Shown: positions 1-64,000, numbered from the stretch's first letter. The stretch is DNA of 64,000 nucleotides from Candidatus Latescibacterota bacterium (GCA_965203805.1 OZ241917.1:5600001-5664000); one strand, 5' to 3'. Made by a program: numbers and translations. Notes: generated from the letters alone by a model not told the origin.

Positions 1-2271
1 TTCCACACTGCGATTGTCGAAGCCCACGAGATTGACACGATCGATCAATTGCGGATTCCGGGTCGAAACGACGTGAGCAAGAGCCGTTTGCTCGTTTGCT
101 GGCAGCATATCCTCAATCACATCAACTACTATCCAATATTCCGGATCGCGTCCGACTTGCTTCTTCCGATTCCCAATGGCACGGCCAACGCCGTGCTGAA
201 CCGCCTAGCTCAGGCGGCCAGTGATCTGGCTGGTCTCGGTGCTACAACTCTGCACGACCTCTCCGGTCGAATGTTCCAAACGCTTATCGCCGACCGAAAG
301 TTTCTCGCCACGTTTTACACGCTCCCCACTTCTGCAGCACTGCTCGCTGAGTTGGCGGTATCCCGCATGGATGCTCAGACCGACTGGTCCGACCCGGAGG
401 CGCTCACACGTCTCCAGGTTGCCGACTTGGCATGTGGAACGGGCGCGCTGCTCTCGGCTGCGTACCGAGCCCTCGCAGCGCGTTATCGTCGGGCCGGCGG
501 AGACGATCAAGGGATCCATCGGCAGATGATTGAGAGCGCCCTTATCGCGGCGGACATCATGCCGGCCGCTTCACATCTTACTGCGTCAATGTTGTCGAGC
601 GCGCATCCGGGCACGACCTTTGGCCGCACCCGTGTTCACACGTTGCCATACGGGACGCAAGGTCAGGACAAGCGGCATACGATGGCGTTGGGCGCACTTG
701 ATCTGATTGAGGATGACGCTTCACCGTCGCTGTTTGGTACCGGTGCCACAGTAGTGCACGGTACTGCTAAAGATGCCGCAATGGAAGGTAGTCAAGACAT
801 AAACCTTTCCCGCGAAACGGCTGATTTGGTGATTATGAATCCACCGTTCACAAGACCGACCAATCACGAAAAGGCAGACGTTCCGGTACCGTCATTTGCT
901 GGGTTGAGCAAGACCGAAGACGAGCAACGGGCTATGGCCAAGAGGTTAGCCGAGATTCGTCGGCGGATTTCCAATCCAGTGGGTCATGGCAATGCCGGTT
1001 TGGCATCTAACTTCATAGACCTCGCGCATGTTAAGACCAAACCGGGCGGCGTCCTTGCAGTAGTGCTACCGGCTGTGTGTGTGAGCGGGGAATCTTGGAA
1101 GGAGGTTCGCCGACTGCTTGAATCCGAATATGATGATCTTATACTCGTGACTATAGCCGCATTCGGCCAGACGGATCGAGCTTTTTCGGCTGACACTGGC
1201 ATGGCCGAGACACTCATAGTTGCGACGAAGTGCCGCTTCAGACGAGAATCAAAACGTCGAGAAGCACTTTTCGTCAATCTTTTCCATCGGCCGCGCAGCT
1301 TAGCGGAGGCATTTGAGATGGCGCGGGCGGTGAGTCTTGAAGAGCTGCAAGGTCGGCACGGGCGACTGTACGTGGGTGACAGTGAGATTATCGGCACGTA
1401 CATTCGAGCTCCGTTATACGAGGGCGGTTGCACATCCCTCCGAGAAACCTCGATTGCTGCTACCGCAGTTGAATTAAAGGCCGGACAGCTCAGCCTTCCG
1501 CAGGGCTTCTCTACTGCAATTCAATTGACTCAGCTCGGAAGTCTTGGTGAGGAAGGACTATACCATCTCGACATATCCGGTGGAATAACCAATGGTGTGC
1601 CGCGAGGACCGTTTGAACTCATTCCGATTCAGGGTGTTCCGCAGTATCCAGTGCTGCGAAGGCACAACGCAAAGCGTGAACGAAGCCTCGTTGTACCGCC
1701 CGATAGCGAGGGAGAGGTGAAATTCGGCTGCGACGAGCGGGCCATCGCCGTTTGGAATCGCACGGCCTCACGTCTACACTTCAATCTCGATTTCCGAATC
1801 AACTCACAAAGCCTCACTGCGTGTCTCACGCCAGCCAAAGCGATTGGCGGTCGTGCGTGGCCCAACTTCATTCCGGAGCGGGAAGAATGGACCGTTCCGC
1901 TGGTTTTGTGGTCCAACACGACCCTGGGTCTACTATGTTTTTGGTGGGCTGGTACACGACAACAGCAGGGTCGGGCGTGTCTCACCATCACCCAGTTGCC
2001 GAGACTGACGGTCCTGGACCCGCGCACCCTCAGCGCTGAACAGTTGGCCGTGGCAAGTCTCATCTTTGAGCAGTTCAGCGAGAGGGAATTTCTGCCAGCC
2101 AACGAGGCGTATCGCGACGATGTGCGACAGGACCTCGACCGTGCCGTCCTGGTGGATTTGCTGCACCTACCCGAAGAAACTTTGGAACCGCTTGCCATCT
2201 TGCGCGATCAATGGTGCGCCGAACCAAGCGTCCATGGGGGAAAGAAGACGAGGATTGATACGGAGACATGA
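1..2271 (+). CDS. N6-adenine DNA methyltransferase, probably type IIG-like restriction-modification protein (5' partial)
   Basis: Frame open from base 1. Motif I ADLACGTG precedes motif IV IMNPPF (gamma-class order), followed by a long C-terminal putative target-recognition region. Confidence 0.8.
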   Translation, partial: FHTAIVEAHEIDTIDQLRIPGRNDVSKSRLLVCWQHILNHINYYPIFRIASDLLLPIPNGTANAVLNRLAQAASDLAGLGATTLHDLSGRMFQTLIADRKFLATFYTLPTSAALLAELAVSRMDAQTDWSDPEALTRLQVADLACGTGALLSAAYRALAARYRRAGGDDQGIHRQMIESALIAADIMPAASHLTASMLSSAHPGTTFGRTRVHTLPYGTQGQDKRHTMALGALDLIEDDASPSLFGTGATVVHGTAKDAAMEGSQDINLSRETADLVIMNPPFTRPTNHEKADVPVPSFAGLSKTEDEQRAMAKRLAEIRRRISNPVGHGNAGLASNFIDLAHVKTKPGGVLAVVLPAVCVSGESWKEVRRLLESEYDDLILVTIAAFGQTDRAFSADTGMAETLIVATKCRFRRESKRREALFVNLFHRPRSLAEAFEMARAVSLEELQGRHGRLYVGDSEIIGTYIRAPLYEGGCTSLRETSIAATAVELKAGQLSLPQGFSTAIQLTQLGSLGEEGLYHLDISGGITNGVPRGPFELIPIQGVPQYPVLRRHNAKRERSLVVPPDSEGEVKFGCDERAIAVWNRTASRLHFNLDFRINSQSLTACLTPAKAIGGRAWPNFIPEREEWTVPLVLWSNTTLGLLCFWWAGTRQQQGRACLTITQLPRLTVLDPRTLSAEQLAVASLIFEQFSEREFLPANEAYRDDVRQDLDRAVLVDLLHLPEETLEPLAILRDQWCAEPSVHGGKKTRIDTET

Positions 2272-2520
2272 TTGCGCCAACACACATGCCGACTTGGATC
2301 CAACGCGATTCTGGTCTTCGAGGTTGTTGACGGGGGGTATCAGCCGACGAAGACTGAGTCGGAAGAGGACGTGAGTATTGACGCCACGCAGGAAGAGGCT
2401 TTCAGGGTGATGCTTGCGAACGATCCCCGGTGGTAAAATCGGACACGGGGGAAAAGTCAATGAAGGAATTCGAGGCGTGGTTGGAGAACTGTTGAGACAG
2501 GGAAGGGGTTTGCTCTTCGT

Positions 2521-2706
2521 TTATCCACTTCTGAGAAAGGGAATAACAATTGCGCCAACGGCGAGAATGATAATTGCCCACAGTTTTCGATCTATGCTGA
2601 CATAGAGCTTTTCCATAAACTCTATTCGTTTGTCCATCTGTTGAGACAAGCCTTTGAGTTCCGCCAGGCTTTCGGCGTGATAATCATGATCCTGGGTGTT
2701 AGCCAT
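2521..2706 (-). CDS. Small protein, coiled coil plus C-terminal transmembrane helix
   Basis: 61-aa ORF with GGAGAG RBS and hydrophobic tail LWAIIILAVGAIVIPFL. Confidence 0.6.
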   Translation of the reverse strand: MANTQDHDYHAESLAELKGLSQQMDKRIEFMEKLYVSIDRKLWAIIILAVGAIVIPFLRSG

Positions 2707-3347
2707 CGCTCACTCTCCCAGTTCACTGCTGGTTTTGCTTTTCTGGAAATAGTATGCGGAAACGTTCGACTTGTCAATGAAAATTAAGACTCTTCTCGGA
2801 ACTTACCACGTGAATAATCCACGAAATTTCTCCGTTTTCTTGATTAACCTGTTATTTTTTTTGAATATTCGGTGCATGACATAAGGAAAACCGTTAAAGT
2901 TCAGGGATCTCGGTGGTCGGAGTGATGACTTGCGGTCTATGGTGTATCGATCCGTTGTCTTTCTCGTTTTCTCGCGCCTTTTTCGTCTATATCCTGCCCA
3001 TCCTCTCTATCTATGTAAGTTCCGCTTTATGAATCAAAAGGGATCAATGAGTTTCATTAAAAATCTGTGACCTTTTACCCCCGAAAACATCCGCCGAACT
3101 ACCGTTGGCACGATTGTATATGGTCCCTTCTATCAGGGTGACACTTCATGTTCGACTGACCGACCCTTTGCTGAACGCTACAAAGAGCGCTCTTCGCTTG
3201 CGCGAACCGGAGACGTTGCATTACTTCTGTTTTCTTTAGAGCGGTACCGGTTGTCAGTGTCGCGCGACGCGAATTCATCCGCAGCAATATGCGGGCAACT
3301 TTGAAAGTTGCCCCTACAAATCCAACATCGGCGCATCGAGGTCAAAA

Positions 3348-3410
3348 CCTGCCTTCTGAGCAGAACTGGGCCTGTCTGCCGGTCCAACGGGACAGGTAGG
3401 CGCAGGCAGG
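3348..3410. repeat. Nested mini-hairpin insertion (degenerate copy of 5932-5994)
   Basis: Outer 33-nt element with inner 30-nt element at 3371-3400; flanks also resemble those at 5932. Confidence 0.8.
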
Positions 3411-3709
3411 TGTTCTCGCTTCCGGGTGTCGCAGCTGCAGGTTTCAGTTTGCAGCCGTCAGCTTGCAGCGGTAAACGACACGGCCTGTCGGCGCCGAGCG
3501 GCGGCGTTTTTTTCTCCCCTTTTCCCTTAGCGAGAAAAATACTGGGCCTAAACAAATAAAAAACAATAAGCTATGATTTGCAATTTAGATTCCGTAATCG
3601 CGCACCTATATGGCGTAAGCGAGTCGCAGTTCATCCACATCTTCGAGACTTTTCACGAAGATTGGGATAATCAAGCGCGCTTGGATGCAGCGCTGCGCCA
3701 TTTCCGGAC

Positions 3710-4873
3710 ATGGAGGAGTCGCCAATGACACTGCGCGTCAATGTCAAACCGGAGATGTTTCGCTGGGCGCGCGAGCGGGCGGGCATTCACGTGGACGCTC
3801 TCGTTAAGCGATTTCCCAGGTATCCTGAGTGGGAAAGCGGTGAGAAACAGCCGACGCTCAAGCAACTGGAGAAGCTTGCCCGGGTCACCTATGCGCCGAT
3901 CGGTTCGTTCTTTCTCTCTGCGCCACTTGATGAACCGGTCCCTATACCTGACATGCGAACGATCGGCAATGAGTTCGTCGGACGGCCCAGCGTCGAACTT
4001 TTGGAAACTGTTTATCTCTGCTTACGGCGCCAGGATTGGTACCGTGACAATGCACGCATTGAGGGAGAAGATCCGCTGGCGTTTGTGGGTTCCGCTACAA
4101 CTGGCAGCGACGTTGAGACCACTGCGGAAGAGATTAGAGCCGAACTGGGTTTCGACGTCGAGGAGAGGAACGATCTACGTACCTGGACCGAGGCGCTAAG
4201 ACGCTTTATTCAGCAGGCCGATGCACTGGGCGTATTGGTGATGACAAGCGGGATCGTTGGCAACAACACCCGCCGCAGGCTGGACCCCGAAGAGTTTCGG
4301 GGCTTCGCCCTGAGCGACGATCTTGCACCACTTGTCTTTATTAACGGTGCCGACACCAAAGCGGCTCAGATGTTTACGCTGGCACATGAACTCGGGCACA
4401 TCTGGCTTGGCGAATCTGCGCTTTCCGATGCTGACGTGGTTTCCGTGCCTGCCCACGAAATAGAGGGTTGGTGCAACCGTGTCGCCGCCGAGCTTCTCGT
4501 GCCACTCAGGTCCTTACTTGAGAGTTACCGTAAGAGGGAGGAACTTCCAATCCAGCTGAACCGCCTTGCTCGCCAATTCAAAGTCAGCACCTTGGTCGTA
4601 CTGCGTCGGCTCCACGATGGCGGCGTGCTCGACCGTGATGCGCTTGGGTCCGCCTACGCCCAAGAACTGGATCGAATAGGCAACATTGAAAAGACGAGCG
4701 GCGGGAGCTTCCATCCCACGCTCAAGGCGCGTGTGGGTGGGCGGTTTGGCGGCGCCATTGTGACCAGCACACTGGGAGGGAGGACTTCGTTTTCCGAGTC
4801 CTTCCGTCTTCTCGGAATCAAGAAGGCATCGACGTTACGGGCATTTGCCACAAGTCTGAAAGTGGGATCGTAG
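3710..4873 (+). CDS. XRE-HTH plus ImmA/IrrE-family metallopeptidase
   Basis: N-terminal HTH (WESGEKQPTLKQLEKLA), FTLAHELGH HExxH motif and EGWCNRVAAELL; directly upstream of a DUF4411-like gene, a known pairing. Confidence 0.9.
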   Translation: MEESPMTLRVNVKPEMFRWARERAGIHVDALVKRFPRYPEWESGEKQPTLKQLEKLARVTYAPIGSFFLSAPLDEPVPIPDMRTIGNEFVGRPSVELLETVYLCLRRQDWYRDNARIEGEDPLAFVGSATTGSDVETTAEEIRAELGFDVEERNDLRTWTEALRRFIQQADALGVLVMTSGIVGNNTRRRLDPEEFRGFALSDDLAPLVFINGADTKAAQMFTLAHELGHIWLGESALSDADVVSVPAHEIEGWCNRVAAELLVPLRSLLESYRKREELPIQLNRLARQFKVSTLVVLRRLHDGGVLDRDALGSAYAQELDRIGNIEKTSGGSFHPTLKARVGGRFGGAIVTSTLGGRTSFSESFRLLGIKKASTLRAFATSLKVGS

Positions 4874-5161
4874 ATGGCATATTTGCTTGATGCAGACGCT
4901 TTTATCCGTGCCAAGAACTTGCATTACGGCTTCGAAATATGTCCTGGGTTCTGGGATTGGCTGGTCACGGCGAACGAACGGGGAATCGTTTTCAGCATTG
5001 AAAAAGTCGCCGACGAAGTCGCAGCCGGCGATGACGACCTTGCGATTTGGGCAGACTGTCCTGGCGACTTCTCCGTTGTCCGGCGACCTGCTTTTTTAGA
5101 CAATTGTGACGGCAACACGAAGGCGAACACGTTACGGGAACTGCTGGGTGTTGCGGGTTAA
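4874..5161 (+). pseudogene. Truncated DUF4411 (PIN-like) protein
   Basis: YLLDADAFIRAKNLHYGFEICPGFWDWL matches the family N-terminus; similarity ends after about 60 aa. Confidence 0.75.
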
Positions 5162-5246
5162 TTTCAATTGAGAACATTTAGGCACACCCGTTCAAGTAAA
5201 TTTCGCGACGGGTTTGTTTAGTCCGAATGGCATCAATTGGAACGCG

Positions 5247-5378
5247 TTAAACGCCAAGACATTCCTGGACGCATTTGGCGCGGAGGATCCGCCGCGTCCC
5301 GAACGCACCACCTATGTCGATTGCGTGATAGACATTGAAGCCATCTACGAAAAACATGGTTCGATTGTAGTGTCTCAC
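5247..5378 (-). pseudogene. NYN-domain (PIN-like) ribonuclease remnant
   Basis: GTG start after AAGGAAG RBS; RTMFFVDGFNVYHAI is an NYN N-terminal motif; stop after about 43 aa. Confidence 0.6.
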
Positions 5379-5396
5379 GTCACTTCCTTTTCTACA

Positions 5397-5432
5397 AAAC
5401 AAAAAAAACCCGGACCCACTTGGGAATCCGGG
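5397..5432 (-). terminator. Intrinsic-terminator-like hairpin upstream of the NYN remnant
   Basis: CCCGGATTCCC-AAGT-GGGTCCGGG followed by a long T run on the minus strand. Confidence 0.55.
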
Positions 5433-5931
5433 GGCTCCAGGATCGTTCTTCTGGAGGGAGGATACAGGATAATAACTAAATCCAGTGATGTTGTCTAGAA
5501 AATCCAAATAAAACAAGCCCTATTCGCGAATTCGAACCAGCCACTGTTTGATCCGGACCGCCTGAGGATGGTCGGGTTCGAGTTTCGGCGCGAAATTCGC
5601 CGACAATGACTCTGGGGAGAGTACCCCGAAAACTTAAAGCTTGAGGATTTGAAGACTCTGCTGAGAAGGATTGGAACTGAATTTAGGGACGAATATCATA
5701 TTCCTCTGCAGAAGCGTTTCTGCTACACTGAGGAATTGTCTAAAGTTGCTGCGTTCGTCCGATGCTTCGTAGACAGACTCAATACAGACAGCGACAATGT
5801 TGAAAAAACGACAAGGGTTGTATCTGAAAGTCAATGATCACCCATCAGTCCACAGCTTGAATCGAAAAACCAATGCGTTGACGTGAGCGCCATAAACCTT
5901 CAGGATCAGAAGAGGCGCATCGAGGGCAAGA

Positions 5932-5994
5932 CCTGCCTGCCGAGCAGAACTCGGCCTGTCTGCCGTTCCAACGGGACAGGCAGGCGCAGGCAGG
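5932..5994. repeat. Nested mini-hairpin insertion inside a REP-like repeat
   Basis: CCTGCCTGCCGAGCAGAACTCGG[CCTGTCTGCCGTTCCAACGGGACAGGCAGG]CGCAGGCAGG; the empty site GGGCAAGA/TGCCCTCGCTCCCGGGAGA occurs reverse-complemented at about 54381-54411. Confidence 0.9.
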
Positions 5995-6106
5995 TGCCCT
6001 CGCTCCCGGGAGAGCGGTGAGACGCAGGACGATTGAGGACCGCACCCCGCCGATCTCGCGCTCCGATTTCTTGCCCTGTTTCTTGTTGTAAACTGCGACG
6101 ATTCAA

Positions 6107-9100
6107 TCATTTCGCAACGCTATCGTGTTGGCTGCTCCCCACACCATTCAGCGATTTTTCAGCTTCTGACGCCGCGTCCTGCATGGCGCCTTCCAGGTTT
6201 TCCACCCTGACCTCGCGCCGGGGCTGCAGGTAGACGAACACCATTTCTTTGACCTCCTTTCCGGTGGCCTCGCGGATGGCGTAGGCATAGGCGCCGCCTT
6301 GAAGGCGATAGTCCTCCTTGAGGGGGCCGGACGCCTCGGCCGCGCTGACGGAATCGGTCTTGAAGTCGACCACCACCAGGTCGCCGTCTTCTTCAAACAG
6401 CAGGTCGATGAAACCGTGAAGGGAACCATCGCCGATGGCGACCGCCACCGGTACCTCACGCCAGAAACGCCTTGAAGCCACTGCCCGCCTCACGATGGCG
6501 CTCTCCACGGCAACGCGAGACAGACGGGCGATTTGATCGTAGCGACCGGGTATGCCCTCCGCCGCGGCCTGAGCGCGGGTCCGGTCATCAATACCGGCGC
6601 CAGTATCTAGGTCGATCGACTGAAGTACGGCGTGGACCGCCCGGCCGACCGACGTTCCCGCACGCCCTCGCCGCCACGGCTCGGAAGACTCGGGCTCGCC
6701 CTTTTGCTCGCGCAAACCACCACCCAGCGACGTCGCCGCTACGGACGAGGGTCGCCCCATTTCGGCATTCAACGCCGCGCGCTGATTCAACCACTTCTCG
6801 CGCGACTCGACGGAGTGCTCTACGTCGTCCTCAGGGTTTAATCCGTCGTCGCGCGCCTCTTGCAGATCCGGTGTTACGACGGGGTCATCCACGCAGATGG
6901 GCTCCCAAAGTCCCGGTGCTTCTGCCAGGTGCCCGGATATCGCACCCGCAGGGGACTTCTGGCCGCCCTTCGCCCGACGCCGCAGACTCAGCACGAGGTG
7001 GTCGCGGGCGCGGGTGGCGGCCACGTACATCAGGCGGATATACTCCGCATCGGATGTCTTTTTCTCCCTTTCGGCCAGTTCTTCGAATCCGTCGGTGAAA
7101 AAACCGAGTTTTTTGGGCCCAAGTCTCACTTCGACGGAGCCCGAGCTGCGGTCGACGAGCAGGGCGTCAGTCATGCTTTTTCTCTCTGAGTTGATTCCGG
7201 TCAGAATGACCACCGGAAACTCGAGACCTTTGGCGGCGTGAACGGTCATTACCCTCACCGCCTGTTCGTCCGATTCCGGTACCGGGGTCTCCGTGACGCG
7301 AGCCCGTTCGTTCATCTGATCCTCTACCCATACCAGAAAGGCCCGCAACGACGTTCCCCCCGAGCCGGCGAACTGGCGCGCCCGTTCCACCAGAAATCGG
7401 TAGCGGCGCCACTGCTCCCGCATGCGCGGGTGTCCGGTCGACGCTTCCATCAATCCGCGGTCGCGGACAAATCGGTCGATGAAACTGCCGGGCGTCTCCC
7501 ACAGACGCCGGGAATGGTAGGCGCTGAGTACGCCAAGAGCATCCGATACCGGGCCGGCGCCGCGTCCGGCCCGTGGATGCAGATAGTCGAATCCACCCCC
7601 GCCTTGAAAGTGCCTGAACAGATCGACGTCGCTGCATCCGAACGCCGGCGAGCGGAGCGCCGCGACAACGGCGACCTGATCGCCGGGATCGTCGATGGCC
7701 CTGAGGCAGTTCAACAGGTCGCGTATTTCCTGCGTTTCGAAGATGAGCGACGCGCTCTCCAGGCGGTAAGGTATTCCCGCGGCTTCAAGGCTCCTTTGCA
7801 ATATCGAAACGCCGGTACGGCCGGGCATCAGAATGCAGATGTCGGAATACGTGACCGATGTGTAGGTCTCGCTTCCGTTAGCCTCCGTAGCCTGACTGTC
7901 CAGTTTCTGCCACCTTTCGTCTGTCATTCGACGAATCAGTGCGGCGATATCCGTCGCTTCCATCCTGCGGATCCCGTCGATGTCGCCTTCCACCGCCACG
8001 TCGGACAGCGCCCAAACCTCCGGGCCGATGCCCGACGCCGGTCCACCGACCCAACGTGGGGCCATGTTCTCATACCCGGCCTGGTAATATCCCTCGTCTT
8101 CGGCTCGTTCCCGATCCTGCCCCATCCATTGTAAAAAAAGACAGTTGACCCAGGCGACGAGCCTCCGGTGCGATCGGAAATTCTGCGTGAGGCGGACCGT
8201 GCGGCCGCCCGCGAGCGCCATCCGTTCCTTCACCCTTTCCATCTGGGCCACGTCGGCACGGCGAAAACGGTAAATCGACTGCTTGGGATCGCCAACGGCG
8301 AATATCGCGCCGTTCCTGGGTTCCACTTGGTCCCATGCTCGAGGACGGGCATCGTCCGTGCGCCCCGGCGGTACGTCTTCGCAAAGGAACATGGCGATTT
8401 CGGCCTGTATCGGGTCGGTGTCCTGGACTTCGTCGATGAGCACGTGCGTGAACCGCCCGCGAAAGTGGTCCCGCACCGGGATATCGTCGCGGAGCAGGTC
8501 GCGCGCCCAGACCAGCAGGTCGTGGAACTCCGCCCGGCCTTCGGATCGCCTCTTCTCGGCGTACTCGAGAGCGAACTGCCGTACCCCCGCGAGAATCGGA
8601 TTCAAGACAGCGTGTCGGACCAGATTCAATTCAGTTTCTGTCGCAGCATGCAACTCATTGAGGCGTTCCTTGAGTACTTTACAGGCGTTGATTCCCGTTT
8701 CATGGTCGACGCGCCAATCCTTCTGGCTGCCCCTGCTGCATCTGAGCGGCAGCATTTGACGCAACAGTTGGTAGGCGATGGGCGATCCCGGGTCGGCATC
8801 CGCGAGCCTGCGTGCGGCTCCCGACCTGCTCTGAACGTGGAGGTACAAAGCGTCGTCGTCGACGGACTTCGCATACCGGCAGAGACGTTCCAGTTCTGGC
8901 CACGTCTTCAAGAGCGTCTCAACCGCTTTAGCGTCCCCGCGCGGCGAGGAATTGAAGCGCTTGCCGTGAAGGTCCGCGTAGTTTTCGTGAAATTCCCTCG
9001 CGGTGCTTCGAAGATGGGCAAGGGTCATGTCCAGCGTGAGGGCCAGCGCGAGGTGAGGCGCGAGAATCGAGTCTTCCTCCAGCATGTCGTCGATCCAGTC

Positions 9101-9571
9101 CTCCCATTCTTCATTGAACCGGATTCCCGCGGTGATGTCATCCGTCGTTTCGAAGCCCGGCGGCAAACCCGCTTCCAGCGGTCTTTCGTGTAGCAGCGTC
9201 GCGGCGAATGAATGCAGCGTCTGTATGGCGGCTTGGTCCAGATCCTTGATTCCCCTGGCGCAGGCCTTACGTTCATCCTCGGAACGGGACGCGTCTCCGG
9301 CTGCAACTTCCAATCCCTGGCGCACGCGGTCCCGTAACTCCGAGGCAGCCGCTTCGGTGAAAGTTATGGCTGCAATCCGGTCCAGCGTCGTCTTTCCCGT
9401 CGCCACCAGATTCACAACCCGTTTCACAAGGCTGGTCGTCTTGCCGGTACCGGCGCTGGCTTCGACGAACAGCGTTCCATCCAGGTCCTCTTCGATGATG
9501 CGACGGGAACATGCGTCGGCAGGGATGAAATCCGGCCGGCCTCCACCGGGCAGGTTCGGTCGAGCCGTCAT
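6107..9571 (-). CDS. addA: UvrD-type helicase with C-terminal PD-(D/E)XK nuclease (AddA/RecB-like)
   Basis: EASAGTGKT, LIDEVQDT, VGDPKQSIYRFR, MTVHAAKGLEF, YVAATRARD and nuclease GFIDLL..VVDFKT; ATGA overlap with the upstream gene. Confidence 0.9.
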   Translation of the reverse strand: MTARPNLPGGGRPDFIPADACSRRIIEEDLDGTLFVEASAGTGKTTSLVKRVVNLVATGKTTLDRIAAITFTEAAASELRDRVRQGLEVAAGDASRSEDERKACARGIKDLDQAAIQTLHSFAATLLHERPLEAGLPPGFETTDDITAGIRFNEEWEDWIDDMLEEDSILAPHLALALTLDMTLAHLRSTAREFHENYADLHGKRFNSSPRGDAKAVETLLKTWPELERLCRYAKSVDDDALYLHVQSRSGAARRLADADPGSPIAYQLLRQMLPLRCSRGSQKDWRVDHETGINACKVLKERLNELHAATETELNLVRHAVLNPILAGVRQFALEYAEKRRSEGRAEFHDLLVWARDLLRDDIPVRDHFRGRFTHVLIDEVQDTDPIQAEIAMFLCEDVPPGRTDDARPRAWDQVEPRNGAIFAVGDPKQSIYRFRRADVAQMERVKERMALAGGRTVRLTQNFRSHRRLVAWVNCLFLQWMGQDRERAEDEGYYQAGYENMAPRWVGGPASGIGPEVWALSDVAVEGDIDGIRRMEATDIAALIRRMTDERWQKLDSQATEANGSETYTSVTYSDICILMPGRTGVSILQRSLEAAGIPYRLESASLIFETQEIRDLLNCLRAIDDPGDQVAVVAALRSPAFGCSDVDLFRHFQGGGGFDYLHPRAGRGAGPVSDALGVLSAYHSRRLWETPGSFIDRFVRDRGLMEASTGHPRMREQWRRYRFLVERARQFAGSGGTSLRAFLVWVEDQMNERARVTETPVPESDEQAVRVMTVHAAKGLEFPVVILTGINSERKSMTDALLVDRSSGSVEVRLGPKKLGFFTDGFEELAEREKKTSDAEYIRLMYVAATRARDHLVLSLRRRAKGGQKSPAGAISGHLAEAPGLWEPICVDDPVVTPDLQEARDDGLNPEDDVEHSVESREKWLNQRAALNAEMGRPSSVAATSLGGGLREQKGEPESSEPWRRGRAGTSVGRAVHAVLQSIDLDTGAGIDDRTRAQAAAEGIPGRYDQIARLSRVAVESAIVRRAVASRRFWREVPVAVAIGDGSLHGFIDLLFEEDGDLVVVDFKTDSVSAAEASGPLKEDYRLQGGAYAYAIREATGKEVKEMVFVYLQPRREVRVENLEGAMQDAASEAEKSLNGVGSSQHDSVAK

Positions 9572-12500
9572 TCGGGTTCCTCCACGTCGTTCGCGAGCAA
9601 ACGGTAGCCGGAAAGCAGTGAATCCTCCTTCTTGCGCTCCCAGAGCTCGGTCCTTCTGGCCGCGCACAGGGTATCGAAATCGCAGAACCTGCAGTTTTCC
9701 GGGCCGCCGAACCCGTCCGGTCCCGGATTGGCGGGAAACACGCCGCCCTGAATGCCCGATACAATCGCTGACAGCGCGGCCTGGAACCGTGCCCGCACCG
9801 CGTCGTCCTCCAGATCGGAGTCCTCAGGAGGGTGAAACGCGAAACCGCCGCGGGTTGTCGTGAACCAGTAAGCGGCCCTGATTTCGCCGGCGCCGGTGAC
9901 GAACCGGCGGGCGGCCAGGGAGTACACGCTCAACTGGAGTCGCCTTCCCCGATCGATCGGGTCATTGCTCAACCGTTCGTACTGCCTGGCGCCGCCGGTC
10001 TTGTAGTCGATCACGAGGACAGAGCGCGACGTCGGGTTGACGTCGACCCGGTCGATGTACCCGCGAAATCGTACTCCGGTTCGGGGTTCCGTCACCTCCG
10101 GCGAGCCGCCGTGACCGAAACCCGCCTCGACCAGAACGTGACCGGTGCCGCAACGAGCACGGAGTTTCGCATCCTCTTCGATGAAGGTCTCCAGGTCGGC
10201 CCGGATGTCCTGCTTTTCCAGATTCCAGATCAGAGGTTTTCCCGTGACGCCACGCGACTCGGCGAGATCGAACTCCTCCCCTGCGATCCGAAACAACCTC
10301 CGGCGCAACGGGTCGCTCCATTCCGATCCTGGCGGCGGTAGCTTGTGTTCCTCAATGATCTCCGTCATGAACCGCTCCAGAATCCGGTGTATCAACGAAC
10401 CGCGTTCCAGGGGGGTCATGGAGGTCGTTTCTTCCGGCGCTTCGAGCGCGCTAAGTCTCAACACGTGGCCAAGGAAGTAGCTGAATGGACACCTGGCCCA
10501 ACTCTCCAGGCGCGTGGCCGAGACCGGCGCCCGGCGGAGTCCCCGCAGAAAATCCGCTTCTCGCGCGACAGATGACAGATCGCCGTCGAACTCCGTCAAC
10601 CGGCTCTGGTTCCGGCGTAGCGCCAACTTCGCGGCGTGGGCAAGAGTTCCCTCTCCGGAGAAGGGATGATCGAGAAGCGCAAATCCGCCCCGCCTCCACC
10701 GCAGGAGCCGGTGGAGTTGGTAGTCGTGCCGGTCGGCCGCGGCCGCGTCAGCGATAGTGACCAGCGCCTGTTCCGCCGACTCGTCGGCGGTTAACCACTC
10801 CCGATCCGGCAGCCGGCCCAGACCGCTTGCACGTACTGGTGAGCCCTCCATGATCGATGCCTGCTCGAGGAACCAGCGCGAGGGAAATGCTTCCCGTTGG
10901 GATGCTGGGTCGGCCACAGGATACGACAACTCACGGCGGGAGGACGCAGACGCAGCGGCGAGGTAGTCGTAGCGTTCCTCGGCGACCCTTTGCTTCAGGC
11001 GTGAGTCTCCCCCGGCGGCGTGCCAGTCCGATTCCGGCAGCAGGGGGTCGGGGCGAAACGGCGGCGGCATCCCGCCCTCGATCATGCCTACCATCCAGAC
11101 TCTCTCGAAGCGCATACCGGCTGCGCCGCGGACCGGGGACACGAACACGCCCGTTCCAATAGTCCCCAGGTGTCCGATCGTCGACCGCAGCGAATCCTCC
11201 ACAGTCTTCTTGAACTCGTCAAGCGTGGTCCCCGCGCGGATGCTTTCTGCGGCTTCGAGTTCCTCGATGGCGCGCCGGATCTTATCCAGGGAAGTCTTCT
11301 CATCGTCGGGGACGTCGCGGTCCAGGTCCAGATAGCGATTGAGGAGATCATTTGCCCACCGGCAGAACGCGCTCCAGGGACTTCCGTCCTTCGGCGGCTC
11401 GACGTCCGCCCGCAGTTTTTCGACGAAGGACGACACCTGGCGCGCGGCAGCAGCCTCGGACCTCATGCGTTCGGCGCGGGCTTCGGTTATCTCCTCCCCG
11501 GCAGCCAGTCGATGGGCCGCGTCGGTGAGTCGCTCCGCGTAATGGTTCAGCCGGTCTCGCCACTGCTCCGCACCCCGGACGATTCCCGCCTTTCGGGTGA
11601 GGGCGTCCCACCGGCTGGGGTTGAAGCCGGCAGCGGCCGCACCGGCGGGACGGACGGGACAGCCCGTCAGCCACGCCATGACGTCTTCACGCCGCATGTC
11701 GCTTCCGGACATCGCAAGCAGTCCGATTAGCGTACGTCCGGCGGCGGAGTCGGCCAGCGTCGACCTGTCCGGCCCCGCAACCGGAATCCGGGACATGCGC
11801 ATTTCGTCCAGGATGAGCGTGGCGTAAGGGTTGTCCATCCGGTATAGAACGGCCATCCGGTGGAAGGGAATTCCATCTTCCTCAGCTTCGCGGACGATTC
11901 GCCGAATCACCCACCTCAGTTCCTCGTGGGCATTGGGCGCGATATGCATTTTGGCATTGCGGGACAACAGCGGCATTGCGGCGTCGTCCTGAACGGCAGG
12001 AACGGGTTCTCCAAGCACGGGTACGAGCGCTTTTTTCAGCATGTCGACGGGTCTGTCGGCCGTCGCGTCGCCCGTCATTCCAAGGAGAACGTAGCATCGA
12101 CGTTGTTCTGCGAGAACCTGTACGAGCTTCGTCTCCGACGGGCCGGCGTCACGCGGAAGAAAAAATACGATTGTGCCAAGGTCCTCGAGGCCGGGGAGTT
12201 CGCCGTGAGTGGCGGCTTCTGCAGCCGCATGCGCCAGGTCTTCCGAATCGTACCACTCGCTACGGGTGTTTCGGCGGAATTCGCGAAATAACCGGACAAC
12301 TTCGCCGCACGCGCTACCCTTTTCCTGCAACCTGGCGAGAACGTCGTCGGCGACCCTCCGCAGTTCGGAGAATGACTGTCTTAGACTGGCCTGCGTCGCC
12401 GGATGTTGTCTGACATCCCTCAAACGTTCCGTGGCCCCGTCCAGCGAATCTCGGACCAAGACGCCTTCCAGGACTGCCGGAAGCGGCTTGCGGCCCGCCC

Positions 12501-12765
12501 GCGCAAGGGCCGCCGCTCCGAGAAGCTCCGACAACATCGGCATGACAACGAACCGGACATTGACGAAACTGCTGCGCCCCAACTCCTGGCGAAGGCTGAG
12601 GTTCACGTAGCTCGACGGACCGACCACGGTAACGGGAGCCAGCGCATCACCGCCCTTCGCTTCTCGAACCAACCGCCAGAGCGTCTCTCTCAACGCCGGC
12701 GACTGCCGTCCCGTGATCAATCTTCCCCGGTTCGGTGGCTTTGTGTACTTTGGGTCTGCCTGCAA
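9568..12765 (-). CDS. addB: AddB-like inactive helicase with PD-(D/E)XK nuclease and Fe-S cysteines
   Basis: SATRLESWARCPF, RGYIDRVD..VIDYKTG and CRFCDFDTLC; translationally coupled to the addA-like gene. Confidence 0.85.
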   Translation of the reverse strand: MQADPKYTKPPNRGRLITGRQSPALRETLWRLVREAKGGDALAPVTVVGPSSYVNLSLRQELGRSSFVNVRFVVMPMLSELLGAAALARAGRKPLPAVLEGVLVRDSLDGATERLRDVRQHPATQASLRQSFSELRRVADDVLARLQEKGSACGEVVRLFREFRRNTRSEWYDSEDLAHAAAEAATHGELPGLEDLGTIVFFLPRDAGPSETKLVQVLAEQRRCYVLLGMTGDATADRPVDMLKKALVPVLGEPVPAVQDDAAMPLLSRNAKMHIAPNAHEELRWVIRRIVREAEEDGIPFHRMAVLYRMDNPYATLILDEMRMSRIPVAGPDRSTLADSAAGRTLIGLLAMSGSDMRREDVMAWLTGCPVRPAGAAAAGFNPSRWDALTRKAGIVRGAEQWRDRLNHYAERLTDAAHRLAAGEEITEARAERMRSEAAAARQVSSFVEKLRADVEPPKDGSPWSAFCRWANDLLNRYLDLDRDVPDDEKTSLDKIRRAIEELEAAESIRAGTTLDEFKKTVEDSLRSTIGHLGTIGTGVFVSPVRGAAGMRFERVWMVGMIEGGMPPPFRPDPLLPESDWHAAGGDSRLKQRVAEERYDYLAAASASSRRELSYPVADPASQREAFPSRWFLEQASIMEGSPVRASGLGRLPDREWLTADESAEQALVTIADAAAADRHDYQLHRLLRWRRGGFALLDHPFSGEGTLAHAAKLALRRNQSRLTEFDGDLSSVAREADFLRGLRRAPVSATRLESWARCPFSYFLGHVLRLSALEAPEETTSMTPLERGSLIHRILERFMTEIIEEHKLPPPGSEWSDPLRRRLFRIAGEEFDLAESRGVTGKPLIWNLEKQDIRADLETFIEEDAKLRARCGTGHVLVEAGFGHGGSPEVTEPRTGVRFRGYIDRVDVNPTSRSVLVIDYKTGGARQYERLSNDPIDRGRRLQLSVYSLAARRFVTGAGEIRAAYWFTTTRGGFAFHPPEDSDLEDDAVRARFQAALSAIVSGIQGGVFPANPGPDGFGGPENCRFCDFDTLCAARRTELWERKKEDSLLSGYRLLANDVEEPE

Positions 12766-13224
12766 GATCTGTCCTTCCTCGGAATGGACCGCTCAATTGG
12801 AGATTGGGTTGGTTACGTCGATAATTTACTATCTTTATTGAATTTATGGAATACCTTCAGCTTGTGCAGGATACAACTCGGCAGATCCAATGCGGCCTTC
12901 GACTCGGCAAGTGGGAAGGCGTCAGTCCGCTATCGAGGGCAGAAACGAGAAACCACCCGTCGCGGAAGTAAAGTAACGTCGAGTCGTGCATTGTTGTCAA
13001 TTGCAATCACGACGTCGATAACACCGAAACAGGGGTGGCGCTCCGCCGGATGACGATTTGGCGCAGTCTGTCTCTGATCCTTGAAAGCAACCATGGGGCG
13101 GCTCACAAATCCATTTGACTCGTGCCGCTTACCATTGACGACGCCTTCGCTTGACGTTATTTTGCTCTGCAGGATTGCGAGTCCGGATCGAACACAATGG
13201 ACAGTTTAAGACATCGAGGTCTCC

Positions 13225-14013
13225 ATGAATCTGAATCTGAACGGAAAAGTCGCGCTTGTCACGGGCGGGAACCGCGGGATCGGTCTCGCGACAGCGATGG
13301 GCCTGGCGAAGGAGGGGTGCGACGTTGCGGTCTGCGCCCGGCGGCAGGAGACGTTGGAAGAGGCAGCGGCGAAAATCGAGGCGCTCGGCGTCCGCGTTGC
13401 GCCCATCCGGGCGGACGTGCAGGACGCGGAAGACGCGGCGCGGTTTGTGGAGGAATCCGCTGCACGGCTTGGCGGGATCGATATTCTCATCAACAACGTG
13501 GGCGGCCGGTCCGGCGACCGGCTGATGGATTCGACCGACGAGGACTGGGTGGAGACCTTCGACAAGAACGTGTTCCATGGCGTACGGCTGACCCGGCTTG
13601 TGGTTCCTCATATGCGGGCGCGGGGCGGCGGTTCGGTGGTGTTCATCTCGTCCATATCGGGATGGATACCGCAGCTGAGCGGCGCGGTTCAGTACGGCGC
13701 GTCCAAGGCCGCCCAAATCTTCATGGCCGAACCCATGGCGCTCGAACTGGTGCACGACCGTATCCGCGTGAACGTGGTATCGCCGGGGTCGATCATTTTC
13801 GAAGGCGGCGGCTGGGACGGTATGCGTCAGGAAAAACCGGAGGTGTTCGCCGCTTACGAGAGAGATGGATTTCCCATGGGCGGTCTAGGATCTCCGGATG
13901 ACGTCGCCGACGTGGTTGTGTTCCTAGCGTCGGACCGCGCCCGCTGGGTGAACGGCGAAAACGTCCGCGCGGACGGCCTCGAACAGCCGGTCCCCGCGGT
14001 GCGGCCGTGGTAG
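13225..14013 (+). CDS. Short-chain dehydrogenase/reductase
   Basis: TGGNRGIG, INNVG, YGASK. Confidence 0.95.
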   Translation: MNLNLNGKVALVTGGNRGIGLATAMGLAKEGCDVAVCARRQETLEEAAAKIEALGVRVAPIRADVQDAEDAARFVEESAARLGGIDILINNVGGRSGDRLMDSTDEDWVETFDKNVFHGVRLTRLVVPHMRARGGGSVVFISSISGWIPQLSGAVQYGASKAAQIFMAEPMALELVHDRIRVNVVSPGSIIFEGGGWDGMRQEKPEVFAAYERDGFPMGGLGSPDDVADVVVFLASDRARWVNGENVRADGLEQPVPAVRPW

Positions 14014-14024
14014 ACGCGTAGCAA

Positions 14025-14699
14025 ATGAGGAAATGCGATACGATGGAGCCGGACGAAGACCTGGACGCGAGGCGGTCGAGGACGCGGGCGATCATCGGAA
14101 AGTTAAAGGGCATCTATCCTGACGCCGAATGTTCGCTGTCTTACGAGAATCCGCTACAGTTGCTGATCGCCACGATGCTCTCGGCACAGTGTACCGACGA
14201 ACGCGTCAATATGGTGACGCCCGGTCTCTTCGAGCGGTGTCCGACGGCCGTGGATTATGCCGATGCGCCCGTGGAAGAATTGGAGGATCTGATCCGCTCG
14301 ACCGGTTTTTTTCGCAACAAAGCGCGTAACATCCAGGGGTGCTGCCGGGCGCTGGTGGAAAACCACGGCGGAGAGGTGCCGCGGACTCTGGATGAACTGG
14401 TGGCTCTCGACGGCGTTGGAAGAAAGACCGCCAACGTCGTTCTGGGCAACGCGTTCGGCATTGCCGAAGGCGTGGTCGTGGACACGCACGTGCGACGGAT
14501 TTCCAATCGACTCGGCCTGACCCGCAGGCAGGACCCTGTCAAAATCGAACAGGACCTGATCGCGCTGGTACCGAAGAAAGACTGGGTGGACCTGCCGCAT
14601 CTGTTCATTCATCACGGACGGGCGATCTGCAGCGCGCGGTCGCCGGATTGCGACGCATGCGGTGTCGGCGCGCTGTGTCCTTCACAGGGCCGGGCCTGA
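14025..14699 (+). CDS. nth: Endonuclease III
   Basis: LSAQCTDERVN, LDGVGRKTANVV, VDTHVRR and C-x6-C-x2-C-x5-C. Confidence 0.95.
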   Translation: MRKCDTMEPDEDLDARRSRTRAIIGKLKGIYPDAECSLSYENPLQLLIATMLSAQCTDERVNMVTPGLFERCPTAVDYADAPVEELEDLIRSTGFFRNKARNIQGCCRALVENHGGEVPRTLDELVALDGVGRKTANVVLGNAFGIAEGVVVDTHVRRISNRLGLTRRQDPVKIEQDLIALVPKKDWVDLPHLFIHHGRAICSARSPDCDACGVGALCPSQGRA

Positions 14700-15030
14700 C
14701 GACTTCCACCGTGTGATTCGGTGGCTCCGCGTTCCGGATTCCCACGCCACGGGAAGTGTCGGCCGGCGTCTTCCCCACTGACAGGAATTGTGGGTTTTTT
14801 TCGAATTTGGGGCTTGACTTTCGATATTCGGAACGATAAATTTTCGTCCGAAAAATTCAGGACGCATTCGAAGATTGGCCGGGATTGTCCTACGCCGACG
14901 TTACATGCTGCCCACCGAACAATCGGTTGTTTCGCGAAGGCGCCGGTGCATTTCGCGCAGCAGGGCCTGAACCAAATCGGGTGCAGGTGATACGATACCA
15001 CGGTCTGGCGCCTGGGAGATCAAAGGGAAT

Positions 15031-15465
15031 ATGGCTGAGAAACTGACTCCTGAAAAGCTGGCGTTTTACCAGAAGCTGCTGCTGGATCGAAAGAAAGATC
15101 TGCTGAAACAGACCAGCCTGGAAGATGCCGACATTGACGAACTCAGAAAAGACCGTTCGGCGGATCCTTTCGATATGGCAGGGAACGCAACTTCTCTGGA
15201 GTTGATGGCGACCCTGGGTAATAACGAACGGCGCGAGCTGGCCGAGATCGATCATGCGCTGGGCAAGATCGAAGACGGAACCTACGGCATCTGCGAAGTG
15301 TCGGGGGAGATGATCGGCGAGATGCGCCTGGAAGCCATTCCCACGGCCCGTTATACCATGCAGGTCCAGCAGGAGAGAGAGCGAAATCCTCAGGTTGTCG
15401 ACCGTCCGAGGCGTCGGGCGATCTCTGCCGAAGACCTGCCCATGAGTGGAGACGAAGATACCTGA
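15031..15465 (+). CDS. dksA: DksA/TraR-family RNA polymerase-binding factor lacking three of four Zn cysteines
   Basis: DPFDMA coiled-coil tip and GTYGICEVSGEMI..RLEAIPTARYTMQVQ. Confidence 0.85.
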   Translation: MAEKLTPEKLAFYQKLLLDRKKDLLKQTSLEDADIDELRKDRSADPFDMAGNATSLELMATLGNNERRELAEIDHALGKIEDGTYGICEVSGEMIGEMRLEAIPTARYTMQVQQERERNPQVVDRPRRRAISAEDLPMSGDEDT

Positions 15466-15489
15466 GATGGAGCGAGATGGGAGCAAAAG

Positions 15490-15518
15490 AGGCGATTCTG
15501 AGCGGGATCGCCTTTTTT
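15490..15518 (+). terminator. Rho-independent terminator after dksA
   Basis: AGGCGATTC-loop-GGATCGCC followed by T6. Confidence 0.7.
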
Positions 15519-15629
15519 CGTGGCGGGTCCGGATGCGTGCGCGCGTGAACCAGGTCGGGGTAATTGAAGAAAATAAAACGAGACGGGTTTCGGTTCGAAC
15601 CAAGATCGTATCGGGAGACCGGTGAAGCG

Positions 15630-16592
15630 ATGATTGACAAGAAACAGATCGTTCGACAGCTGGATATGCTGCGAGAACTCGCATCGCGAAGATATGGCGC
15701 GACGATCCAGGAACTTGAGAGGCATTTCGAGGTATCGCGGAGGACAATTGAGCGCGACCTTGGAGACCTTGGCGAGGCCGGGTTTCCACTGCTACCGGAA
15801 AAACAAGGCCGCCAAAACACCTGGAGACTCCTTCACGACAAGGAGATTCCTCCCCTTAACTTCCCTGCAGGCGAACTCATTGCCATGACCTATATCGGCG
15901 GAATCATCGAGGAGTCGCCCTTTAAGACCGAATATCAGAAAAGCCTGAACAGGATCCGGGCAACGCTGCCGGAAAAGATGCGCGTATTCCTGGAACAGGC
16001 GGCCTATCATCCGCATATTCGCGGACAGAAGGCTCAAGTAACACCTGAGGTATTTCGTAGAGCACAAGAGGCAATCGCGGAGCGCAAGCTCTGTAACGTG
16101 ACTTACCGTGCTATGAGTACCGGTGAAAGCAAGACCTATCCTATTCTGCCGTTCAGGTTTCTGTACCATTACGACGGTGTATATCTGCTCTGCCGCAATC
16201 CGAAATATGGGAATTTACTGACCCTCGCCGCGGAGCGGATTCAGGATATCCGGATCACGTCCCAGGTGTTTGACGCGGCGGAAGAATCTGATATTGAAGA
16301 GCAACTCAACCAGGCATTCGGTGTCGTTCTTGAAGCACCGATCGAGGTTAGCGTCCGCTTCTCGCCATCCCAGGCGCCGTATATCAGACAACGGATATGG
16401 CACCCCACCCAGGAGATCGAGGAATTGGACGACGACGGGATCATTCTTCACTTTCGCGCAGGTGGCCTCTATGAGATCAAGTCGTGGATTCTGAGCCACG
16501 GCGCAAGCGCCGAAGTCCTGGCGCCATCGTCCTTGCGTGCCGAAATTTCCGAGGAACTTGAAAAAAATCTGAGATCTTACAAAAAAACCTGA
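15630..16592 (+). CDS. wHTH-WYL-WCX transcriptional regulator (PafB/DriD/YafY-like)
   Basis: ELERHFEVSRRTIERDL HTH, WYL region (YPILPF..GVYLL..AERI) and C-terminal WILSHGASAEVLAPSSLR. Confidence 0.9.
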   Translation: MIDKKQIVRQLDMLRELASRRYGATIQELERHFEVSRRTIERDLGDLGEAGFPLLPEKQGRQNTWRLLHDKEIPPLNFPAGELIAMTYIGGIIEESPFKTEYQKSLNRIRATLPEKMRVFLEQAAYHPHIRGQKAQVTPEVFRRAQEAIAERKLCNVTYRAMSTGESKTYPILPFRFLYHYDGVYLLCRNPKYGNLLTLAAERIQDIRITSQVFDAAEESDIEEQLNQAFGVVLEAPIEVSVRFSPSQAPYIRQRIWHPTQEIEELDDDGIILHFRAGGLYEIKSWILSHGASAEVLAPSSLRAEISEELEKNLRSYKKT

Positions 16593-16596
16593 CTAC

Positions 16597-16631
16597 ATGC
16601 GACGCGGTTTGTCGTATATCCTGTTTAACTT
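16597..16631 (+). promoter_or_regulatory. Putative WYL-regulator operator/promoter of the AAA ATPase gene
   Basis: ATGCGAC-N7-GTCGTAT pseudo-palindrome; its right half continues as TGTCGT-N10-TAACTT. Confidence 0.7.
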
Positions 16632-16745
16632 GAGGCGTGTTCATTGGAAACACGCCTCTTTTTGTTGCCCTGCGTCCGGAATGGCACGGCGAAGGCGTCG
16701 ACAGTCGAACCTTGGAAATCGAATTGCAGGAGAGGATCTCAATCA

Positions 16746-19532
16746 ATGGACCCACGGGAACTCAGGGAACTGTCTTCGAGAAGTGGACATTTTTCGTCCG
16801 CCAGCGAATACAGTGTGTATATCTCGCGCACCTACCTGCTGAACATATTCCGTGCTGCCCAGTTCAACCGAAGCATTCGGTCGGACCTCGTTGACTGGTT
16901 GGAGGATGACGAGACCACTCCAAAGCTCCTGAATGTCGGTTGGATTGTTCAAGACGGACACAAAAAAAGGGCAGTTATCAGAAACATCAAGCGTGCTGTT
17001 CAGGATCTCGAGCAGAAGACCGTAAGGCCACCTGAATCGGCCCCCGACACTACTGCAACCCGACTGGTCGTCGAACGTTTTTCGCTTAGCCCCGCGGCCG
17101 CCGCGCTACTCGAACTGGCGCACAGCTATAGCCATTGTTCTCCCACTAAAGAGATTTGGGACGCATTCTGCCACTCATGTTCAAGTTCGGTTGATAGACT
17201 GGAAGTCTTCCTGGGGCGCCCGCGACTCGAGATCGAGAGGGGTCTCAGAGAACTCGCTAGCTCCGGTATCACAGATTGGCGGACGGGCACGCGACCGAAC
17301 AAATACCACGATCCGGACGACCTCATAGAAGATTGGTTCTACGAAGTATGGTATCCGCCAGTGCGGGATATGGAAGAATTGACTGCTCGCCTGGTCGGTG
17401 AACCCTGTGTTGCCCGATTGTGTTTCGATGACTTCGCCCACGTCACAGAACGCAAGACCGTTCGCCGAACTTTGAGTGCAGTAATGCTCCAGCGATCCAA
17501 CGGCGCGCCGGTAAGGGGCGTCAACATCCTGCTCGTGGGTCGGGCGGGTACTGGCAAGACCGAATTCGCAAAGACGATCGCAGCGACATCCGGCTTGACA
17601 CTCTATTCCGTTGGGGAAATGGGAAATGGTGACGAAGAATCCTGCGATACCGACAACGACAGGCGCGCCGACCGTCGCAATGAACTGCGCATGGCGCAAA
17701 CACTGCTTCAGACCATGCCCGAAGCCGCGATTTTGTGCGACGAGGCGGAGGACGCGCTGGAGTCCACCAGCGGCTCCCGCCTCGTCAACCACCGGATGAT
17801 GGAGGAAAATCCCGTTCCGGTGATTTACACCGCGAACAGTTTAAAAGACCTGGACGAGAGCATGCTCCGGCGTTTCACGATGGTCGTCAGATTTAGGGCC
17901 CACGGCCCGACGCGTCAGGCTGCCATTTTAGGCCGAATGCTGGCCGAAAGCGGCATCGAGCGCGTCGATCCGGACGCATGCGCCAGGAAACTCGTCGACC
18001 GACTTGAGTGCCCCCCGGGGGTCGTGGCCAAAGCCATCGAGACGACGCGTCTGGTCGGCGGCACGGAGGCGGATCTCTACGAATTCTGCGAACGGTCCGA
18101 ACGCACCATCGCCGCACATAAAGCGCGCCCGCGTCTGGGGCCACCGATTGGGGCTGCGTTGCCGTGGAATGCGTTTTCGCACCTGGGGCCTACAGCCGAA
18201 GACGTGAGACAGACCCTTGCGGCCGCGATGGATTCGAAGCCAGGAGGCATCAATGTCCTCTTGTACGGACCTCCGGGAACCGGGAAAACCGAATTTGCAC
18301 GTACGCTCTGCGGCGAAGTGGGTGCACGCATGTACGCGATCGGCGACAATAAAGTTGGTTCCGAGACGCGTGTTGCCGTATCCCGTACGAAAACACTCGA
18401 TTATGCGCTGGAGTCATTGGCCGACGAGCCCGACTCGGTGATTTTCTTCGATGAAATGGAGGACTTCGACAGCGTGGAGAAACACTGGCTGAATCGCATC
18501 GTCGAAGAAAATCCGGTGCCCATCATCTGGGCGTGCAACTCGATTGGCTTCTACCGGATGATTCAGCCGTTCTTCATCGACCGGATGATGCACGCGATCG
18601 AATTCCACCGCATGTCCGTCGGCGCGAGGAAGCGTGTGTTCTCCGGTATTCTCACCAATGCACAGGTGCCTGATCCGGAAGCACGGCGATTTGCGACGGA
18701 ACTGGCGCACGACGACAGAATAACCCCCAGGCACCTGGCTCTGGCCGCACATCAGGCGGCTATGATCGCGGGGAACGCGGATGTCATCCGGCGCAATATT
18801 GAACAAAAAGTGAAACTGCGTTACGGCGTCCGTCCGGTCGAAAGCGTCCCCATCGAGAACTACAACCTGTCTCTGGTCAACGCGGATACGAATCTGGAAG
18901 CATTGACCGCACGGATGGTTGGAATCGGCCCGAAGCGTTTCGCGCTTTGTCTGTACGGCCCGCCCGGAACCGGGAAGACGGCTTTTGTGCGCCACATTGC
19001 AGAACGAATGGGAATGGAATTGTTGCCGAAACGAGCCTCGGATCTGCTCAGCATGTGGGTGGGGCAAACGGAACAGCAGATGGCCGCAGCCTTTGCTGAA
19101 GCTATTGAGACAGGCTCATTCCTTGTATTCGACGAGGCCGACTCCCTCCTGATGGACCGGGAGCACGCCGTGCGGTCGTGGGAAACCAGCATGGTTAATG
19201 AGTTGCTCAGCCAGATGGAGCGGCACCCGCTTCCCTTCGCCTGCACGACGAATCGGCGGGAAGCGCTCGATCCGGCGGCCGCCCGCCGCTTCATGTTCAG
19301 GGTCGAGTTCTTCTACATGGATAGACAGCGCGTCGAAAGGGCTTTCAGGTTCTTCTATGGCTGTGAAGCGCCCGTGGAGGCACTTGCGCTGAACAAACTC
19401 ACGCCCGCGGATTTCGCAAATGTCCGCGAGCGTGCGAAGATCATGAATTTTCTCAACGATCCGGAGCGTATCGGCCGCGAACTCGCGGAAGAGTGCCACG
19501 CGAAGCCGGGCGGCTCACCGGTGGGCTTCTGA
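16746..19532 (+). CDS. AAA+ ATPase with three ATPase modules
   Basis: Walker A GRAGTGKT, GPPGTGKT, GPPGTGKT; Walker B ILCDE, IFFDE, LVFDE; ends PVGF; AGGAGAGG RBS before ATG 16746. Confidence 0.9.
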   Translation: MDPRELRELSSRSGHFSSASEYSVYISRTYLLNIFRAAQFNRSIRSDLVDWLEDDETTPKLLNVGWIVQDGHKKRAVIRNIKRAVQDLEQKTVRPPESAPDTTATRLVVERFSLSPAAAALLELAHSYSHCSPTKEIWDAFCHSCSSSVDRLEVFLGRPRLEIERGLRELASSGITDWRTGTRPNKYHDPDDLIEDWFYEVWYPPVRDMEELTARLVGEPCVARLCFDDFAHVTERKTVRRTLSAVMLQRSNGAPVRGVNILLVGRAGTGKTEFAKTIAATSGLTLYSVGEMGNGDEESCDTDNDRRADRRNELRMAQTLLQTMPEAAILCDEAEDALESTSGSRLVNHRMMEENPVPVIYTANSLKDLDESMLRRFTMVVRFRAHGPTRQAAILGRMLAESGIERVDPDACARKLVDRLECPPGVVAKAIETTRLVGGTEADLYEFCERSERTIAAHKARPRLGPPIGAALPWNAFSHLGPTAEDVRQTLAAAMDSKPGGINVLLYGPPGTGKTEFARTLCGEVGARMYAIGDNKVGSETRVAVSRTKTLDYALESLADEPDSVIFFDEMEDFDSVEKHWLNRIVEENPVPIIWACNSIGFYRMIQPFFIDRMMHAIEFHRMSVGARKRVFSGILTNAQVPDPEARRFATELAHDDRITPRHLALAAHQAAMIAGNADVIRRNIEQKVKLRYGVRPVESVPIENYNLSLVNADTNLEALTARMVGIGPKRFALCLYGPPGTGKTAFVRHIAERMGMELLPKRASDLLSMWVGQTEQQMAAAFAEAIETGSFLVFDEADSLLMDREHAVRSWETSMVNELLSQMERHPLPFACTTNRREALDPAAARRFMFRVEFFYMDRQRVERAFRFFYGCEAPVEALALNKLTPADFANVRERAKIMNFLNDPERIGRELAEECHAKPGGSPVGF

Positions 19533-19953
19533 TGGCTGGCTGCGACGGATTCATCCGGTGCAATCGTGTATGCACTCAAGCCGAAGAAAGTGAGTTTCAA
19601 ATAACATTTTAATTAACAGTAAATTATTTAGAAAGAAGATTAAGCTCAATTCGAAAAAAGACAACCGATAAACTGGCCACAAAAAGCACAAAATACACAA
19701 AGGGAATCGGTGCAAGACGACATGTGTCGCAACGCCCTGACCTTGCAGATATTTCCTTGTCTTTCGGCTATACGCCCTGGAACAGGATGGCTGTTTTTGA
19801 GCCTCTTATGGCAATTTGCCGTAATTCGAAAAATCCAGCAATCCGAAACCGTGGAGAAAACTCCCGCTAAATGACGAATCAAGGTTAGAGGAAGACCCTG
19901 GAAAAGGGCGTCTGTGGATCGACATTCTCTGTGGGCAAAGACCGGGAGGAAAG

Positions 19954-20607
19954 ATGGATCGAAAGGACTTGTCAATCGCGCGTTTGATCCGCCGGCGGTT
20001 TCAGGACCTCGGTATCACCCGCGGTGAGCTTGTTCGTCGAATGGGATACGCCAATATTGCGAAGGGATGCAGGCGCATCGACCAGATCTGTGGTGGCCGT
20101 GTTGAATTCGCGGAGAACCTCCGGGTCGAGCTTGCAGAGGGCCTTGAGGTGGAAGTCAAGGTGATCGACGAGTCCATTGAGGTCACCCGTGCGGAACTGT
20201 TTGCAGCGGAAGACAAGGCCTATCGTGCGTCATTCAAGCCCCACGCCGTGATTCTGACGGAGCAAAGTGTACCGAGTCAGATCACGTTTTACGCGATGAC
20301 CGGCGGGGCCCGTCATCGGATTATTGCGTTCAAGGACGGGTCGACTCCTGAATCGTACGAGAAACAGGCACGAGAAGCCCTTCCGCGCGTGGTTCCCTTT
20401 TTAGGAAAGCCAACCGGTTATGTCATAAACTATAGTCCTGAATTTGCTCTGAGATTCAACAAGGATGGCAGGCTCGTCGCGAGGCTCAACCGCGCATTCC
20501 GTGTGGGGCAATCAAACGCTGCTATCGGCGGCAAGGAGATCGACGAGAAAACCTGGGCGTCGCTCCTCGGGGACGTAACTTTCCGTTCCTCGCTCGAAGT
20601 GGATTGA
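19954..20607 (+). CDS. Hypothetical protein with possible N-terminal XRE-like HTH
   Basis: GGGAGG RBS; LGITRGELVRRMGY resembles an HTH. Confidence 0.65.
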   Translation: MDRKDLSIARLIRRRFQDLGITRGELVRRMGYANIAKGCRRIDQICGGRVEFAENLRVELAEGLEVEVKVIDESIEVTRAELFAAEDKAYRASFKPHAVILTEQSVPSQITFYAMTGGARHRIIAFKDGSTPESYEKQAREALPRVVPFLGKPTGYVINYSPEFALRFNKDGRLVARLNRAFRVGQSNAAIGGKEIDEKTWASLLGDVTFRSSLEVD

Positions 20608-20748
20608 CGCCCATCGTACGGGATAACCACAGCTTCATCCTTTGAGGACAACCAGGTCTGAAAACAACACCAGAGCTACCGGTACACCCTTGTAGCTCTG
20701 CATTTTACGGGTTGGAAAACCGCAGAATCTCCGTTAGCGGAGTGAACT

Positions 20749-21302
20749 ATGGACAAGGAAGCGTGCGATTTCCAGGAAGAAAGCGTTGGCTTAGCGGAGA
20801 CGTCAACTTGGCTTGAAATAACGCGAATATTTGGCTCTCTGCTGGATATACGCGATTACGTCCACAAGATTATGATGTCGGACTCGTGGGCATATGCAGG
20901 AAGTATGGCAGGCTTCCTTCACGGCCCCTCGCTGTCGCCGAGAACGCCACGAATTCGGTATGGCACTCAACGGCCATACTTATGTTCCCTTCCCTTAAAT
21001 CAAACACCTTTGGTGCTACCATTGATGCTGTCTGTGTGCGGCAACGATGGTTCATCTGCCATCAGATGGCCCATATGGCAACGGGCCATCTGGTCTATAC
21101 CCATTTGGGAAAGGTGGCAACTCACGGACCGGAATTCGCAGATGCATACCTTAATCTTGTCATAGAGATGTTGGGTGTTACTGAGGGTGCGAGGCTGTTA
21201 GCGGCCTTCGAACGCTATGGCGTAGAGCACCAGGTCACATCCTTCGACGCGCCCACGAGCGCACAGATGGAGGCATATTACCGTGAGTACGCTCTAAGGT
21301 GA
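20749..21302 (+). pseudogene. Frameshifted HExxH metallohydrolase (TIGR04338/SprT-like)
   Basis: N-terminal part in the 20749 frame; C-terminal part WFICHQMAH...HGPEFADAYLNLV in the 20886 frame; catalytic E replaced by Q. Confidence 0.6.
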
Positions 21303-21514
21303 TATGGGCTTATGGCCCGTTTTATGGGGTAATAACCCCGGAAATTCAGGGCTCGTTGGCACAGAATTTACGCCTCTATATGGCGGAAGGGTCGGTCAAG
21401 CGGGTGCGCCCATCCCGTAGAGGCTGGCCAATATCTGCCGACACTAACAGATGTAGATTTCACTCCTATCGACAGCCGTCAGCCTGCCGACCCTTCAGCC
21501 AAAGGAGAAAGGTA

Positions 21515-21745
21515 ATGAACCGAGTTGGAGTTACACCCGTCGGAATAGTTGAGATCGAATCCTATGAGCATGCGGGAGGAAGTTGGATTGCACTAACTCC
21601 CCGGCCTCTTGGAAAGCCTGCCAATCCGAGGCCACCCCGGACCTCCTCGCTATCTCTCGGAGGGGCGCAGGAGCTGGCGGAGCGACTGCTTACCAAGGTG
21701 GACGATCTACGACGGGGAGACATGGGCGCCTACCCTGAACCTTAA
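21515..21745 (+). CDS. Hypothetical protein (76 aa)
   Basis: Strong AAGGAG RBS before ATG 21515. Confidence 0.45.
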   Translation: MNRVGVTPVGIVEIESYEHAGGSWIALTPRPLGKPANPRPPRTSSLSLGGAQELAERLLTKVDDLRRGDMGAYPEP

Positions 21746-22103
21746 GTTGTGGCGCAGATCGGCGGAGTTGCGTATGTTGATCCCGCCCTACTTTGAACAG
21801 CGGCAGACCGGAGGTCAAGCGGTTTCCATTGGCCGTCAAGGTTGGCGAGCACCTACCGCCCCAACGGATGTAGATTGTACCCCCTGCGGCTAGGCACCAG
21901 CCTGCATCCCGTCTGCATTGCCCCGATAACCCAACGTTATCGGGGCTATTTATTTTCGCTTAAAACCGCGTGTTAGCGCCGAATTGGCCCTCATTTTGCC
22001 TCTTGATAGGGGTGTCCCCAACCCTGGCGGGCACTGGAGTTAACCCAGGTCGTTCTGCAGGAACGACGTAGCGAAAGGACACACCCCTACGAGCGTCATC
22101 GAG

Positions 22104-22958
22104 ATGTACCAGCGGTTCCCTGACCAGGAGGCCTGCATCGACCACCTGGAGGAAATCAGATTCGGTTACAGACCATTCTGCCCACTGTGCGGATGCGTCT
22201 ACGTGGCCCGTAAGACCGACGGTAACCGGATCGGACGCTGGACCTGCTACGGCTGTAGATCGAGCTATAACGTCCTGTCCGGTACGCTGTTCGCGGGAAC
22301 CAGGATTCCCCTGCAAAAGTGGTTTTACGCAATCGACCTGATGCTTGCGGCAGCGAAGGGAATCTCAAGCTACCAAATGGCGCGGCATCTGGCCATGGAC
22401 CAGAAGACGGCCTGGTCAATGATGCAACGAATACGGATGTCGATGTTCTTAGCCCGGAACCGGCTGATCCTTAAGGGATTGGTTGAAGCCGATGAAACCT
22501 ATGTCGGAGGCGATGCACGGCCCGGCAGTAACCAAGGATGGGGAACCACTAAGTTGCCTGTCCTCGGCATTGTTGAGCGAGGAGGACGGGTTGTAGCGAG
22601 TCCGCTTAACGAGGTAACGGCCGAATCAATCCGCGAGTTCTTTGAGAATACGGTTATGGAAGGTTCGGAGCTACACACGGACGGACTCATTGCCTACCAA
22701 AATCTCAAGAACATCGTCTGCCACAGAGTGGTTAAGCGGCATCAGAAACGATTCCGTAACAACATCCATACCAACACGATCGAGGGGTTTTGGTCGATCA
22801 TCAAGCGGGCATGGAAGGGAACGTTCCACAATTACGGCAAGGAGCGGGCGCACCTGTATGCCGCTGAGACGTGTTATCGGTTCAACGCTCGAAAGAATCC
22901 GGATGGGTTTAACGACTTCATTATAGGGGAGCTATTCGGCGACAAAGACCCCATCTAA
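22104..22958 (+). CDS. IS1595-family (ISXO2-like) DDE transposase
   Basis: Zinc ribbon CPLC..CYGC, VEADETYVGG, LHTDG, HTNTIEGFWSIIKR, YRFN. Confidence 0.95.
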   Translation: MYQRFPDQEACIDHLEEIRFGYRPFCPLCGCVYVARKTDGNRIGRWTCYGCRSSYNVLSGTLFAGTRIPLQKWFYAIDLMLAAAKGISSYQMARHLAMDQKTAWSMMQRIRMSMFLARNRLILKGLVEADETYVGGDARPGSNQGWGTTKLPVLGIVERGGRVVASPLNEVTAESIREFFENTVMEGSELHTDGLIAYQNLKNIVCHRVVKRHQKRFRNNIHTNTIEGFWSIIKRAWKGTFHNYGKERAHLYAAETCYRFNARKNPDGFNDFIIGELFGDKDPI

Positions 22959-23161
22959 TCCCGTTGGTCTGGATCTTTCAGGGCCCTGTCGATCAGAGAA
23001 TCGGCAGGGCTTTCTTTATTGGTCTCCGCGTCAAGGAATTCCTGCACTGTATCCTTCGCGCCCTGTCCGTCTGTGACCTTCTGGATCAATTCCTTTGCAG
23101 TTTTCATGCTATCCCCAAATGTAGAGCGTAGGGAGATTTTGTCAGCAACGGTCTTGACCAT
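22955..23161 (-). CDS. Small hypothetical protein
   Basis: 68-aa ORF convergent with the transposase; start uncertain. Confidence 0.35.
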   Translation of the reverse strand: MVKTVADKISLRSTFGDSMKTAKELIQKVTDGQGAKDTVQEFLDAETNKESPADSLIDRALKDPDQRD

Positions 23162-23819
23162 GCAGTCTCGACATGTTATATTTACGGCGTCAACGATTGG
23201 GCAGCTTCCCGCATGTCGGGTAGCCTACCAAATACAACAACGGAATTAAAGGGACACGGGTAGCTCCCATGTCCTCCGTGAATAGGTCGGACCTTCCCGC
23301 ATCCTCAAAGCTGCGTGATCGTTGACACTACCCGACACCCATACCCGGGTGACAGTGTCAACGGTATTCTACGCCGGAGAATGCGATGCGAAGCCCACTC
23401 GCAGCCGTAACGCTATTGGTCTGTGTGAATATCCCACCAACAGTCAACTGTCCACCCGATGGCGCCCTGCCTCACGTGTATCCGAGCGGGAAGCAATCTG
23501 CTTCCCGACACCAATCAAGCCTTAACTGGCCGTAACTTCGGGGGTTCGCATTACCCGGAGTCTAACCTTGATTCGACATTTTTCGGTTAGGTTAAATCGA
23601 ATATGGGCTAGTTAATAAAGGCGATTTGACGTCGGATTTCCAGGATACTTCAGGTCACTGGACGTGAACGGAAAAAATGTCCATTTCGACGACTTTATCG
23701 GCCCAATTCGGAAGGATTTGTCGCGGCGCCGCGTTGCGGCTTTTGTCGAATTAAGGCTAAGCCCTAAACGCCTTGGAGCGTTACAGAAAGTCGCCTGATT
23801 TATTTCACAAGGGGGATAT

Positions 23820-24392
23820 ATGAGCATCAAAGAGAAACGCAACGCCATGCGTATGGGAAACAGAATGAAAACGACCCTTATCAGCGCAACATTGCTTTGC
23901 GCCTTACTCGCCTGTGGTGACGATAAGCCTACTGAACCAGCCCCGCCAGACAATGCCCTTGTGGGGAATTGGCGATTCAGCGGATCGGAGTTGCCGCAAG
24001 CGTCTGCTGACAGGTTTTTGGAAAATTTGAAGGTAATTGGTTTTGATTCAAGCGCCGCAGTCACGTTGGTTAGCGAGTTTAAGGCATCGATTGACAGGGG
24101 AACGCAGGGTTCCGGGTTTAGTGTGTGGCGCATCAATGCAGACGGCACATGGTCAGACAATGACGGGGGAAACGGCACCTATACTGTTGCTGGTGACCGT
24201 CTAACGGTTTCCTCTCCTGACAACCCAACGCTGACCGGGCGGTATTTTGTGACTGATACGGCATTGACGTTTGATGTTGCCATTTTGGAACTCCTTAAAC
24301 AGCTTCAGGATATTGATTCTCCAGTAGAGGAAAGACAGTTTAACATCCTATTTGGAGGTGTGAATACTCGGCTTATCTTCCAGAAGATATAA
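23820..24392 (+). CDS. Putative lipoprotein with lipocalin-like beta fold
   Basis: Signal peptide and lipobox LLAC, followed by LVGNW; true start may be 23865. Confidence 0.7.
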   Translation: MSIKEKRNAMRMGNRMKTTLISATLLCALLACGDDKPTEPAPPDNALVGNWRFSGSELPQASADRFLENLKVIGFDSSAAVTLVSEFKASIDRGTQGSGFSVWRINADGTWSDNDGGNGTYTVAGDRLTVSSPDNPTLTGRYFVTDTALTFDVAILELLKQLQDIDSPVEERQFNILFGGVNTRLIFQKI

Positions 24393-24621
24393 AATTCGTT
24401 GGTCACTGGGGACGATGTGACTTTGGGTTATAACCCCCCCAAACAATGGGGGCGGTCTCCCGCATCCGGTCCACCACCCGCTGGTCGTTCACCTTGCCCG
24501 AAATGCCAGGGACTGCGACAGGTCGCACGGACCGAGGAAGACGACGTCCAGGTCGGACCGGGCGTTTATCGCGTCCAGGCTCTCCACGCTTTCCACGTGG
24601 ATCAGGACCATGGATTCCCTG

Positions 24622-25406
24622 GTGCGCCGTGAAAAGGCGCGGAACTCCAGTGGGTGAGAGTCCCACCCGACAAATGTTGCTGCGGTCGGTAGCAACCGGA
24701 GCGGGGGTGAAGGTAACGACATCTCCGAAGCCTCCGGTGTAAAGGGTCGCAAGGCGACTCGGCGAGTATGCGGGCCGAAACGTGCAGTGAACGCTGAGCA
24801 GGCCTCGAAAAAGGTAATGCGGGAGCCGACCCGCCCATGGATCGGGGAAGGCCGCCGTCGTTGGAAAAAGAGAGCAACGCGCGCATCCAACGGTCCCGCC
24901 TGCCTGTCCGAGGGACGCAGGCAGGCCGGGGTAATGGCGAAGGCACGTATACAAGGAGATCCGACGCAACACGGGAAGCCCCAGCGGTGGTGTATAGACA
25001 CCAACCGGACGCCCGTGAGGGACAGGCCGGGCCGTATGGGGTGGCGGACAGGCTCGTAGTACCCGTGAAGCCGGGTAATGCCGGTGGAGGGAAGGGGCCT
25101 GACTTCGGATGTGCTTGTGAAGGGGACAACGGTCGGGAGAGTGGCGCAAGCCTATTACCTCCTCTAAAAGTAGATGAGGCGACTCCAGAGCAAGCTTGGG
25201 CTTCAGGTGAAGCTGTCCGGGCAGTGCGGGCAGCGTGTGCCTGAAGGCGACGTCCGTCGGAGAGCCGGATGCGGGAAAACCGCACGTCCGGTTCGATGAG
25301 CGGGATGTGGAAACGGAGCACGGAGCGGCTATTGAGGCACCGCCAGACGAAAGGGGCGGAAACAGATAGGCCACTCCTAAACCACCGCGCCACATCTCGA
25401 CTCTAC
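24622..25406 (+). ncRNA. ORF-less group II intron (RT gene internally deleted)
   Basis: 5' GTGCG; domain V GAGCCGGATGCGGGAAAACCGCACGTCCGGTTC; domain VI ending CTCTAC; removal restores GGATTCCCTG/TTAAGCCGCTCGAAG, matching the intact aldolase. Confidence 0.92.
24899..24925. repeat. 27-nt mini-hairpin insertion within the group II intron
   Basis: CCTGCCTG-TCCGAGGGA-CG-CAGGCAGG. Confidence 0.85.
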
Positions 25407-25499
25407 TTAAGCCGCTCGAAGATCTGCCCCCCTTCCAAGAAGTACCGGGCCACACGTGTATAGGGCCAGGCGTACAGATCCCACACAACGAGGCGAGTT

Positions 25500-25910
25500 A
25501 TGGCGCGCAAGAAAAGTATAAAAGGGCACGCCCCCGGCGATGCGCGGACGGCGGCTGACGCGGCGGCGGAGAAGGAGGCCAGGGCGAAAGCGGCCGAGTG
25601 GCGGGAAATCGCCGAGCAAGCGGCCGACGATTATTCGAAGCGCGAAGGCAAATTTACGCGGAAGCTCACAGAATCGGAGGCGCAGGGCGCCCTTGCGAGG
25701 GGATGTATTGCGGCGAAGGGCGCAGCCAAAGCCTGGGCAGCCGTAGCGGACAAGTGGGAGGCCGGTGACCGGGACCGGGCAAAGCAGTACGAGGAGGAAG
25801 CAAACGCCGCGATGATGGATTCCCTGGACGGCCTCGACAAAGCGGACGAACTCTGGAAGATGGAGCAGGAGGGGAAATCGGCCTCGCAGGGTGGTACGAA
25901 ACGACCTTAG
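25500..25910 (+). CDS. Ala/Glu/Lys-rich helical hypothetical protein
   Basis: 136-aa ORF with GAGG RBS and coding-like composition. Confidence 0.6.
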   Translation: MARKKSIKGHAPGDARTAADAAAEKEARAKAAEWREIAEQAADDYSKREGKFTRKLTESEAQGALARGCIAAKGAAKAWAAVADKWEAGDRDRAKQYEEEANAAMMDSLDGLDKADELWKMEQEGKSASQGGTKRP

Positions 25911-26065
25911 AGCCGGATCCATGGGCCAAGCCACCATAATCTATATTAAACTCGGAGGGGAGTTTTTTCACCAAATGTTGGCACGAAGGGGTCAGCATAA
26001 CAACGCCTGCCAATTGACATACTGGCAGGCGGGTTGTTGACGAAATTGTGTGATGCGGTGGATTC

Positions 26066-26314
26066 TTAATCTTTGGCGTTCAGCCTTGCTTCGTTCGCGG
26101 CGATGCGTTCACCGAAGGAATCCAATCGTGAGTCGATTTTGTCCAGGCGAACTTCGATTCTGTCGAATCGTCTATCAATACGCCGTTCCAGATCGCTTGT
26201 CATATAATACACAATTCCAAAGGTGGCGATGAAATTGGAGGTTGCCAACGCCAGGACGGCCACGATGATTCTGGTGGTTTCGGCGCTCCAGAATTTACCG
26301 TTACTTGCATTCAT
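26066..26314 (-). CDS. Small protein, transmembrane helix plus coiled coil
   Basis: Hydrophobic segment followed by IDRRFDRIEVRLDKIDSRLD heptads. Confidence 0.65.
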   Translation of the reverse strand: MNASNGKFWSAETTRIIVAVLALATSNFIATFGIVYYMTSDLERRIDRRFDRIEVRLDKIDSRLDSFGERIAANEARLNAKD

Positions 26315-26444
26315 CGGGTACCCCCCGGATTGAACTCTTCCAGGTAGCTGTGATACAGTAAAAATCTAACAAATCGAGGGGGTTTGTCAAGCCTGACCTT
26401 GATTCGAACTAATCAGGCTGATAGAGTAACTGAACGAGGGCAAG

Positions 26445-26925
26445 ATCATACTCTGCAAATCCAGAATCATGGCGGGACGCCAGTGCGAGAAGCGTCTGTG
26501 GCTGGAGGTGCATCGGCGGGATCTCATCGCATACGACCCGGACGTAAAGCACCGCCTGGCGGTTGGCGAGGACGTCAATGTCGTGGCGCGTGCCCAACAT
26601 CCGGGCGGAGTACTGATCGAATACGATGACGGTGCGGCTCGTGGACCTCCTTCCCATCGTGCGAAGGACGTACTATCACCCTGATATGCTCGGTTCGTGG
26701 TCGATCAAGAAGGTCTTGCCAACGGTCGCGCCGCACCTCGACTACGGATCGCTCGGTGAAGTCCGGGACGGAGCCGCTGCAGGAACGGCTTATCTGCGGA
26801 TTATCGATCCTGAAACCGATGCCGCCGAGCCCCGGCGGCTGGAGCGGGAGTTGTTGGAATACTGCAAGCTCGACACGCTGGGGATGATGGAACTCGTGAA
26901 ATTTCTTTCTCAAAGTGGCCGGTAA
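26445..26925 (+). pseudogene. DUF2779-family nuclease-like protein, internally deleted
   Basis: N-terminal KSRIMAGRQCEKRLWL joined out of frame to C-terminal YYHPDMLGSWSIKKVLP...LLEYCKLDT. Confidence 0.75.
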
Positions 26926-27075
26926 CAAGCTTCACATTCACAAGCAAGGAATCCAATGTCGGACACACCGAGTTTCCGAAGGACGACAAAAAAAAGTCAC
27001 GGAGCCGTTGTCAGATGAACGATGTGTGCGAAGTCTCATAATCGTAGAAGGGAACCGACAGATAGGAGGTGTACG

Positions 27076-27879
27076 GTGGATAACGAAGAGTACCTGAAGG
27101 AAGTTAATAACGCGCTTGCGAGAGACGAAACCCTACTCGGACGTGTCTGGAAACACACTTTTCCTGTTGAAAAATCTCCTGACGAGATTTCAAAGGAATT
27201 GGACAAGGCTACAAGCGGTTTCGTCTACAATTATAGGCGTTACCTTGGCGCAATGTTAAATGGAGAAATTCCCGACAAACCAACCCTTGCCAAACAGACT
27301 GAACGCGCTTTGCGGAGTTTCCAAAAGCGGCATCGAGGAGTTCTAAGCAAAGGGACTGAACAGGAACTAAAGCTACGTGAGGAAAAGTGTGCATCAATCG
27401 CAAACAACCCCGAGGAAGTGGAAAGGGAGAATGCAGATATTGAGATTGAAACCATAAGACGAATTGGAGAATTCGAAAAGGCAAACGTACCGGGAATATA
27501 TCTTTATACGTATCCTCGTTATTTAAGTGCGCCGATAGAACCGTCTAATGATGATTCCACCATGAGGACATTTATGAAAATTGGTATTTCCGAGAAGAAT
27601 GCGCGCGAGCGTATCCGACAACAGACTACAGGAATGCCGGAACCGCCGAAGATAATCGAAATCTGGGTCGTTGATAACGATGATGACGTAAAACTGTTAG
27701 AATCCAAAATCAAGCATCACTTAAACACGATAGGTCACGGAAGGTCAGGCAGCAAACGACGGGAGTGGTTCTTGACGAACGAAGAAACAGTAGTATCGAC
27801 CATCAATCTAATTGGTCTCACCCGTTTCGCTGATCACGTGAAAGAAACATCTGCAAACGCGGAGAATGTAGGTGAATAG
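27076..27879 (+). CDS. GIY-YIG (T5orf172-like) nuclease-domain protein
   Basis: GIYLY..MKIGIS..RERI..TGMPE..REWF; AGGAGG RBS and GTG start. Confidence 0.8.
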   Translation: MDNEEYLKEVNNALARDETLLGRVWKHTFPVEKSPDEISKELDKATSGFVYNYRRYLGAMLNGEIPDKPTLAKQTERALRSFQKRHRGVLSKGTEQELKLREEKCASIANNPEEVERENADIEIETIRRIGEFEKANVPGIYLYTYPRYLSAPIEPSNDDSTMRTFMKIGISEKNARERIRQQTTGMPEPPKIIEIWVVDNDDDVKLLESKIKHHLNTIGHGRSGSKRREWFLTNEETVVSTINLIGLTRFADHVKETSANAENVGE

Positions 27880-28017
27880 AGGACATACTTGCTCGTCTAA
27901 TCGCGTATGAGAATAAGGTAAAACGCTGGAAGGAAGAGAATTGGAACCGTGATCATTGCTACGAAATGCGCGGGAACATCTGTCTGGACATACAGGGAAT
28001 ATTGGGAGTGATTTTGC

Positions 28018-28308
28018 ATGAGCAGAACATACCGACGGCAGCGCCAGAAAGATAGTTATTACCGGTGGGTCGACTTCAATCTGGAAACCAAACCAGGACG
28101 ACACTACGGGGATCGTCACATAACCAGAATGGAACACCTTTCGGCGCGCGTGTTCAGGGACGTCTGCAGGGGTGACTGGAGCGACGTGAGGGGCAAGCTG
28201 CGTCTGGGCCGTGCTTTGCGGATTTGCTCCAAGTATATTATACGTCAGGAGCTTGTCAAAATGGATCGTAAGGAAGGAGGAGAATCGCATGGCGCCAGAG
28301 ATGGCTGA
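28018..28308 (+). CDS. Hypothetical protein
   Basis: 96-aa ORF with GGGAG RBS. Confidence 0.4.
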   Translation: MSRTYRRQRQKDSYYRWVDFNLETKPGRHYGDRHITRMEHLSARVFRDVCRGDWSDVRGKLRLGRALRICSKYIIRQELVKMDRKEGGESHGARDG

Positions 28309-28544
28309 CATTCCGGATAATTTCCGACACCTAAGTCAATTTCAATGAATCCCGCAATGGACACGTCCGACTTTTATGGATTTGCAACAAAGGAACTCGC
28401 CTAGGACACCGCGATCTCATTACATTTTCGCTTGCCGGATTCTCATGGAGAACGTCCACGTACACTTTGGCGACCACTTTGAATCCGATACAATTCGACA
28501 AGCCGTCCGCAAGACACCAACAACCACAAGAGATCGGAGTGTAA

Positions 28545-29522
28545 GTGATGACCGTTTGGGCATTTAACCGAGCGACTGATGATGACGCTAGACAATCTCT
28601 GTATCAATCCATCAGGATGGGGAAATCACGTTTTGGCTGGTCTTCGTTAGATGAACACAATTTGAGATTAAAGGATAACTGGTCTGACAATCACTCGAGG
28701 AATTTGTTTCTCTTACAGATAAGTAAGGGTGATTGGATTGTTCACGTAAACACACCGAGTTGGGGACGATGTATCGCAGTTCGGGTGGTTTCGGAATACG
28801 GCTTTGATGAAGGATTGGATGTCCCGTGGGGCAAGGATTTCCGACATTGTTTCGAAATCGACGTTGAATCGATCATTGAATTTAACCGGAGGGATCCAAA
28901 TGTTCTACCGTCAGTCAACTTGAATCCCAGATATCGGTATCAGAGAGTCTATGCAGCTGAGGACTTTCTCAAGTCGATTGAAAATTTGAAACACAACGTG
29001 ATCAACCTCAATTCTGGAGAGAGTAAGGAAGAATTCCACCTGAAGGATGGGACAAACCGATATCTTTCTGAGATTGCGAAACTAATCCACGAAACACACA
29101 AAAGCAAGCGACTTGAGCCATTCCTTGCAAAGGTCTTCCGAAAAATACGTGGCGTGGTTGATGTCGACGAAAACGGTTCTGGTTGGAGAAGCGATTATGG
29201 TGCCGATCTTATCGTTACAATGCGCTCGCCCTTGGGGCACTTGGAGATTGAAAACAAGATCATCGTTCAGATCAAGTCCTTCTCGGGCAGCCACTACGAA
29301 GTTGGCGCTGTTGATCAGGTACAAGCGGGAATTGAGAAATTCAATGGTACGGCTGGGATGATCATAACAACAGCGGGGAAGACCGAAAAATTGGAAAACA
29401 AAATCCGGGAGACATCCGAGGCCATAGATCGACCAATAGATTTACTGGCTGCCGATGATGTCGCAAAGTTCGTGTTAAAGATCGCACCAGAACTGCTGTT
29501 TCGGCTGGACGGAATTTCCTGA
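28545..29522 (+). CDS. Mrr-like restriction endonuclease with N-terminal PUA/EVE-like domain
   Basis: DYGADL..IVQIKS..AVDQV..GMIITT catalytic pattern; N-terminal ISKGDWIV. Confidence 0.75.
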   Translation: MMTVWAFNRATDDDARQSLYQSIRMGKSRFGWSSLDEHNLRLKDNWSDNHSRNLFLLQISKGDWIVHVNTPSWGRCIAVRVVSEYGFDEGLDVPWGKDFRHCFEIDVESIIEFNRRDPNVLPSVNLNPRYRYQRVYAAEDFLKSIENLKHNVINLNSGESKEEFHLKDGTNRYLSEIAKLIHETHKSKRLEPFLAKVFRKIRGVVDVDENGSGWRSDYGADLIVTMRSPLGHLEIENKIIVQIKSFSGSHYEVGAVDQVQAGIEKFNGTAGMIITTAGKTEKLENKIRETSEAIDRPIDLLAADDVAKFVLKIAPELLFRLDGIS

Positions 29523-29835
29523 CGGGAGTACAAGAATTCGGGGTTGTATCTTGCGTCGATGCGAGGGGCATCTGGACGAAATGTAACCCTGATGTGGATA
29601 ATTGGGGGACGGAGAGGCTGCGTAGGTCGCGAAAGTTTCATTCCGTGAGCATTGCACGTGGTTGGCGGTTGACGCCAATAGTACCGTGTGTCTGGATGCC
29701 TGCGCTGAGAGACTTCAATGCATATGCTGTTTGATTCGGTTATCCATCGCGCAACTTTCCGATAGATTTCCATCCGAGAAATCGCAAGAGATACCGCGCA
29801 AACGTCGGTGAGTTGGGTGAGGACGGCCGTGCAAA

Positions 29836-29864
29836 CCAGGGCAACCACACGGGTTGCCCCTACA
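29836..29864 (-). repeat. GTAG-type REP
   Basis: TGTAGGGGCAACCCGTGTGGTTGCCC on the minus strand; empty-site counterpart of 55642-55700. Confidence 0.75.
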
Positions 29865-29966
29865 ATGCTGGGATCCGATACACCCGAAGCCCCGGTCTTC
29901 GGTCACGAAATACTCAGTGGCCTGGAATTGTCATTGACCTCCAGAATTTATGTAGTAAAATTAATC

Positions 29967-30061
29967 ATGCGGATCAAGTTCGACGCGGCGACGCCCAGAG
30001 GATCAATAGCATGAGGAGGGCAAATGAACGAGAACGACGGCTCTACGGCCCGAGGTTTTGA
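29967..30061 (+). pseudogene. brnT: BrnT toxin remnant (internal deletion)
   Basis: MRIKFDAA fused out of frame to RINSMRRANERERRLY. Confidence 0.75.
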
Positions 30062-30281
30062 CCCCGACACTGCACCCGATCTCTCGAAGGACGGCTGGCC
30101 GGAAAAGTTCGCCAGGGCGCCCGTACGTCGGGGCCGTCCCCCGAAGGCGCGACCGAAAGTGTCGACCACGATCCGGTTGTCCCAGGAGGTCGTCGATCAT
30201 TTTCGCGCCGGAGGGCGCGGCTGGCAGACACGGATCGACAACGCCCTGCGCGACTGGATCAAACGACACGACGTCGCTTGA
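30024..30281 (+). CDS. brnA: BrnA antitoxin
   Basis: RGRPP..KVSTTIRLSQEVVDHFRAGGRGWQTRIDNALR. Confidence 0.9.
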   Translation: MNENDGSTARGFDPDTAPDLSKDGWPEKFARAPVRRGRPPKARPKVSTTIRLSQEVVDHFRAGGRGWQTRIDNALRDWIKRHDVA

Positions 30282-30903
30282 TCGGATCCTGCCGCACTGC
30301 ATTGCGGTAGCCGGCCCATGAAAGACCGGTCTACTCGCATGAGCCGAACCGCCCGGGGTCCATCCCGAAATACATGCGGCAAGATGTCTGCCGACGGGAC
30401 GGGTCGGCCACAGCATGATGGTGGAATCCGACTTGCGCTGAGATTGCCGATGATTCATTGGGTTTGTGTGGATTGCACGCGAACAAGGGGCGACTTCAAG
30501 GATGGTCGCCCCTTTTGTTTCGGTCGTGATTGTAGTGCATTTGTCTGAGCCGGCGCCGATCACGCCGCGGACGGCGAGGCCCGTGGATATACCGTAGGGG
30601 CGGGGGGCGTTCGTCTGCAGTGATGTGTTTGCCCTTACGATGTCGATTGGAGACGGCTACGAAAAGAAATGTGGCGTCGTATATTGCTAATATTCGCGGG
30701 ATGCGATTGACTTACAGACTTGATCCCGTATCTTGTATAAACGGTGCCGTCCCTATCTCCCCAAAGGCCCCCGAAATCTTGCATGGCGAATTTCGATACC
30801 ATCTCAAAACGCCTGATTCAGACAGGATTCTTCTTTGCGGTTGATGCGTTAGGCTGAAGAGTGATGTTTATACACTTAGGGGTTTGCAGCGCGAGAACGA
30901 GAA

Positions 30904-31149
30904 GTGTGGATGTACAAACAAGGGGCAATTGATAAAGGAGAAAAAATGGGTGCTGGTGACGTGATACGGGAGGATGAAAGTGATGCTAACGCGGAGGTAG
31001 CCAGGGCCTTGCGGACTTGCGGAGAATTGCGGACAGGCAAGAGCAGGATGTTGACGGAGGAGGAGACGGTTCGTTTTTTTATGAAACTGGAGAGGAAGTG
31101 GGGCAAGAGATCCACAAGAGGCGATATGGGGGAATGTGATGAAGTGTAA
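30904..31149 (+). CDS. Hypothetical protein
   Basis: ORF only; start uncertain. Confidence 0.3.
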   Translation: MWMYKQGAIDKGEKMGAGDVIREDESDANAEVARALRTCGELRTGKSRMLTEEETVRFFMKLERKWGKRSTRGDMGECDEV

Positions 31150-31323
31150 AATCAGGGTTGTAGAATCGGTATGCGGCCCTACAGTAGCAAATAGGGAATG
31201 AGTGGTTAAGTTGCCGAAGCGGAATGAAGGGCAGTCTTTCGATGACGTTGTGGCGGCGTCGATCCGTCCGGCAGTGATTAAGGAGACGGATCGACCCGAT
31301 AAGTGATCGTGAGGGCATTGACG

Positions 31324-31809
31324 ATGGAAAAGCACATATTCCTTGCCATAGGTGCCTCTGTTGCCGTTGTCGGTTTATTGATTACCGCGGCTGGTCTCAT
31401 CTTCAAGAGCGGGAAGTGGAAGGGAGAAGTTGACTCCGACAGGAAAGCGTTTAAGGAATTCATGGATAAAATCGAGAAGAAGATCGAAGAAGTCCTGGAA
31501 CGACTTCCTTCTCGCAGGGTTGTAACTCAGGCCAGCCCGTTGCAGTTGACGGATTTTGGAAAGGAAATCGCTGAAGAAATCGAAGCTGAGAAGTGGGCAG
31601 AGAGAATTGTCACACGTTTAACCAAGGAAGTTAAGGGCAAGGGTCCTTATGATATACAACAATATTGTTTTGAATATGTTGGAACTTTCGAATTCGATGA
31701 GATCAAGGATGAGGATCTACGGGGGTGCGCATATATGCGGGGGATTGAACTGGATGATGTTAAGCGAGTGTTGGCCGTTGTATTGCGGGATAGACTGTTG
31801 AGTTCTTGA
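31324..31809 (+). CDS. Hypothetical protein with N-terminal transmembrane helix and coiled coil
   Basis: IFLAIGASVAVVGLLITAAGLIF, then FMDKIEKKIEEVLERL and SPLQLTDFG. Confidence 0.7.
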   Translation: MEKHIFLAIGASVAVVGLLITAAGLIFKSGKWKGEVDSDRKAFKEFMDKIEKKIEEVLERLPSRRVVTQASPLQLTDFGKEIAEEIEAEKWAERIVTRLTKEVKGKGPYDIQQYCFEYVGTFEFDEIKDEDLRGCAYMRGIELDDVKRVLAVVLRDRLLSS

Positions 31810-31999
31810 GTGGGTGGCCGACCTGCCTTATGCCATGTTTGATTGTGTGTCGGCAGGCTAACATAGTAAATCGTTCCCATTGCGTAGATTCCAGCCTGGA
31901 CCGATACCCTACGTACCAATACGACGTTAGCGAGATCGTAGAAGGGATCCGAATCGGAGACGAGTTTAGCGCACGTACGATGTGATAGTCTGGATTGCA

Positions 32000-32039
32000 A
32001 GCAAGTAGGGCGACTCTTCTCCGAGTCGCCCTACTTGCT
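32000..32039. repeat. Perfect 17-bp-stem hairpin (GTAG REP-like or bidirectional terminator)
   Basis: AGCAAGTAGGGCGACTC-TTCTCC-GAGTCGCCCTACTTGCT between convergent genes. Confidence 0.7.
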
Positions 32040-32124
32040 GTCGCAGCTTTGTCCAGATTGCCGACGAATCCAGCGCAGAACGTTGCTGATATCTTGGTGG
32101 TGCTCTTGCAACGTGGTTCCGTGC

Positions 32125-32886
32125 TCACTTCCTCACGCTGTTGACCATATCGCGGCAGCCGTGCAGGTAGATGCCGGTATCGACCGAGAGCGCGATGTAT
32201 CGCACGCCGGCGTCGATCCAGCGTTTTGCGGCATCCGGGCTGTCCGCGAAGGTGCCCACGGTGAGGCCTGCCTGGTTGATCTGCGCGGTTGCCTCCCGCA
32301 TCCGCTCCACCACCCGGGGATCGTGCACCTGGCCGGGAATGCCGAGAGACTGGGAGAGGTCGTACGGTCCGAGGAAGACCACGTCCAGTCCGGGCACGGC
32401 GATGATCGCATCCAGGTTCTCCAGGCCCTCCACGCCTTCCACGTGGATGAGGACCATGGATTCCCTGTTGAGCCGCTCGAAGATCTGGCCGCCCTCCGCG
32501 AAGTACCTGGCCGCGCGGGTGTATGGCGACACGCCGCGCATCCCCAGCGGCGCGTATTTTGCCGCCTGGACGAGGGACTCGGCGTCGGATCGGGTGCGTA
32601 TCTGGGGGACCTGGACGCCCTCCGGGCCGATGTCCAGGGCGCGGAGCACCTGGGGCGGGTCGTTATCCCTCACGCGAACGATCGGAGAAATGCCCGCGCC
32701 CTTCGCCACGCGGCAGAGGTTCTCGGTGGTCTCGATGTCCAGGGGGCCGTGTTCGGTATCCAGGACGACGAAGTCGAATCCGGCGTACGCGGCGATTTCG
32801 ATGAGCGCGCCGGAGGCGAGGTTGACGAACGGGCCGAGGACGACTTCACCGGCTTTCAGTTTGGCCTTCAGGCTGACTTGAGACAT
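32125..32886 (-). CDS. HpcH/HpaI aldolase family protein
   Basis: GFDFVVLDTEHG, RALDIG, KYAPLGMRG, FLGPYDLSQSLG. Confidence 0.93.
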   Translation of the reverse strand: MSQVSLKAKLKAGEVVLGPFVNLASGALIEIAAYAGFDFVVLDTEHGPLDIETTENLCRVAKGAGISPIVRVRDNDPPQVLRALDIGPEGVQVPQIRTRSDAESLVQAAKYAPLGMRGVSPYTRAARYFAEGGQIFERLNRESMVLIHVEGVEGLENLDAIIAVPGLDVVFLGPYDLSQSLGIPGQVHDPRVVERMREATAQINQAGLTVGTFADSPDAAKRWIDAGVRYIALSVDTGIYLHGCRDMVNSVRK

Positions 32887-33054
32887 TATGCGTCTCCCCG
32901 ACGTGGGTTTGAAAAATGGAGCCGATTCGTCGCCCAATATAGGTTGCCGCAAATGTCGTGTAAAGTGTAAAGCCCCGGCGCCGGACCGGCTTGACATTCG
33001 TATGCCGCATCCGTATATATGGAGTAAGAGTTCTGCAATGGGAAGGAGGCCGGA

Positions 33055-33183
33055 ATGTCCACCGATCTGCGTGAATTTGCGTTACGCCTGAAAGCCATCG
33101 AAATCCTGAAGCGGTACCTGTGGGTACGGCATCAGCTGAGGGTCATTCAGCTCTGGAAGAAACTCTACATCCATCCGAACTGA
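33055..33183 (+). CDS. Unannotated 42-aa basic small protein
   Basis: TTGACA (32991)-17 nt-TATATA promoter, AAGGAGG RBS, MSTDLREFALRLKAIEILKRYLWVRHQLRVIQLWKKLYIHPN, then a GC hairpin and T run. Confidence 0.6.
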   Translation: MSTDLREFALRLKAIEILKRYLWVRHQLRVIQLWKKLYIHPN

Positions 33184-33361
33184 CGGTGATGATCGGAAAG
33201 ACGGAATGGCGCTCGGGCGGGGACGGTCCGGGCGCCTTTTCTTATTGGAAACCGCCGGAAGGCCGCTCCTGCGACCCACGGCGTCCCGGCGCCCGCGCCC
33301 CGTTTCAATTTCATTAGGGTTTGCTCTCCAACCGGCGATTCGTTAGATTTCCGCCCATTAT

Positions 33362-33521
33362 CAGCCCGTTGGAAAAGTCCATCCGGGCTACGTCCGGCCC
33401 TTATGCCCGAAATACGGCGTTGCGCTCCCTCCCCGAATCCAGGGATTCGCGTCGGTCGCGCGCCTTGTCTTCGGCCACAATGACTCGGCCTCGCCTACGA
33501 AGCGACTTTTTCAACGGACTG
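33362..33521. mobile_element. 160-bp MITE
   Basis: Terminal inverted repeats CAGCCCGTTGGAAAAGTC and GACTTTTTCAACGGACTG; TTAT direct repeat on both sides. Confidence 0.8.
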
Positions 33522-33523
33522 TT

Positions 33524-34198
33524 ATGGCCTCCGGACAGAACAGGATTCGCGCGGTTTACGACCGGTTGATGGACGCGTTCGGACCGCAGGGCTGGTGGCC
33601 GTCGGAAACCCCGTTCGAAACGATGGTCGGGGCCATACTCACGCAGAATACAGCGTGGGCGAACGTGGAACGCGCGATCGGCAGGCTGAAGGAGGCCGGG
33701 GCGCTCGACGCCCGGACCCTGCTGGAGATGCCCGGCGACCGGCTGGAGAACCTCATCCGGCCCGCCGGGACGTTCCGCGTAAAAACCAGGAGGCTGAAGG
33801 CGTTTCTGGCGTTCTTCGCCGGCAGGTACGGCGCGGACGTTGCCCGGATGAGGAATGCGCCGGCCGATCGTTTGCGCGGGGAGTTGCTGGCGGTTTCCGG
33901 GATCGGACCCGAGACCGCCGATTGCATCCTGCTCTATGCGCTCGAGAAGCCGAGCTTCGTGGTGGACGGGTATACGCGGCGGATTTTCGGAAGACTGGGA
34001 GCGATCGACCGGTCGCTCGAATACCATGAAATCAAGCGCAGGTTCGAAGCGGCATTGCCGGAGGACGTGGGCGTTTACAACGAATATCATGCGCTGATCG
34101 TGGCGCTGGGAAAGCAGGCGTGTCTGCCGGCGCCCAGGTGCGGGCTGTGCGCGTTGAATACGATCTGTGAAACGGGAGGAAGCGATGGCCAGGTTTGA
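33524..34198 (+). CDS. HhH-GPD / endonuclease III-related DNA glycosylase
   Basis: GPQGWWP, GAILTQNTAW, GIGPETADCILLYA, VVDGYTRRI and C-terminal Cys cluster. Confidence 0.9.
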   Translation: MASGQNRIRAVYDRLMDAFGPQGWWPSETPFETMVGAILTQNTAWANVERAIGRLKEAGALDARTLLEMPGDRLENLIRPAGTFRVKTRRLKAFLAFFAGRYGADVARMRNAPADRLRGELLAVSGIGPETADCILLYALEKPSFVVDGYTRRIFGRLGAIDRSLEYHEIKRRFEAALPEDVGVYNEYHALIVALGKQACLPAPRCGLCALNTICETGGSDGQV

Positions 34199-35009
34199 GT
34201 TGTGTTTCAACACCAGCACGATTCAGCCCGCATCGATCGAAGAGAAGATCCGGGCGGCGGGAGAGGCGGGTTACGGCGCGATCGAACTGTGGTGCGAGGA
34301 CCTGACGGGCTGGGAGCGGTCCGGCGGAAAGCTGTCCGAGCTCAGAAAGCTGCTCGATGACTACAATCTCTCGGTGCCCGATCTGGTGCATTTTTCGGGC
34401 TGGATGGACGCGACCGATTCCGCCTTCGAAACGGAACGCCTCGCCGAGGCCCGGCGGCTGATGGAGCAGGGCGTGGCCATCGGCGCGCCGCGCATCATCG
34501 CGGGACCGGCGCGAGGTCGGGTGGACCTGAACCGGGCGGCGGACCGCTTCTGCCGGTTAATGGAACTGGGAATAGAGGTTGGATGTCTGCCCGCGCTGGA
34601 ATTCCTGGGTTTCGTGGACCACGTCAATAACGTGGATACGCTGATGGACATCGTTAACATGGCGGACCACCCCCGGACCGCGGTGGTGATGGATGCGTTC
34701 CACATCTATCGCGGCGGCGGGAAGGACGAGGATATCCTGAAGGTTCCGGGGGCGCAGGTGCACATTTTCCATATTGACGACGCGCCGAAAACGGACCGCG
34801 AACGCGAGACGCTTGCCGACGGGGACCGCGTCTATCCGGGCGACGGAATCCTGAACCTGCAAGGGATGCTTGAGATGCTGGCGTCTCAGGGGTTCTCCGG
34901 TCCGGTCTCCCTGGAGCTGTTCAACGAGAACCTCTGGCGGGAGGACCCCCGCGAGGTGGCGCGCATCGGCGCGGAAAAGGTAAGACGACTGATCGAGCCC
35001 GCGGCATAG
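34185..35009 (+). CDS. Sugar phosphate isomerase/epimerase (xylose isomerase-like TIM barrel)
   Basis: ALEFLG, DAFHIY, HIDD, DRVYPGDG, SLELF. Confidence 0.9.
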   Translation: MARFELCFNTSTIQPASIEEKIRAAGEAGYGAIELWCEDLTGWERSGGKLSELRKLLDDYNLSVPDLVHFSGWMDATDSAFETERLAEARRLMEQGVAIGAPRIIAGPARGRVDLNRAADRFCRLMELGIEVGCLPALEFLGFVDHVNNVDTLMDIVNMADHPRTAVVMDAFHIYRGGGKDEDILKVPGAQVHIFHIDDAPKTDRERETLADGDRVYPGDGILNLQGMLEMLASQGFSGPVSLELFNENLWREDPREVARIGAEKVRRLIEPAA

Positions 35010-35032
35010 ACGCCCGGGCACGGAGTCCCGAC

Positions 35033-36016
35033 ATGGTCTACGTTGGAAAAACGGCAATTCCCGGCTCGACCGTACTGGCGCCGCTGGCCGGCGTGACGGA
35101 TCGGTCGTTCCGGCTGCTGTGCCGGGAGCAGGGCGCCGGTCTGGCCGTGACGGAGATGGTGAGCGCCCGCGGACTGGCCGACGGCAGCGAGCGGTCGAGC
35201 CGGTACCTCGATTTCGAGGCGGACGAGCATCCCATCTCCGTGCAGATATTCGGGTCGGAGCCGGATGAAATGGCCGAGGGCGCGCGGGTGGCGGCCGAAC
35301 GGAAGCCCGATCTTCTGGATATCAACTGCGGGTGTCCTGTGAAGAAGATCGTGAACCGGCGCGCGGGCGCGGCCCTGCTGAAGGATCCGCCGCGGCTGGG
35401 AAGGATCGTCTCGGCAATGGCAAAGGCGGTTTCGATTCCCGTCACCCTGAAGATCCGCAGCGGGTGGGACGACGACACGAAGGCTTCGGAGGTTGCCCGT
35501 CTGGCCGAAGATATGGGCGCGGCGGCGGTCGCCGTACACGGCCGGACGCGGAAGGCCGGATTTACGGGAACGGCGGACTGGGACGTGATCCGCGACGTTG
35601 CCGACGCCGTCTCGATTCCCGTCATCGGCAACGGCGACGTCAGGGATCCCCTGGCCGCCAGGGAGATGATGGAACATACGGGATGCGACATGGTGATGGT
35701 GGGGCGGTGGGCGATCGGAGACCCGTGGCTGTTCGGGCGCATCGAGCATTTTCTGGCCACCGGCACGCTGCTGGGGGGGGCGTCGGTCCGCGAACGGGTG
35801 AGCATGGCCATCCGGCACCTGCGGCTCTCGGTGGAAAACAAGGGGCTGCCTGCCGGGGTCCGTGAGATGAGAAGGCATTTTGCCGCGTACACCAAGGGCA
35901 TCGACGGGGCTGCGGCGTTCCGGCGCCAGTTGATGACGGAGGATGATCCGGAAGGCGTCGAAGCCATTTTGAACGCCGTTCGCCGGAGGGCAGAGGAGGT
36001 ATCGGGTGACTCCTGA
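35033..36016 (+). CDS. dusB: tRNA-dihydrouridine synthase B
   Basis: LAPLAGVTD, DINCGCPVKK, VHGRT, IGNGD. Confidence 0.92.
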   Translation: MVYVGKTAIPGSTVLAPLAGVTDRSFRLLCREQGAGLAVTEMVSARGLADGSERSSRYLDFEADEHPISVQIFGSEPDEMAEGARVAAERKPDLLDINCGCPVKKIVNRRAGAALLKDPPRLGRIVSAMAKAVSIPVTLKIRSGWDDDTKASEVARLAEDMGAAAVAVHGRTRKAGFTGTADWDVIRDVADAVSIPVIGNGDVRDPLAAREMMEHTGCDMVMVGRWAIGDPWLFGRIEHFLATGTLLGGASVRERVSMAIRHLRLSVENKGLPAGVREMRRHFAAYTKGIDGAAAFRRQLMTEDDPEGVEAILNAVRRRAEEVSGDS

Positions 36017-36782
36017 ACAGGTCCGGCAGGTACTTGAAGCGGTGCGCGAAAACCAGCTGGACGTCGACGGCGCGATGGATCGGCTGAAGAAGCTGCCGTT
36101 TGAAGATCTGGGGTTCGCGCACGTGGACCATCACCGGGCAATGCGTCAGGGATTTCCGGAGGTGATCTTCTGCCAGGGAAAGACCACGGAGCACGTGGTT
36201 GAAATCGCGCGCCGGATTTCGGAGGCGGGGTCCGCGCTTCTGGCGACCCGGGCCAACCGGGAGCAGGCGGATGCCGTGCGTTCGGCCTTGCCGGCGGCGG
36301 ACTACAATGCGTTGGCCCGAACGCTGACGATTCGCGGGGACGACGCCGGCGCCGTGGAGGCGACGGGAGAGGTGCTGGTTATTTCGGCTGGAACGTCGGA
36401 TATGCCGGTCGCCGAAGAGGCATTCGTGACGGCGGAGGCGATGGGCAGCCGGGTGAATAAGCTGTACGACGTTGGCGTGGCGGGGATTCACCGGCTTTTC
36501 GCGCACCGCGATCAGATCGACCGGGCCGCCGCGATCGTGGTGGCGGCGGGGATGGAGGGCGCGCTGCCTTCCGTGGTCGGCGGACTGGTGGATGTTCCGG
36601 TGATTGCGGTACCGACCAGCGTGGGCTATGGCGCCAGTTTCGGCGGATTGGCCGCGCTGCTCGGGACGTTGAATTCCTGCGCGCCGGGCGTGGCGGTGGT
36701 GAATATCGACAACGGATTCGGCGCGGGCTTCTTCGCGAGTCTCGTCACGCGGACGCAGGACCGATCGAGGCAAGGGTCGTAG
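36006..36782 (+). CDS. larB: Nickel pincer cofactor biosynthesis protein LarB (PurE-like)
   Basis: AGTSDMPVAEEA, DVGVAGIHRL, AGMEGALPSVV, PTSVGYG, NIDNGFGA. Confidence 0.92.
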   Translation: MTPEQVRQVLEAVRENQLDVDGAMDRLKKLPFEDLGFAHVDHHRAMRQGFPEVIFCQGKTTEHVVEIARRISEAGSALLATRANREQADAVRSALPAADYNALARTLTIRGDDAGAVEATGEVLVISAGTSDMPVAEEAFVTAEAMGSRVNKLYDVGVAGIHRLFAHRDQIDRAAAIVVAAGMEGALPSVVGGLVDVPVIAVPTSVGYGASFGGLAALLGTLNSCAPGVAVVNIDNGFGAGFFASLVTRTQDRSRQGS

Positions 36783-36785
36783 CCG

Positions 36786-38240
36786 CTACCGGCGTCCAAG
36801 CCCGAGGCGGCGCTGGAGAGAAACGGGGCGGCCGGCGGTATCCGCGAGCGGCAGCGCCGGAAATGAGCCCTTCGTCTTCAGGCTGAGAACCACGAGACAG
36901 AACAGCGCGACCGGAACGGCCAGCAGGTCCGCCGGCAGGTCCGGCGTGAGGTAGATGAAACAGATCCAGGCGGCGAATCCCGCGACCATGGCTGCGAGCG
37001 CACCGGGCAGGTTGGCCCGGGACCACCAGATGCCGGCGGTGAGCGGCACGAAGAGGGTGGCCAGCAGGATCGACCACGAATTTACCATCAGTGTATAGAC
37101 GGTATTGTGCGCCAGTGCCAGGTAAAGGGCGATCAGGCCGAGGATCGGAACGCTGATCCGGCAGATCGTGAGGATGGACCGTTCGTCGGCGTTCGGGCGG
37201 ACGTAGCGGACCAGGTCCCATCCGATGACGCTGGCGGGGGCGAGCAGGGCGCTGTCCGCGCTGCTCATCAGGGCCGAGACGAGCGCGCCCAGAAAGACCG
37301 CCATCGCGAGAGGCGAGAGATATTTCATGCCCAGCTGCATCATGATCATGTCCGGGTCGCCGATATCGGGAAAGATGAGGGTCCCGGCAATGCCGAGAAA
37401 CACCGGCAGAAGACCCACCGTAAGATAGAGCGCGCCGGCAAGATAGGCGCTGTTCTGGGCGACGGATTCACTCCTGCTTGAAAGACTCCGCTGGATGAGG
37501 TCCTGCCCCGCCAGATTGCCCAGTCCGATGACCAGCCAGTCCCTGGCGTAGGCGAACCAGCCGGGCGCACCGGCGTTTCTGGGATAGAGGTAAAACCGGT
37601 CTTCGGATATCCGGGCGCTGATGGCCGACCACCCACCCATATCGTTCAGCAGCAGCGGCGTAATAACCAGGAGCCCCACGGTTAGAACGGCCACCTGGAT
37701 GAAGTCCGTCAGCGTGACGGCCCACATGCCGCCCGCGGTCGTGTAGACGAGGACGATCGCCGCCCCGATGCAGATGCCCAGTGTGGGGTCGATTCCGGTC
37801 AGCGACTGGATGACCCTGCCGAAGGCGACCATCAGGGACGCCACCCATCCGAGATATGCAGGGATGGTGCACAGCGCGGCCACCGCGCCTGCCGGGCGGC
37901 CGAAGCGGCTTTCGAAAAAACCCGCGATGGTGGTCAGGCCCATCCTCCGCATGATCCTGACGTAGAACAACCCCGCGAGAAACAGACAGAGTGCCGCGCC
38001 GAACGGATCGGCGATGACGCCCATGAATCCCTTCTTATAGGCCTCGCTGGCGGCCCCGATGACGATCCCGCCCCCGAACCATGTGGCCGCCAGGGTCCCG
38101 GTGGCCAGCCAGATGCCCAGCCTCCGGCCGGCGACGATGAAGTCGGCGGAGCCCTTGACGCGCCGGCCCGCGTAGAGACCGACCGCGAGCGTCACCAGGA
38201 TATAGGCCGCGAGGCCGAGGATAATCGTCAGGTTGGGCAT
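36786..38240 (-). CDS. Sodium:solute symporter family protein
   Basis: DFIVAGRRL, YTTAGGMWAVTLTDFIQ, SALMSSADS and many transmembrane segments. Confidence 0.92.
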   Translation of the reverse strand: MPNLTIILGLAAYILVTLAVGLYAGRRVKGSADFIVAGRRLGIWLATGTLAATWFGGGIVIGAASEAYKKGFMGVIADPFGAALCLFLAGLFYVRIMRRMGLTTIAGFFESRFGRPAGAVAALCTIPAYLGWVASLMVAFGRVIQSLTGIDPTLGICIGAAIVLVYTTAGGMWAVTLTDFIQVAVLTVGLLVITPLLLNDMGGWSAISARISEDRFYLYPRNAGAPGWFAYARDWLVIGLGNLAGQDLIQRSLSSRSESVAQNSAYLAGALYLTVGLLPVFLGIAGTLIFPDIGDPDMIMMQLGMKYLSPLAMAVFLGALVSALMSSADSALLAPASVIGWDLVRYVRPNADERSILTICRISVPILGLIALYLALAHNTVYTLMVNSWSILLATLFVPLTAGIWWSRANLPGALAAMVAGFAAWICFIYLTPDLPADLLAVPVALFCLVVLSLKTKGSFPALPLADTAGRPVSLQRRLGLGRR

Positions 38241-38298
38241 ATTGTGACCAGTAGACAGAATCCGGAACCGGGCGCCGGCGCAGCCGCCGGGTTCCCGA

Positions 38299-39447
38299 TC
38301 ACTCGATCCGGTTGTGTTGCTTCATGATATTGACGAGCCGGTCCAGCGGGAGGCCGGGCATCGTCCTGTTGTCCCGTCCCGTCATCGTGTCCGCGGCGCA
38401 GAGCGCGTTGACGATGGCTTCCTCGGTGGCCTCGACGGTGGCCTGAAGAAGCGGATTGAGGCGGCGGTCCCGGAGGGTCTTGACCGTATCCGCTGCCGCC
38501 GCGTCCCGCGGGATGCGGTGGGCGGTGGAGAACGCAAGAACGAGGTCGCCGCTGCTTGTTCGCGAAAAGGTGCCGGTGCGGCTCATGCCGAGTGCGGACC
38601 GTCTACACAACCGTCGGAGCTGAATGGGGATCAGCGGCGCGTCGGTGGCGATCAGAATGACGATGGAACCGTCTCGGGCCGGCGGACGCGCCACCGGCAG
38701 GTGTCGCCCCACCGGGACCCCGTCGATGACCAGATTGGAACGACGGCCGCAGTTTGCCACGACCAGCACGCCCAGGGTATAGGCGCCCTGGGCCTTTGTG
38801 AGTACACGCGACGCCGTTCCGATGCCGGCCTTGAATCCGTACGCACGCATCCCCGTACCCGCGCCTACCGATCCCTCGGCGACCGGCCCGTCCGCGGCGG
38901 ATTCGATCGCACGGATGACGTGTTCCTCTTTTACATGGCGGCCCGCGATGTCGTTGAGGCCGCCATCGTAACATTCGGCCACAACCGGGAGGGGAACGCG
39001 CCCCCGGCCCTGCCGGAGCATATAGGCTACGACGCCGCTGTACCCCTCTCCCACGCTCAACGTGTTGGTGAGGACCACCGGAACCTCCAACAGACCCCGT
39101 TCGTTGACCCACGCCATACCTGTCATCTCGCCGTTTCCGTTGATCGCTTCGGCCGCGGCGTACACCTGGTTCAGGTACACATCGTCGGGATGGGGCACCA
39201 CGGCCGTCACACCGGTACGGACAGGCCCCTTTCCGACAACCAGTTCCCCTTCGCCGCTGATGAGGGTGACGTGCCCCACCCCGACGCCTGATACATCGGT
39301 GATGGCGTTATGGGGGCCGGGCGCGATAACGCCGATTTTTATACCCAGGTCTCTGGCGCGTGGACGTTCGGCGCCCCGGGCGTCTGAGCAGAGCGCGAGG
39401 ATGAGGAAAACGAGACAGCATTGGAAAAGGTGTGAACGAGAAAACAT
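38299..39447 (-). CDS. DmpA/P1 (S58) family aminopeptidase with signal peptide
   Basis: NAITDVSGVGVGHVT, RTGVTA, EGSVGAGTGM, GSI..ATDAPL, SSGD. Confidence 0.9.
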   Translation of the reverse strand: MFSRSHLFQCCLVFLILALCSDARGAERPRARDLGIKIGVIAPGPHNAITDVSGVGVGHVTLISGEGELVVGKGPVRTGVTAVVPHPDDVYLNQVYAAAEAINGNGEMTGMAWVNERGLLEVPVVLTNTLSVGEGYSGVVAYMLRQGRGRVPLPVVAECYDGGLNDIAGRHVKEEHVIRAIESAADGPVAEGSVGAGTGMRAYGFKAGIGTASRVLTKAQGAYTLGVLVVANCGRRSNLVIDGVPVGRHLPVARPPARDGSIVILIATDAPLIPIQLRRLCRRSALGMSRTGTFSRTSSGDLVLAFSTAHRIPRDAAAADTVKTLRDRRLNPLLQATVEATEEAIVNALCAADTMTGRDNRTMPGLPLDRLVNIMKQHNRIE

Positions 39448-39504
39448 GAGATAAGGCTCGGATTTGGAGTTCAACGCCACCACCGTGCGGACAGTGGGGA
39501 CGGG

Positions 39505-39680
39505 ACCTACCCCCCTTCCTGAGAGGAAGGGGGAACGGTGACGGGTCGATGGACCGGGCTGGCGAACGTGCCGTCTGTGCCTGCCACGTGACGGTGCAGA
39601 CGTCAACGGGTTTGGCTTTTGCTTCAAGCTGGCAGCTGATTGCAGTTGTTTCCCTTTGTGTCTCCGTGTGAGCTGGGCTT
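39505..39680. repeat. Composite intergenic repeat
   Basis: 39507-39558 is near-identical to 54514-54566; 39567-39631 is near-identical to 44715-44779. Confidence 0.75.
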
Positions 39681-39725
39681 CGTGTCCAGGTGATCGGTAT
39701 TTCCCGCGAACGGAATTCCGGCAAC

Positions 39726-40904
39726 CTATTTCAGGGCCAGGACTCTCGATTTCCCCGCGTCGCGCGGCTTGTGGACCCTTCCCTTCCAGACGAAACTGCC
39801 GAACGAACCGGTCAACCCCACGAAAACCGTGTAAGGTATCTGCAGGAACTCCCAGACCGGCAGCACTGGCAGGAGGTCCGACCGGCCGAACTTCCGTGCG
39901 CCTTTCCATACCACAGCGAGGTCCGCCAAGGTCCTGGCCGCGAAACAGGCCAGCGGCAGACCGACGCCGGTTCCCGCGATCGCCGAAATCAATGCAACGG
40001 GAAAGAACAGGTTGAGCGTAAACACATTCGCGAGATAGGCGAAAAATACCGGATTGAGCGCCAGCATGCACCGCGCGTTCGACGCCCATCGCCGCCGCTG
40101 GGTCCAGAATCCCGCCATGGTTTCGGCGCGACGGGTGCTGACGAAGGTGTGAGGGTCGTCTGCAAAAACGATCTTTGCGCCGGCCCGGCGGAACAACTGA
40201 AGCAGGAGGACGTCGTCGCCGGACGGACGGTGCGCGATTTCCTCGAATCCGGCGACCCGCTCGAAAAGCGCTTTCCGGTAGCCGAAATTCTGTCCCGATG
40301 CGGCCAGCGGCACACCGAGGTTGGCGGCGCCGGCGGAAGCGGACATGAGCGCGAGAAAGTCCAACGCCTGGATGCGCTCCGCCGGCGTCAGCGGGTCCCC
40401 GGCGTTTTTTACCTGTGAGAACCCGATGACCGCATCCGCGCCGGCGTCGAAATGCGAAACCATTCCTGAAATCCAGGTGGTCGGAACGTCGCAGTCCGCG
40501 TCGGTCGTCAGGATGATGCTCCCGCGCGCGGCCCGGATGCCCTCGGAGAGCGGCCGTTTCTTTGCCGCCATATGCCGGAACGCGTCCGTGACTTCAATGC
40601 TCCGGATCCGGGTGTGCCTGGCTGCGAATTCGGCCGAGATCGCCGGGGTATCGTCCGTGGAGCCGTCGTCGACGACCAGGACTTCGTACCGGTCGGCCGG
40701 GTACGTCTGGCCGATCAGTCCCGTGAGGCAATCGGCGATCTGATCCGCTTCGTCTCTTGCGGCAATCACCACCGATACGAACGGAAAGGTGCAGGTGTCA
40801 GCGCGCCGGATCCTTCGCCGCAGGCCGATCAGGAACGCCAGGGCGGCGGCCGCGTACACAGCCGTAGAGACCATCAGGATCGCATGGATCAGGGTGGTTG
40901 ACAC
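39726..40904 (-). CDS. Glycosyltransferase family 2, membrane-bound
   Basis: SVVIAARDE, VDDGSTD, TDAD, SGDD, QRRRW. Confidence 0.92.
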   Translation of the reverse strand: MSTTLIHAILMVSTAVYAAAALAFLIGLRRRIRRADTCTFPFVSVVIAARDEADQIADCLTGLIGQTYPADRYEVLVVDDGSTDDTPAISAEFAARHTRIRSIEVTDAFRHMAAKKRPLSEGIRAARGSIILTTDADCDVPTTWISGMVSHFDAGADAVIGFSQVKNAGDPLTPAERIQALDFLALMSASAGAANLGVPLAASGQNFGYRKALFERVAGFEEIAHRPSGDDVLLLQLFRRAGAKIVFADDPHTFVSTRRAETMAGFWTQRRRWASNARCMLALNPVFFAYLANVFTLNLFFPVALISAIAGTGVGLPLACFAARTLADLAVVWKGARKFGRSDLLPVLPVWEFLQIPYTVFVGLTGSFGSFVWKGRVHKPRDAGKSRVLALK

Positions 40905-41041
40905 GGGTGACCAGGTTGGGAAGGGGTTGAAATCGGGTTCTCCACGCTCGCGTAGCGCGGCCGATGCACGGCGGATGCATTGGAAGAATCTGGAGCGGTG
41001 GGCATTTTCCCGGCGTTTGTGCCTTTTTCCTGTCTATCCTG

Positions 41042-41074
41042 CCTGCCTGTGCCGTGCTCGGCACGGCAGACAGG
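41042..41074. repeat. 33-nt mini-hairpin insertion
   Basis: CCTGCCTG-TG-CCGTGCTCGGCACGG-CAGACAGG within a low-complexity ATCCTG/TCCATCC intergenic repeat. Confidence 0.85.
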
Positions 41075-41112
41075 TCCATCCATGTAAATTCACGCTTCTT
41101 GATTTGAAGAGG

Positions 41113-42171
41113 CTAATGTTCCACCACTTCGATATCGTAGAACAGCCCCTTGATACCTTCTGAACAGTTGTTGCAGATGGGCACGGCGGACCGGTCCTTG
41201 AGGATGGCGTTTCTGAAACCGGTATACGCCTCACCGGACCAGGTGTCTTCGAAGTCCGGGTTTTCCAGTGCATTGCCCAGGCCGTAGTGAACGTCTTTGT
41301 CAAAACAGCACGGCGAAACGGCCCCGTCCCAGTTGACGACGGTACTGTACCAGAGGTGCCTGCAGGAATTGGTTATCCTGCCGTTCATCGTCAGCGTGTC
41401 CGTGTCGTAGCGATAGCGGCTGAGAGATTCGTCTTCGGGGAGATATTGTTCCGCTTCGGCGTCCGTATAGACCTGGGCGGTTTTCAGCGACAGCCGGTCC
41501 ACGCCGAGTTCCCGGGCGAGGTTCCGGGCGGCTTCGATCTCGGTTTCGTTGTGTTTGAAGATGATGAATTGCAGGTGAATGACGGGATGGTCCGCGTTCA
41601 GCGTCTTCTTTGCCGCGCTGAGGAGGCGGATTCCGTCCAGGACCCGGTCGAAGTTGCCCCCGACGCGGTACTTGACGTAGGATTCCGCGGTCACCCCGTC
41701 CAGGGAGACCACGATTTCGTCCAGCCCGGAGGAGACGATATCTTCGGCGTCGTCTCGGCTTCGGATGTAGTGGACATTGGTGCTGGTGATGGTGGGTACG
41801 TTGTGGGCTTTGGCCAGCCGGACCATGTCGGTCAGCCGCTTGTTGATGAAGGGCTCGCCCTGGTTCCACAGCATCAGGAGCACGAGGTCTTTCGCCTGCT
41901 CCTCGAAGATTCGCTTGAAGGCTTCGAATTCCATCGTGCCGCGGGGCCTTGTGAGTCCCCCGTTGCCGGATGGGCAGAGCGGACATTTGAGATTGCAGAG
42001 GTTTGTGGGCTCCAGCATCAGGATGAAGGGCCGCCCCATTCGGATATCGCGTCCGGCCAGCCGCGACAGGACGAACGAGAGGACCACCTTGGCGGCGTTC
42101 CAGACGCGTCGGACTGTCAGCGTCCGATGGTATCGCGCAACGGTTCCGGGCAACAGCCTGAGTGAGAGCAT
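41113..42171 (-). CDS. Radical SAM/SPASM domain protein
   Basis: CNLKCPLC, QGEP and C-terminal C..W....NWDG.V.PCC...CNNC. Confidence 0.92.
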   Translation of the reverse strand: MLSLRLLPGTVARYHRTLTVRRVWNAAKVVLSFVLSRLAGRDIRMGRPFILMLEPTNLCNLKCPLCPSGNGGLTRPRGTMEFEAFKRIFEEQAKDLVLLMLWNQGEPFINKRLTDMVRLAKAHNVPTITSTNVHYIRSRDDAEDIVSSGLDEIVVSLDGVTAESYVKYRVGGNFDRVLDGIRLLSAAKKTLNADHPVIHLQFIIFKHNETEIEAARNLARELGVDRLSLKTAQVYTDAEAEQYLPEDESLSRYRYDTDTLTMNGRITNSCRHLWYSTVVNWDGAVSPCCFDKDVHYGLGNALENPDFEDTWSGEAYTGFRNAILKDRSAVPICNNCSEGIKGLFYDIEVVEH

Positions 42172-42173
42172 AC

Positions 42174-43274
42174 CTATTTCCAGCGGGAGCGCGCCAGTGC
42201 GCCGGCGGCGCAGATGACGACGACGTACGGTACGGATATCAGTTCAAGGAGCGGAAACAACCGGAGGATTCTCCGCGCATTGAAACGGCGGGCGGCGCCG
42301 GACAGCAGCAGCCAGTCGGCGAGTATTTTTGCCGCGCCAATCATACCGAAGGGGAATCGGAGCGCGGGATGCAGCCAGGCGAGGAAAGGCGCCGCGGCGA
42401 GGACCACGTGGAATATATAGAGAGTCAACGCGACAGGCAAGACCGAAAATCCGTAATGGACCGCTTTTGACTGGTAGCGGACCTGGCGGCGGTACAGGCC
42501 GTCCGTATGCGGGGATGAACGCACGCATGCGTCCGGGTTGAATCGGATGCGCCAGGCCGTTTTCGAGGCGATGCGCCGCATCAGCAGGACGTCGTCTCCA
42601 CCGCGGATATGACCGATGGGATCGAATCCTCCCGCATCGTGGAAGGCCGACCTGCGATAGGCGAGATTCCGTCCGGTACACGTCAGAGGAAAACCCAGAC
42701 CGATGCTGCCGGCCGCCAGGGTGGACACCACCAGTCCCTGCAGGGCAAGCAGGCCGGACAGGGCCCCGCGCTTCGGGATCAGGGGCGCATATCCCGCGAC
42801 CATGCCGACGTCGGGATCGAAAGCGCGCACCGTGGAAGCGATCCAGTCGGATGAAGGGATGCAGTCGGCGTCCGTTGTGAGGATGATTTCCCCGGCGCCG
42901 GCGCGGATGCCGGCGTCCAGGGCATTTTTCTTCGAGCAGGCGTGCGGGCCGCCGGTCGCCTGTACCACCTTGAGGCCGGGAATGCGGTCGGTCCACGCCA
43001 TCGCGATGCGCGCGGTGTCATCCGTGGAATGGTCGTCGACGACGATGACCAGGGTGCGTTCTGGAGGATAGGTCTGTTCGGCGAGGGCCGAGAGGCACCC
43101 GTCGATACGATGGGCTTCGTTGCGGGCGGGAATGACAACCGTGACGTCGGGGGTATCGGCGTTGCTGCCGGCCGACAGGCGACTCAGACCTCTATGGATC
43201 GCGCCCGCGACGACGACGTAGACCAGGCAGAGGAGAGATGAGACGAATGCCAGCGCTTCCATCGGAGCCGTCAC
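42174..43274 (-). CDS. Glycosyltransferase family 2, membrane-bound
   Basis: VVIPARNE, VDDHSTD, TDAD, GGDD; paralog of 39726-40904. Confidence 0.92.
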   Translation of the reverse strand: MTAPMEALAFVSSLLCLVYVVVAGAIHRGLSRLSAGSNADTPDVTVVIPARNEAHRIDGCLSALAEQTYPPERTLVIVVDDHSTDDTARIAMAWTDRIPGLKVVQATGGPHACSKKNALDAGIRAGAGEIILTTDADCIPSSDWIASTVRAFDPDVGMVAGYAPLIPKRGALSGLLALQGLVVSTLAAGSIGLGFPLTCTGRNLAYRRSAFHDAGGFDPIGHIRGGDDVLLMRRIASKTAWRIRFNPDACVRSSPHTDGLYRRQVRYQSKAVHYGFSVLPVALTLYIFHVVLAAAPFLAWLHPALRFPFGMIGAAKILADWLLLSGAARRFNARRILRLFPLLELISVPYVVVICAAGALARSRWK

Positions 43275-44452
43275 GTGTCACCGGGGCGGTCGGCATCATC
43301 GATGCACTGCCGGATCCAGGCCAGGTTGGCTTCCGGCATAATGCCGTAATTGTAGAACGAAAACCGGCGGATGCCCAGGCCCAGTGCGCGTTCGACGCCA
43401 GCGCTGAGTGTGCGGGCGTCCGGAGACGCGGGAGGATATGCCTGCAGACCCACGACGAGTTGCTGCGGGTTCTTCAGGTCGGGCACGATTTCGGAAATCG
43501 CCCCTTGAATCCGTTCGGTGTCCGGTGTGTACGCGAGGGTTTCCGCATAGTCCGCGATGTTCGCCAGGCGCGAGCGGTCGATTGCCGCGTGAAACCGGTC
43601 GCCCATGAAGATGAATGAGACAGGGACCCCGGCGGCGGCTTTTACCTCTTCCAGCAGGCTCGCGACCACCTCGTCGCGCATCCGGACGAACGGCTCGAGT
43701 TGCGGAATCGAGGCGATGAGTTCCTCGCGGGACCCGGCGGGCGGGATGCCGGAAGCCAGGGTCCGGCGCAGCCTGGATTCCACGGCCCGCGAAAGGGCGT
43801 CGGGGTCCAGGCCGTTCTCTTTCGCCCTCGAACGACAGGCGTCGCAGAAGCAAAGGGAGAGGAGAAATCGCCCTCCGGGCCCGAGGTCGACGCCGTGTTT
43901 GACGTGATAATGCGTGTGTCCGAACCCGCCGTAGGAGAGGGATTCGCATTCCAAAAGGGCGATTCCGTAGTTTTCGGCGAGGTCCCGGGCCAGTGCCGCG
44001 GCGAACGCGCGGACCCCCGGGTTGGCCGGGCAGAGCCAGGAGGTGCTGACGTCGCCGGTACAGGTGACTTCAGCGCATTCAGGATGGCGCCCGGCCTGGT
44101 ACGAGTTGTGAAGAAATACCGTCCACGCGATAAGTTCCAGTCCGGCGCCTGCCGCGGCCCCGGCGGCGTCCGCGTACCAGTTCTCGCCGCCCATGAGCGG
44201 GCTGACGTGAGGTTGTATGGGTGTGTCGGCATACAGGCCCGCGCCGGGCTGAAAATAGACGGCGGCCTGGGGGATCTGGAGCAGCACCTGCGTCGGCGAA
44301 TGCGGGCGCAACATCTCGAAGGTGTGGTACGCCGAAGCCAGGCTGATGGCATCCAGGCCGACTTCGTCCCGGAGCCGGGTTGCGACGGCTTCGGGCCCGC
44401 CGTCGGCGAGGTCCCACGGGTAGGACCAGAGCGTGGTGTGCAGGTCGGACAA
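43271..44452 (-). CDS. Hypothetical TIM-barrel, glycoside hydrolase-like protein
   Basis: 393 aa with YPWD, AYH, LCPANP, CFCDAC and FYNYG; overlaps the GT2 start. Confidence 0.6.
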   Translation of the reverse strand: MSDLHTTLWSYPWDLADGGPEAVATRLRDEVGLDAISLASAYHTFEMLRPHSPTQVLLQIPQAAVYFQPGAGLYADTPIQPHVSPLMGGENWYADAAGAAAGAGLELIAWTVFLHNSYQAGRHPECAEVTCTGDVSTSWLCPANPGVRAFAAALARDLAENYGIALLECESLSYGGFGHTHYHVKHGVDLGPGGRFLLSLCFCDACRSRAKENGLDPDALSRAVESRLRRTLASGIPPAGSREELIASIPQLEPFVRMRDEVVASLLEEVKAAAGVPVSFIFMGDRFHAAIDRSRLANIADYAETLAYTPDTERIQGAISEIVPDLKNPQQLVVGLQAYPPASPDARTLSAGVERALGLGIRRFSFYNYGIMPEANLAWIRQCIDDADRPGDT

Positions 44453-44599
44453 TCAGGTTTCTCCGGATAGGTTGCGTTGGCGCCGGACCGTCGGCCAATC
44501 GCGCTCTTTCCGTCGCGCAGCACATATCACTGCGGCGTTGATGGTACCATCTATTGTTGGGGATTGCAAGGGATATCGGGGGTAGTTCACCAGTTCGGA

Positions 44600-44836
44600 C
44601 GACCTACCCCCTTTCCCCCTTCCCGGGGGGACGGGGGAACTGTGATCCCGTCACGGTCTCTCCTGGTTTTCTCCCCCTTTCCCTCCGGGAGAGGGGGCCG
44701 GGGGGAGAGGTCTGCGTGCCGTCTGTGCCTACCACGTGACGGTGCAGACGTCAAGGGGTTTGGCTTTTGATTCAAGCTGACGGCTGATAGCTGACAGCTG
44801 CTCTTTGCTGCATCTACCGTCTACCCTCTCCCCGCT
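44600..44836. repeat. Composite intergenic repeat
   Basis: CCCCTTCCC..GGGGG hairpins, a GACGTCAA..TTCAAGCTG unit and GCTGAnn heptamers. Confidence 0.7.
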
Positions 44837-44837
44837 C

Positions 44838-45980
44838 TTAGATGTATCCCGTCGACCCATCCGGGCGTACGGGCGCGGTGCGTTGCCAGTGGGGGACGTC
44901 TTCATCGGTTAGCGCGTCCTCGTTCACGTCGATACCCAGCCCGGGCCGGTCTCTTAGTTCCAGGTATCCATCCACCGGCAGATAGGGATCCGGGACGTAC
45001 TCCATCCATCTCGAGCCCACCGGGATGACGTATTCCAGGATCTTGAAGTTATGCGTTGCGGCGGCGAAGTGCACGTTGACCGCCGTTGCGATCGGCCCCA
45101 TGGGGTTGTGCGGCGCGATCGTGACGTAATGGGCCTCGGCGATAGCGGCGATCTTCCGCATTTCGAGCAGACCCCCGCATACGCAGACGTCGGGCTGGAT
45201 GATGTCGGCGGCCCTGGCGGCGATGAGATTCAGGAATTCGAACCGCGCGTAGAGACTCTCGCCGGTTGCCAGCGGTACCTGCATCTGGCTGCGCAGCTGT
45301 TCCCAGGCGGGGATGTGTTCCGGCCGAAGGGGCTCTTCGTAAAACAGGGGGTCATACGGCGCGAGCGCGTTGGCGAGCTGCAGGGCTCGGATGGGTTCGA
45401 AGATCTTCGCGTGCGGGTCGAACGCGAATTCCCAGTCGTCGGGGGTACAATCGCGGAGCTCTTCGAAATACGTGGCCGCGGCGTCGCAGACCCGTCCCCA
45501 GCGGTTCGCGTCGGGATTCAACAGGAAGGGGCTGGTCTTGAACGCGGTGAATCCCCATTTGTCGTTCAATCGCTGCGCCCCTTCGGCCGCGACCGCGCCG
45601 GTGGGCCCGCCGCAGCTCTGGTAGACCCTCACGCGGTCGCGCAGATTGCCGCCGAGAAGCATGTATACCGGTACGTTTGCCGCTTTGCCGCTGATATCCC
45701 ACAGTGCGTGTTCGATGCCGGAGATCGCGGCCAGGCCGGTACCGCCCGGGGGAAAGCGGAACTGCTGATGGGTCTTCATCATCAGGTATTCGATACGGCG
45801 GGGGTCTTCGCCCACGAACCACGTGGCGATATAGTTTACGATGGGCTCGACGGAGAGGTCCGGCCCGATGGAATAGGCTTCGCCCCATCCGTAAATTCCC
45901 TCGTCGGTTTCCACCTTGATAAGGGCCCTGGGACGGTTGCTGTAGGTGACGAGAAAGGTCTTTATCGCGGTGATTTTCAT
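44838..45980 (-). CDS. Mandelate racemase/enolase-superfamily dehydratase (galactonate dehydratase-like)
   Basis: MKITAIK, ETDEGIYGWGE, ALWDISGK, EEP, ATGE, QPD, APHNP. Confidence 0.9.
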   Translation of the reverse strand: MKITAIKTFLVTYSNRPRALIKVETDEGIYGWGEAYSIGPDLSVEPIVNYIATWFVGEDPRRIEYLMMKTHQQFRFPPGGTGLAAISGIEHALWDISGKAANVPVYMLLGGNLRDRVRVYQSCGGPTGAVAAEGAQRLNDKWGFTAFKTSPFLLNPDANRWGRVCDAAATYFEELRDCTPDDWEFAFDPHAKIFEPIRALQLANALAPYDPLFYEEPLRPEHIPAWEQLRSQMQVPLATGESLYARFEFLNLIAARAADIIQPDVCVCGGLLEMRKIAAIAEAHYVTIAPHNPMGPIATAVNVHFAAATHNFKILEYVIPVGSRWMEYVPDPYLPVDGYLELRDRPGLGIDVNEDALTDEDVPHWQRTAPVRPDGSTGYI

Positions 45981-46237
45981 GGTGGAAGCTCTCCTTTGGT
46001 TGGGGATTCGGACGTTGGGCTTGATTCGGGATTGTACAGGAAGAGGTCGCCGGGCGTACAATCAAGCGCCTGGCAGAGCGTTTCGATGGTGGCCAGATCG
46101 ATCCGCTTTGCCCGGTTATTGAAAATGGCGGAGACGGTGTTGGCCTGAAGACCCGTCAGCCCGGCGATTTCCGAGATCCTGTACGGACGGTCCGGCCCTT
46201 TTTCAGCCATGAGGATATGGAGTTGGAATTTCAGCAT
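45977..46237 (-). CDS. Cro/C1-type HTH regulator
   Basis: ISEIAGLTGLQANTVS..IDLATIETLCQALDCTPGDLF. Confidence 0.85.
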   Translation of the reverse strand: MLKFQLHILMAEKGPDRPYRISEIAGLTGLQANTVSAIFNNRAKRIDLATIETLCQALDCTPGDLFLYNPESSPTSESPTKGELPP

Positions 46238-46511
46238 ACGACGAGTCTGCGTTCCGGTTTTCGGGGTGACAGGCAGCGGCAATGATCCGCTGGAAAAATG
46301 TAATACAGATGGTTAAAAATATAAAATATAATTATTTTCACGTAATTAGTTAATTGTTTTTGAGAGAAGTCAATCTATCGACCAATGTGGCGTCGATGAA
46401 GCTGGAAGGCTCGACCGCGTGACAGAAAGGGTCCGACAAAATGCCTTCGCCGGCATCTGTCGCACGGAGTTTCCTGAATCCGGCGTGTCTCTCCTGCGCT
46501 TTCAAGGTTTC

Positions 46512-47012
46512 TCAGTCGGTGATGGTGAGCGAGATGCCCGCCTTCGCGCCGAATTTATCCTCCGTCGCGTCGCCCACGCCCCGGTCCATGGTCGTTTCGG
46601 CGAATAGGCGCAACGGCCCCAGCCATTTGATGTTCAGCCCCGCCACGGCGGAAACGAGCACTTTCGTGGACGATCCGTCGATCAGTTCGGCTTCCGATTC
46701 CTTTTTTGTATAAATCACGCCGCTGCCGACGCCGGCGTAGACGCGCAACGAGCCCCCCAATGAGAATTTGTAGAGTCCACGGATGGACAAGGGCACCGTG
46801 ATATTGCCGTCTTTCGTGTAGTATTCGCCGGCCAGCATGATCCCGGCGGGTTTGCTGCCGAACGGCATGATTACGGATCCGTGCCAACCGGGTTCCTTCT
46901 CTTCGACGTACAGACCGCCCCCGGCGCGGAAGGCAATCTGTGCGTGGGCATTTGTAGCGGCCGAACCCAGCAGGCAGAAGACGGCAAATGCCGGGGCGAG
47001 ATATCGGATCAT
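46512..47012 (-). CDS. Putative small outer-membrane beta-barrel protein
   Basis: Signal peptide (AHA) and amphipathic strands such as VYAGVGSG. Confidence 0.65.
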   Translation of the reverse strand: MIRYLAPAFAVFCLLGSAATNAHAQIAFRAGGGLYVEEKEPGWHGSVIMPFGSKPAGIMLAGEYYTKDGNITVPLSIRGLYKFSLGGSLRVYAGVGSGVIYTKKESEAELIDGSSTKVLVSAVAGLNIKWLGPLRLFAETTMDRGVGDATEDKFGAKAGISLTITD

Positions 47013-47061
47013 GAATTCGCTCTCCTTTCGTGATTGAGATGACTGGATCGGGACTCCGCCC

Positions 47062-47424
47062 TCAATACCCGTAGGCGATTCCCAGGCGAACCGCAGCCGC
47101 CCGCAGATTTCCCTCGGAAGTCCACAGCAGCAGGTCCGACAAGCGGGCCGAAGCCATCAGGTGCGCGTCGATATAGCCAACCCCCGCGGCCGACAACCTG
47201 TGGTGATCGATGAAGTGCAGGACCTCCCGCTGGCTGGCCGAAGATGCCTGCGGTAGCGTCTGGATCAGCGCGAGGAATTCCGTTCTGTTGTCCAGCGTCC
47301 CGCAGGCAAGTTCTCCGACGATCAGCGGATGGCTGGCGACCCTGGCTTCACGAAGGAGCGACCTCAGGCGTTTATTCCCTGAGCGAAGGAACGAGACCCA
47401 TATCGGCGTATCGACAAGGACCAT
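47062..47424 (-). CDS. vapC: VapC PIN-domain toxin
   Basis: VLVDT..W, ELACG, GYIDAHL, LWT; the last conserved Asp appears as E. Confidence 0.88.
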   Translation of the reverse strand: MVLVDTPIWVSFLRSGNKRLRSLLREARVASHPLIVGELACGTLDNRTEFLALIQTLPQASSASQREVLHFIDHHRLSAAGVGYIDAHLMASARLSDLLLWTSEGNLRAAAVRLGIAYGY

Positions 47425-47426
47425 GG

Positions 47427-47624
47427 CTACGGGTTTTCCGGTCGCCGCCTCGGGACCGGCAGCAGGCTCTCCTCAGAGCCCTCGAGTTCCGCGAGGCGTT
47501 TGCTGCTTTCACGGGCGATCAGCGCTTCGAGGCCCAGCCTGACCAGGGCGGTTTTCTGTTTGATTCCGGTTAACGTGGATGCTCGGCTCAGCAGGGTATC
47601 GTCTATATTCAGTGTCGTTCGCAT
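47427..47624 (-). CDS. vapB: VapB antitoxin
   Basis: MRTTLNIDD..KTALVRLGLEALI. Confidence 0.88.
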   Translation of the reverse strand: MRTTLNIDDTLLSRASTLTGIKQKTALVRLGLEALIARESSKRLAELEGSEESLLPVPRRRPENP

Positions 47625-47632
47625 ATGCTATA

Positions 47633-47660
47633 ATATGTATATATTATACATATAAGTCAA
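47633..47660 (-). promoter_or_regulatory. vapBC promoter with palindromic operator
   Basis: ATATGTATA-TAT-TATACATAT palindrome next to a TTGACT -35 element. Confidence 0.6.
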
Positions 47661-47814
47661 TAGTAATAATATGCATAAAACGAAGTGCCGGAGAATCATG
47701 CAAAAAGCCGATGCCGCACGAGATTTGCTTTAGCGAGTAAACGACGGTATGTTAGGTTCGTCATGAACGGCCAGTATCCATTCTGAGCAGGGCAAAGTAT
47801 CTATAGGTAGAGCG

Positions 47815-49647
47815 ATGCCCGAATTCTTGAATGCCATCCGCCAGATCGTGAAGGTTTACCCCAGGTGTCTGAAGCTCGTCTGGCAGGCAGGACGATGGGT
47901 TGCAATCCGGGCGTTCGGCTTGAGCATTCTCAACTCGATGGTTCCCGTTGCGCAGGTTTGGATTTCGAAGGTGGCTGTCGACACCGTCGTGGATTCCCTG
48001 GGCGACAATTCGGGTACCCATGCCATCGACTGGCTCGAATTATTGTCGCCGATCGGCGCCATTCTCGCAGTCTGGATGGCTGGGGGAGTCTGCCAGTCCG
48101 CATCGCGAATGTTGTCGGAGCAATTGGGCCAGCAGGTCAGGAACTACTCCCAGTCGCTGATTTTTCGGAAGGCATCCGAACTTGATATGGCATTCTTCGA
48201 AAACCCCGAGTTCTTCGACGAAATGGAGAAAGCGAGGGGTGAAGGCTACCGTGCGAACAACCTGGCTGTCTTGTCCGTGAGCATCGTATCGTCATCCGTT
48301 TCTACGATCGCGATGCTGGCCCTGCTGTTGCATTTGCATTGGGCCGCGGTGCTGATTCTTGTCGCGACCACCCTGCCACAGGTGGTTGTGGCGGGCTATT
48401 TTGCCGGCAGGAGGTTTGCGCTGGAGGGTGCGGTCACCAGGAACCGGAGAATCAGTGATTACCTCTCGCGGCTATTGGGATCCCGTGAAGCGGTGAAAGA
48501 GATCCGGATCTTCGGCCTGCACGAGGAATTGTTGAGACGCTTCACCGGATACTGGAACACCTACGTCAAGCAATCGACCCGGCTGAAGTTCCGCCAGGAG
48601 AAACTCGGGTTCCTGTTCGGAGCGCTCTCGATGGCGGGCACGGCGGCGATATGGGGATTTGCTGTGGTGAGGGCGGCAGGCAAACAGATCACGGTGGGCG
48701 ACGTAGCGCTTGCCTTCCAGGCGGCTGAACGGAGCCGGTCGGGCCTGATGTCTCTGTTCTCGGATCTGGGATATTTCTACGAGCATACGATATTCGCTAG
48801 CATTCTCTTCAAGTTTCTGGATCTCGAGCGGTCGTCGGTTGAAGGAGCGCTCGCACCGATACCGGATTCGCCCGCACCCGTGCCGAAGAGAATCGATAAG
48901 GGGTTCGAATTTCGCAACGTATCGTTCCGTTACCCGGGTTCAGATCGTTTTATTCTGAAGAATCTCTCATTCACGATAAGGGCGGGTGAGTCCGCTGCCA
49001 TCGTGGGAGAAAATGGCGCAGGTAAGACGACGCTTGTGAAGCTCCTTGCCAGGTTCTATGATCCGACTGAAGGCGTCATCTTGCTGGACGGAAAGGATCT
49101 TCGCGATCACGACCCGAAAGATCTTCACAGGCATATCGGCGTCATTTTCCAGGACTATGTCCGATACGACCTTTCGGCGCGGGAAAACATCAGCTTCGGC
49201 CAGGTTGATCGAATGGAAAATGAGGAGGAAATCGCTGAAGCGGCCCGGAAGGGCGGCGCCACAGACGTTGTAGGAAGACTCCCGAGAGGAATGGACACGA
49301 TGCTTGGCAGGACGCTGGACGAAGGCGTAGATCTCTCCGGCGGGGAGTGGCAGAAAGTGGCGCTGAGCCGGGCGTTCATGCGCCGGGCTCAGATATTGAT
49401 CCTGGACGAGCCGACCGCAGCCCTGGATGCCTATGCCGAGTACGAGTTGCACCGGCAGTTCGCGGAACTGACAACCGGAAAGATGACGATTTTCATCTCC
49501 CATCGGTTTTCGACAGTGCGCATGGCCCGGCACATCCTCATTTTGTGTGACGGACAGCTGACCGAGGAGGGTTCACACGAGGAGTTGATGGCTATGGGTG
49601 GTTTGTACGCCGACATGTTCAACACTCAGGCGGAACACTACAGGTGA
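47815..49647 (+). CDS. ABC exporter, fused permease and ATPase
   Basis: GENGAGKT, LSGGEWQ, ILDEPT, SHR and N-terminal transmembrane domain. Confidence 0.95.
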   Translation: MPEFLNAIRQIVKVYPRCLKLVWQAGRWVAIRAFGLSILNSMVPVAQVWISKVAVDTVVDSLGDNSGTHAIDWLELLSPIGAILAVWMAGGVCQSASRMLSEQLGQQVRNYSQSLIFRKASELDMAFFENPEFFDEMEKARGEGYRANNLAVLSVSIVSSSVSTIAMLALLLHLHWAAVLILVATTLPQVVVAGYFAGRRFALEGAVTRNRRISDYLSRLLGSREAVKEIRIFGLHEELLRRFTGYWNTYVKQSTRLKFRQEKLGFLFGALSMAGTAAIWGFAVVRAAGKQITVGDVALAFQAAERSRSGLMSLFSDLGYFYEHTIFASILFKFLDLERSSVEGALAPIPDSPAPVPKRIDKGFEFRNVSFRYPGSDRFILKNLSFTIRAGESAAIVGENGAGKTTLVKLLARFYDPTEGVILLDGKDLRDHDPKDLHRHIGVIFQDYVRYDLSARENISFGQVDRMENEEEIAEAARKGGATDVVGRLPRGMDTMLGRTLDEGVDLSGGEWQKVALSRAFMRRAQILILDEPTAALDAYAEYELHRQFAELTTGKMTIFISHRFSTVRMARHILILCDGQLTEEGSHEELMAMGGLYADMFNTQAEHYR

Positions 49648-49783
49648 GGGTTTCACCCCGTGGCCCAGTGATTTCGCGGCGCTGACGTCAACGGGTTGGT
49701 TTTGACTCAAGCTAACGGCTGACTGCTGACCGCTGATCGCTGCCTCTCGACGGCCGGGGGGAGCGGTGGCCCGGGGGCAATCC

Positions 49784-50221
49784 ATGTCCGAAAAATTCAA
49801 ACTGATTCCTGAAGCGCACGTTTTTCTGATGAACGGGCGTGACGAAGTGTTGCTGTTGAGACGCTTCAATACGGGATACGAGGACGGGAAGTACAGCGTG
49901 ATCGCGGGGCATATCGACGGGAACGAGGAGGTCCGGGCGGCGGCAATCCGGGAAGCGCGGGAGGAGGCGGGAATCGACATCCGGCTATCGGACATCGAGG
50001 TCGTGGGCGTCATGCACCGTAAGGGTGATGGCGAACGGGTTTCGTTCTTTCTTACCGCCTTCAGGTGGCGCGGCAACGTTGTGAACGCCGAGCCCGATCT
50101 GTGTGACGACCTGTCATGGCATTCGGTCCGCAATCTCCCCGACAATATGGTGCCGTACGTCAGGCAGGGCCTCGAAAACTATCTCAACGGTCGATTCTAC
50201 GACAGTTTCGGGTGGGATTGA
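49784..50221 (+). CDS. NUDIX hydrolase
   Basis: AGHIDGNEEVRAAAIREAREEAG Nudix box. Confidence 0.92.
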   Translation: MSEKFKLIPEAHVFLMNGRDEVLLLRRFNTGYEDGKYSVIAGHIDGNEEVRAAAIREAREEAGIDIRLSDIEVVGVMHRKGDGERVSFFLTAFRWRGNVVNAEPDLCDDLSWHSVRNLPDNMVPYVRQGLENYLNGRFYDSFGWD

Positions 50222-50259
50222 ACATTGAGAAGCCGCGCAAGGCACGAGAGAGGACATCA

Positions 50260-50715
50260 ATGACCATAGAAGACAGGACAATCGAACTCACCGTCCCGAT
50301 ACCCCCTCAATTAAGAGTCCTTCTGGTTATACTTGGCATCGTTCACGTCATCGGCGGCGCTCTCTTTCTCAGCACCGGACACGGCTTCTTCGGGATCCTG
50401 AATCTGGTCCTCGGTCCGTCGTGGCTGTCGTGGGGCCTGTTCTACGACCGGATCAACAGGCATGCCGTCGAGATTCATGAGGGGCACCTGAGCATCACCA
50501 GGGGCCTCTTCAGGAGCCGCAGAATACCGTGGGAGTCGATTTCGGGAATCCACTTTGAGTCGTGGAGGATGGACATTCGGGTTGCCCGAGGAAAGGCCGC
50601 CACAGTGAATTTCCGAGAAATCAGCTCTGGCACGAGCCGGCTGATACGAGACGAGATCGTCACCAAACTCAGACCCGTTGCCGAGGCCAGAGGGGTGTCC
50701 ATAGAGGGCGTTTAG
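50260..50715 (+). CDS. Hypothetical membrane protein
   Basis: GAGGA RBS, two transmembrane helices, then a PH-like beta region. Confidence 0.65.
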   Translation: MTIEDRTIELTVPIPPQLRVLLVILGIVHVIGGALFLSTGHGFFGILNLVLGPSWLSWGLFYDRINRHAVEIHEGHLSITRGLFRSRRIPWESISGIHFESWRMDIRVARGKAATVNFREISSGTSRLIRDEIVTKLRPVAEARGVSIEGV

Positions 50716-50829
50716 CCAACCTGGCACATCGATCATCGTTCATGCAAATCGCAGATGGGTGGCGTCCACTGAAGAAGCGTCTGGCGGGGCGCCGAGACGT
50801 ACAAGAAATTCTCGGGTACAGGACTGACT

Positions 50830-51573
50830 ATGAGCGATGCTTCGGCCGAAGGTCTCAACTATTTCGCGGAAATTGCGGACTCGTACGATCGGGTCCAGCC
50901 GGTCCTGAGCCCTCCTTACGCGACCGGTATCGAGATGATCGTCGATCTGATTCCCTTCGGCTCGGGCGAACCGTTCGAGTTCGTGGATCTCGGGTGCGGC
51001 ACGGCCGAGCCGACGGCGAGGGTGCTGGCGCAATTTCGCCGGTCCGAAGGCAGTTGCATCGACAGTGAACCGGAAATGCTGCGGATCGCGAAGCGCAAAC
51101 TGACGCCGTACGGGGACAGGATCGAATTACGGGAAGCGGACATCACCCGTTGCGCGCTCCCGCCGTGCGACGTGGTGTTTTCGGCGAAGACGTTCCACCA
51201 TATACATCCCGACAATCTGCCCGCGCTGTTTGCGCGGATCGTGGCCGCGTTACGGCAGGGCGGGTGTTTCATCCTCTACGATACGATGTCGGTCGGCCCT
51301 GGTTGGACGGCGGCGGTGCGGCAGCAATCGACCCGATACCGCGAACGTCACGTCCAGCGCGCGATCGACTCAGGATTGGTGACGCGGGAGGAAATCGACG
51401 CCAGGCGGGAATACAAACGAATGATGAAGGCGGCGGGGAAAGACATTGAATACGAGCATCGTGCGGAGGACCTCATCCACGCGATGACGGAGGCGGGGTT
51501 CGACGACGTCGCCGTCGTGTGGCGCCTATTCGCCGACACGATCCTGCTGGCGTTCGTGCCGGGCAATTCCTGA
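50830..51573 (+). CDS. Class I SAM-dependent methyltransferase
   Basis: VDLGCGT, IDSEPEML, FHH, LRQGG. Confidence 0.9.
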   Translation: MSDASAEGLNYFAEIADSYDRVQPVLSPPYATGIEMIVDLIPFGSGEPFEFVDLGCGTAEPTARVLAQFRRSEGSCIDSEPEMLRIAKRKLTPYGDRIELREADITRCALPPCDVVFSAKTFHHIHPDNLPALFARIVAALRQGGCFILYDTMSVGPGWTAAVRQQSTRYRERHVQRAIDSGLVTREEIDARREYKRMMKAAGKDIEYEHRAEDLIHAMTEAGFDDVAVVWRLFADTILLAFVPGNS

Positions 51574-51642
51574 CGAGAATGCGCTCGCTCACTCGCTGAC
51601 TTCCTCCCGCAACTCCTCAGGAGAATAGCTAAAGATAGGTAC

Positions 51643-52952
51643 GGAAGCTCTGATTAAGTTACCTATTGGCACGCCATGCAGAAAGTCGTAGAATTGGAGC
51701 GTGAGCCGTCGTGTTGTGATTTCTGATGGATCGACATAGAACGAGGGGCCCAGGGATGAAACAAATGAGTTTTTCGGATCTGGCGTACAGGACGAAGAAG
51801 AAGCAGACGCGCAGGGAACGTTTTCTGAAAGAGATGGATGCGGTGTTGCCGTGGGAGATACTGCTTAAATCGATTGAGAGGAAGTATCCGAAACCTGGCA
51901 ACGGTCGCCTGCCTGCCGAGTCGGCGCAGGCAGGTCGTCCGATCGGTGCGGAGGTGATGCTGCGTATCTACTTTATGCAACAATGGTATGGATTGAGCGA
52001 TCCGGGAATGGAAGACAGTCTCTACGACGTGGAGTCGATGCGTCCCTGCCTGCTGCAGGCAGGGCTTTGCGGGTGTGAACATCAACGGCGTACCTGATGA
52101 GACGACGATCTGCAAATTCCGTCACTTTCTGGAGCACCATGGGTTGACGGAAGCGTTGTTTCGGCAAACGAAGCGCTACTTGTCCAGGCGGGGATTGATC
52201 GTGAACGAAGGCACGATCGTGGATGCCACGATCATTCACGCGCCTTCTTCGACGAAGAACAAGGATCGGAAACGGGATCCTGAAATGGCCAGCACGAAGA
52301 AGGGCAACACGTGGCATTTCGGCATGAAGGCGCACGTGGGCGCGGATGTGAAGGGACGGGTGCACAGTGTGGTGACCACCCCCGCTTCGGTGCATGATTC
52401 GCAGGCGATGGATGCCTGTCTGCACGGAAAAGAAAAGACCATCTACGGCGACAAGGCCTATGCGGATCAGACGCGAAAAGAACGGGCCGAAGCCAACGAC
52501 GTGGAATGGCGAGTGCTTCGCAAGGCCCGCCGGGGCAAGCGGCTCAACTGCGCGGATGTTTCGTTCAACAAGAAGAGCAATCGCACGCGCGCACGGGTCC
52601 CTGCCTGTGCGTGCTGTCTCACGCACGCAGACAGGGAACATCCCTTTGGGATCATCAAACACCTGTGGGGCTACCGAAAGGTCAGGTATCGCGGTCTGGC
52701 GAAGAATACGGCGCATCTGTTCACCTTGTTTGCCTTGGCTAACTTCCATATGGCACGTCAGGAACTGGCTACTACATAGGCACCCGTGCCTCCAATTCGG
52801 ACGCTGGCGGCCAAAATGGCCGGCACCGAGCGCATCCGGGGCCGGAATCACCCGTGCAAACCCGAAAGATGACGACCCTCTCAACATAAACAGCCTCCGA
52901 AACGACCCATAAGTTACAACTTGCTCATTCCCTCTGGTTGATCAGAGGTTCC
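51643..52952 (+). mobile_element. IS5-family insertion sequence
   Basis: Terminal inverted repeats GGAAGCTCTGATTAA and TTGATCAGAGGTTCC; 4-bp target duplication GTAC. Confidence 0.93.
51756..52779 (+). pseudogene. IS5 transposase carrying three hairpin insertions (one frameshifting)
   Basis: MLRIYFMQQWY, PDETTI, IVDATII, HFGMKAH, YGDKAY, EHPF..K, VRYRGL; insertions at 51908-51934, 52045-52063 and 52600-52635. Confidence 0.92.
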
Positions 52953-53257
52953 GTACCTGTTGTTGGCCAAGTAGCTCCATGAAGTCGCGCTTGGTCTGAC
53001 CGGCGGTTCTAGCCGCCTGTCCAAGTGACACTTTCCCAGTCTCATAGAGTTTGATGGCAAGGAGTATCTTCGCTTCCTCTAGTGACAGTCCGGACGGAAG
53101 CTCGACTCTCAAATCCGTTGTTACCATAGTCATTGTCCCCGTGGACGAAAATTCGCAAGTCTTCGTGACTTAAGAGTGGCCATGTTCACTGCCAGGTAGA
53201 ATATAAATTAACCAGGATCAAAGTCAAAATCCATAACTTCCGGATAACTGTCCGCCG

Positions 53258-54121
53258 CTATTGCGGTCCGGCGCTGACCACGGGCTGCGTCGATTCGTGA
53301 GAGCAGAGGACGACCAGCAGATTGCTGACCATATTCGCACGTTGTTCCTCGTTCAGCTTGATCACGTCGTCGTCCGTCAGGCGCGTCAAAGCCATTTCCA
53401 CCATCCCGACGGCGCCGTCGACGATTTTCGCGCGTGCCGAAATGACCGCCTCGGCCTGCTGGCGCTGGAGCATGGCATTGGCGATTTCCGGTGCGTAGGC
53501 CAGGTGGTTGATCCGCGCCTCCTCGATCTCGACGCCGGCTTCCTGGACACGGTCCTGAATCTCTTTCCCGAGGGATTCGGAGACCTCGGTGATCGAGGAC
53601 CTGAGGCTGATCTCCTCGCCTTCCGACTGATCGTACGGGTAGCTCGTTGCAAGGTGTCTGATTGCCGATTCCGACTGGACCTTGACGTACTGTTCGTAGT
53701 TGTCCACGTCGAACAGGGCCTGAGCGGCGACGCGCACTCTCCACACGATGACGGCCGAGATCTCTATGGGATTGCCCCGGCTGTCGTTGACCTTCAGACG
53801 TTCGCTGTCGAAATTCCTGACACGCAGGGAAACTTTCGTCCGGCTCTTGAACGGGTTCGTCCAACGGAATCCCTGAGTCGTCTCGGTGCCCTTATACTCG
53901 CCGAAGAGCAGGAGAACGACGCACTGATTCGGTTCCACAGCGAATAACCCGGTCATGAGGATAATGTCGATGACGAGAAGCAGGATGGACGCGACAACGG
54001 GAACGGGGCCGCCGCCCGTCACACCATGTATGAACACCACCACGGACACGGCGAGAAGCACAAGCGTTACGAACAACATCAACCAGCCGCTCATCTGGGG
54101 GGTGTTTCTATCTTCCGTCAT
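53258..54121 (-). CDS. SPFH/band 7 domain membrane protein
   Basis: [41 protein letters not shown]. Confidence 0.9.
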
Positions 54122-54339
54122 GGGAGACCTCCGTAGAATGAAATTGGATTGACCCGGGCATGGGTACGATGTCGAAGGGCGTTCCCGCGGTATTCAGGCC
54201 CGGCGCACACGCACAAGTACGACGCGATCGCATTGCATTTTGTTTCGGAAACGACAAGGAAACAACCGTGTTTCCGCATCTGTGAATAACCCATGCAGAT
54301 TGCATAGGTGTCGTCGTTTCCGTTCACAAACCGAATGGG

Positions 54340-54830
54340 CACTCATATCATCTCCCGTCTTACGTCTACCCTCTCACCGTTCTCCCGGGAGCGAGGGCAT
54401 CTTGCCCTCGAAACGCCGTTCTGGTCCTGCCACATGACGGCGTTGACGTCAATGGGTTGGTTTTGGTTCAAGCTGACGGCTGCCTTTTGCTGCTTCTCTC
54501 CCCGGACCTACCCCCTAACCCCCTTCCTGAGAGGAAGGGGGAACGGTGACGGGTCGATGGACCGGGCATGTAAGTGTGCCGGCTGGCGATTTCCTGTCAA
54601 TCAGAGTATCTAAAGATGACCGGCCCGCGACGCCTGACTTTTCTCCCCCTCTCCTCACAGGAGAGGGTCCCTGCCTGGCGGTGGTTTTTCGGCAGGCAGG
54701 GGGGAGAGGTCTGCGCCCATCGACGGCAGATTTCGCCAGGCCGTTTCGTCGTCCCGTGGACGCGGGGTTATCCTCTCCCGTCTCCCGTCTAACGTCTACC
54801 CCTGGGAAGGGGCCAAGGGGAGAGGTCTCC
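54340..54830. repeat. Composite intergenic repeat cluster including a 31-nt mini-hairpin insertion at 54670-54700
   Basis: Shares units with repeats at 5850-6025, 39505-39680, 44600-44836 and 55790-55870. Confidence 0.75.
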
Positions 54831-54843
54831 AGAGTCAATTATC

Positions 54844-55578
54844 ATGCTGACGCAGATCTCATCTTCCGTTTTCTCCTGGTCAGAGATACATGGCGCGGGC
54901 AGAAACGAGCTCTATCCGTGGAACAGCTTTGTCGTCCGTACGAATCCCGGCGACGCCCTGGTCCTCGTCGATCCGCTGCAAATCCCGGATGAAGAAGCGA
55001 GAGAAGTCGAAGCCATGGGCAGTCCCGTGCACATTCTCCTTACCTGCGAGTACCACGTGCGCGAATCGGAGGCATTCAGGGACCGCTGGGGCTGCAACAT
55101 TCACCTCCACCCGGACGGATTGGAACATTCCGAAGTGGCGATCGACGCAGCCTTTCAGGACGGAGACCTGCTGTGGGACCGTATCGAAGTGGTCCACATT
55201 CCCGACGCCCACTACCCGGAAGAGGTCGCGTTTCTGGTGCGGGAAGACGGAGATACAGTGATCGTGGGGGATGCCGTCTGCGGCGGAAGAAAGGACAGAG
55301 GCGTTCCGGACGGTGAAATCTGGATAAATGCCCCGGAGTACATCGCCGATCTCTCGCTGGCGCGAGAATCCCTTCGCAAGTTGGCGGGATATTCATTCGA
55401 TAAAATGTGCTTCGGACATGGATCACCGATCATTCGGAACGCCAGCGTTCGGTTTCGTGAATTCGTCGAAGACGACGCGGCCTGGGATAAGCTTGAATCC
55501 GAGAAAATCGAGCGAACCAACCCCGAGTCGCTCGAATTCATCAGGACAATGGAAGCGAGAAAAACCCGTTGCGGATAA
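54844..55578 (+). CDS. Metallo-beta-lactamase-fold protein
   Basis: VLVDP, HILLTCEYHVR, IVGDA, CFGHG. Confidence 0.75.
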   Translation: MLTQISSSVFSWSEIHGAGRNELYPWNSFVVRTNPGDALVLVDPLQIPDEEAREVEAMGSPVHILLTCEYHVRESEAFRDRWGCNIHLHPDGLEHSEVAIDAAFQDGDLLWDRIEVVHIPDAHYPEEVAFLVREDGDTVIVGDAVCGGRKDRGVPDGEIWINAPEYIADLSLARESLRKLAGYSFDKMCFGHGSPIIRNASVRFREFVEDDAAWDKLESEKIERTNPESLEFIRTMEARKTRCG

Positions 55579-55649
55579 GGCTGTGATCGGATAGTGGTGA
55601 GAGGTTCCCGGGATCGAGGGCATCCTGCCCTTGCCGGGTTGTGTAGGGG

Positions 55650-55682
55650 CCTGCCTGCAGCGCAGTACGCTGCGCAGGCAGG
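55650..55682. repeat. 33-nt mini-hairpin insertion in a GTAG REP
   Basis: TGTAGGGG[CCTGCCTGCAGCGCAGTACGCTGCGCAGGCAGG]CAACCCTTGTGGTTGCCC. Confidence 0.9.
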
Positions 55683-55823
55683 CAACCCTTGTGGTTGCCC
55701 GCCTAACCGGTGTTTCGGATATTACCGTTTGTATTTCGTTGTGCCTCTTTGTCTCCGTGTGATTTCATTTTCGGCATAAGCCGACGCCTGCTTTTGCTCC
55801 CCCTCTCCTCACAGGAAAGGGGG

Positions 55824-55856
55824 CCTGCCTGCCGAGCAGGTCTCGGCGCAGGCAGG
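55824..55856. repeat. 33-nt mini-hairpin insertion in a repeat
   Basis: AGGGGG[CCTGCCTGCCGAGCAGGTCTCGGCGCAGGCAGG]CCGGGGGGAGAGG; empty site at about 44690-44710. Confidence 0.9.
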
Positions 55857-56109
55857 CCGGGGGGAGAGGTCACCAAACAATGGGGAGACGTAAGCCGTGA
55901 GACGGTAGAGGGCTTCTTTGCCCGATTGGTTCTCTCTTTATGCCTCCGGCAAGATATGATACCGAACAGGCGATCACATCATCTTCCGTCTCCAGTTTCC
56001 CAGCTCTTCAGGCACTCACATCATCTCCCGTTTCACGTCTAACCTCTCACCGCCTTTAGCTGACTGCTGAAGGCTGATCGCTAACGTCTGCAACAAAGGA
56101 GGTTTCTCG

Positions 56110-56505
56110 ATGTCACAGGACAACGGCTCAGGCCTCTCGGTGATCGGTCAGATATCCGTGACCGTTCAGGACCTCGACCGTGCGGTCGAATTTTATCGTG
56201 ATCAATTGGGAATGCAATTCCTCTTCCGCGTTCCCGGGATGGCGTTTTTCAACTGTTCGGGTGTTCGCCTGTTGCTGGGCCTGTCAGAGGATGAATCGTC
56301 GGATGTAAACGCATCCGTGATCTATTACAAGGTGGACGACCTCGAAGGCACGCATGACGCGTTTCGGTCGCGAGGCATTTCGTTCGACAGCGCCCCTCAC
56401 AAGATTGCCGATATGCCCGACCATGAGCTGTGGATGGCCTTTTTTCGGGACTCCGAAATGAATCTCATGGCCCTGATGGCCGAGAAGCCGGTAAAATTGC
56501 AATAG
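56110..56505 (+). CDS. VOC/glyoxalase family protein
   Basis: IGQISVTVQDLDRAVEFYRDQLG, WMAFFRDSEMN; AAGGAGG RBS. Confidence 0.9.
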   Translation: MSQDNGSGLSVIGQISVTVQDLDRAVEFYRDQLGMQFLFRVPGMAFFNCSGVRLLLGLSEDESSDVNASVIYYKVDDLEGTHDAFRSRGISFDSAPHKIADMPDHELWMAFFRDSEMNLMALMAEKPVKLQ

Positions 56506-56517
56506 AGTGCCCGCGAT

Positions 56518-56973
56518 ATGGACGACCTTCGAAATCTATCGTTTTCATTTAAATGCATCATCGACCGTCCCGTTGACGAAGTCTTCACGGCCATCACGGA
56601 CCGGGCATCGATCAGTACATTCTTCACCGACGACGCAAGCGCCGGGCTGGAAGCCGGGAAGACAGTCTTCTGGCGCTTCGGCGACGTCGAGGTGGATGTT
56701 TGCGTAGAGGAAGTGATTCCTAATCGGAGGATCGTCTGCAATTGGCCGGCCAGTGGCGACGTGGGTTACCGGACGCGGTTTGTGTTCGATTTCGAAGCGC
56801 TGAACGGCGGAACGAGGGTTTCGGTGAGGGAGTCCGGATGGCGACGCGATCAGGCGGGCATCGACAGCGCCTTCGATCAGTGCTCGGGCTGGACCCATTT
56901 CTTCGCGAGCCTGAAGGCGCGCCTGGAGCACCACGTGGACCTCAAGCGCTTCTATGACGATTCCGGACAATGA
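56518..56973 (+). CDS. SRPBCC/AHSA1 domain protein
   Basis: IDRPVDEVFTA, PNRRIVCNW, GW..FFASLKARLE. Confidence 0.88.
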   Translation: MDDLRNLSFSFKCIIDRPVDEVFTAITDRASISTFFTDDASAGLEAGKTVFWRFGDVEVDVCVEEVIPNRRIVCNWPASGDVGYRTRFVFDFEALNGGTRVSVRESGWRRDQAGIDSAFDQCSGWTHFFASLKARLEHHVDLKRFYDDSGQ

Positions 56974-57208
56974 TCTGCCGGCGTCCGGCGGGCGATTTCC
57001 GTCAAGTTGCCGATAAACATTGAATTAAACGGCGCGCTACTCCCGGAAAACCGGCTGACGGCGCGTTTTGTGTTTCGATTGCGTCGTACACAGTGCGCGG
57101 ACCGGTCATTTCCCGGCCCGCGGGTCGGCCAGATTTACGAGCCTGCCTTTCTATAGTGAACCTTTGCCCGTCGAGTCACGCCTTGTAGGGCAAAGGACAC
57201 GTGATCAA

Positions 57209-58606
57209 ATGACCGATCCATACGACCAACTATTGGCGAAACAGGTCCGGCAGGGCAACGAAGACGCTTTCGTTACCCTGATCCGGCGCTACGAACGCGT
57301 GCTGGCAGGCCTGATCCGCTCCCGGACCGGGTCCGGCGACCATGTCCAGGACGTGCTGCAGGAGACCCTGGTTCACGTCTGGATGGGGCTGCGTCGGATG
57401 ACGCCGCGCGACGTGCGTCCGTGGCTGCTGCAGGTGGCCCGAAACCGCTGTCGTGATTTCTTCAGATCTTCCCAGCGCCGCGAACTGTACGTCGAGACTG
57501 AAGTCCTCGGGCCCATGGTCAACCGTCTCGGCATCGCTCAGTCCCGGCAGCGGGAGGCCGCTGATGACATTGTTGAAGCGATGGACGAAGTTCCCCATCG
57601 AGAGCGGGCCGCCCTGCGGGCATTCTATCTGGAAGGTCTGAGCATTGCGGAAATCGCCGACCGCCACGGCTGTCCCGACGGCACGGTCAAGCGCCGCCTT
57701 TCTTACGGTAGAGAGCGGATCCGGAACGTACTGGGAATCACCCCAAAGATATTCACCCCAAAGATGAGGAACACCGACATGGATACACCAAAACAAGCTT
57801 TTCCGACGCAGATGCCCGAATTACGCATTCGGCCGAGCAACGAGAAGCCGTTCCGAATTGATTTCAAGGAAATGGCCTGGTGGTTCATCCAGCCCGAGGT
57901 GGGAGACCGTGCAGCCTGGGGTTTGTATGAACCGCCGACAGAAGGCGGCGAGCCCTGGAAGCTCTCCGAAACCGTCAGGATGATCGCTCGCCGTCCGGCG
58001 GTGATCCATGGACGGCCCTGTGTCGAGGTGGAAGTGGAGGAGGAGATGATTCGCGCAAACCCCTCCCGCGAAAAGAAGAGCCGAGTCTGGGGGCTACTGA
58101 CCGACGACGAGGTGGAGTGGATCGCCGTGGAATCGCTGCGTCCCGATGGAACACGGGAACTGGAGACGTTTCTCGACGAAAGGTTTTACGAGGATTGGGA
58201 CAGCACGCCGCGACTGGTCGAGGATCGCGGCGCCCTTCGGCCCCTGGGCGACGGCGTCTTCGCCACACAGGCCGGAGCCGCCCAGATCAACGGGGTCGGG
58301 GTTTTCGACGTACAGATCGGCAGGCGGCATTTCACCTGCCTGCGCGTCTTCGAGATCATCAAATACAAACAGTCCGCAGAGCGCGGGCAAATAATCGAAG
58401 CCTACATCACGCGGGCGGGACGCACGGTATTGTACCGCCGTTACAACGGCAACCGCAGGGGCAAGCACGATGCCCCTCCCCACAATTCGGGGGAGGCGAT
58501 GACCTGGGAAGAGGACCTGCCCCATGCCGCCCGCCTCGTGGTCGACGGAGTCACCTTCGTGCACCACTACGACGAACTGACGGCCGTGGCATGCGGAATC
58601 GCCTGA
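57209..58606 (+). CDS. ECF sigma-70 factor with long C-terminal extension
   Basis: DVLQETL..W..WLLQVARN (region 2) and LSIAEIA..GTVKRRLSYGR (region 4), plus about 280 further aa. Confidence 0.85.
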   Translation: MTDPYDQLLAKQVRQGNEDAFVTLIRRYERVLAGLIRSRTGSGDHVQDVLQETLVHVWMGLRRMTPRDVRPWLLQVARNRCRDFFRSSQRRELYVETEVLGPMVNRLGIAQSRQREAADDIVEAMDEVPHRERAALRAFYLEGLSIAEIADRHGCPDGTVKRRLSYGRERIRNVLGITPKIFTPKMRNTDMDTPKQAFPTQMPELRIRPSNEKPFRIDFKEMAWWFIQPEVGDRAAWGLYEPPTEGGEPWKLSETVRMIARRPAVIHGRPCVEVEVEEEMIRANPSREKKSRVWGLLTDDEVEWIAVESLRPDGTRELETFLDERFYEDWDSTPRLVEDRGALRPLGDGVFATQAGAAQINGVGVFDVQIGRRHFTCLRVFEIIKYKQSAERGQIIEAYITRAGRTVLYRRYNGNRRGKHDAPPHNSGEAMTWEEDLPHAARLVVDGVTFVHHYDELTAVACGIA

Positions 58607-58637
58607 TTGACGGTCGTCGTGTGAGGTCCGGGTTCGA

Positions 58638-59210
58638 CTACTGGACCCGACGGTATTTCATCGTGTGCGCCATTGTCTCCTTGCCGTTCTCGTACATCGT
58701 CCAGGTCTGCGACATCTCGTCCTTCCTGTTGAACGCGATCGAGACGGAGTGCATGTGCGCCTCGTCGGGCGAATCGAGAGAGCCCTCCACCAGCGCCATC
58801 GTGATCACGCCGTCGGTTGAGCCCGTCAGGCGCATCTGCGGCTGATTGCCCTTCGCGCAATAGTGGGTCATCCACAGCTTGCCGCGCCGGTCGTGGTACA
58901 CGGAAATCATCTCCATCGGCGTATCCGGGAAGTTGCGCTCCACGATGACACTGCCGTTGGCCGCCAGCCGGTACTCCGTTGCAACCGTTGTCATCGCGCC
59001 CTTCCCGCCTTCGGAACCGCCGCCGGGCTTCGGCATCTCAGACTCCCAGCGCCCGACCAGCGCTTTCAGTCGCTCGAACTCCGCCGAACCTGCAGCTGGC
59101 GCGGCCTGCGAGTCGCCCTTCCCTCCGGGCGCACCTCCGTCGTCACCTGCAAAAACCGAAATTGCCGCGATCGCGAGCAAAACCGGCAGGGCAGATATGG
59201 CTCTCTTCAT
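58638..59210 (-). CDS. Secreted hypothetical beta-barrel protein
   Basis: Signal peptide; FERLKALVGRW and MTHYCAKGNQPQM; AAGGAG RBS. Confidence 0.75.
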   Translation of the reverse strand: MKRAISALPVLLAIAAISVFAGDDGGAPGGKGDSQAAPAAGSAEFERLKALVGRWESEMPKPGGGSEGGKGAMTTVATEYRLAANGSVIVERNFPDTPMEMISVYHDRRGKLWMTHYCAKGNQPQMRLTGSTDGVITMALVEGSLDSPDEAHMHSVSIAFNRKDEMSQTWTMYENGKETMAHTMKYRRVQ

Positions 59211-59324
59211 TCGGGTTGCTCCTTTCTGAAGTGTAGAAGAAAAACACCTGCGGCAACGAGATGCGTCATCGCATACGAATTCATTTGAGCATCTGTCGTA
59301 CAAATGACGTAACTTGCCTATTCT

Positions 59325-60971
59325 ATGAATATGCTAATTCTCAATTTGTCAATTAAGCTGGTGATTTGTTACCTGGTAATTCCAGCCGCAAATCTATGTG
59401 CTTCGGAAGTTGTACGCAACACACAACGACCTCGAGAAAAGGCAGAATTTAGCGCGGATAGACTCACGGAAGGATTCAAAGAGCTCGTTTACCTCAAGGC
59501 TTATCCACATCATGCCTTTGACGTTGATTCCCTGGACGTTGCCGTGGGCTTTTGGCCGCTCTCCGAATTAGATTCGGTATTGGCAGGACAAATCACTTCA
59601 GTTTTGTCGAAACAGGCAAGGCCCGGCGATTCAGAGCATCAGACTTACTCGTTGCGTCTCGACGTTTTCCGTCGGTCGCTGTCAGAAGAGTTGATCTTCA
59701 CAAGCCAGATGCCTCTGCGCATCGGTTCGATGGCGTTTACCATTCCAGTCACCGGACTTGAGGGTGTCCTCATTGGGAGACCACGAATCATCGACCCTCT
59801 GGGAACTGTTCACGAGATTTGGTATTTGCCGGAGGTAGAAGGTGAGAAACCGTATGCGCCGACTATTTTCCTCGGGATTCATCGAGGACGCCAATATGTC
59901 ATGAAGTCAGTCGCTGATACAACAGGACCCGGATTCCGCCGGTTACGAGTTGTCGGTAATCCGAACCGTATCAGTTATCCAAAGAACGATACGCTACATA
60001 GTTTTGCTCGTAGCGTCTGGGATTTACATAATTTCTCCGGACGCATTTATGTCGGTGGTGGTGATTGGATTAACAATCAGGGGCCGGTATCTGTATGGTC
60101 GTTTGTAGGGGATAACAGCCGTTCGAAATATCAATTCCAGAAGGAATTCACCGTCGATGACGAGTCAGTAGATCGCTTCCGGACGTGCGCTGGACGACTC
60201 TTTGTGCCCGGTATAGACGCCACGGAATCCTGGAACTTTGGCAATATCTACATTAAGGAGAACGGGGAATGGCGCAAGCATAGGACGATTCCAAGCGCTG
60301 TCCACGTATTTGACGCAGCCTGCTTCGCCCAAAAGCTCTATGTTACTGCTGACACCGAATTGGGGGCAGCGTTGTACGAATCGAGTGACTGGGGAAAGAC
60401 ATGGAGACGATTCAGTCACGACAATGTTGATGAATTCAGCGATGGCCGTTATATCGAGATGGCGGCACTTGAACAGGGTCTGATCGTGACGCCTGGCCAA
60501 GAATACCTCTATCTCTTTAATAATATTAAACTTGATAGGTTAGTTATCCCGCAATTTCCAGGCCTGGAGAATGACCGACAGATACCTCATCGGGTAACGC
60601 CGTTCCTGAATGGCGTACTTTATACGTATTTGCGATGGAAGGAAGAACAGGCACCCAAACCGCTATATTATCTGACGGATCTAAAGAAGGGTGCAGTTGT
60701 AATTCAACAATTCATGCATGACTGGGTCCAGGACATCGTGGTACGGGATAATGTGTGTTACGTTCTTTCAAGTCGAAGGTCAGGAGACATTTACACCGGC
60801 TATGTGTACGAATCCAGGGATCTTGCGAAGTGGAAATTGGTAGCCCAATTTGAGAATAGCGCGCTTCCGCACTCCCTGGAATATTCGGACGGCGCATTCT
60901 ACGTCGGTCTGGCTGCGCTCTCGGGCCAAGCCAATTCGAATTCAGGCAGTATCTGCCGCCTTGAGCGTTGA
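59325..60971 (+). CDS. Hypothetical secreted beta-propeller (Asp-box/BNR) protein
   Basis: Hydrophobic N-terminus, SSDWGKTW Asp box and YESRDLAKW; lower GC than neighbours. Confidence 0.65.
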   Translation: MNMLILNLSIKLVICYLVIPAANLCASEVVRNTQRPREKAEFSADRLTEGFKELVYLKAYPHHAFDVDSLDVAVGFWPLSELDSVLAGQITSVLSKQARPGDSEHQTYSLRLDVFRRSLSEELIFTSQMPLRIGSMAFTIPVTGLEGVLIGRPRIIDPLGTVHEIWYLPEVEGEKPYAPTIFLGIHRGRQYVMKSVADTTGPGFRRLRVVGNPNRISYPKNDTLHSFARSVWDLHNFSGRIYVGGGDWINNQGPVSVWSFVGDNSRSKYQFQKEFTVDDESVDRFRTCAGRLFVPGIDATESWNFGNIYIKENGEWRKHRTIPSAVHVFDAACFAQKLYVTADTELGAALYESSDWGKTWRRFSHDNVDEFSDGRYIEMAALEQGLIVTPGQEYLYLFNNIKLDRLVIPQFPGLENDRQIPHRVTPFLNGVLYTYLRWKEEQAPKPLYYLTDLKKGAVVIQQFMHDWVQDIVVRDNVCYVLSSRRSGDIYTGYVYESRDLAKWKLVAQFENSALPHSLEYSDGAFYVGLAALSGQANSNSGSICRLER

Positions 60972-61349
60972 GGCGTTGCCTGCTGTGCCGATATTCAGGG
61001 GCAAATTCGGCCTTTAACAACCCAATGGAATAATGTAGAAAGCAAAAAAGTGCCGAACGATGACTTATGCAAAAGCAACGTTCCTTGGGCAAAACCAGGG
61101 GTAGGAAGCAAGGCGCACGTTGGGACCGCGAAATGTTGGTTCGATTTCATTACGAGGATCGAGAAGCAGGATTCTTGCTTCGATCACGAAACCTTCCACC
61201 AACGATAAAATGATGTGGATCTCGCAGCGTCCCTTCTGGCACGGAAGGCAAATGTCTACTGGCAGGATGGAGTAATTGATCGTTCGATTCCAGGGATAAA
61301 GATACAGTCATTCACAATTGCCAGCTACTGACTCGGATTCAACCCCTGT

Positions 61350-63143
61350 CTATAGCGCGTGGTAGTAATCTCGAATCTTGGCCGCCATCAGTATTCTCCG
61401 CTCCCTGAGAAACTCATCGTAATTTTCAACACCGACTTTCTCCATACCGTTGGGAATACAATGAGCCACGAGGTTTCCGCGTAATTGATCGAGATCTGTA
61501 ATACCTCCGTAATATGACTTTCCATTCTCGCATTGCTGACGAATGTCTTTGAAATATTCGTTGGGAGCCTTGTCGCCAATCGCGATATTTGTCTCGCTCT
61601 GCATTACGACGTAGTTCGCAATCTGGTTGTACCGACTTTGTGGAAGCCCGTTTTGCTTCAGATAGTTCCTGGGAAAGACGTGGTGTATATGCGATAAACC
61701 TTCAAGAAGGTTTTGTACTGTATGATCACGCGAAAGAAATCCCTTGTCGTTCGATTTTACTTGGGATGCCAGGAACACGTTGAAGTACGGGCTGCTGGCA
61801 ACCGAAGTGTCTATGCGCTGTGGTAGACCAACATTCCAGAATGCGTCGGACAGCTCACCTCGTTCAACGACGTCGAGATACGTAAACGCGTCCTGTCCGT
61901 CAAAATTGCGTATGTCAAGTCCAAATGCCGTTTCGGGCGAACTGGTGTATCTGCCCGTAAGGATGGACATCACGAACCAGCGGCGCACCAATTTTTCAAT
62001 TTCGACGGAGTCAATCCCGCGGGCGCGTAACGTTATATACAAGATGTATGCGAAATTGACAGTGTTCTGCGACCGGATCATCGCAACATCTACAAAGCCA
62101 GCCGACCTCAATATCATAACGAACCGTTTGAAGTCGGTCTCGTTCATGTATTGAAGAATCGCACCCTCAAGCCTGCGAAAGGAATTCTCGGCGATGCTCT
62201 CCTCAAATGCACGTGTTTCGAAATTGCGACCAGAAAGTAATGCGACCAAGTCCTCCAGGCGACCGCGTTTAAATTCCGATGTAAATGCGACTCGAAGCAT
62301 ATCGGTGTAAGACGGGTCGTACAGGTCATCTTTCTCGTGCTTCAGCCAAGTCATTGCACGAAAATAGTCCGTATTTGCAAACTCCCTGTCGTTTGCCAGG
62401 CTTTCATACGCTTCGGGCGCAACGGCTAGGTGACAGAAGTAGTCAATGCACTTGCGGAGCTGGTGTCCGTTGTATTTTTCATTGGCGGCCAATCGGGACA
62501 TGGCGAAATCCGCCGCGTTCAGCGTAACCCCCTGGGAGTTGATTCGAACAAAGATCTCAGCGACTGTCTCGACGTCCAGATCTTCATTCAGATCGATCAG
62601 GCCGATAGAGTTGCCTCGTATACCAACGAGTCGATTCAGTCGGTCGTAAATTTCATCTTCATCTGATTCTGAATTTTTCTCACAATGTTCTTTAACCAGC
62701 CTATTCATCTTGGCATCTTGAGCAAAGACGGCCCCAATATTGGCAATCCACTCCGGATCCTTCCTGATCGCTGGGTTCGCAACTTCGAATTCTTCCCTTC
62801 CTGGATGAAATGCGATCGAAATGTGTCTTTTCTTATAGTCCTTGTCAACAACCGGGAGTCCCAATAAAGCCGCTCGGAGGGCTGTCAATCGCTGCTGTCC
62901 ATCAATCAGTATTCGCTTGTGAACGGACGGTGGGCTATCTTTCAGTCGCGCGTCAGGATTCCACCATGAGATTAAATAACCAACCGGGAATCCGCGATAG
63001 AGCGAGTCGATGAAGTCGCGGACCTTCGCGGCGTTCCACACGAAAGGACGCTGTATCTCGGGAATGGCAATCGCGCCGATTTCGATCCAGTTCAGCAGGG
63101 TATGTATCTGGTACTGATTGACTGAATAACGTTGATTTGGCAT
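61350..63143 (-). CDS. GmrSD-like DUF262 (ParB-like) plus C-terminal HNH-like protein
   Basis: IPEIQRPFVW, DSLYRGFPVG, LIDGQQRLT, FVRINSQG, HIHHVFP..N..AN. Confidence 0.88.
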   Translation of the reverse strand: MPNQRYSVNQYQIHTLLNWIEIGAIAIPEIQRPFVWNAAKVRDFIDSLYRGFPVGYLISWWNPDARLKDSPPSVHKRILIDGQQRLTALRAALLGLPVVDKDYKKRHISIAFHPGREEFEVANPAIRKDPEWIANIGAVFAQDAKMNRLVKEHCEKNSESDEDEIYDRLNRLVGIRGNSIGLIDLNEDLDVETVAEIFVRINSQGVTLNAADFAMSRLAANEKYNGHQLRKCIDYFCHLAVAPEAYESLANDREFANTDYFRAMTWLKHEKDDLYDPSYTDMLRVAFTSEFKRGRLEDLVALLSGRNFETRAFEESIAENSFRRLEGAILQYMNETDFKRFVMILRSAGFVDVAMIRSQNTVNFAYILYITLRARGIDSVEIEKLVRRWFVMSILTGRYTSSPETAFGLDIRNFDGQDAFTYLDVVERGELSDAFWNVGLPQRIDTSVASSPYFNVFLASQVKSNDKGFLSRDHTVQNLLEGLSHIHHVFPRNYLKQNGLPQSRYNQIANYVVMQSETNIAIGDKAPNEYFKDIRQQCENGKSYYGGITDLDQLRGNLVAHCIPNGMEKVGVENYDEFLRERRILMAAKIRDYYHAL

Positions 63144-63245
63144 GAGTTAAACCTCTGAATGAGTCCACCACGGAGAAACTGTATTGTGAAAGAAAAGAAG
63201 AGTTCGCCAAAATCGATCGGCGAGCAATCAGGAGAAGCCCGACGG

Positions 63246-64000
63246 TCACGGAATCGCGTCTACGGGTACGCGAGGAAGCCCTTGACGTTGAAGATAAAGG
63301 GCGTATCGCTGTTGGATTCTCGTCAGGTAGGGGTGCAGAAGGCGACCAATTCGTTTCTCCCTGAGTTCCCCAAATCGCTTAAGCCGTAGCCTCTTAAATG
63401 TAAATATGACGCTCCTACCATTGCAGGCGGCAAAAGCGACAGATTCGTAAATTCTCTCTTCGAAATGTCCATTGTTGTATCGCTTGTCGATGTCCTCGTC
63501 ACTCATCTCTTCGCCTTCGACACAGTACAGTTGCACCTTGTCCGTTTTCTGACCTCCTCTTGGAATGCAGTCGCAATCCGGCCGTAGATTCAGCAGATAC
63601 CTGCGCTCAGAAGACTGAAACAAGTCACCACACCTGATCTCGTCATCCGGCAAGGAGTCACTCGGCCGCAGGCAGGTTTCGCCAATGAGAGCTCTCAGAT
63701 CATCAGCTGGAACGTCCGTAAAGGGGGCAGCAAGAATCTTTGCCTCGAATTCGTCGGTCCTCATGCGCCCGGTCAGACTGTCATTGATCAGATGAGTCAG
63801 GGACGAACTCGGATCCACACCATCATCATCGTATGCCTTCCAGAACACTCTGGGCCATTCCGGACTTCGGGCATACATCGAAGAGAACAGTTCCTTCTTC
63901 GCAGAACGGCACCCTTGTTCCCAATTCTTAAGGGCATACACGGAAGCGTTGTGGGTGATCCATTCTTCAATTGGTTTGAAATTCAAAGACTCCCCTGACG
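63246..64000 (-). CDS. Hypothetical protein, 5' partial, probably defence-island associated
   Basis: Frame open to the window edge; CGDLF..YLLNLRPDCDC and RIQQRYALYLQRQGLP motifs. Confidence 0.6.
   Translation of the reverse strand, partial: SGESLNFKPIEEWITHNASVYALKNWEQGCRSAKKELFSSMYARSPEWPRVFWKAYDDDGVDPSSSLTHLINDSLTGRMRTDEFEAKILAAPFTDVPADDLRALIGETCLRPSDSLPDDEIRCGDLFQSSERRYLLNLRPDCDCIPRGGQKTDKVQLYCVEGEEMSDEDIDKRYNNGHFEERIYESVAFAACNGRSVIFTFKRLRLKRFGELREKRIGRLLHPYLTRIQQRYALYLQRQGLPRVPVDAIP

Follow-up and report, generated by a model that had tools for sequence, protein, structure and literature searches.

Probable ultra-small palindromic insertion elements with conserved arms and variable hairpin cores in the genome of a Candidatus Latescibacterota bacterium

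Hairpin elements in the 64-kb window

The window analysed here, a stretch of 64,000 nt from the genome of a Candidatus Latescibacterota bacterium (GCA_965203805.1 OZ241917.1:5600001-5664000), contains hairpin elements of 19-36 bases, composed of two 8-nt arms, (CCTG)2 and (CAGG)2, around a variable hairpin core. The ten loci listed in an earlier note on this DNA are all present, and a regular expression for the arms gave 11 exact matches in the window (3371-3410, 5955-5994, 24899-24925, 41038/41042-41074, 51908-51934, 52045-52063, 52600-52635, 54670-54700, 55650-55682 and 55824-55856) and none in 100 dinucleotide shuffles of it. The relevant features are as follows, with the strand given for the insertion sequence (IS).

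3348..3410: nested pair, a degenerate outer copy of the 33-nt type split by an inner copy of the 30-nt type (3371-3400)
5932..5994: nested pair, outer copy of the 33-nt CG-bulge type, split at CGG^CG; z -4.93
5955-5984: inner 30-nt element of the preceding pair, CCTGTCTG...CAGGCAGG
24899..24925: 27-nt element in a group II intron, between the D1-D4 and domain V matches
41042..41074: 33-nt intergenic element in unique DNA; z -4.38
44686..44710: paralogue of the 55824 target without an insert, junction 44698; at most 3 mismatches in 24
51639..52952, plus strand: IS5-type IS, host of three elements; PF01609 DDE_Tnp_1, E 3.9e-18
51908..51934: 27-nt element within the transposase frame of the IS5, at a G^T junction
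52045..52063: minimal element of 19 nt, also in the IS5, at a C^G junction
52600..52635: 36-nt element, again in the IS5, at a C^G junction
54670..54700: 31-nt element of the GGTGGTTTTT-loop type in a GGAGAGGG...GGGGAGAGGTC host repeat; z -6.10
55650..55682: 33-nt element in unique intergenic DNA; species G001 has no copy at GGGG^CAAC
55824..55856: 33-nt element at the centre of a host palindrome, ...GGGGG^CCGGGGGG...

All 11 window elements tested by DNA folding form hairpins (z -2.05 to -6.10; 0-7 of 200 shuffles fold as well), the 63-nt pair at 3348..3410 folding at -15.4 kcal/mol with z -2.05. Both nested pairs are arranged as the earlier note had described, including the degeneracy of the outer copy at 3348-3410, and the inner element of 5955-5984 occupies the same position in other genome copies for which empty sites exist. 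The intron that hosts the 24899..24925 element (genome position 5624899) was identified as a group II intron by its RF02003 and RF00029 matches, and a paralogous empty site of this element lies elsewhere in the genome. The CCTG at 41038 is host sequence outside the 41042..41074 element, the related empty sites of which end in ...atcctg^tccatcc.

Architecture and abundance in the genome

Applied to the whole genome (G000), the regular expression found 258 matches, with 114 distinct sequences and 227 merged loci, and its reversed control found none; with a stricter pattern the counts were 166 copies vs. 0 for the reversed control. The variable arm positions are C/G in 174 of the 258 matches, C/A in 47 and T/G in 37, and the outer arms are paired in the MFE fold of 85 of the 114 distinct sequences. 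As proposed earlier, the arms are conserved and the cores vary; the stems show compensatory changes, e.g., one stem column among 27 distinct 33-mers is C-G in 14, A-T in 10 and G-C in 2. The 2-nt one-sided bulge ascribed to most cores is a feature of a part of them: a simple parser run on 227 simple elements assigned a CG bulge to 86 but no bulge to 31.

Subfamilies have identical copies at unrelated sites. One identical 33-mer is present at 12 different site clusters, which points to copy-and-paste, and a T.G or C.A mismatch of the arms is passed on within subfamilies, the T/A combination being absent (0/258), which argues for the copying of whole units. As regards the suggestion in the earlier note that hairpins might be written in when breaks are patched, the faithful inheritance of the T.G arm mismatch argues against de novo symmetric synthesis. 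Elements also insert into other copies of the family, in agreement with the first description.

Empty sites and insertion junctions

An ungapped paralogous empty site with at least 90% identity was found for 95 of the 258 matches after removal of the exact matched element. Paralogous, metagenomic, between-species and in-gene empty sites all support the claim of a clean insertion that needs no target duplication. Among the empty sites named earlier within the window, that at 44698 was recovered, but those at 29836 and 54381 were not, at up to 3 mismatches in 24. In independent metagenomes, contigs are devoid of exactly the 27-, 19-, 36- and 33-nt elements: exactly 27 nt (51908..51934) are missing in X1 and X2 contigs, exactly 19 nt (52045..52063) in one X1 contig, 36 nt (52600..52635) are skipped in X1 and X2 contigs, and the 55650..55682 element is skipped in one X1 contig (55647->55681, 3-nt ambiguity). 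The whole IS5-type IS is also absent from X1 and X2 contigs (skip of 1314 nt, 4-nt ambiguity). Source-like runs carry these elements with 0 differences. Presence and absence by themselves are compatible both with insertion and with precise excision.

The base preceding the element is G in 45 and the base following it is C in 39 of 49 unique sites, and 63 of 115 independent site clusters have a G^C junction, the remainder including A^T, C^G and G^T. These last three junctions leave no room for a target duplication, while the G^C junctions fit either no duplication or a 2-bp GC duplication flanking a unit shorter by one base at each end. A DDE-mobilised MITE, with terminal inverted repeats and a target duplication, was rejected on the ground of the ungapped empty sites and of the A^T, C^G and G^T junctions, which allow none.

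With respect to replication, the canonical strand is leading or lagging in a ratio of 46:47 overall; the count of 1:12 in one subfamily is confounded by host-repeat arrays. In the gammaproteobacterial genome G168, the ratio of T-form to A-form is 37:38 (hand count over the first 612 kb among the matches listed). Since neither G000 nor G168 has a replication-strand bias, nothing points positively to a mechanism that works on single strands and is tied to the fork. A miniature derived from IS200/IS605 was rejected, as there is no fixed one-strand tetra- or pentanucleotide target and the orientation is not tied to replication (46:47).

Genomic location of the copies

The earlier note placed every copy in an IS, an intron, a repeat or another copy and found none in intact genes, which does not hold for the whole genome, where 60 of 115 sites are in unique DNA. 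Of the approximately 115 independent sites, 55 belong to repeats; the others are in unique DNA, 46 of them outside ORFs and 14 at an ORF or within one. Before de-duplication, 150 of 227 loci are located in the repeated 5.9% of the genome; the enrichment in repeats is real but modest once de-duplicated (about 159 sites per Mb of repeats vs. about 42 per Mb of unique non-ORF DNA), and selection plus hitch-hiking may account for most of it. One clear in-gene case was verified, a 33-nt copy translated in frame as LPAAQGTAQAG within an intact GH20-like gene. Both G000 and G002 carry this copy, which is absent from the orthologues in G013 and G014.

Occurrence in other species and phyla

The comparison of G000 with G001 revealed one G000-only copy (55650..55682), inserted after the split of the two species, and one shared old copy (55824..55856), which predates it. 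The orthologous site of the latter is filled in G001 too and bears a new, further nested 21-nt copy at CGG^CG. A 20-mer specific to G001 interrupts a hairpin loop at A^T. On this comparison of orthologous sites, the family was active both before and after a species split.

The conserved arms occur in three genera of the bacterial family and in one sister-family genome. Outside this lineage, the gammaproteobacterial genome G168 contains 605 copies; G171 contains 16, and 19-mers of G168 are located, as guests, inside NTS-like hairpins. The shortest forms are found also in unrelated bacterial phyla, including very small genomes, and in viral contigs; the exact 20-mer is present in 68 of the 137 matches listed from species genomes and in 35 viral stretches.

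Relation to known short repeats

The SDR4-6 repeats of Nostocaceae were reportedly described by Elhai et al. in 2008 as very small (21-27 nt) dispersed repeats with precise insertion. SDRs are often embedded in other repeats, and SDR4-6 are not known to have a transposase. A passage of PMC4390886 locates SDR5 insertions within the HIP1 palindrome. Our family resembles SDRs in being made of small dispersed repeats inserted precisely, without duplication, often in palindromes or other repeats. By their description, SDRs would be set apart by unrelated sequences and by a host of another phylum. Unlike SDRs, the window family has an arm and core architecture with variable cores, its elements reach 36 nt and nest in each other, and its minimal forms are common to several phyla and viral contigs. 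The G000 genome is not HIP1-rich (286 GCGATCGC) and is without Photo_RC.

REPs and REPINs are characterised, in passages of PMC3116915 and PMC6006769, as imperfect palindromes of 20-40 nt that number in the hundreds, lie mostly outside genes and supposedly move as hairpins with no duplication of the target. The family studied here shares with them the short imperfect palindromes, the abundance (258 matches) and the low proportion of sites at or inside unique ORFs (14/115). The REP tag at one end is given as GT[AG]G or CGTC in passages of PMC3733652. In contrast, our elements have neither a GTAG nor a CGTC tag, their ends are CCTG...CAGG (258/258, by construction of the search) with flanking G and C, the conserved part is the outer stem rather than a 5' tag, and there is no cognate RAYT gene flanked by the repeats, the richest genome being without Y1.

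The Ssn GIY-YIG nucleases act on single-stranded DNA, and their NTS/SRM hairpin repeats occur in hundreds of copies in many phyla (Chenal et al. 2025, PMC11893778, in part). The likeness to them is that of abundant hairpin repeats in many phyla and, in some genomes, perhaps that of a miniature nuclease gene flanked by the repeats; the passages of that paper drawn on here make no claim that Ssn moves the repeats. The SRM core given there, ATTCCC-N8-GGGAAT, differs from the arms of the window family, CCTGCCTG/CAGGCAGG. Moreover, G000 and G015 are without a small GIY-YIG gene.

Rickettsia palindromic elements are selfish palindromic DNA that encodes no enzyme and can be inserted in frame in genes and translated. 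Mitochondrial mobile hairpin or GC-cluster elements are likewise palindromic selfish DNA (passages of PMC2800124). All these are usually of 100-150 nt or organellar, whereas the window family is of 19-36 nt and has one verified in-gene case. Integron attC sites (57-141 nt) are recognised as a folded single strand, as our elements might be, and share with them inverted arms that are conserved, a centre that varies and bulged bases left unpaired; attC sites have RYYYAAC/GTTRRRY arms, are recombined inside these arms by IntI and lie beside a gene cassette. We rejected an attC identity, as arm sequence and length differ and no recurrent neighbouring gene lies beside the window-family elements.

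Nature of the family and candidate mechanisms of its movement

At the level of sequence, the comparisons demonstrate real elements that insert cleanly, form subfamilies, nest in each other and have their arms in several phyla. We favour, with a probability of roughly 0.55, their interpretation as a non-autonomous, trans-mobilised, ultra-small palindromic insertion element of the SDR/REP kind. An existing copy would serve as the source of the whole unit, arms and core, which would be inserted between two neighbouring target bases, preferably 5'-G^C-3', with nothing duplicated or lost. The moving form would presumably be a folded single strand, and we infer that the work is done by a dedicated enzyme and not by a host repair process; this putative trans-acting enzyme probably recognises both the sequence of the arms and the hairpin fold. 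The first description of the family as mobile, structure-defined and self-nesting is retained, but its confinement to mobile DNA is not. No protein family recurs between neighbouring hairpins in G000 or beside elements in other phyla or viral contigs, and of the six enzyme families tested (Y1/RAYT, DUF559, small GIY-YIG/Ssn, serine recombinase, TnpB and IS110) none occurs in every one of the five copy-rich genomes.

An HUH Y1 enzyme (RAYT or IS200-type TnpA) might move REP-like elements as single-stranded DNA hairpins at the replication fork, as is supposed for REPINs, and hairpin shape and absence of duplication are what such enzymes handle. Y1 matches are present in G000, G001, G015 and G016; in G000 a hairpin lies 7 nt past the stop codon of a gene for a 204-aa RAYT-like protein (NHVH and YIHWNP motifs), and a 1253-aa ORF contains a second RAYT-like domain. 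However, the gene of the 204-aa protein has a different palindrome, GAGGGCA...TGCCCTC, on both sides, no hairpin lies within about 1.5-2 kb of 13 of 14 RAYT-like loci of relatives and the fourteenth has one composite copy, G168 with its 605 copies has no Y1 match, nor do G007, G012 and G003 with 31, 20 and 8 hairpins, and G005 has Y1 matches but no hairpins. The target is a symmetric G^C and not a one-sided tetranucleotide, there is no replication-strand bias, and the motif type resembles subclass 2.1, which is without REP according to the relevant part of Table 1 of PMC6006769. The suggestion of the earlier note that an HUH enzyme is involved finds no support in unflanked RAYT loci, a richest genome without Y1 and unbiased strands, and we regard it as unlikely. 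Unlikely to the same degree is that a DUF559 (Vsr-like PD-(D/E)XK) or an Ssn-kind single-domain GIY-YIG nuclease cuts hairpins or cruciforms and a hairpin is copied in during repair. A strong small DUF559 match is present in 12/12 genomes of family f1 with at least 8 hairpins vs. 2/10 with at most 3, and four of six small DUF559 loci of G016 have a hairpin within 100 nt, one of them on both sides; G007 has one locus of this kind, and two loci in G000 have a hairpin within 260 nt (by chance, 2% of points would be within 300 nt of a hairpin). Ssn nucleases cut single-stranded DNA beside their own hairpin repeats (passages of PMC11893778), a 93-aa GIY-YIG gene of G171 has 20-mers on both sides, and a small GIY-YIG gene of G168 lies 218 nt from a hairpin. 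Yet in hairpin-rich genomes the nearest 1.5 kb is free of hairpins at about 20 other DUF559 loci, six genomes of the sister family combine DUF559 with 0-1 hairpins, G024 has 19 hairpins and, like G168, no DUF559, and in both families the DUF559 genes have different palindromes beside them, CCCCCTTCCT...AGGAAGGGGG and CCCCCTCTCC...GGAGAGGGGG, which are no more than targets of the hairpins. Small GIY-YIG genes are absent from G000 and G015 by PF01541, and 0 of 12 such loci of relatives have a hairpin within about 1 kb.

That no dedicated enzyme exists, and that the palindromes arise or grow through a general host process (e.g., break repair, replication slippage at (CCTG)n, or template switching), is quite improbable. 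Minimal forms in many phyla, including very small genomes, without a linked gene would agree with it, as would the slippage-like range of 1 to 6 CCTG units per arm and the copies at the centre of host palindromes; but identical 27-36-nt cores with bulges and T.G mismatches recur at unrelated sites, which requires templated copying of a whole pre-existing unit, and the flanks in G000 are not more palindromic than random G^C sites. We give very little credence to a serine or tyrosine recombinase that would treat the abutted arms, CAGGCAG-GC-CTGCCTG, as a symmetric core with crossover at the central GC with any target GC. IS607 crosses over at a dinucleotide, and such a crossover would explain perfect inverted arms, the G^C preference (63/115), the absence of a duplication and the occurrence of both orientations. 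It is opposed by 52/115 non-G^C junctions, by the absence of a PF00239 serine recombinase match from G000, G001 and G015, and by the physical implausibility of a double-stranded circle of 19-36 bp; tyrosine recombinases are near-universal. Least probable of all is that the hairpins are not mobile and represent selected functional motifs (terminators, protein-binding or priming sites) spread with host repeats and lost by deletion. The concentration of 150/227 loci in repeats and the orthologous site that has kept its copy from a time before G000 and G001 separated would suit such motifs, but copies lie in transposase frames, an intron, a protein-coding gene and other copies, the same 33-mer is found at 12 unrelated sites, and species-specific gains occur at otherwise conserved sites.

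Results and Discussion

Presence and anatomy of the hairpins

The hairpin family first noticed from the sequence alone in this DNA is real, reproducible and wider in scope than the earlier note had seen. The pattern CCTG[CT]CTG-gap-CAG[GA]CAGG, applied to the window and the whole genome alike, gives 11 matches in the window and none in 100 dinucleotide shuffles; the matches fall where the hairpins had been placed before, and the sequences of the two nested loci agree with their earlier description (^ marks an insertion junction):

window 5932-5994: nested pair, a 30-nt element splitting a 33-nt element at CGG^CG
window 3348-3410: nested pair, the outer copy decayed

All 11 of the window elements tested by DNA folding beat most shuffles as hairpins (z from -2.05 to -6.10). 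The whole genome, one contig of 5.87 Mb with 59% G+C, contains 258 matches of 114 distinct sequences, most often of 33, 31 or 30 nt, and a stricter pattern finds 166 copies vs. none for the control pattern written backwards. A phototrophy marker, sought as a guide to taxonomy, was not found in this genome. The commonest 14-mers of this genome come from a 37-nt CRISPR-like repeat (GTTTCAATCC...CTCTGAG, about 65 copies) that lies outside the window. Within window 3300-6040, direct repeats of about 100 nt lie on both sides of a Peptidase_M78/IrrE-like gene (3710-4873), and the presence of an identical nested hairpin pair in each of them indicates that repeat and hairpins were duplicated as one block.

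Each arm pair consists of two CCTG and two CAGG units, and at arm position 5 a T can take the place of C and pair with G, which on the opposite strand appears as an A facing C. The 258 matches comprise 174 C/G, 47 C/A and 37 T/G arm variants, and no T/A variant. The arm mismatch is inherited by whole subfamilies, which means that the two arms are both templated, neither being regenerated from the other, and rules out models of fold-back or symmetric end-extension. The 33-nt class is built of an arm, CG, a 5-nt stem, a 5-nt loop, a 5-nt stem and an arm, with compensatory changes in the stem (C-G in 14, A-T in 10 and G-C in two of 27 33-mers at one column). The one-sided bulge that had been ascribed to most cores is common in its CG form (86 of the 227 simple elements) but is not universal. 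In the functional-strand test, the 27 oriented 33-mers gave 10 G.T/T.G vs. 18 A.C/C.A mismatches. An arm can have one (in the related genome G001), two, three or up to six CCTG units. The left arm with six units, apparently a tetranucleotide expansion, adjoins a gene encoding a 127-aa GIY-YIG protein in the gammaproteobacterial genome G168 (L251, G168:C1:2534055-2534089).

Evidence of insertion

The presence of an identical 33-mer at 12 unrelated sites indicates copy-and-paste. Taken together, the findings define a non-autonomous, copy-and-paste, hairpin-shaped unit, which inserts as a whole, without target duplication and preferably at G^C. The clean insertion noted earlier is borne out by empty paralogues and by three independent, concordant lines, from other metagenomes, an orthologous spacer and a copy within a gene. 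When the exact element was removed and the joined flanks were searched by BLAST (at least 90% identity, ungapped, covering 20 nt or more of either flank), a paralogous empty site was found for 95 of the 258 matches in the source genome. Of the 49 distinct sites, 45 have G as the last base ahead of the junction and 39 have C as the first base beyond it. The 227 merged loci form about 115 flank clusters, of which 63 have the junction G^C and the remainder have various others, such as A^T, C^G or G^T. At G^C, the lack of duplication is indistinguishable from a 2-bp GC duplication by a unit that lacks the outermost base at both ends, but the other junctions, exemplified by the three copies in the IS5-type insertion sequence of the window (C^G twice, G^T once), leave no room for a duplication.

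In contigs from two other metagenomes, the three elements of this IS5 (27, 19 and 36 nt) are precisely missing, and in one of the two so is the 33-nt element at window 55650, while in source-like runs all those elements are present with zero differences; the comparison was confined to parts covered by contigs and to runs with more than a small share of the sampled words. The IS5 copy (window 51639-52952) is polymorphic, too: in contigs from two other metagenomes, position 51638 is followed directly by 52953 (4-nt ambiguity), and these metagenomes also contain a contig with an intact IS5 free of hairpins.

In the orthologous spacer of G001, the element corresponding to that at window 55824 is present and contains an extra 21-nt copy, nested as usual at CGG^CG, the 55650 element is absent (the site reads GGGG^CAAC), and a 20-nt copy absent from the source genome occupies an A^T junction in the loop of a neighbouring palindrome. 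A 33-nt copy is in frame within an intact GH20-like gene, where it is translated as LPAAQGTAQAG; it is present in the source genome and G002 and absent from G013 and G014, in which the DNA reads ...CTGTG^C/T.... A fold-back or adapter artefact was rejected, as complementarity of the flanks reached at least 8 bases at just three scanned matches and never exceeded 13. Copies are backed by reads from several studies.

Target sites

The earlier note had confined the hairpins to mobile and repeated DNA. In the source genome, 150 of the 227 loci are within the repeated 5.9% of sequence. With flank-sharing copies grouped into single sites and ORF classes taken from a crude gene caller, there are 55 sites in 0.35 Mb of repeats and 46 in 1.10 Mb of unique non-ORF DNA, and 14 lie at or inside unique ORFs (4.42 Mb), mostly at ORF edges. 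Hence, the density of sites in repeats is about four times that in unique non-coding DNA and genes are strongly avoided. This distribution fits selection and hitch-hiking, perhaps with some preference, rather than a targeting of mobile DNA alone, and the targeting claim of the earlier note is weakened.

Certain sites have been struck repeatedly by differing subfamilies, among them CCCCGG^CCGGGG, which is the centre of a host palindrome and is occupied at window 54670 and 55824, and GTCG^CAGAAG, the end of a cassette encoding a DUF559 nuclease (the source genome, G007 and G016). A general targeting of palindrome centres in the source genome was rejected, the mean complementary flank run being 0.90 vs. 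1.30 for randomly chosen G^C positions within repeats. The target adjoins the foot of a host hairpin at 7 of 49 sites vs. 4.6% of controls, which is a weak effect. Microhomology to CCTG/CAGG is enriched without being a rule (13 of 98 half-sites end in YCTG).

Distribution

High copy numbers were found only in three genera of the source family (185 in G001, 136 in G015, 124 in G016 and 74 in G011), and several congeners have 0-3 copies; G005, G009 and G017 are the nearest relatives without copies. In the sister family, 19 copies are present in one genome, G024. In the survey of the phylum, 45 of 168 genomes have at least one match. Runs containing the window are labelled as sponge, coral or marine metagenomes and come from nine studies.

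The (CCTG)2 arms are not specific to the source lineage. In the scan of species genomes, the perfect, CCGG-centred 20-mer makes up 68 of the 137 matches listed, which are mostly 19-20-mers and do not represent a census of copies; it comes from MAGs as well as isolates of many phyla. The gammaproteobacterial G168 contains 605 copies, chiefly 19-mers, and the Omnitrophota genome G171 contains 16. The exact 20-mer is also present in 35 viral stretches, with a maximum of six within one 29.5-kb contig.

Search for the mover

Six enzyme families were tested for their presence in copy-rich genomes and for physical linkage to the hairpins. The properties of the elements lead us to infer a trans-acting enzyme that reads the arms and the fold. 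The HUH enzymes (Y1/RAYT), suggested earlier for this role, occur in four copy-rich Latescibacterota genomes, but 13 of the 14 Y1/RAYT loci are without flanking hairpins, the correlation with copy number is poor and no Y1/RAYT is encoded by G168, so that the suggestion is unsupported and retains a minor share of probability. A similarly minor share falls to a small nuclease, either of the DUF559 family or a small, Ssn-like GIY-YIG protein. DUF559 shows the best correlation within the family, being present in 12 of 12 genomes with at least eight hairpins vs. 2 of 10 with three or fewer, and the proximity of a hairpin (at most 100 nt) to four of the six DUF559 loci of G016 is striking. However, DUF559 loci elsewhere mostly lack a hairpin, sister-family genomes encode DUF559 without having hairpins, G024 and G168 have hairpins without DUF559, and the DUF559 genes possess separate flanking palindromes of their own, which serve as hairpin targets. 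As to the small GIY-YIG proteins, one such gene in G171 (G171:C16:43125-43328) has 20-mers on either side, but none is encoded by the source genome or G015.

Movement by a site-specific recombinase is likewise given a small part of the probability, and another small part is left to a host pathway. Serine recombinases (resolvases) are absent from the source genome, G001 and G015. TnpB, absent from the source genome, G015 and G016, and IS110, absent from G015, were rejected. No recurrent neighbour gene was found beside 20-mers in other phyla, only phage structural genes recur beside them in viral contigs, and only IS genes recur between adjacent hairpins of the source genome. An overall replication-strand bias was not found either in the source genome (46 vs. 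47) or in a hand count of the listed G168 copies (37 vs. 38).

Relation to known systems and significance

The CCTG-armed hairpins behave most like the small dispersed repeats (SDRs) of Nostocaceae, for which, to our knowledge, the mechanism is likewise not known. Rickettsia palindromic elements are another near relative in kind. The nearest described systems also include REP/REPIN-RAYT and the Ssn nucleases with NTS/SRM repeats (PMC11893778). In G168 (L221-L225), several 19-mers are in the loops of hairpins matching the NTS/SRM core CATTCCCGC...GCGGGAATG of the latter paper, and 19-mers often occupy both hairpins of an inverted NTS/SRM-like doublet. The CCTG-armed hairpins do not share the sequence or gene-linkage hallmarks by which REP, IS200-derived elements, MITEs, SRM and attC are defined, and no description of them was found in the literature searched, a scope outside which fall Elhai 2008 and the PMC11893778 supplements. 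We rate the family as belonging among very small mobile palindromic repeats and as itself a new variant, noteworthy for its cross-phylum identity and the missing enzyme.

Tentatively, with a probability of about 0.3, the (CCTG)2 hairpins may represent a cosmopolitan, minimal mobile DNA of 19-36 nt, which is gene-less, has no linked transposase, crosses phyla, possibly via phages, and has as its mover an enzyme or host pathway so far unlinked to transposition, followed by lineage-specific bursts and core diversification, as in the present sponge- and coral-associated lineage. If hairpins of 19-36 nt can indeed multiply to hundreds of copies, nest in themselves, disable insertion sequences, extend proteins by loops and show identical arms across distant phyla and viral contigs, they lie close to the size minimum of mobile DNA, and their mover would represent a new route of DNA insertion. 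The source genome is an unusually good handle, since its many subfamilies, numerous filled and empty pairs and natural populations differing at single copies open the movement of such tiny repeats to tests by comparative genomics and simple biochemistry. On the practical side, elements of this kind cause assemblies to break where their words recur and may pass for regulatory hairpins.

Neighbouring nuclease and RAYT arrangements

Outside the window, an ORF of 1253 aa (G000:C1:4546926-4550684, G000 being the source genome) contains in its middle an in-frame, RAYT-like Y1 domain (HVH motif, YIEQNP), flanked by parts that presumably resemble a DNA methylase or a DUF1156-type protein; comparable frames of 1200-1440 aa with Y1 matches are present in G008, G011 and G016. 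A 204-aa RAYT-like gene (G000:C1:4533506-4534117, in the stretch 4533200-4534500) has on either side repeats of about 200 nt with the palindrome GAGGGCA-N3-4-TGCCCTC, one form of which occurs in 8+8 exact copies genome-wide. This is a REP/RAYT-like arrangement, separate from the CCTG hairpins; copies of its palindrome adjoin hairpins at window 54393-54409 and 55616-55632.

In both families of the order, genes for small DUF559 (Vsr-like) nucleases have palindromes on their flanks, CCCCCTTCCT-N3-AGGAAGGGGG and CCCCCTCTCC-N3-GGAGAGGGGG, which is reminiscent of RAYT/REP and Ssn/SRM. A second type of DUF559 cassette is bounded by ACTCCCCC-N4-GGGGGAGT palindromes (L143, L152, L154, L155, L160), and its gene-less remnants of 110-150 nt, dispersed in the source genome, behave like miniature derivatives.

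L147, L149, L151, L156-L158, L163, L166-L168 (relatives) and G000:C1:3336000-3337100 (with a DUF559 protein at 3336187-3336651): palindrome-flanked small DUF559 genes
G000:C1:4398100-4398270, 5318320-5318470 and 3543800-3543950: second-type DUF559 cassette or remnants

Within the window, a T5orf172/MUG113 (GIY-YIG-like) domain protein adjoins an Mrr-type restriction nuclease (27022-27879 and 28545-29522), and a GmrSD-like gene is at 61350-63143; together, these genes look like a defence-island context.
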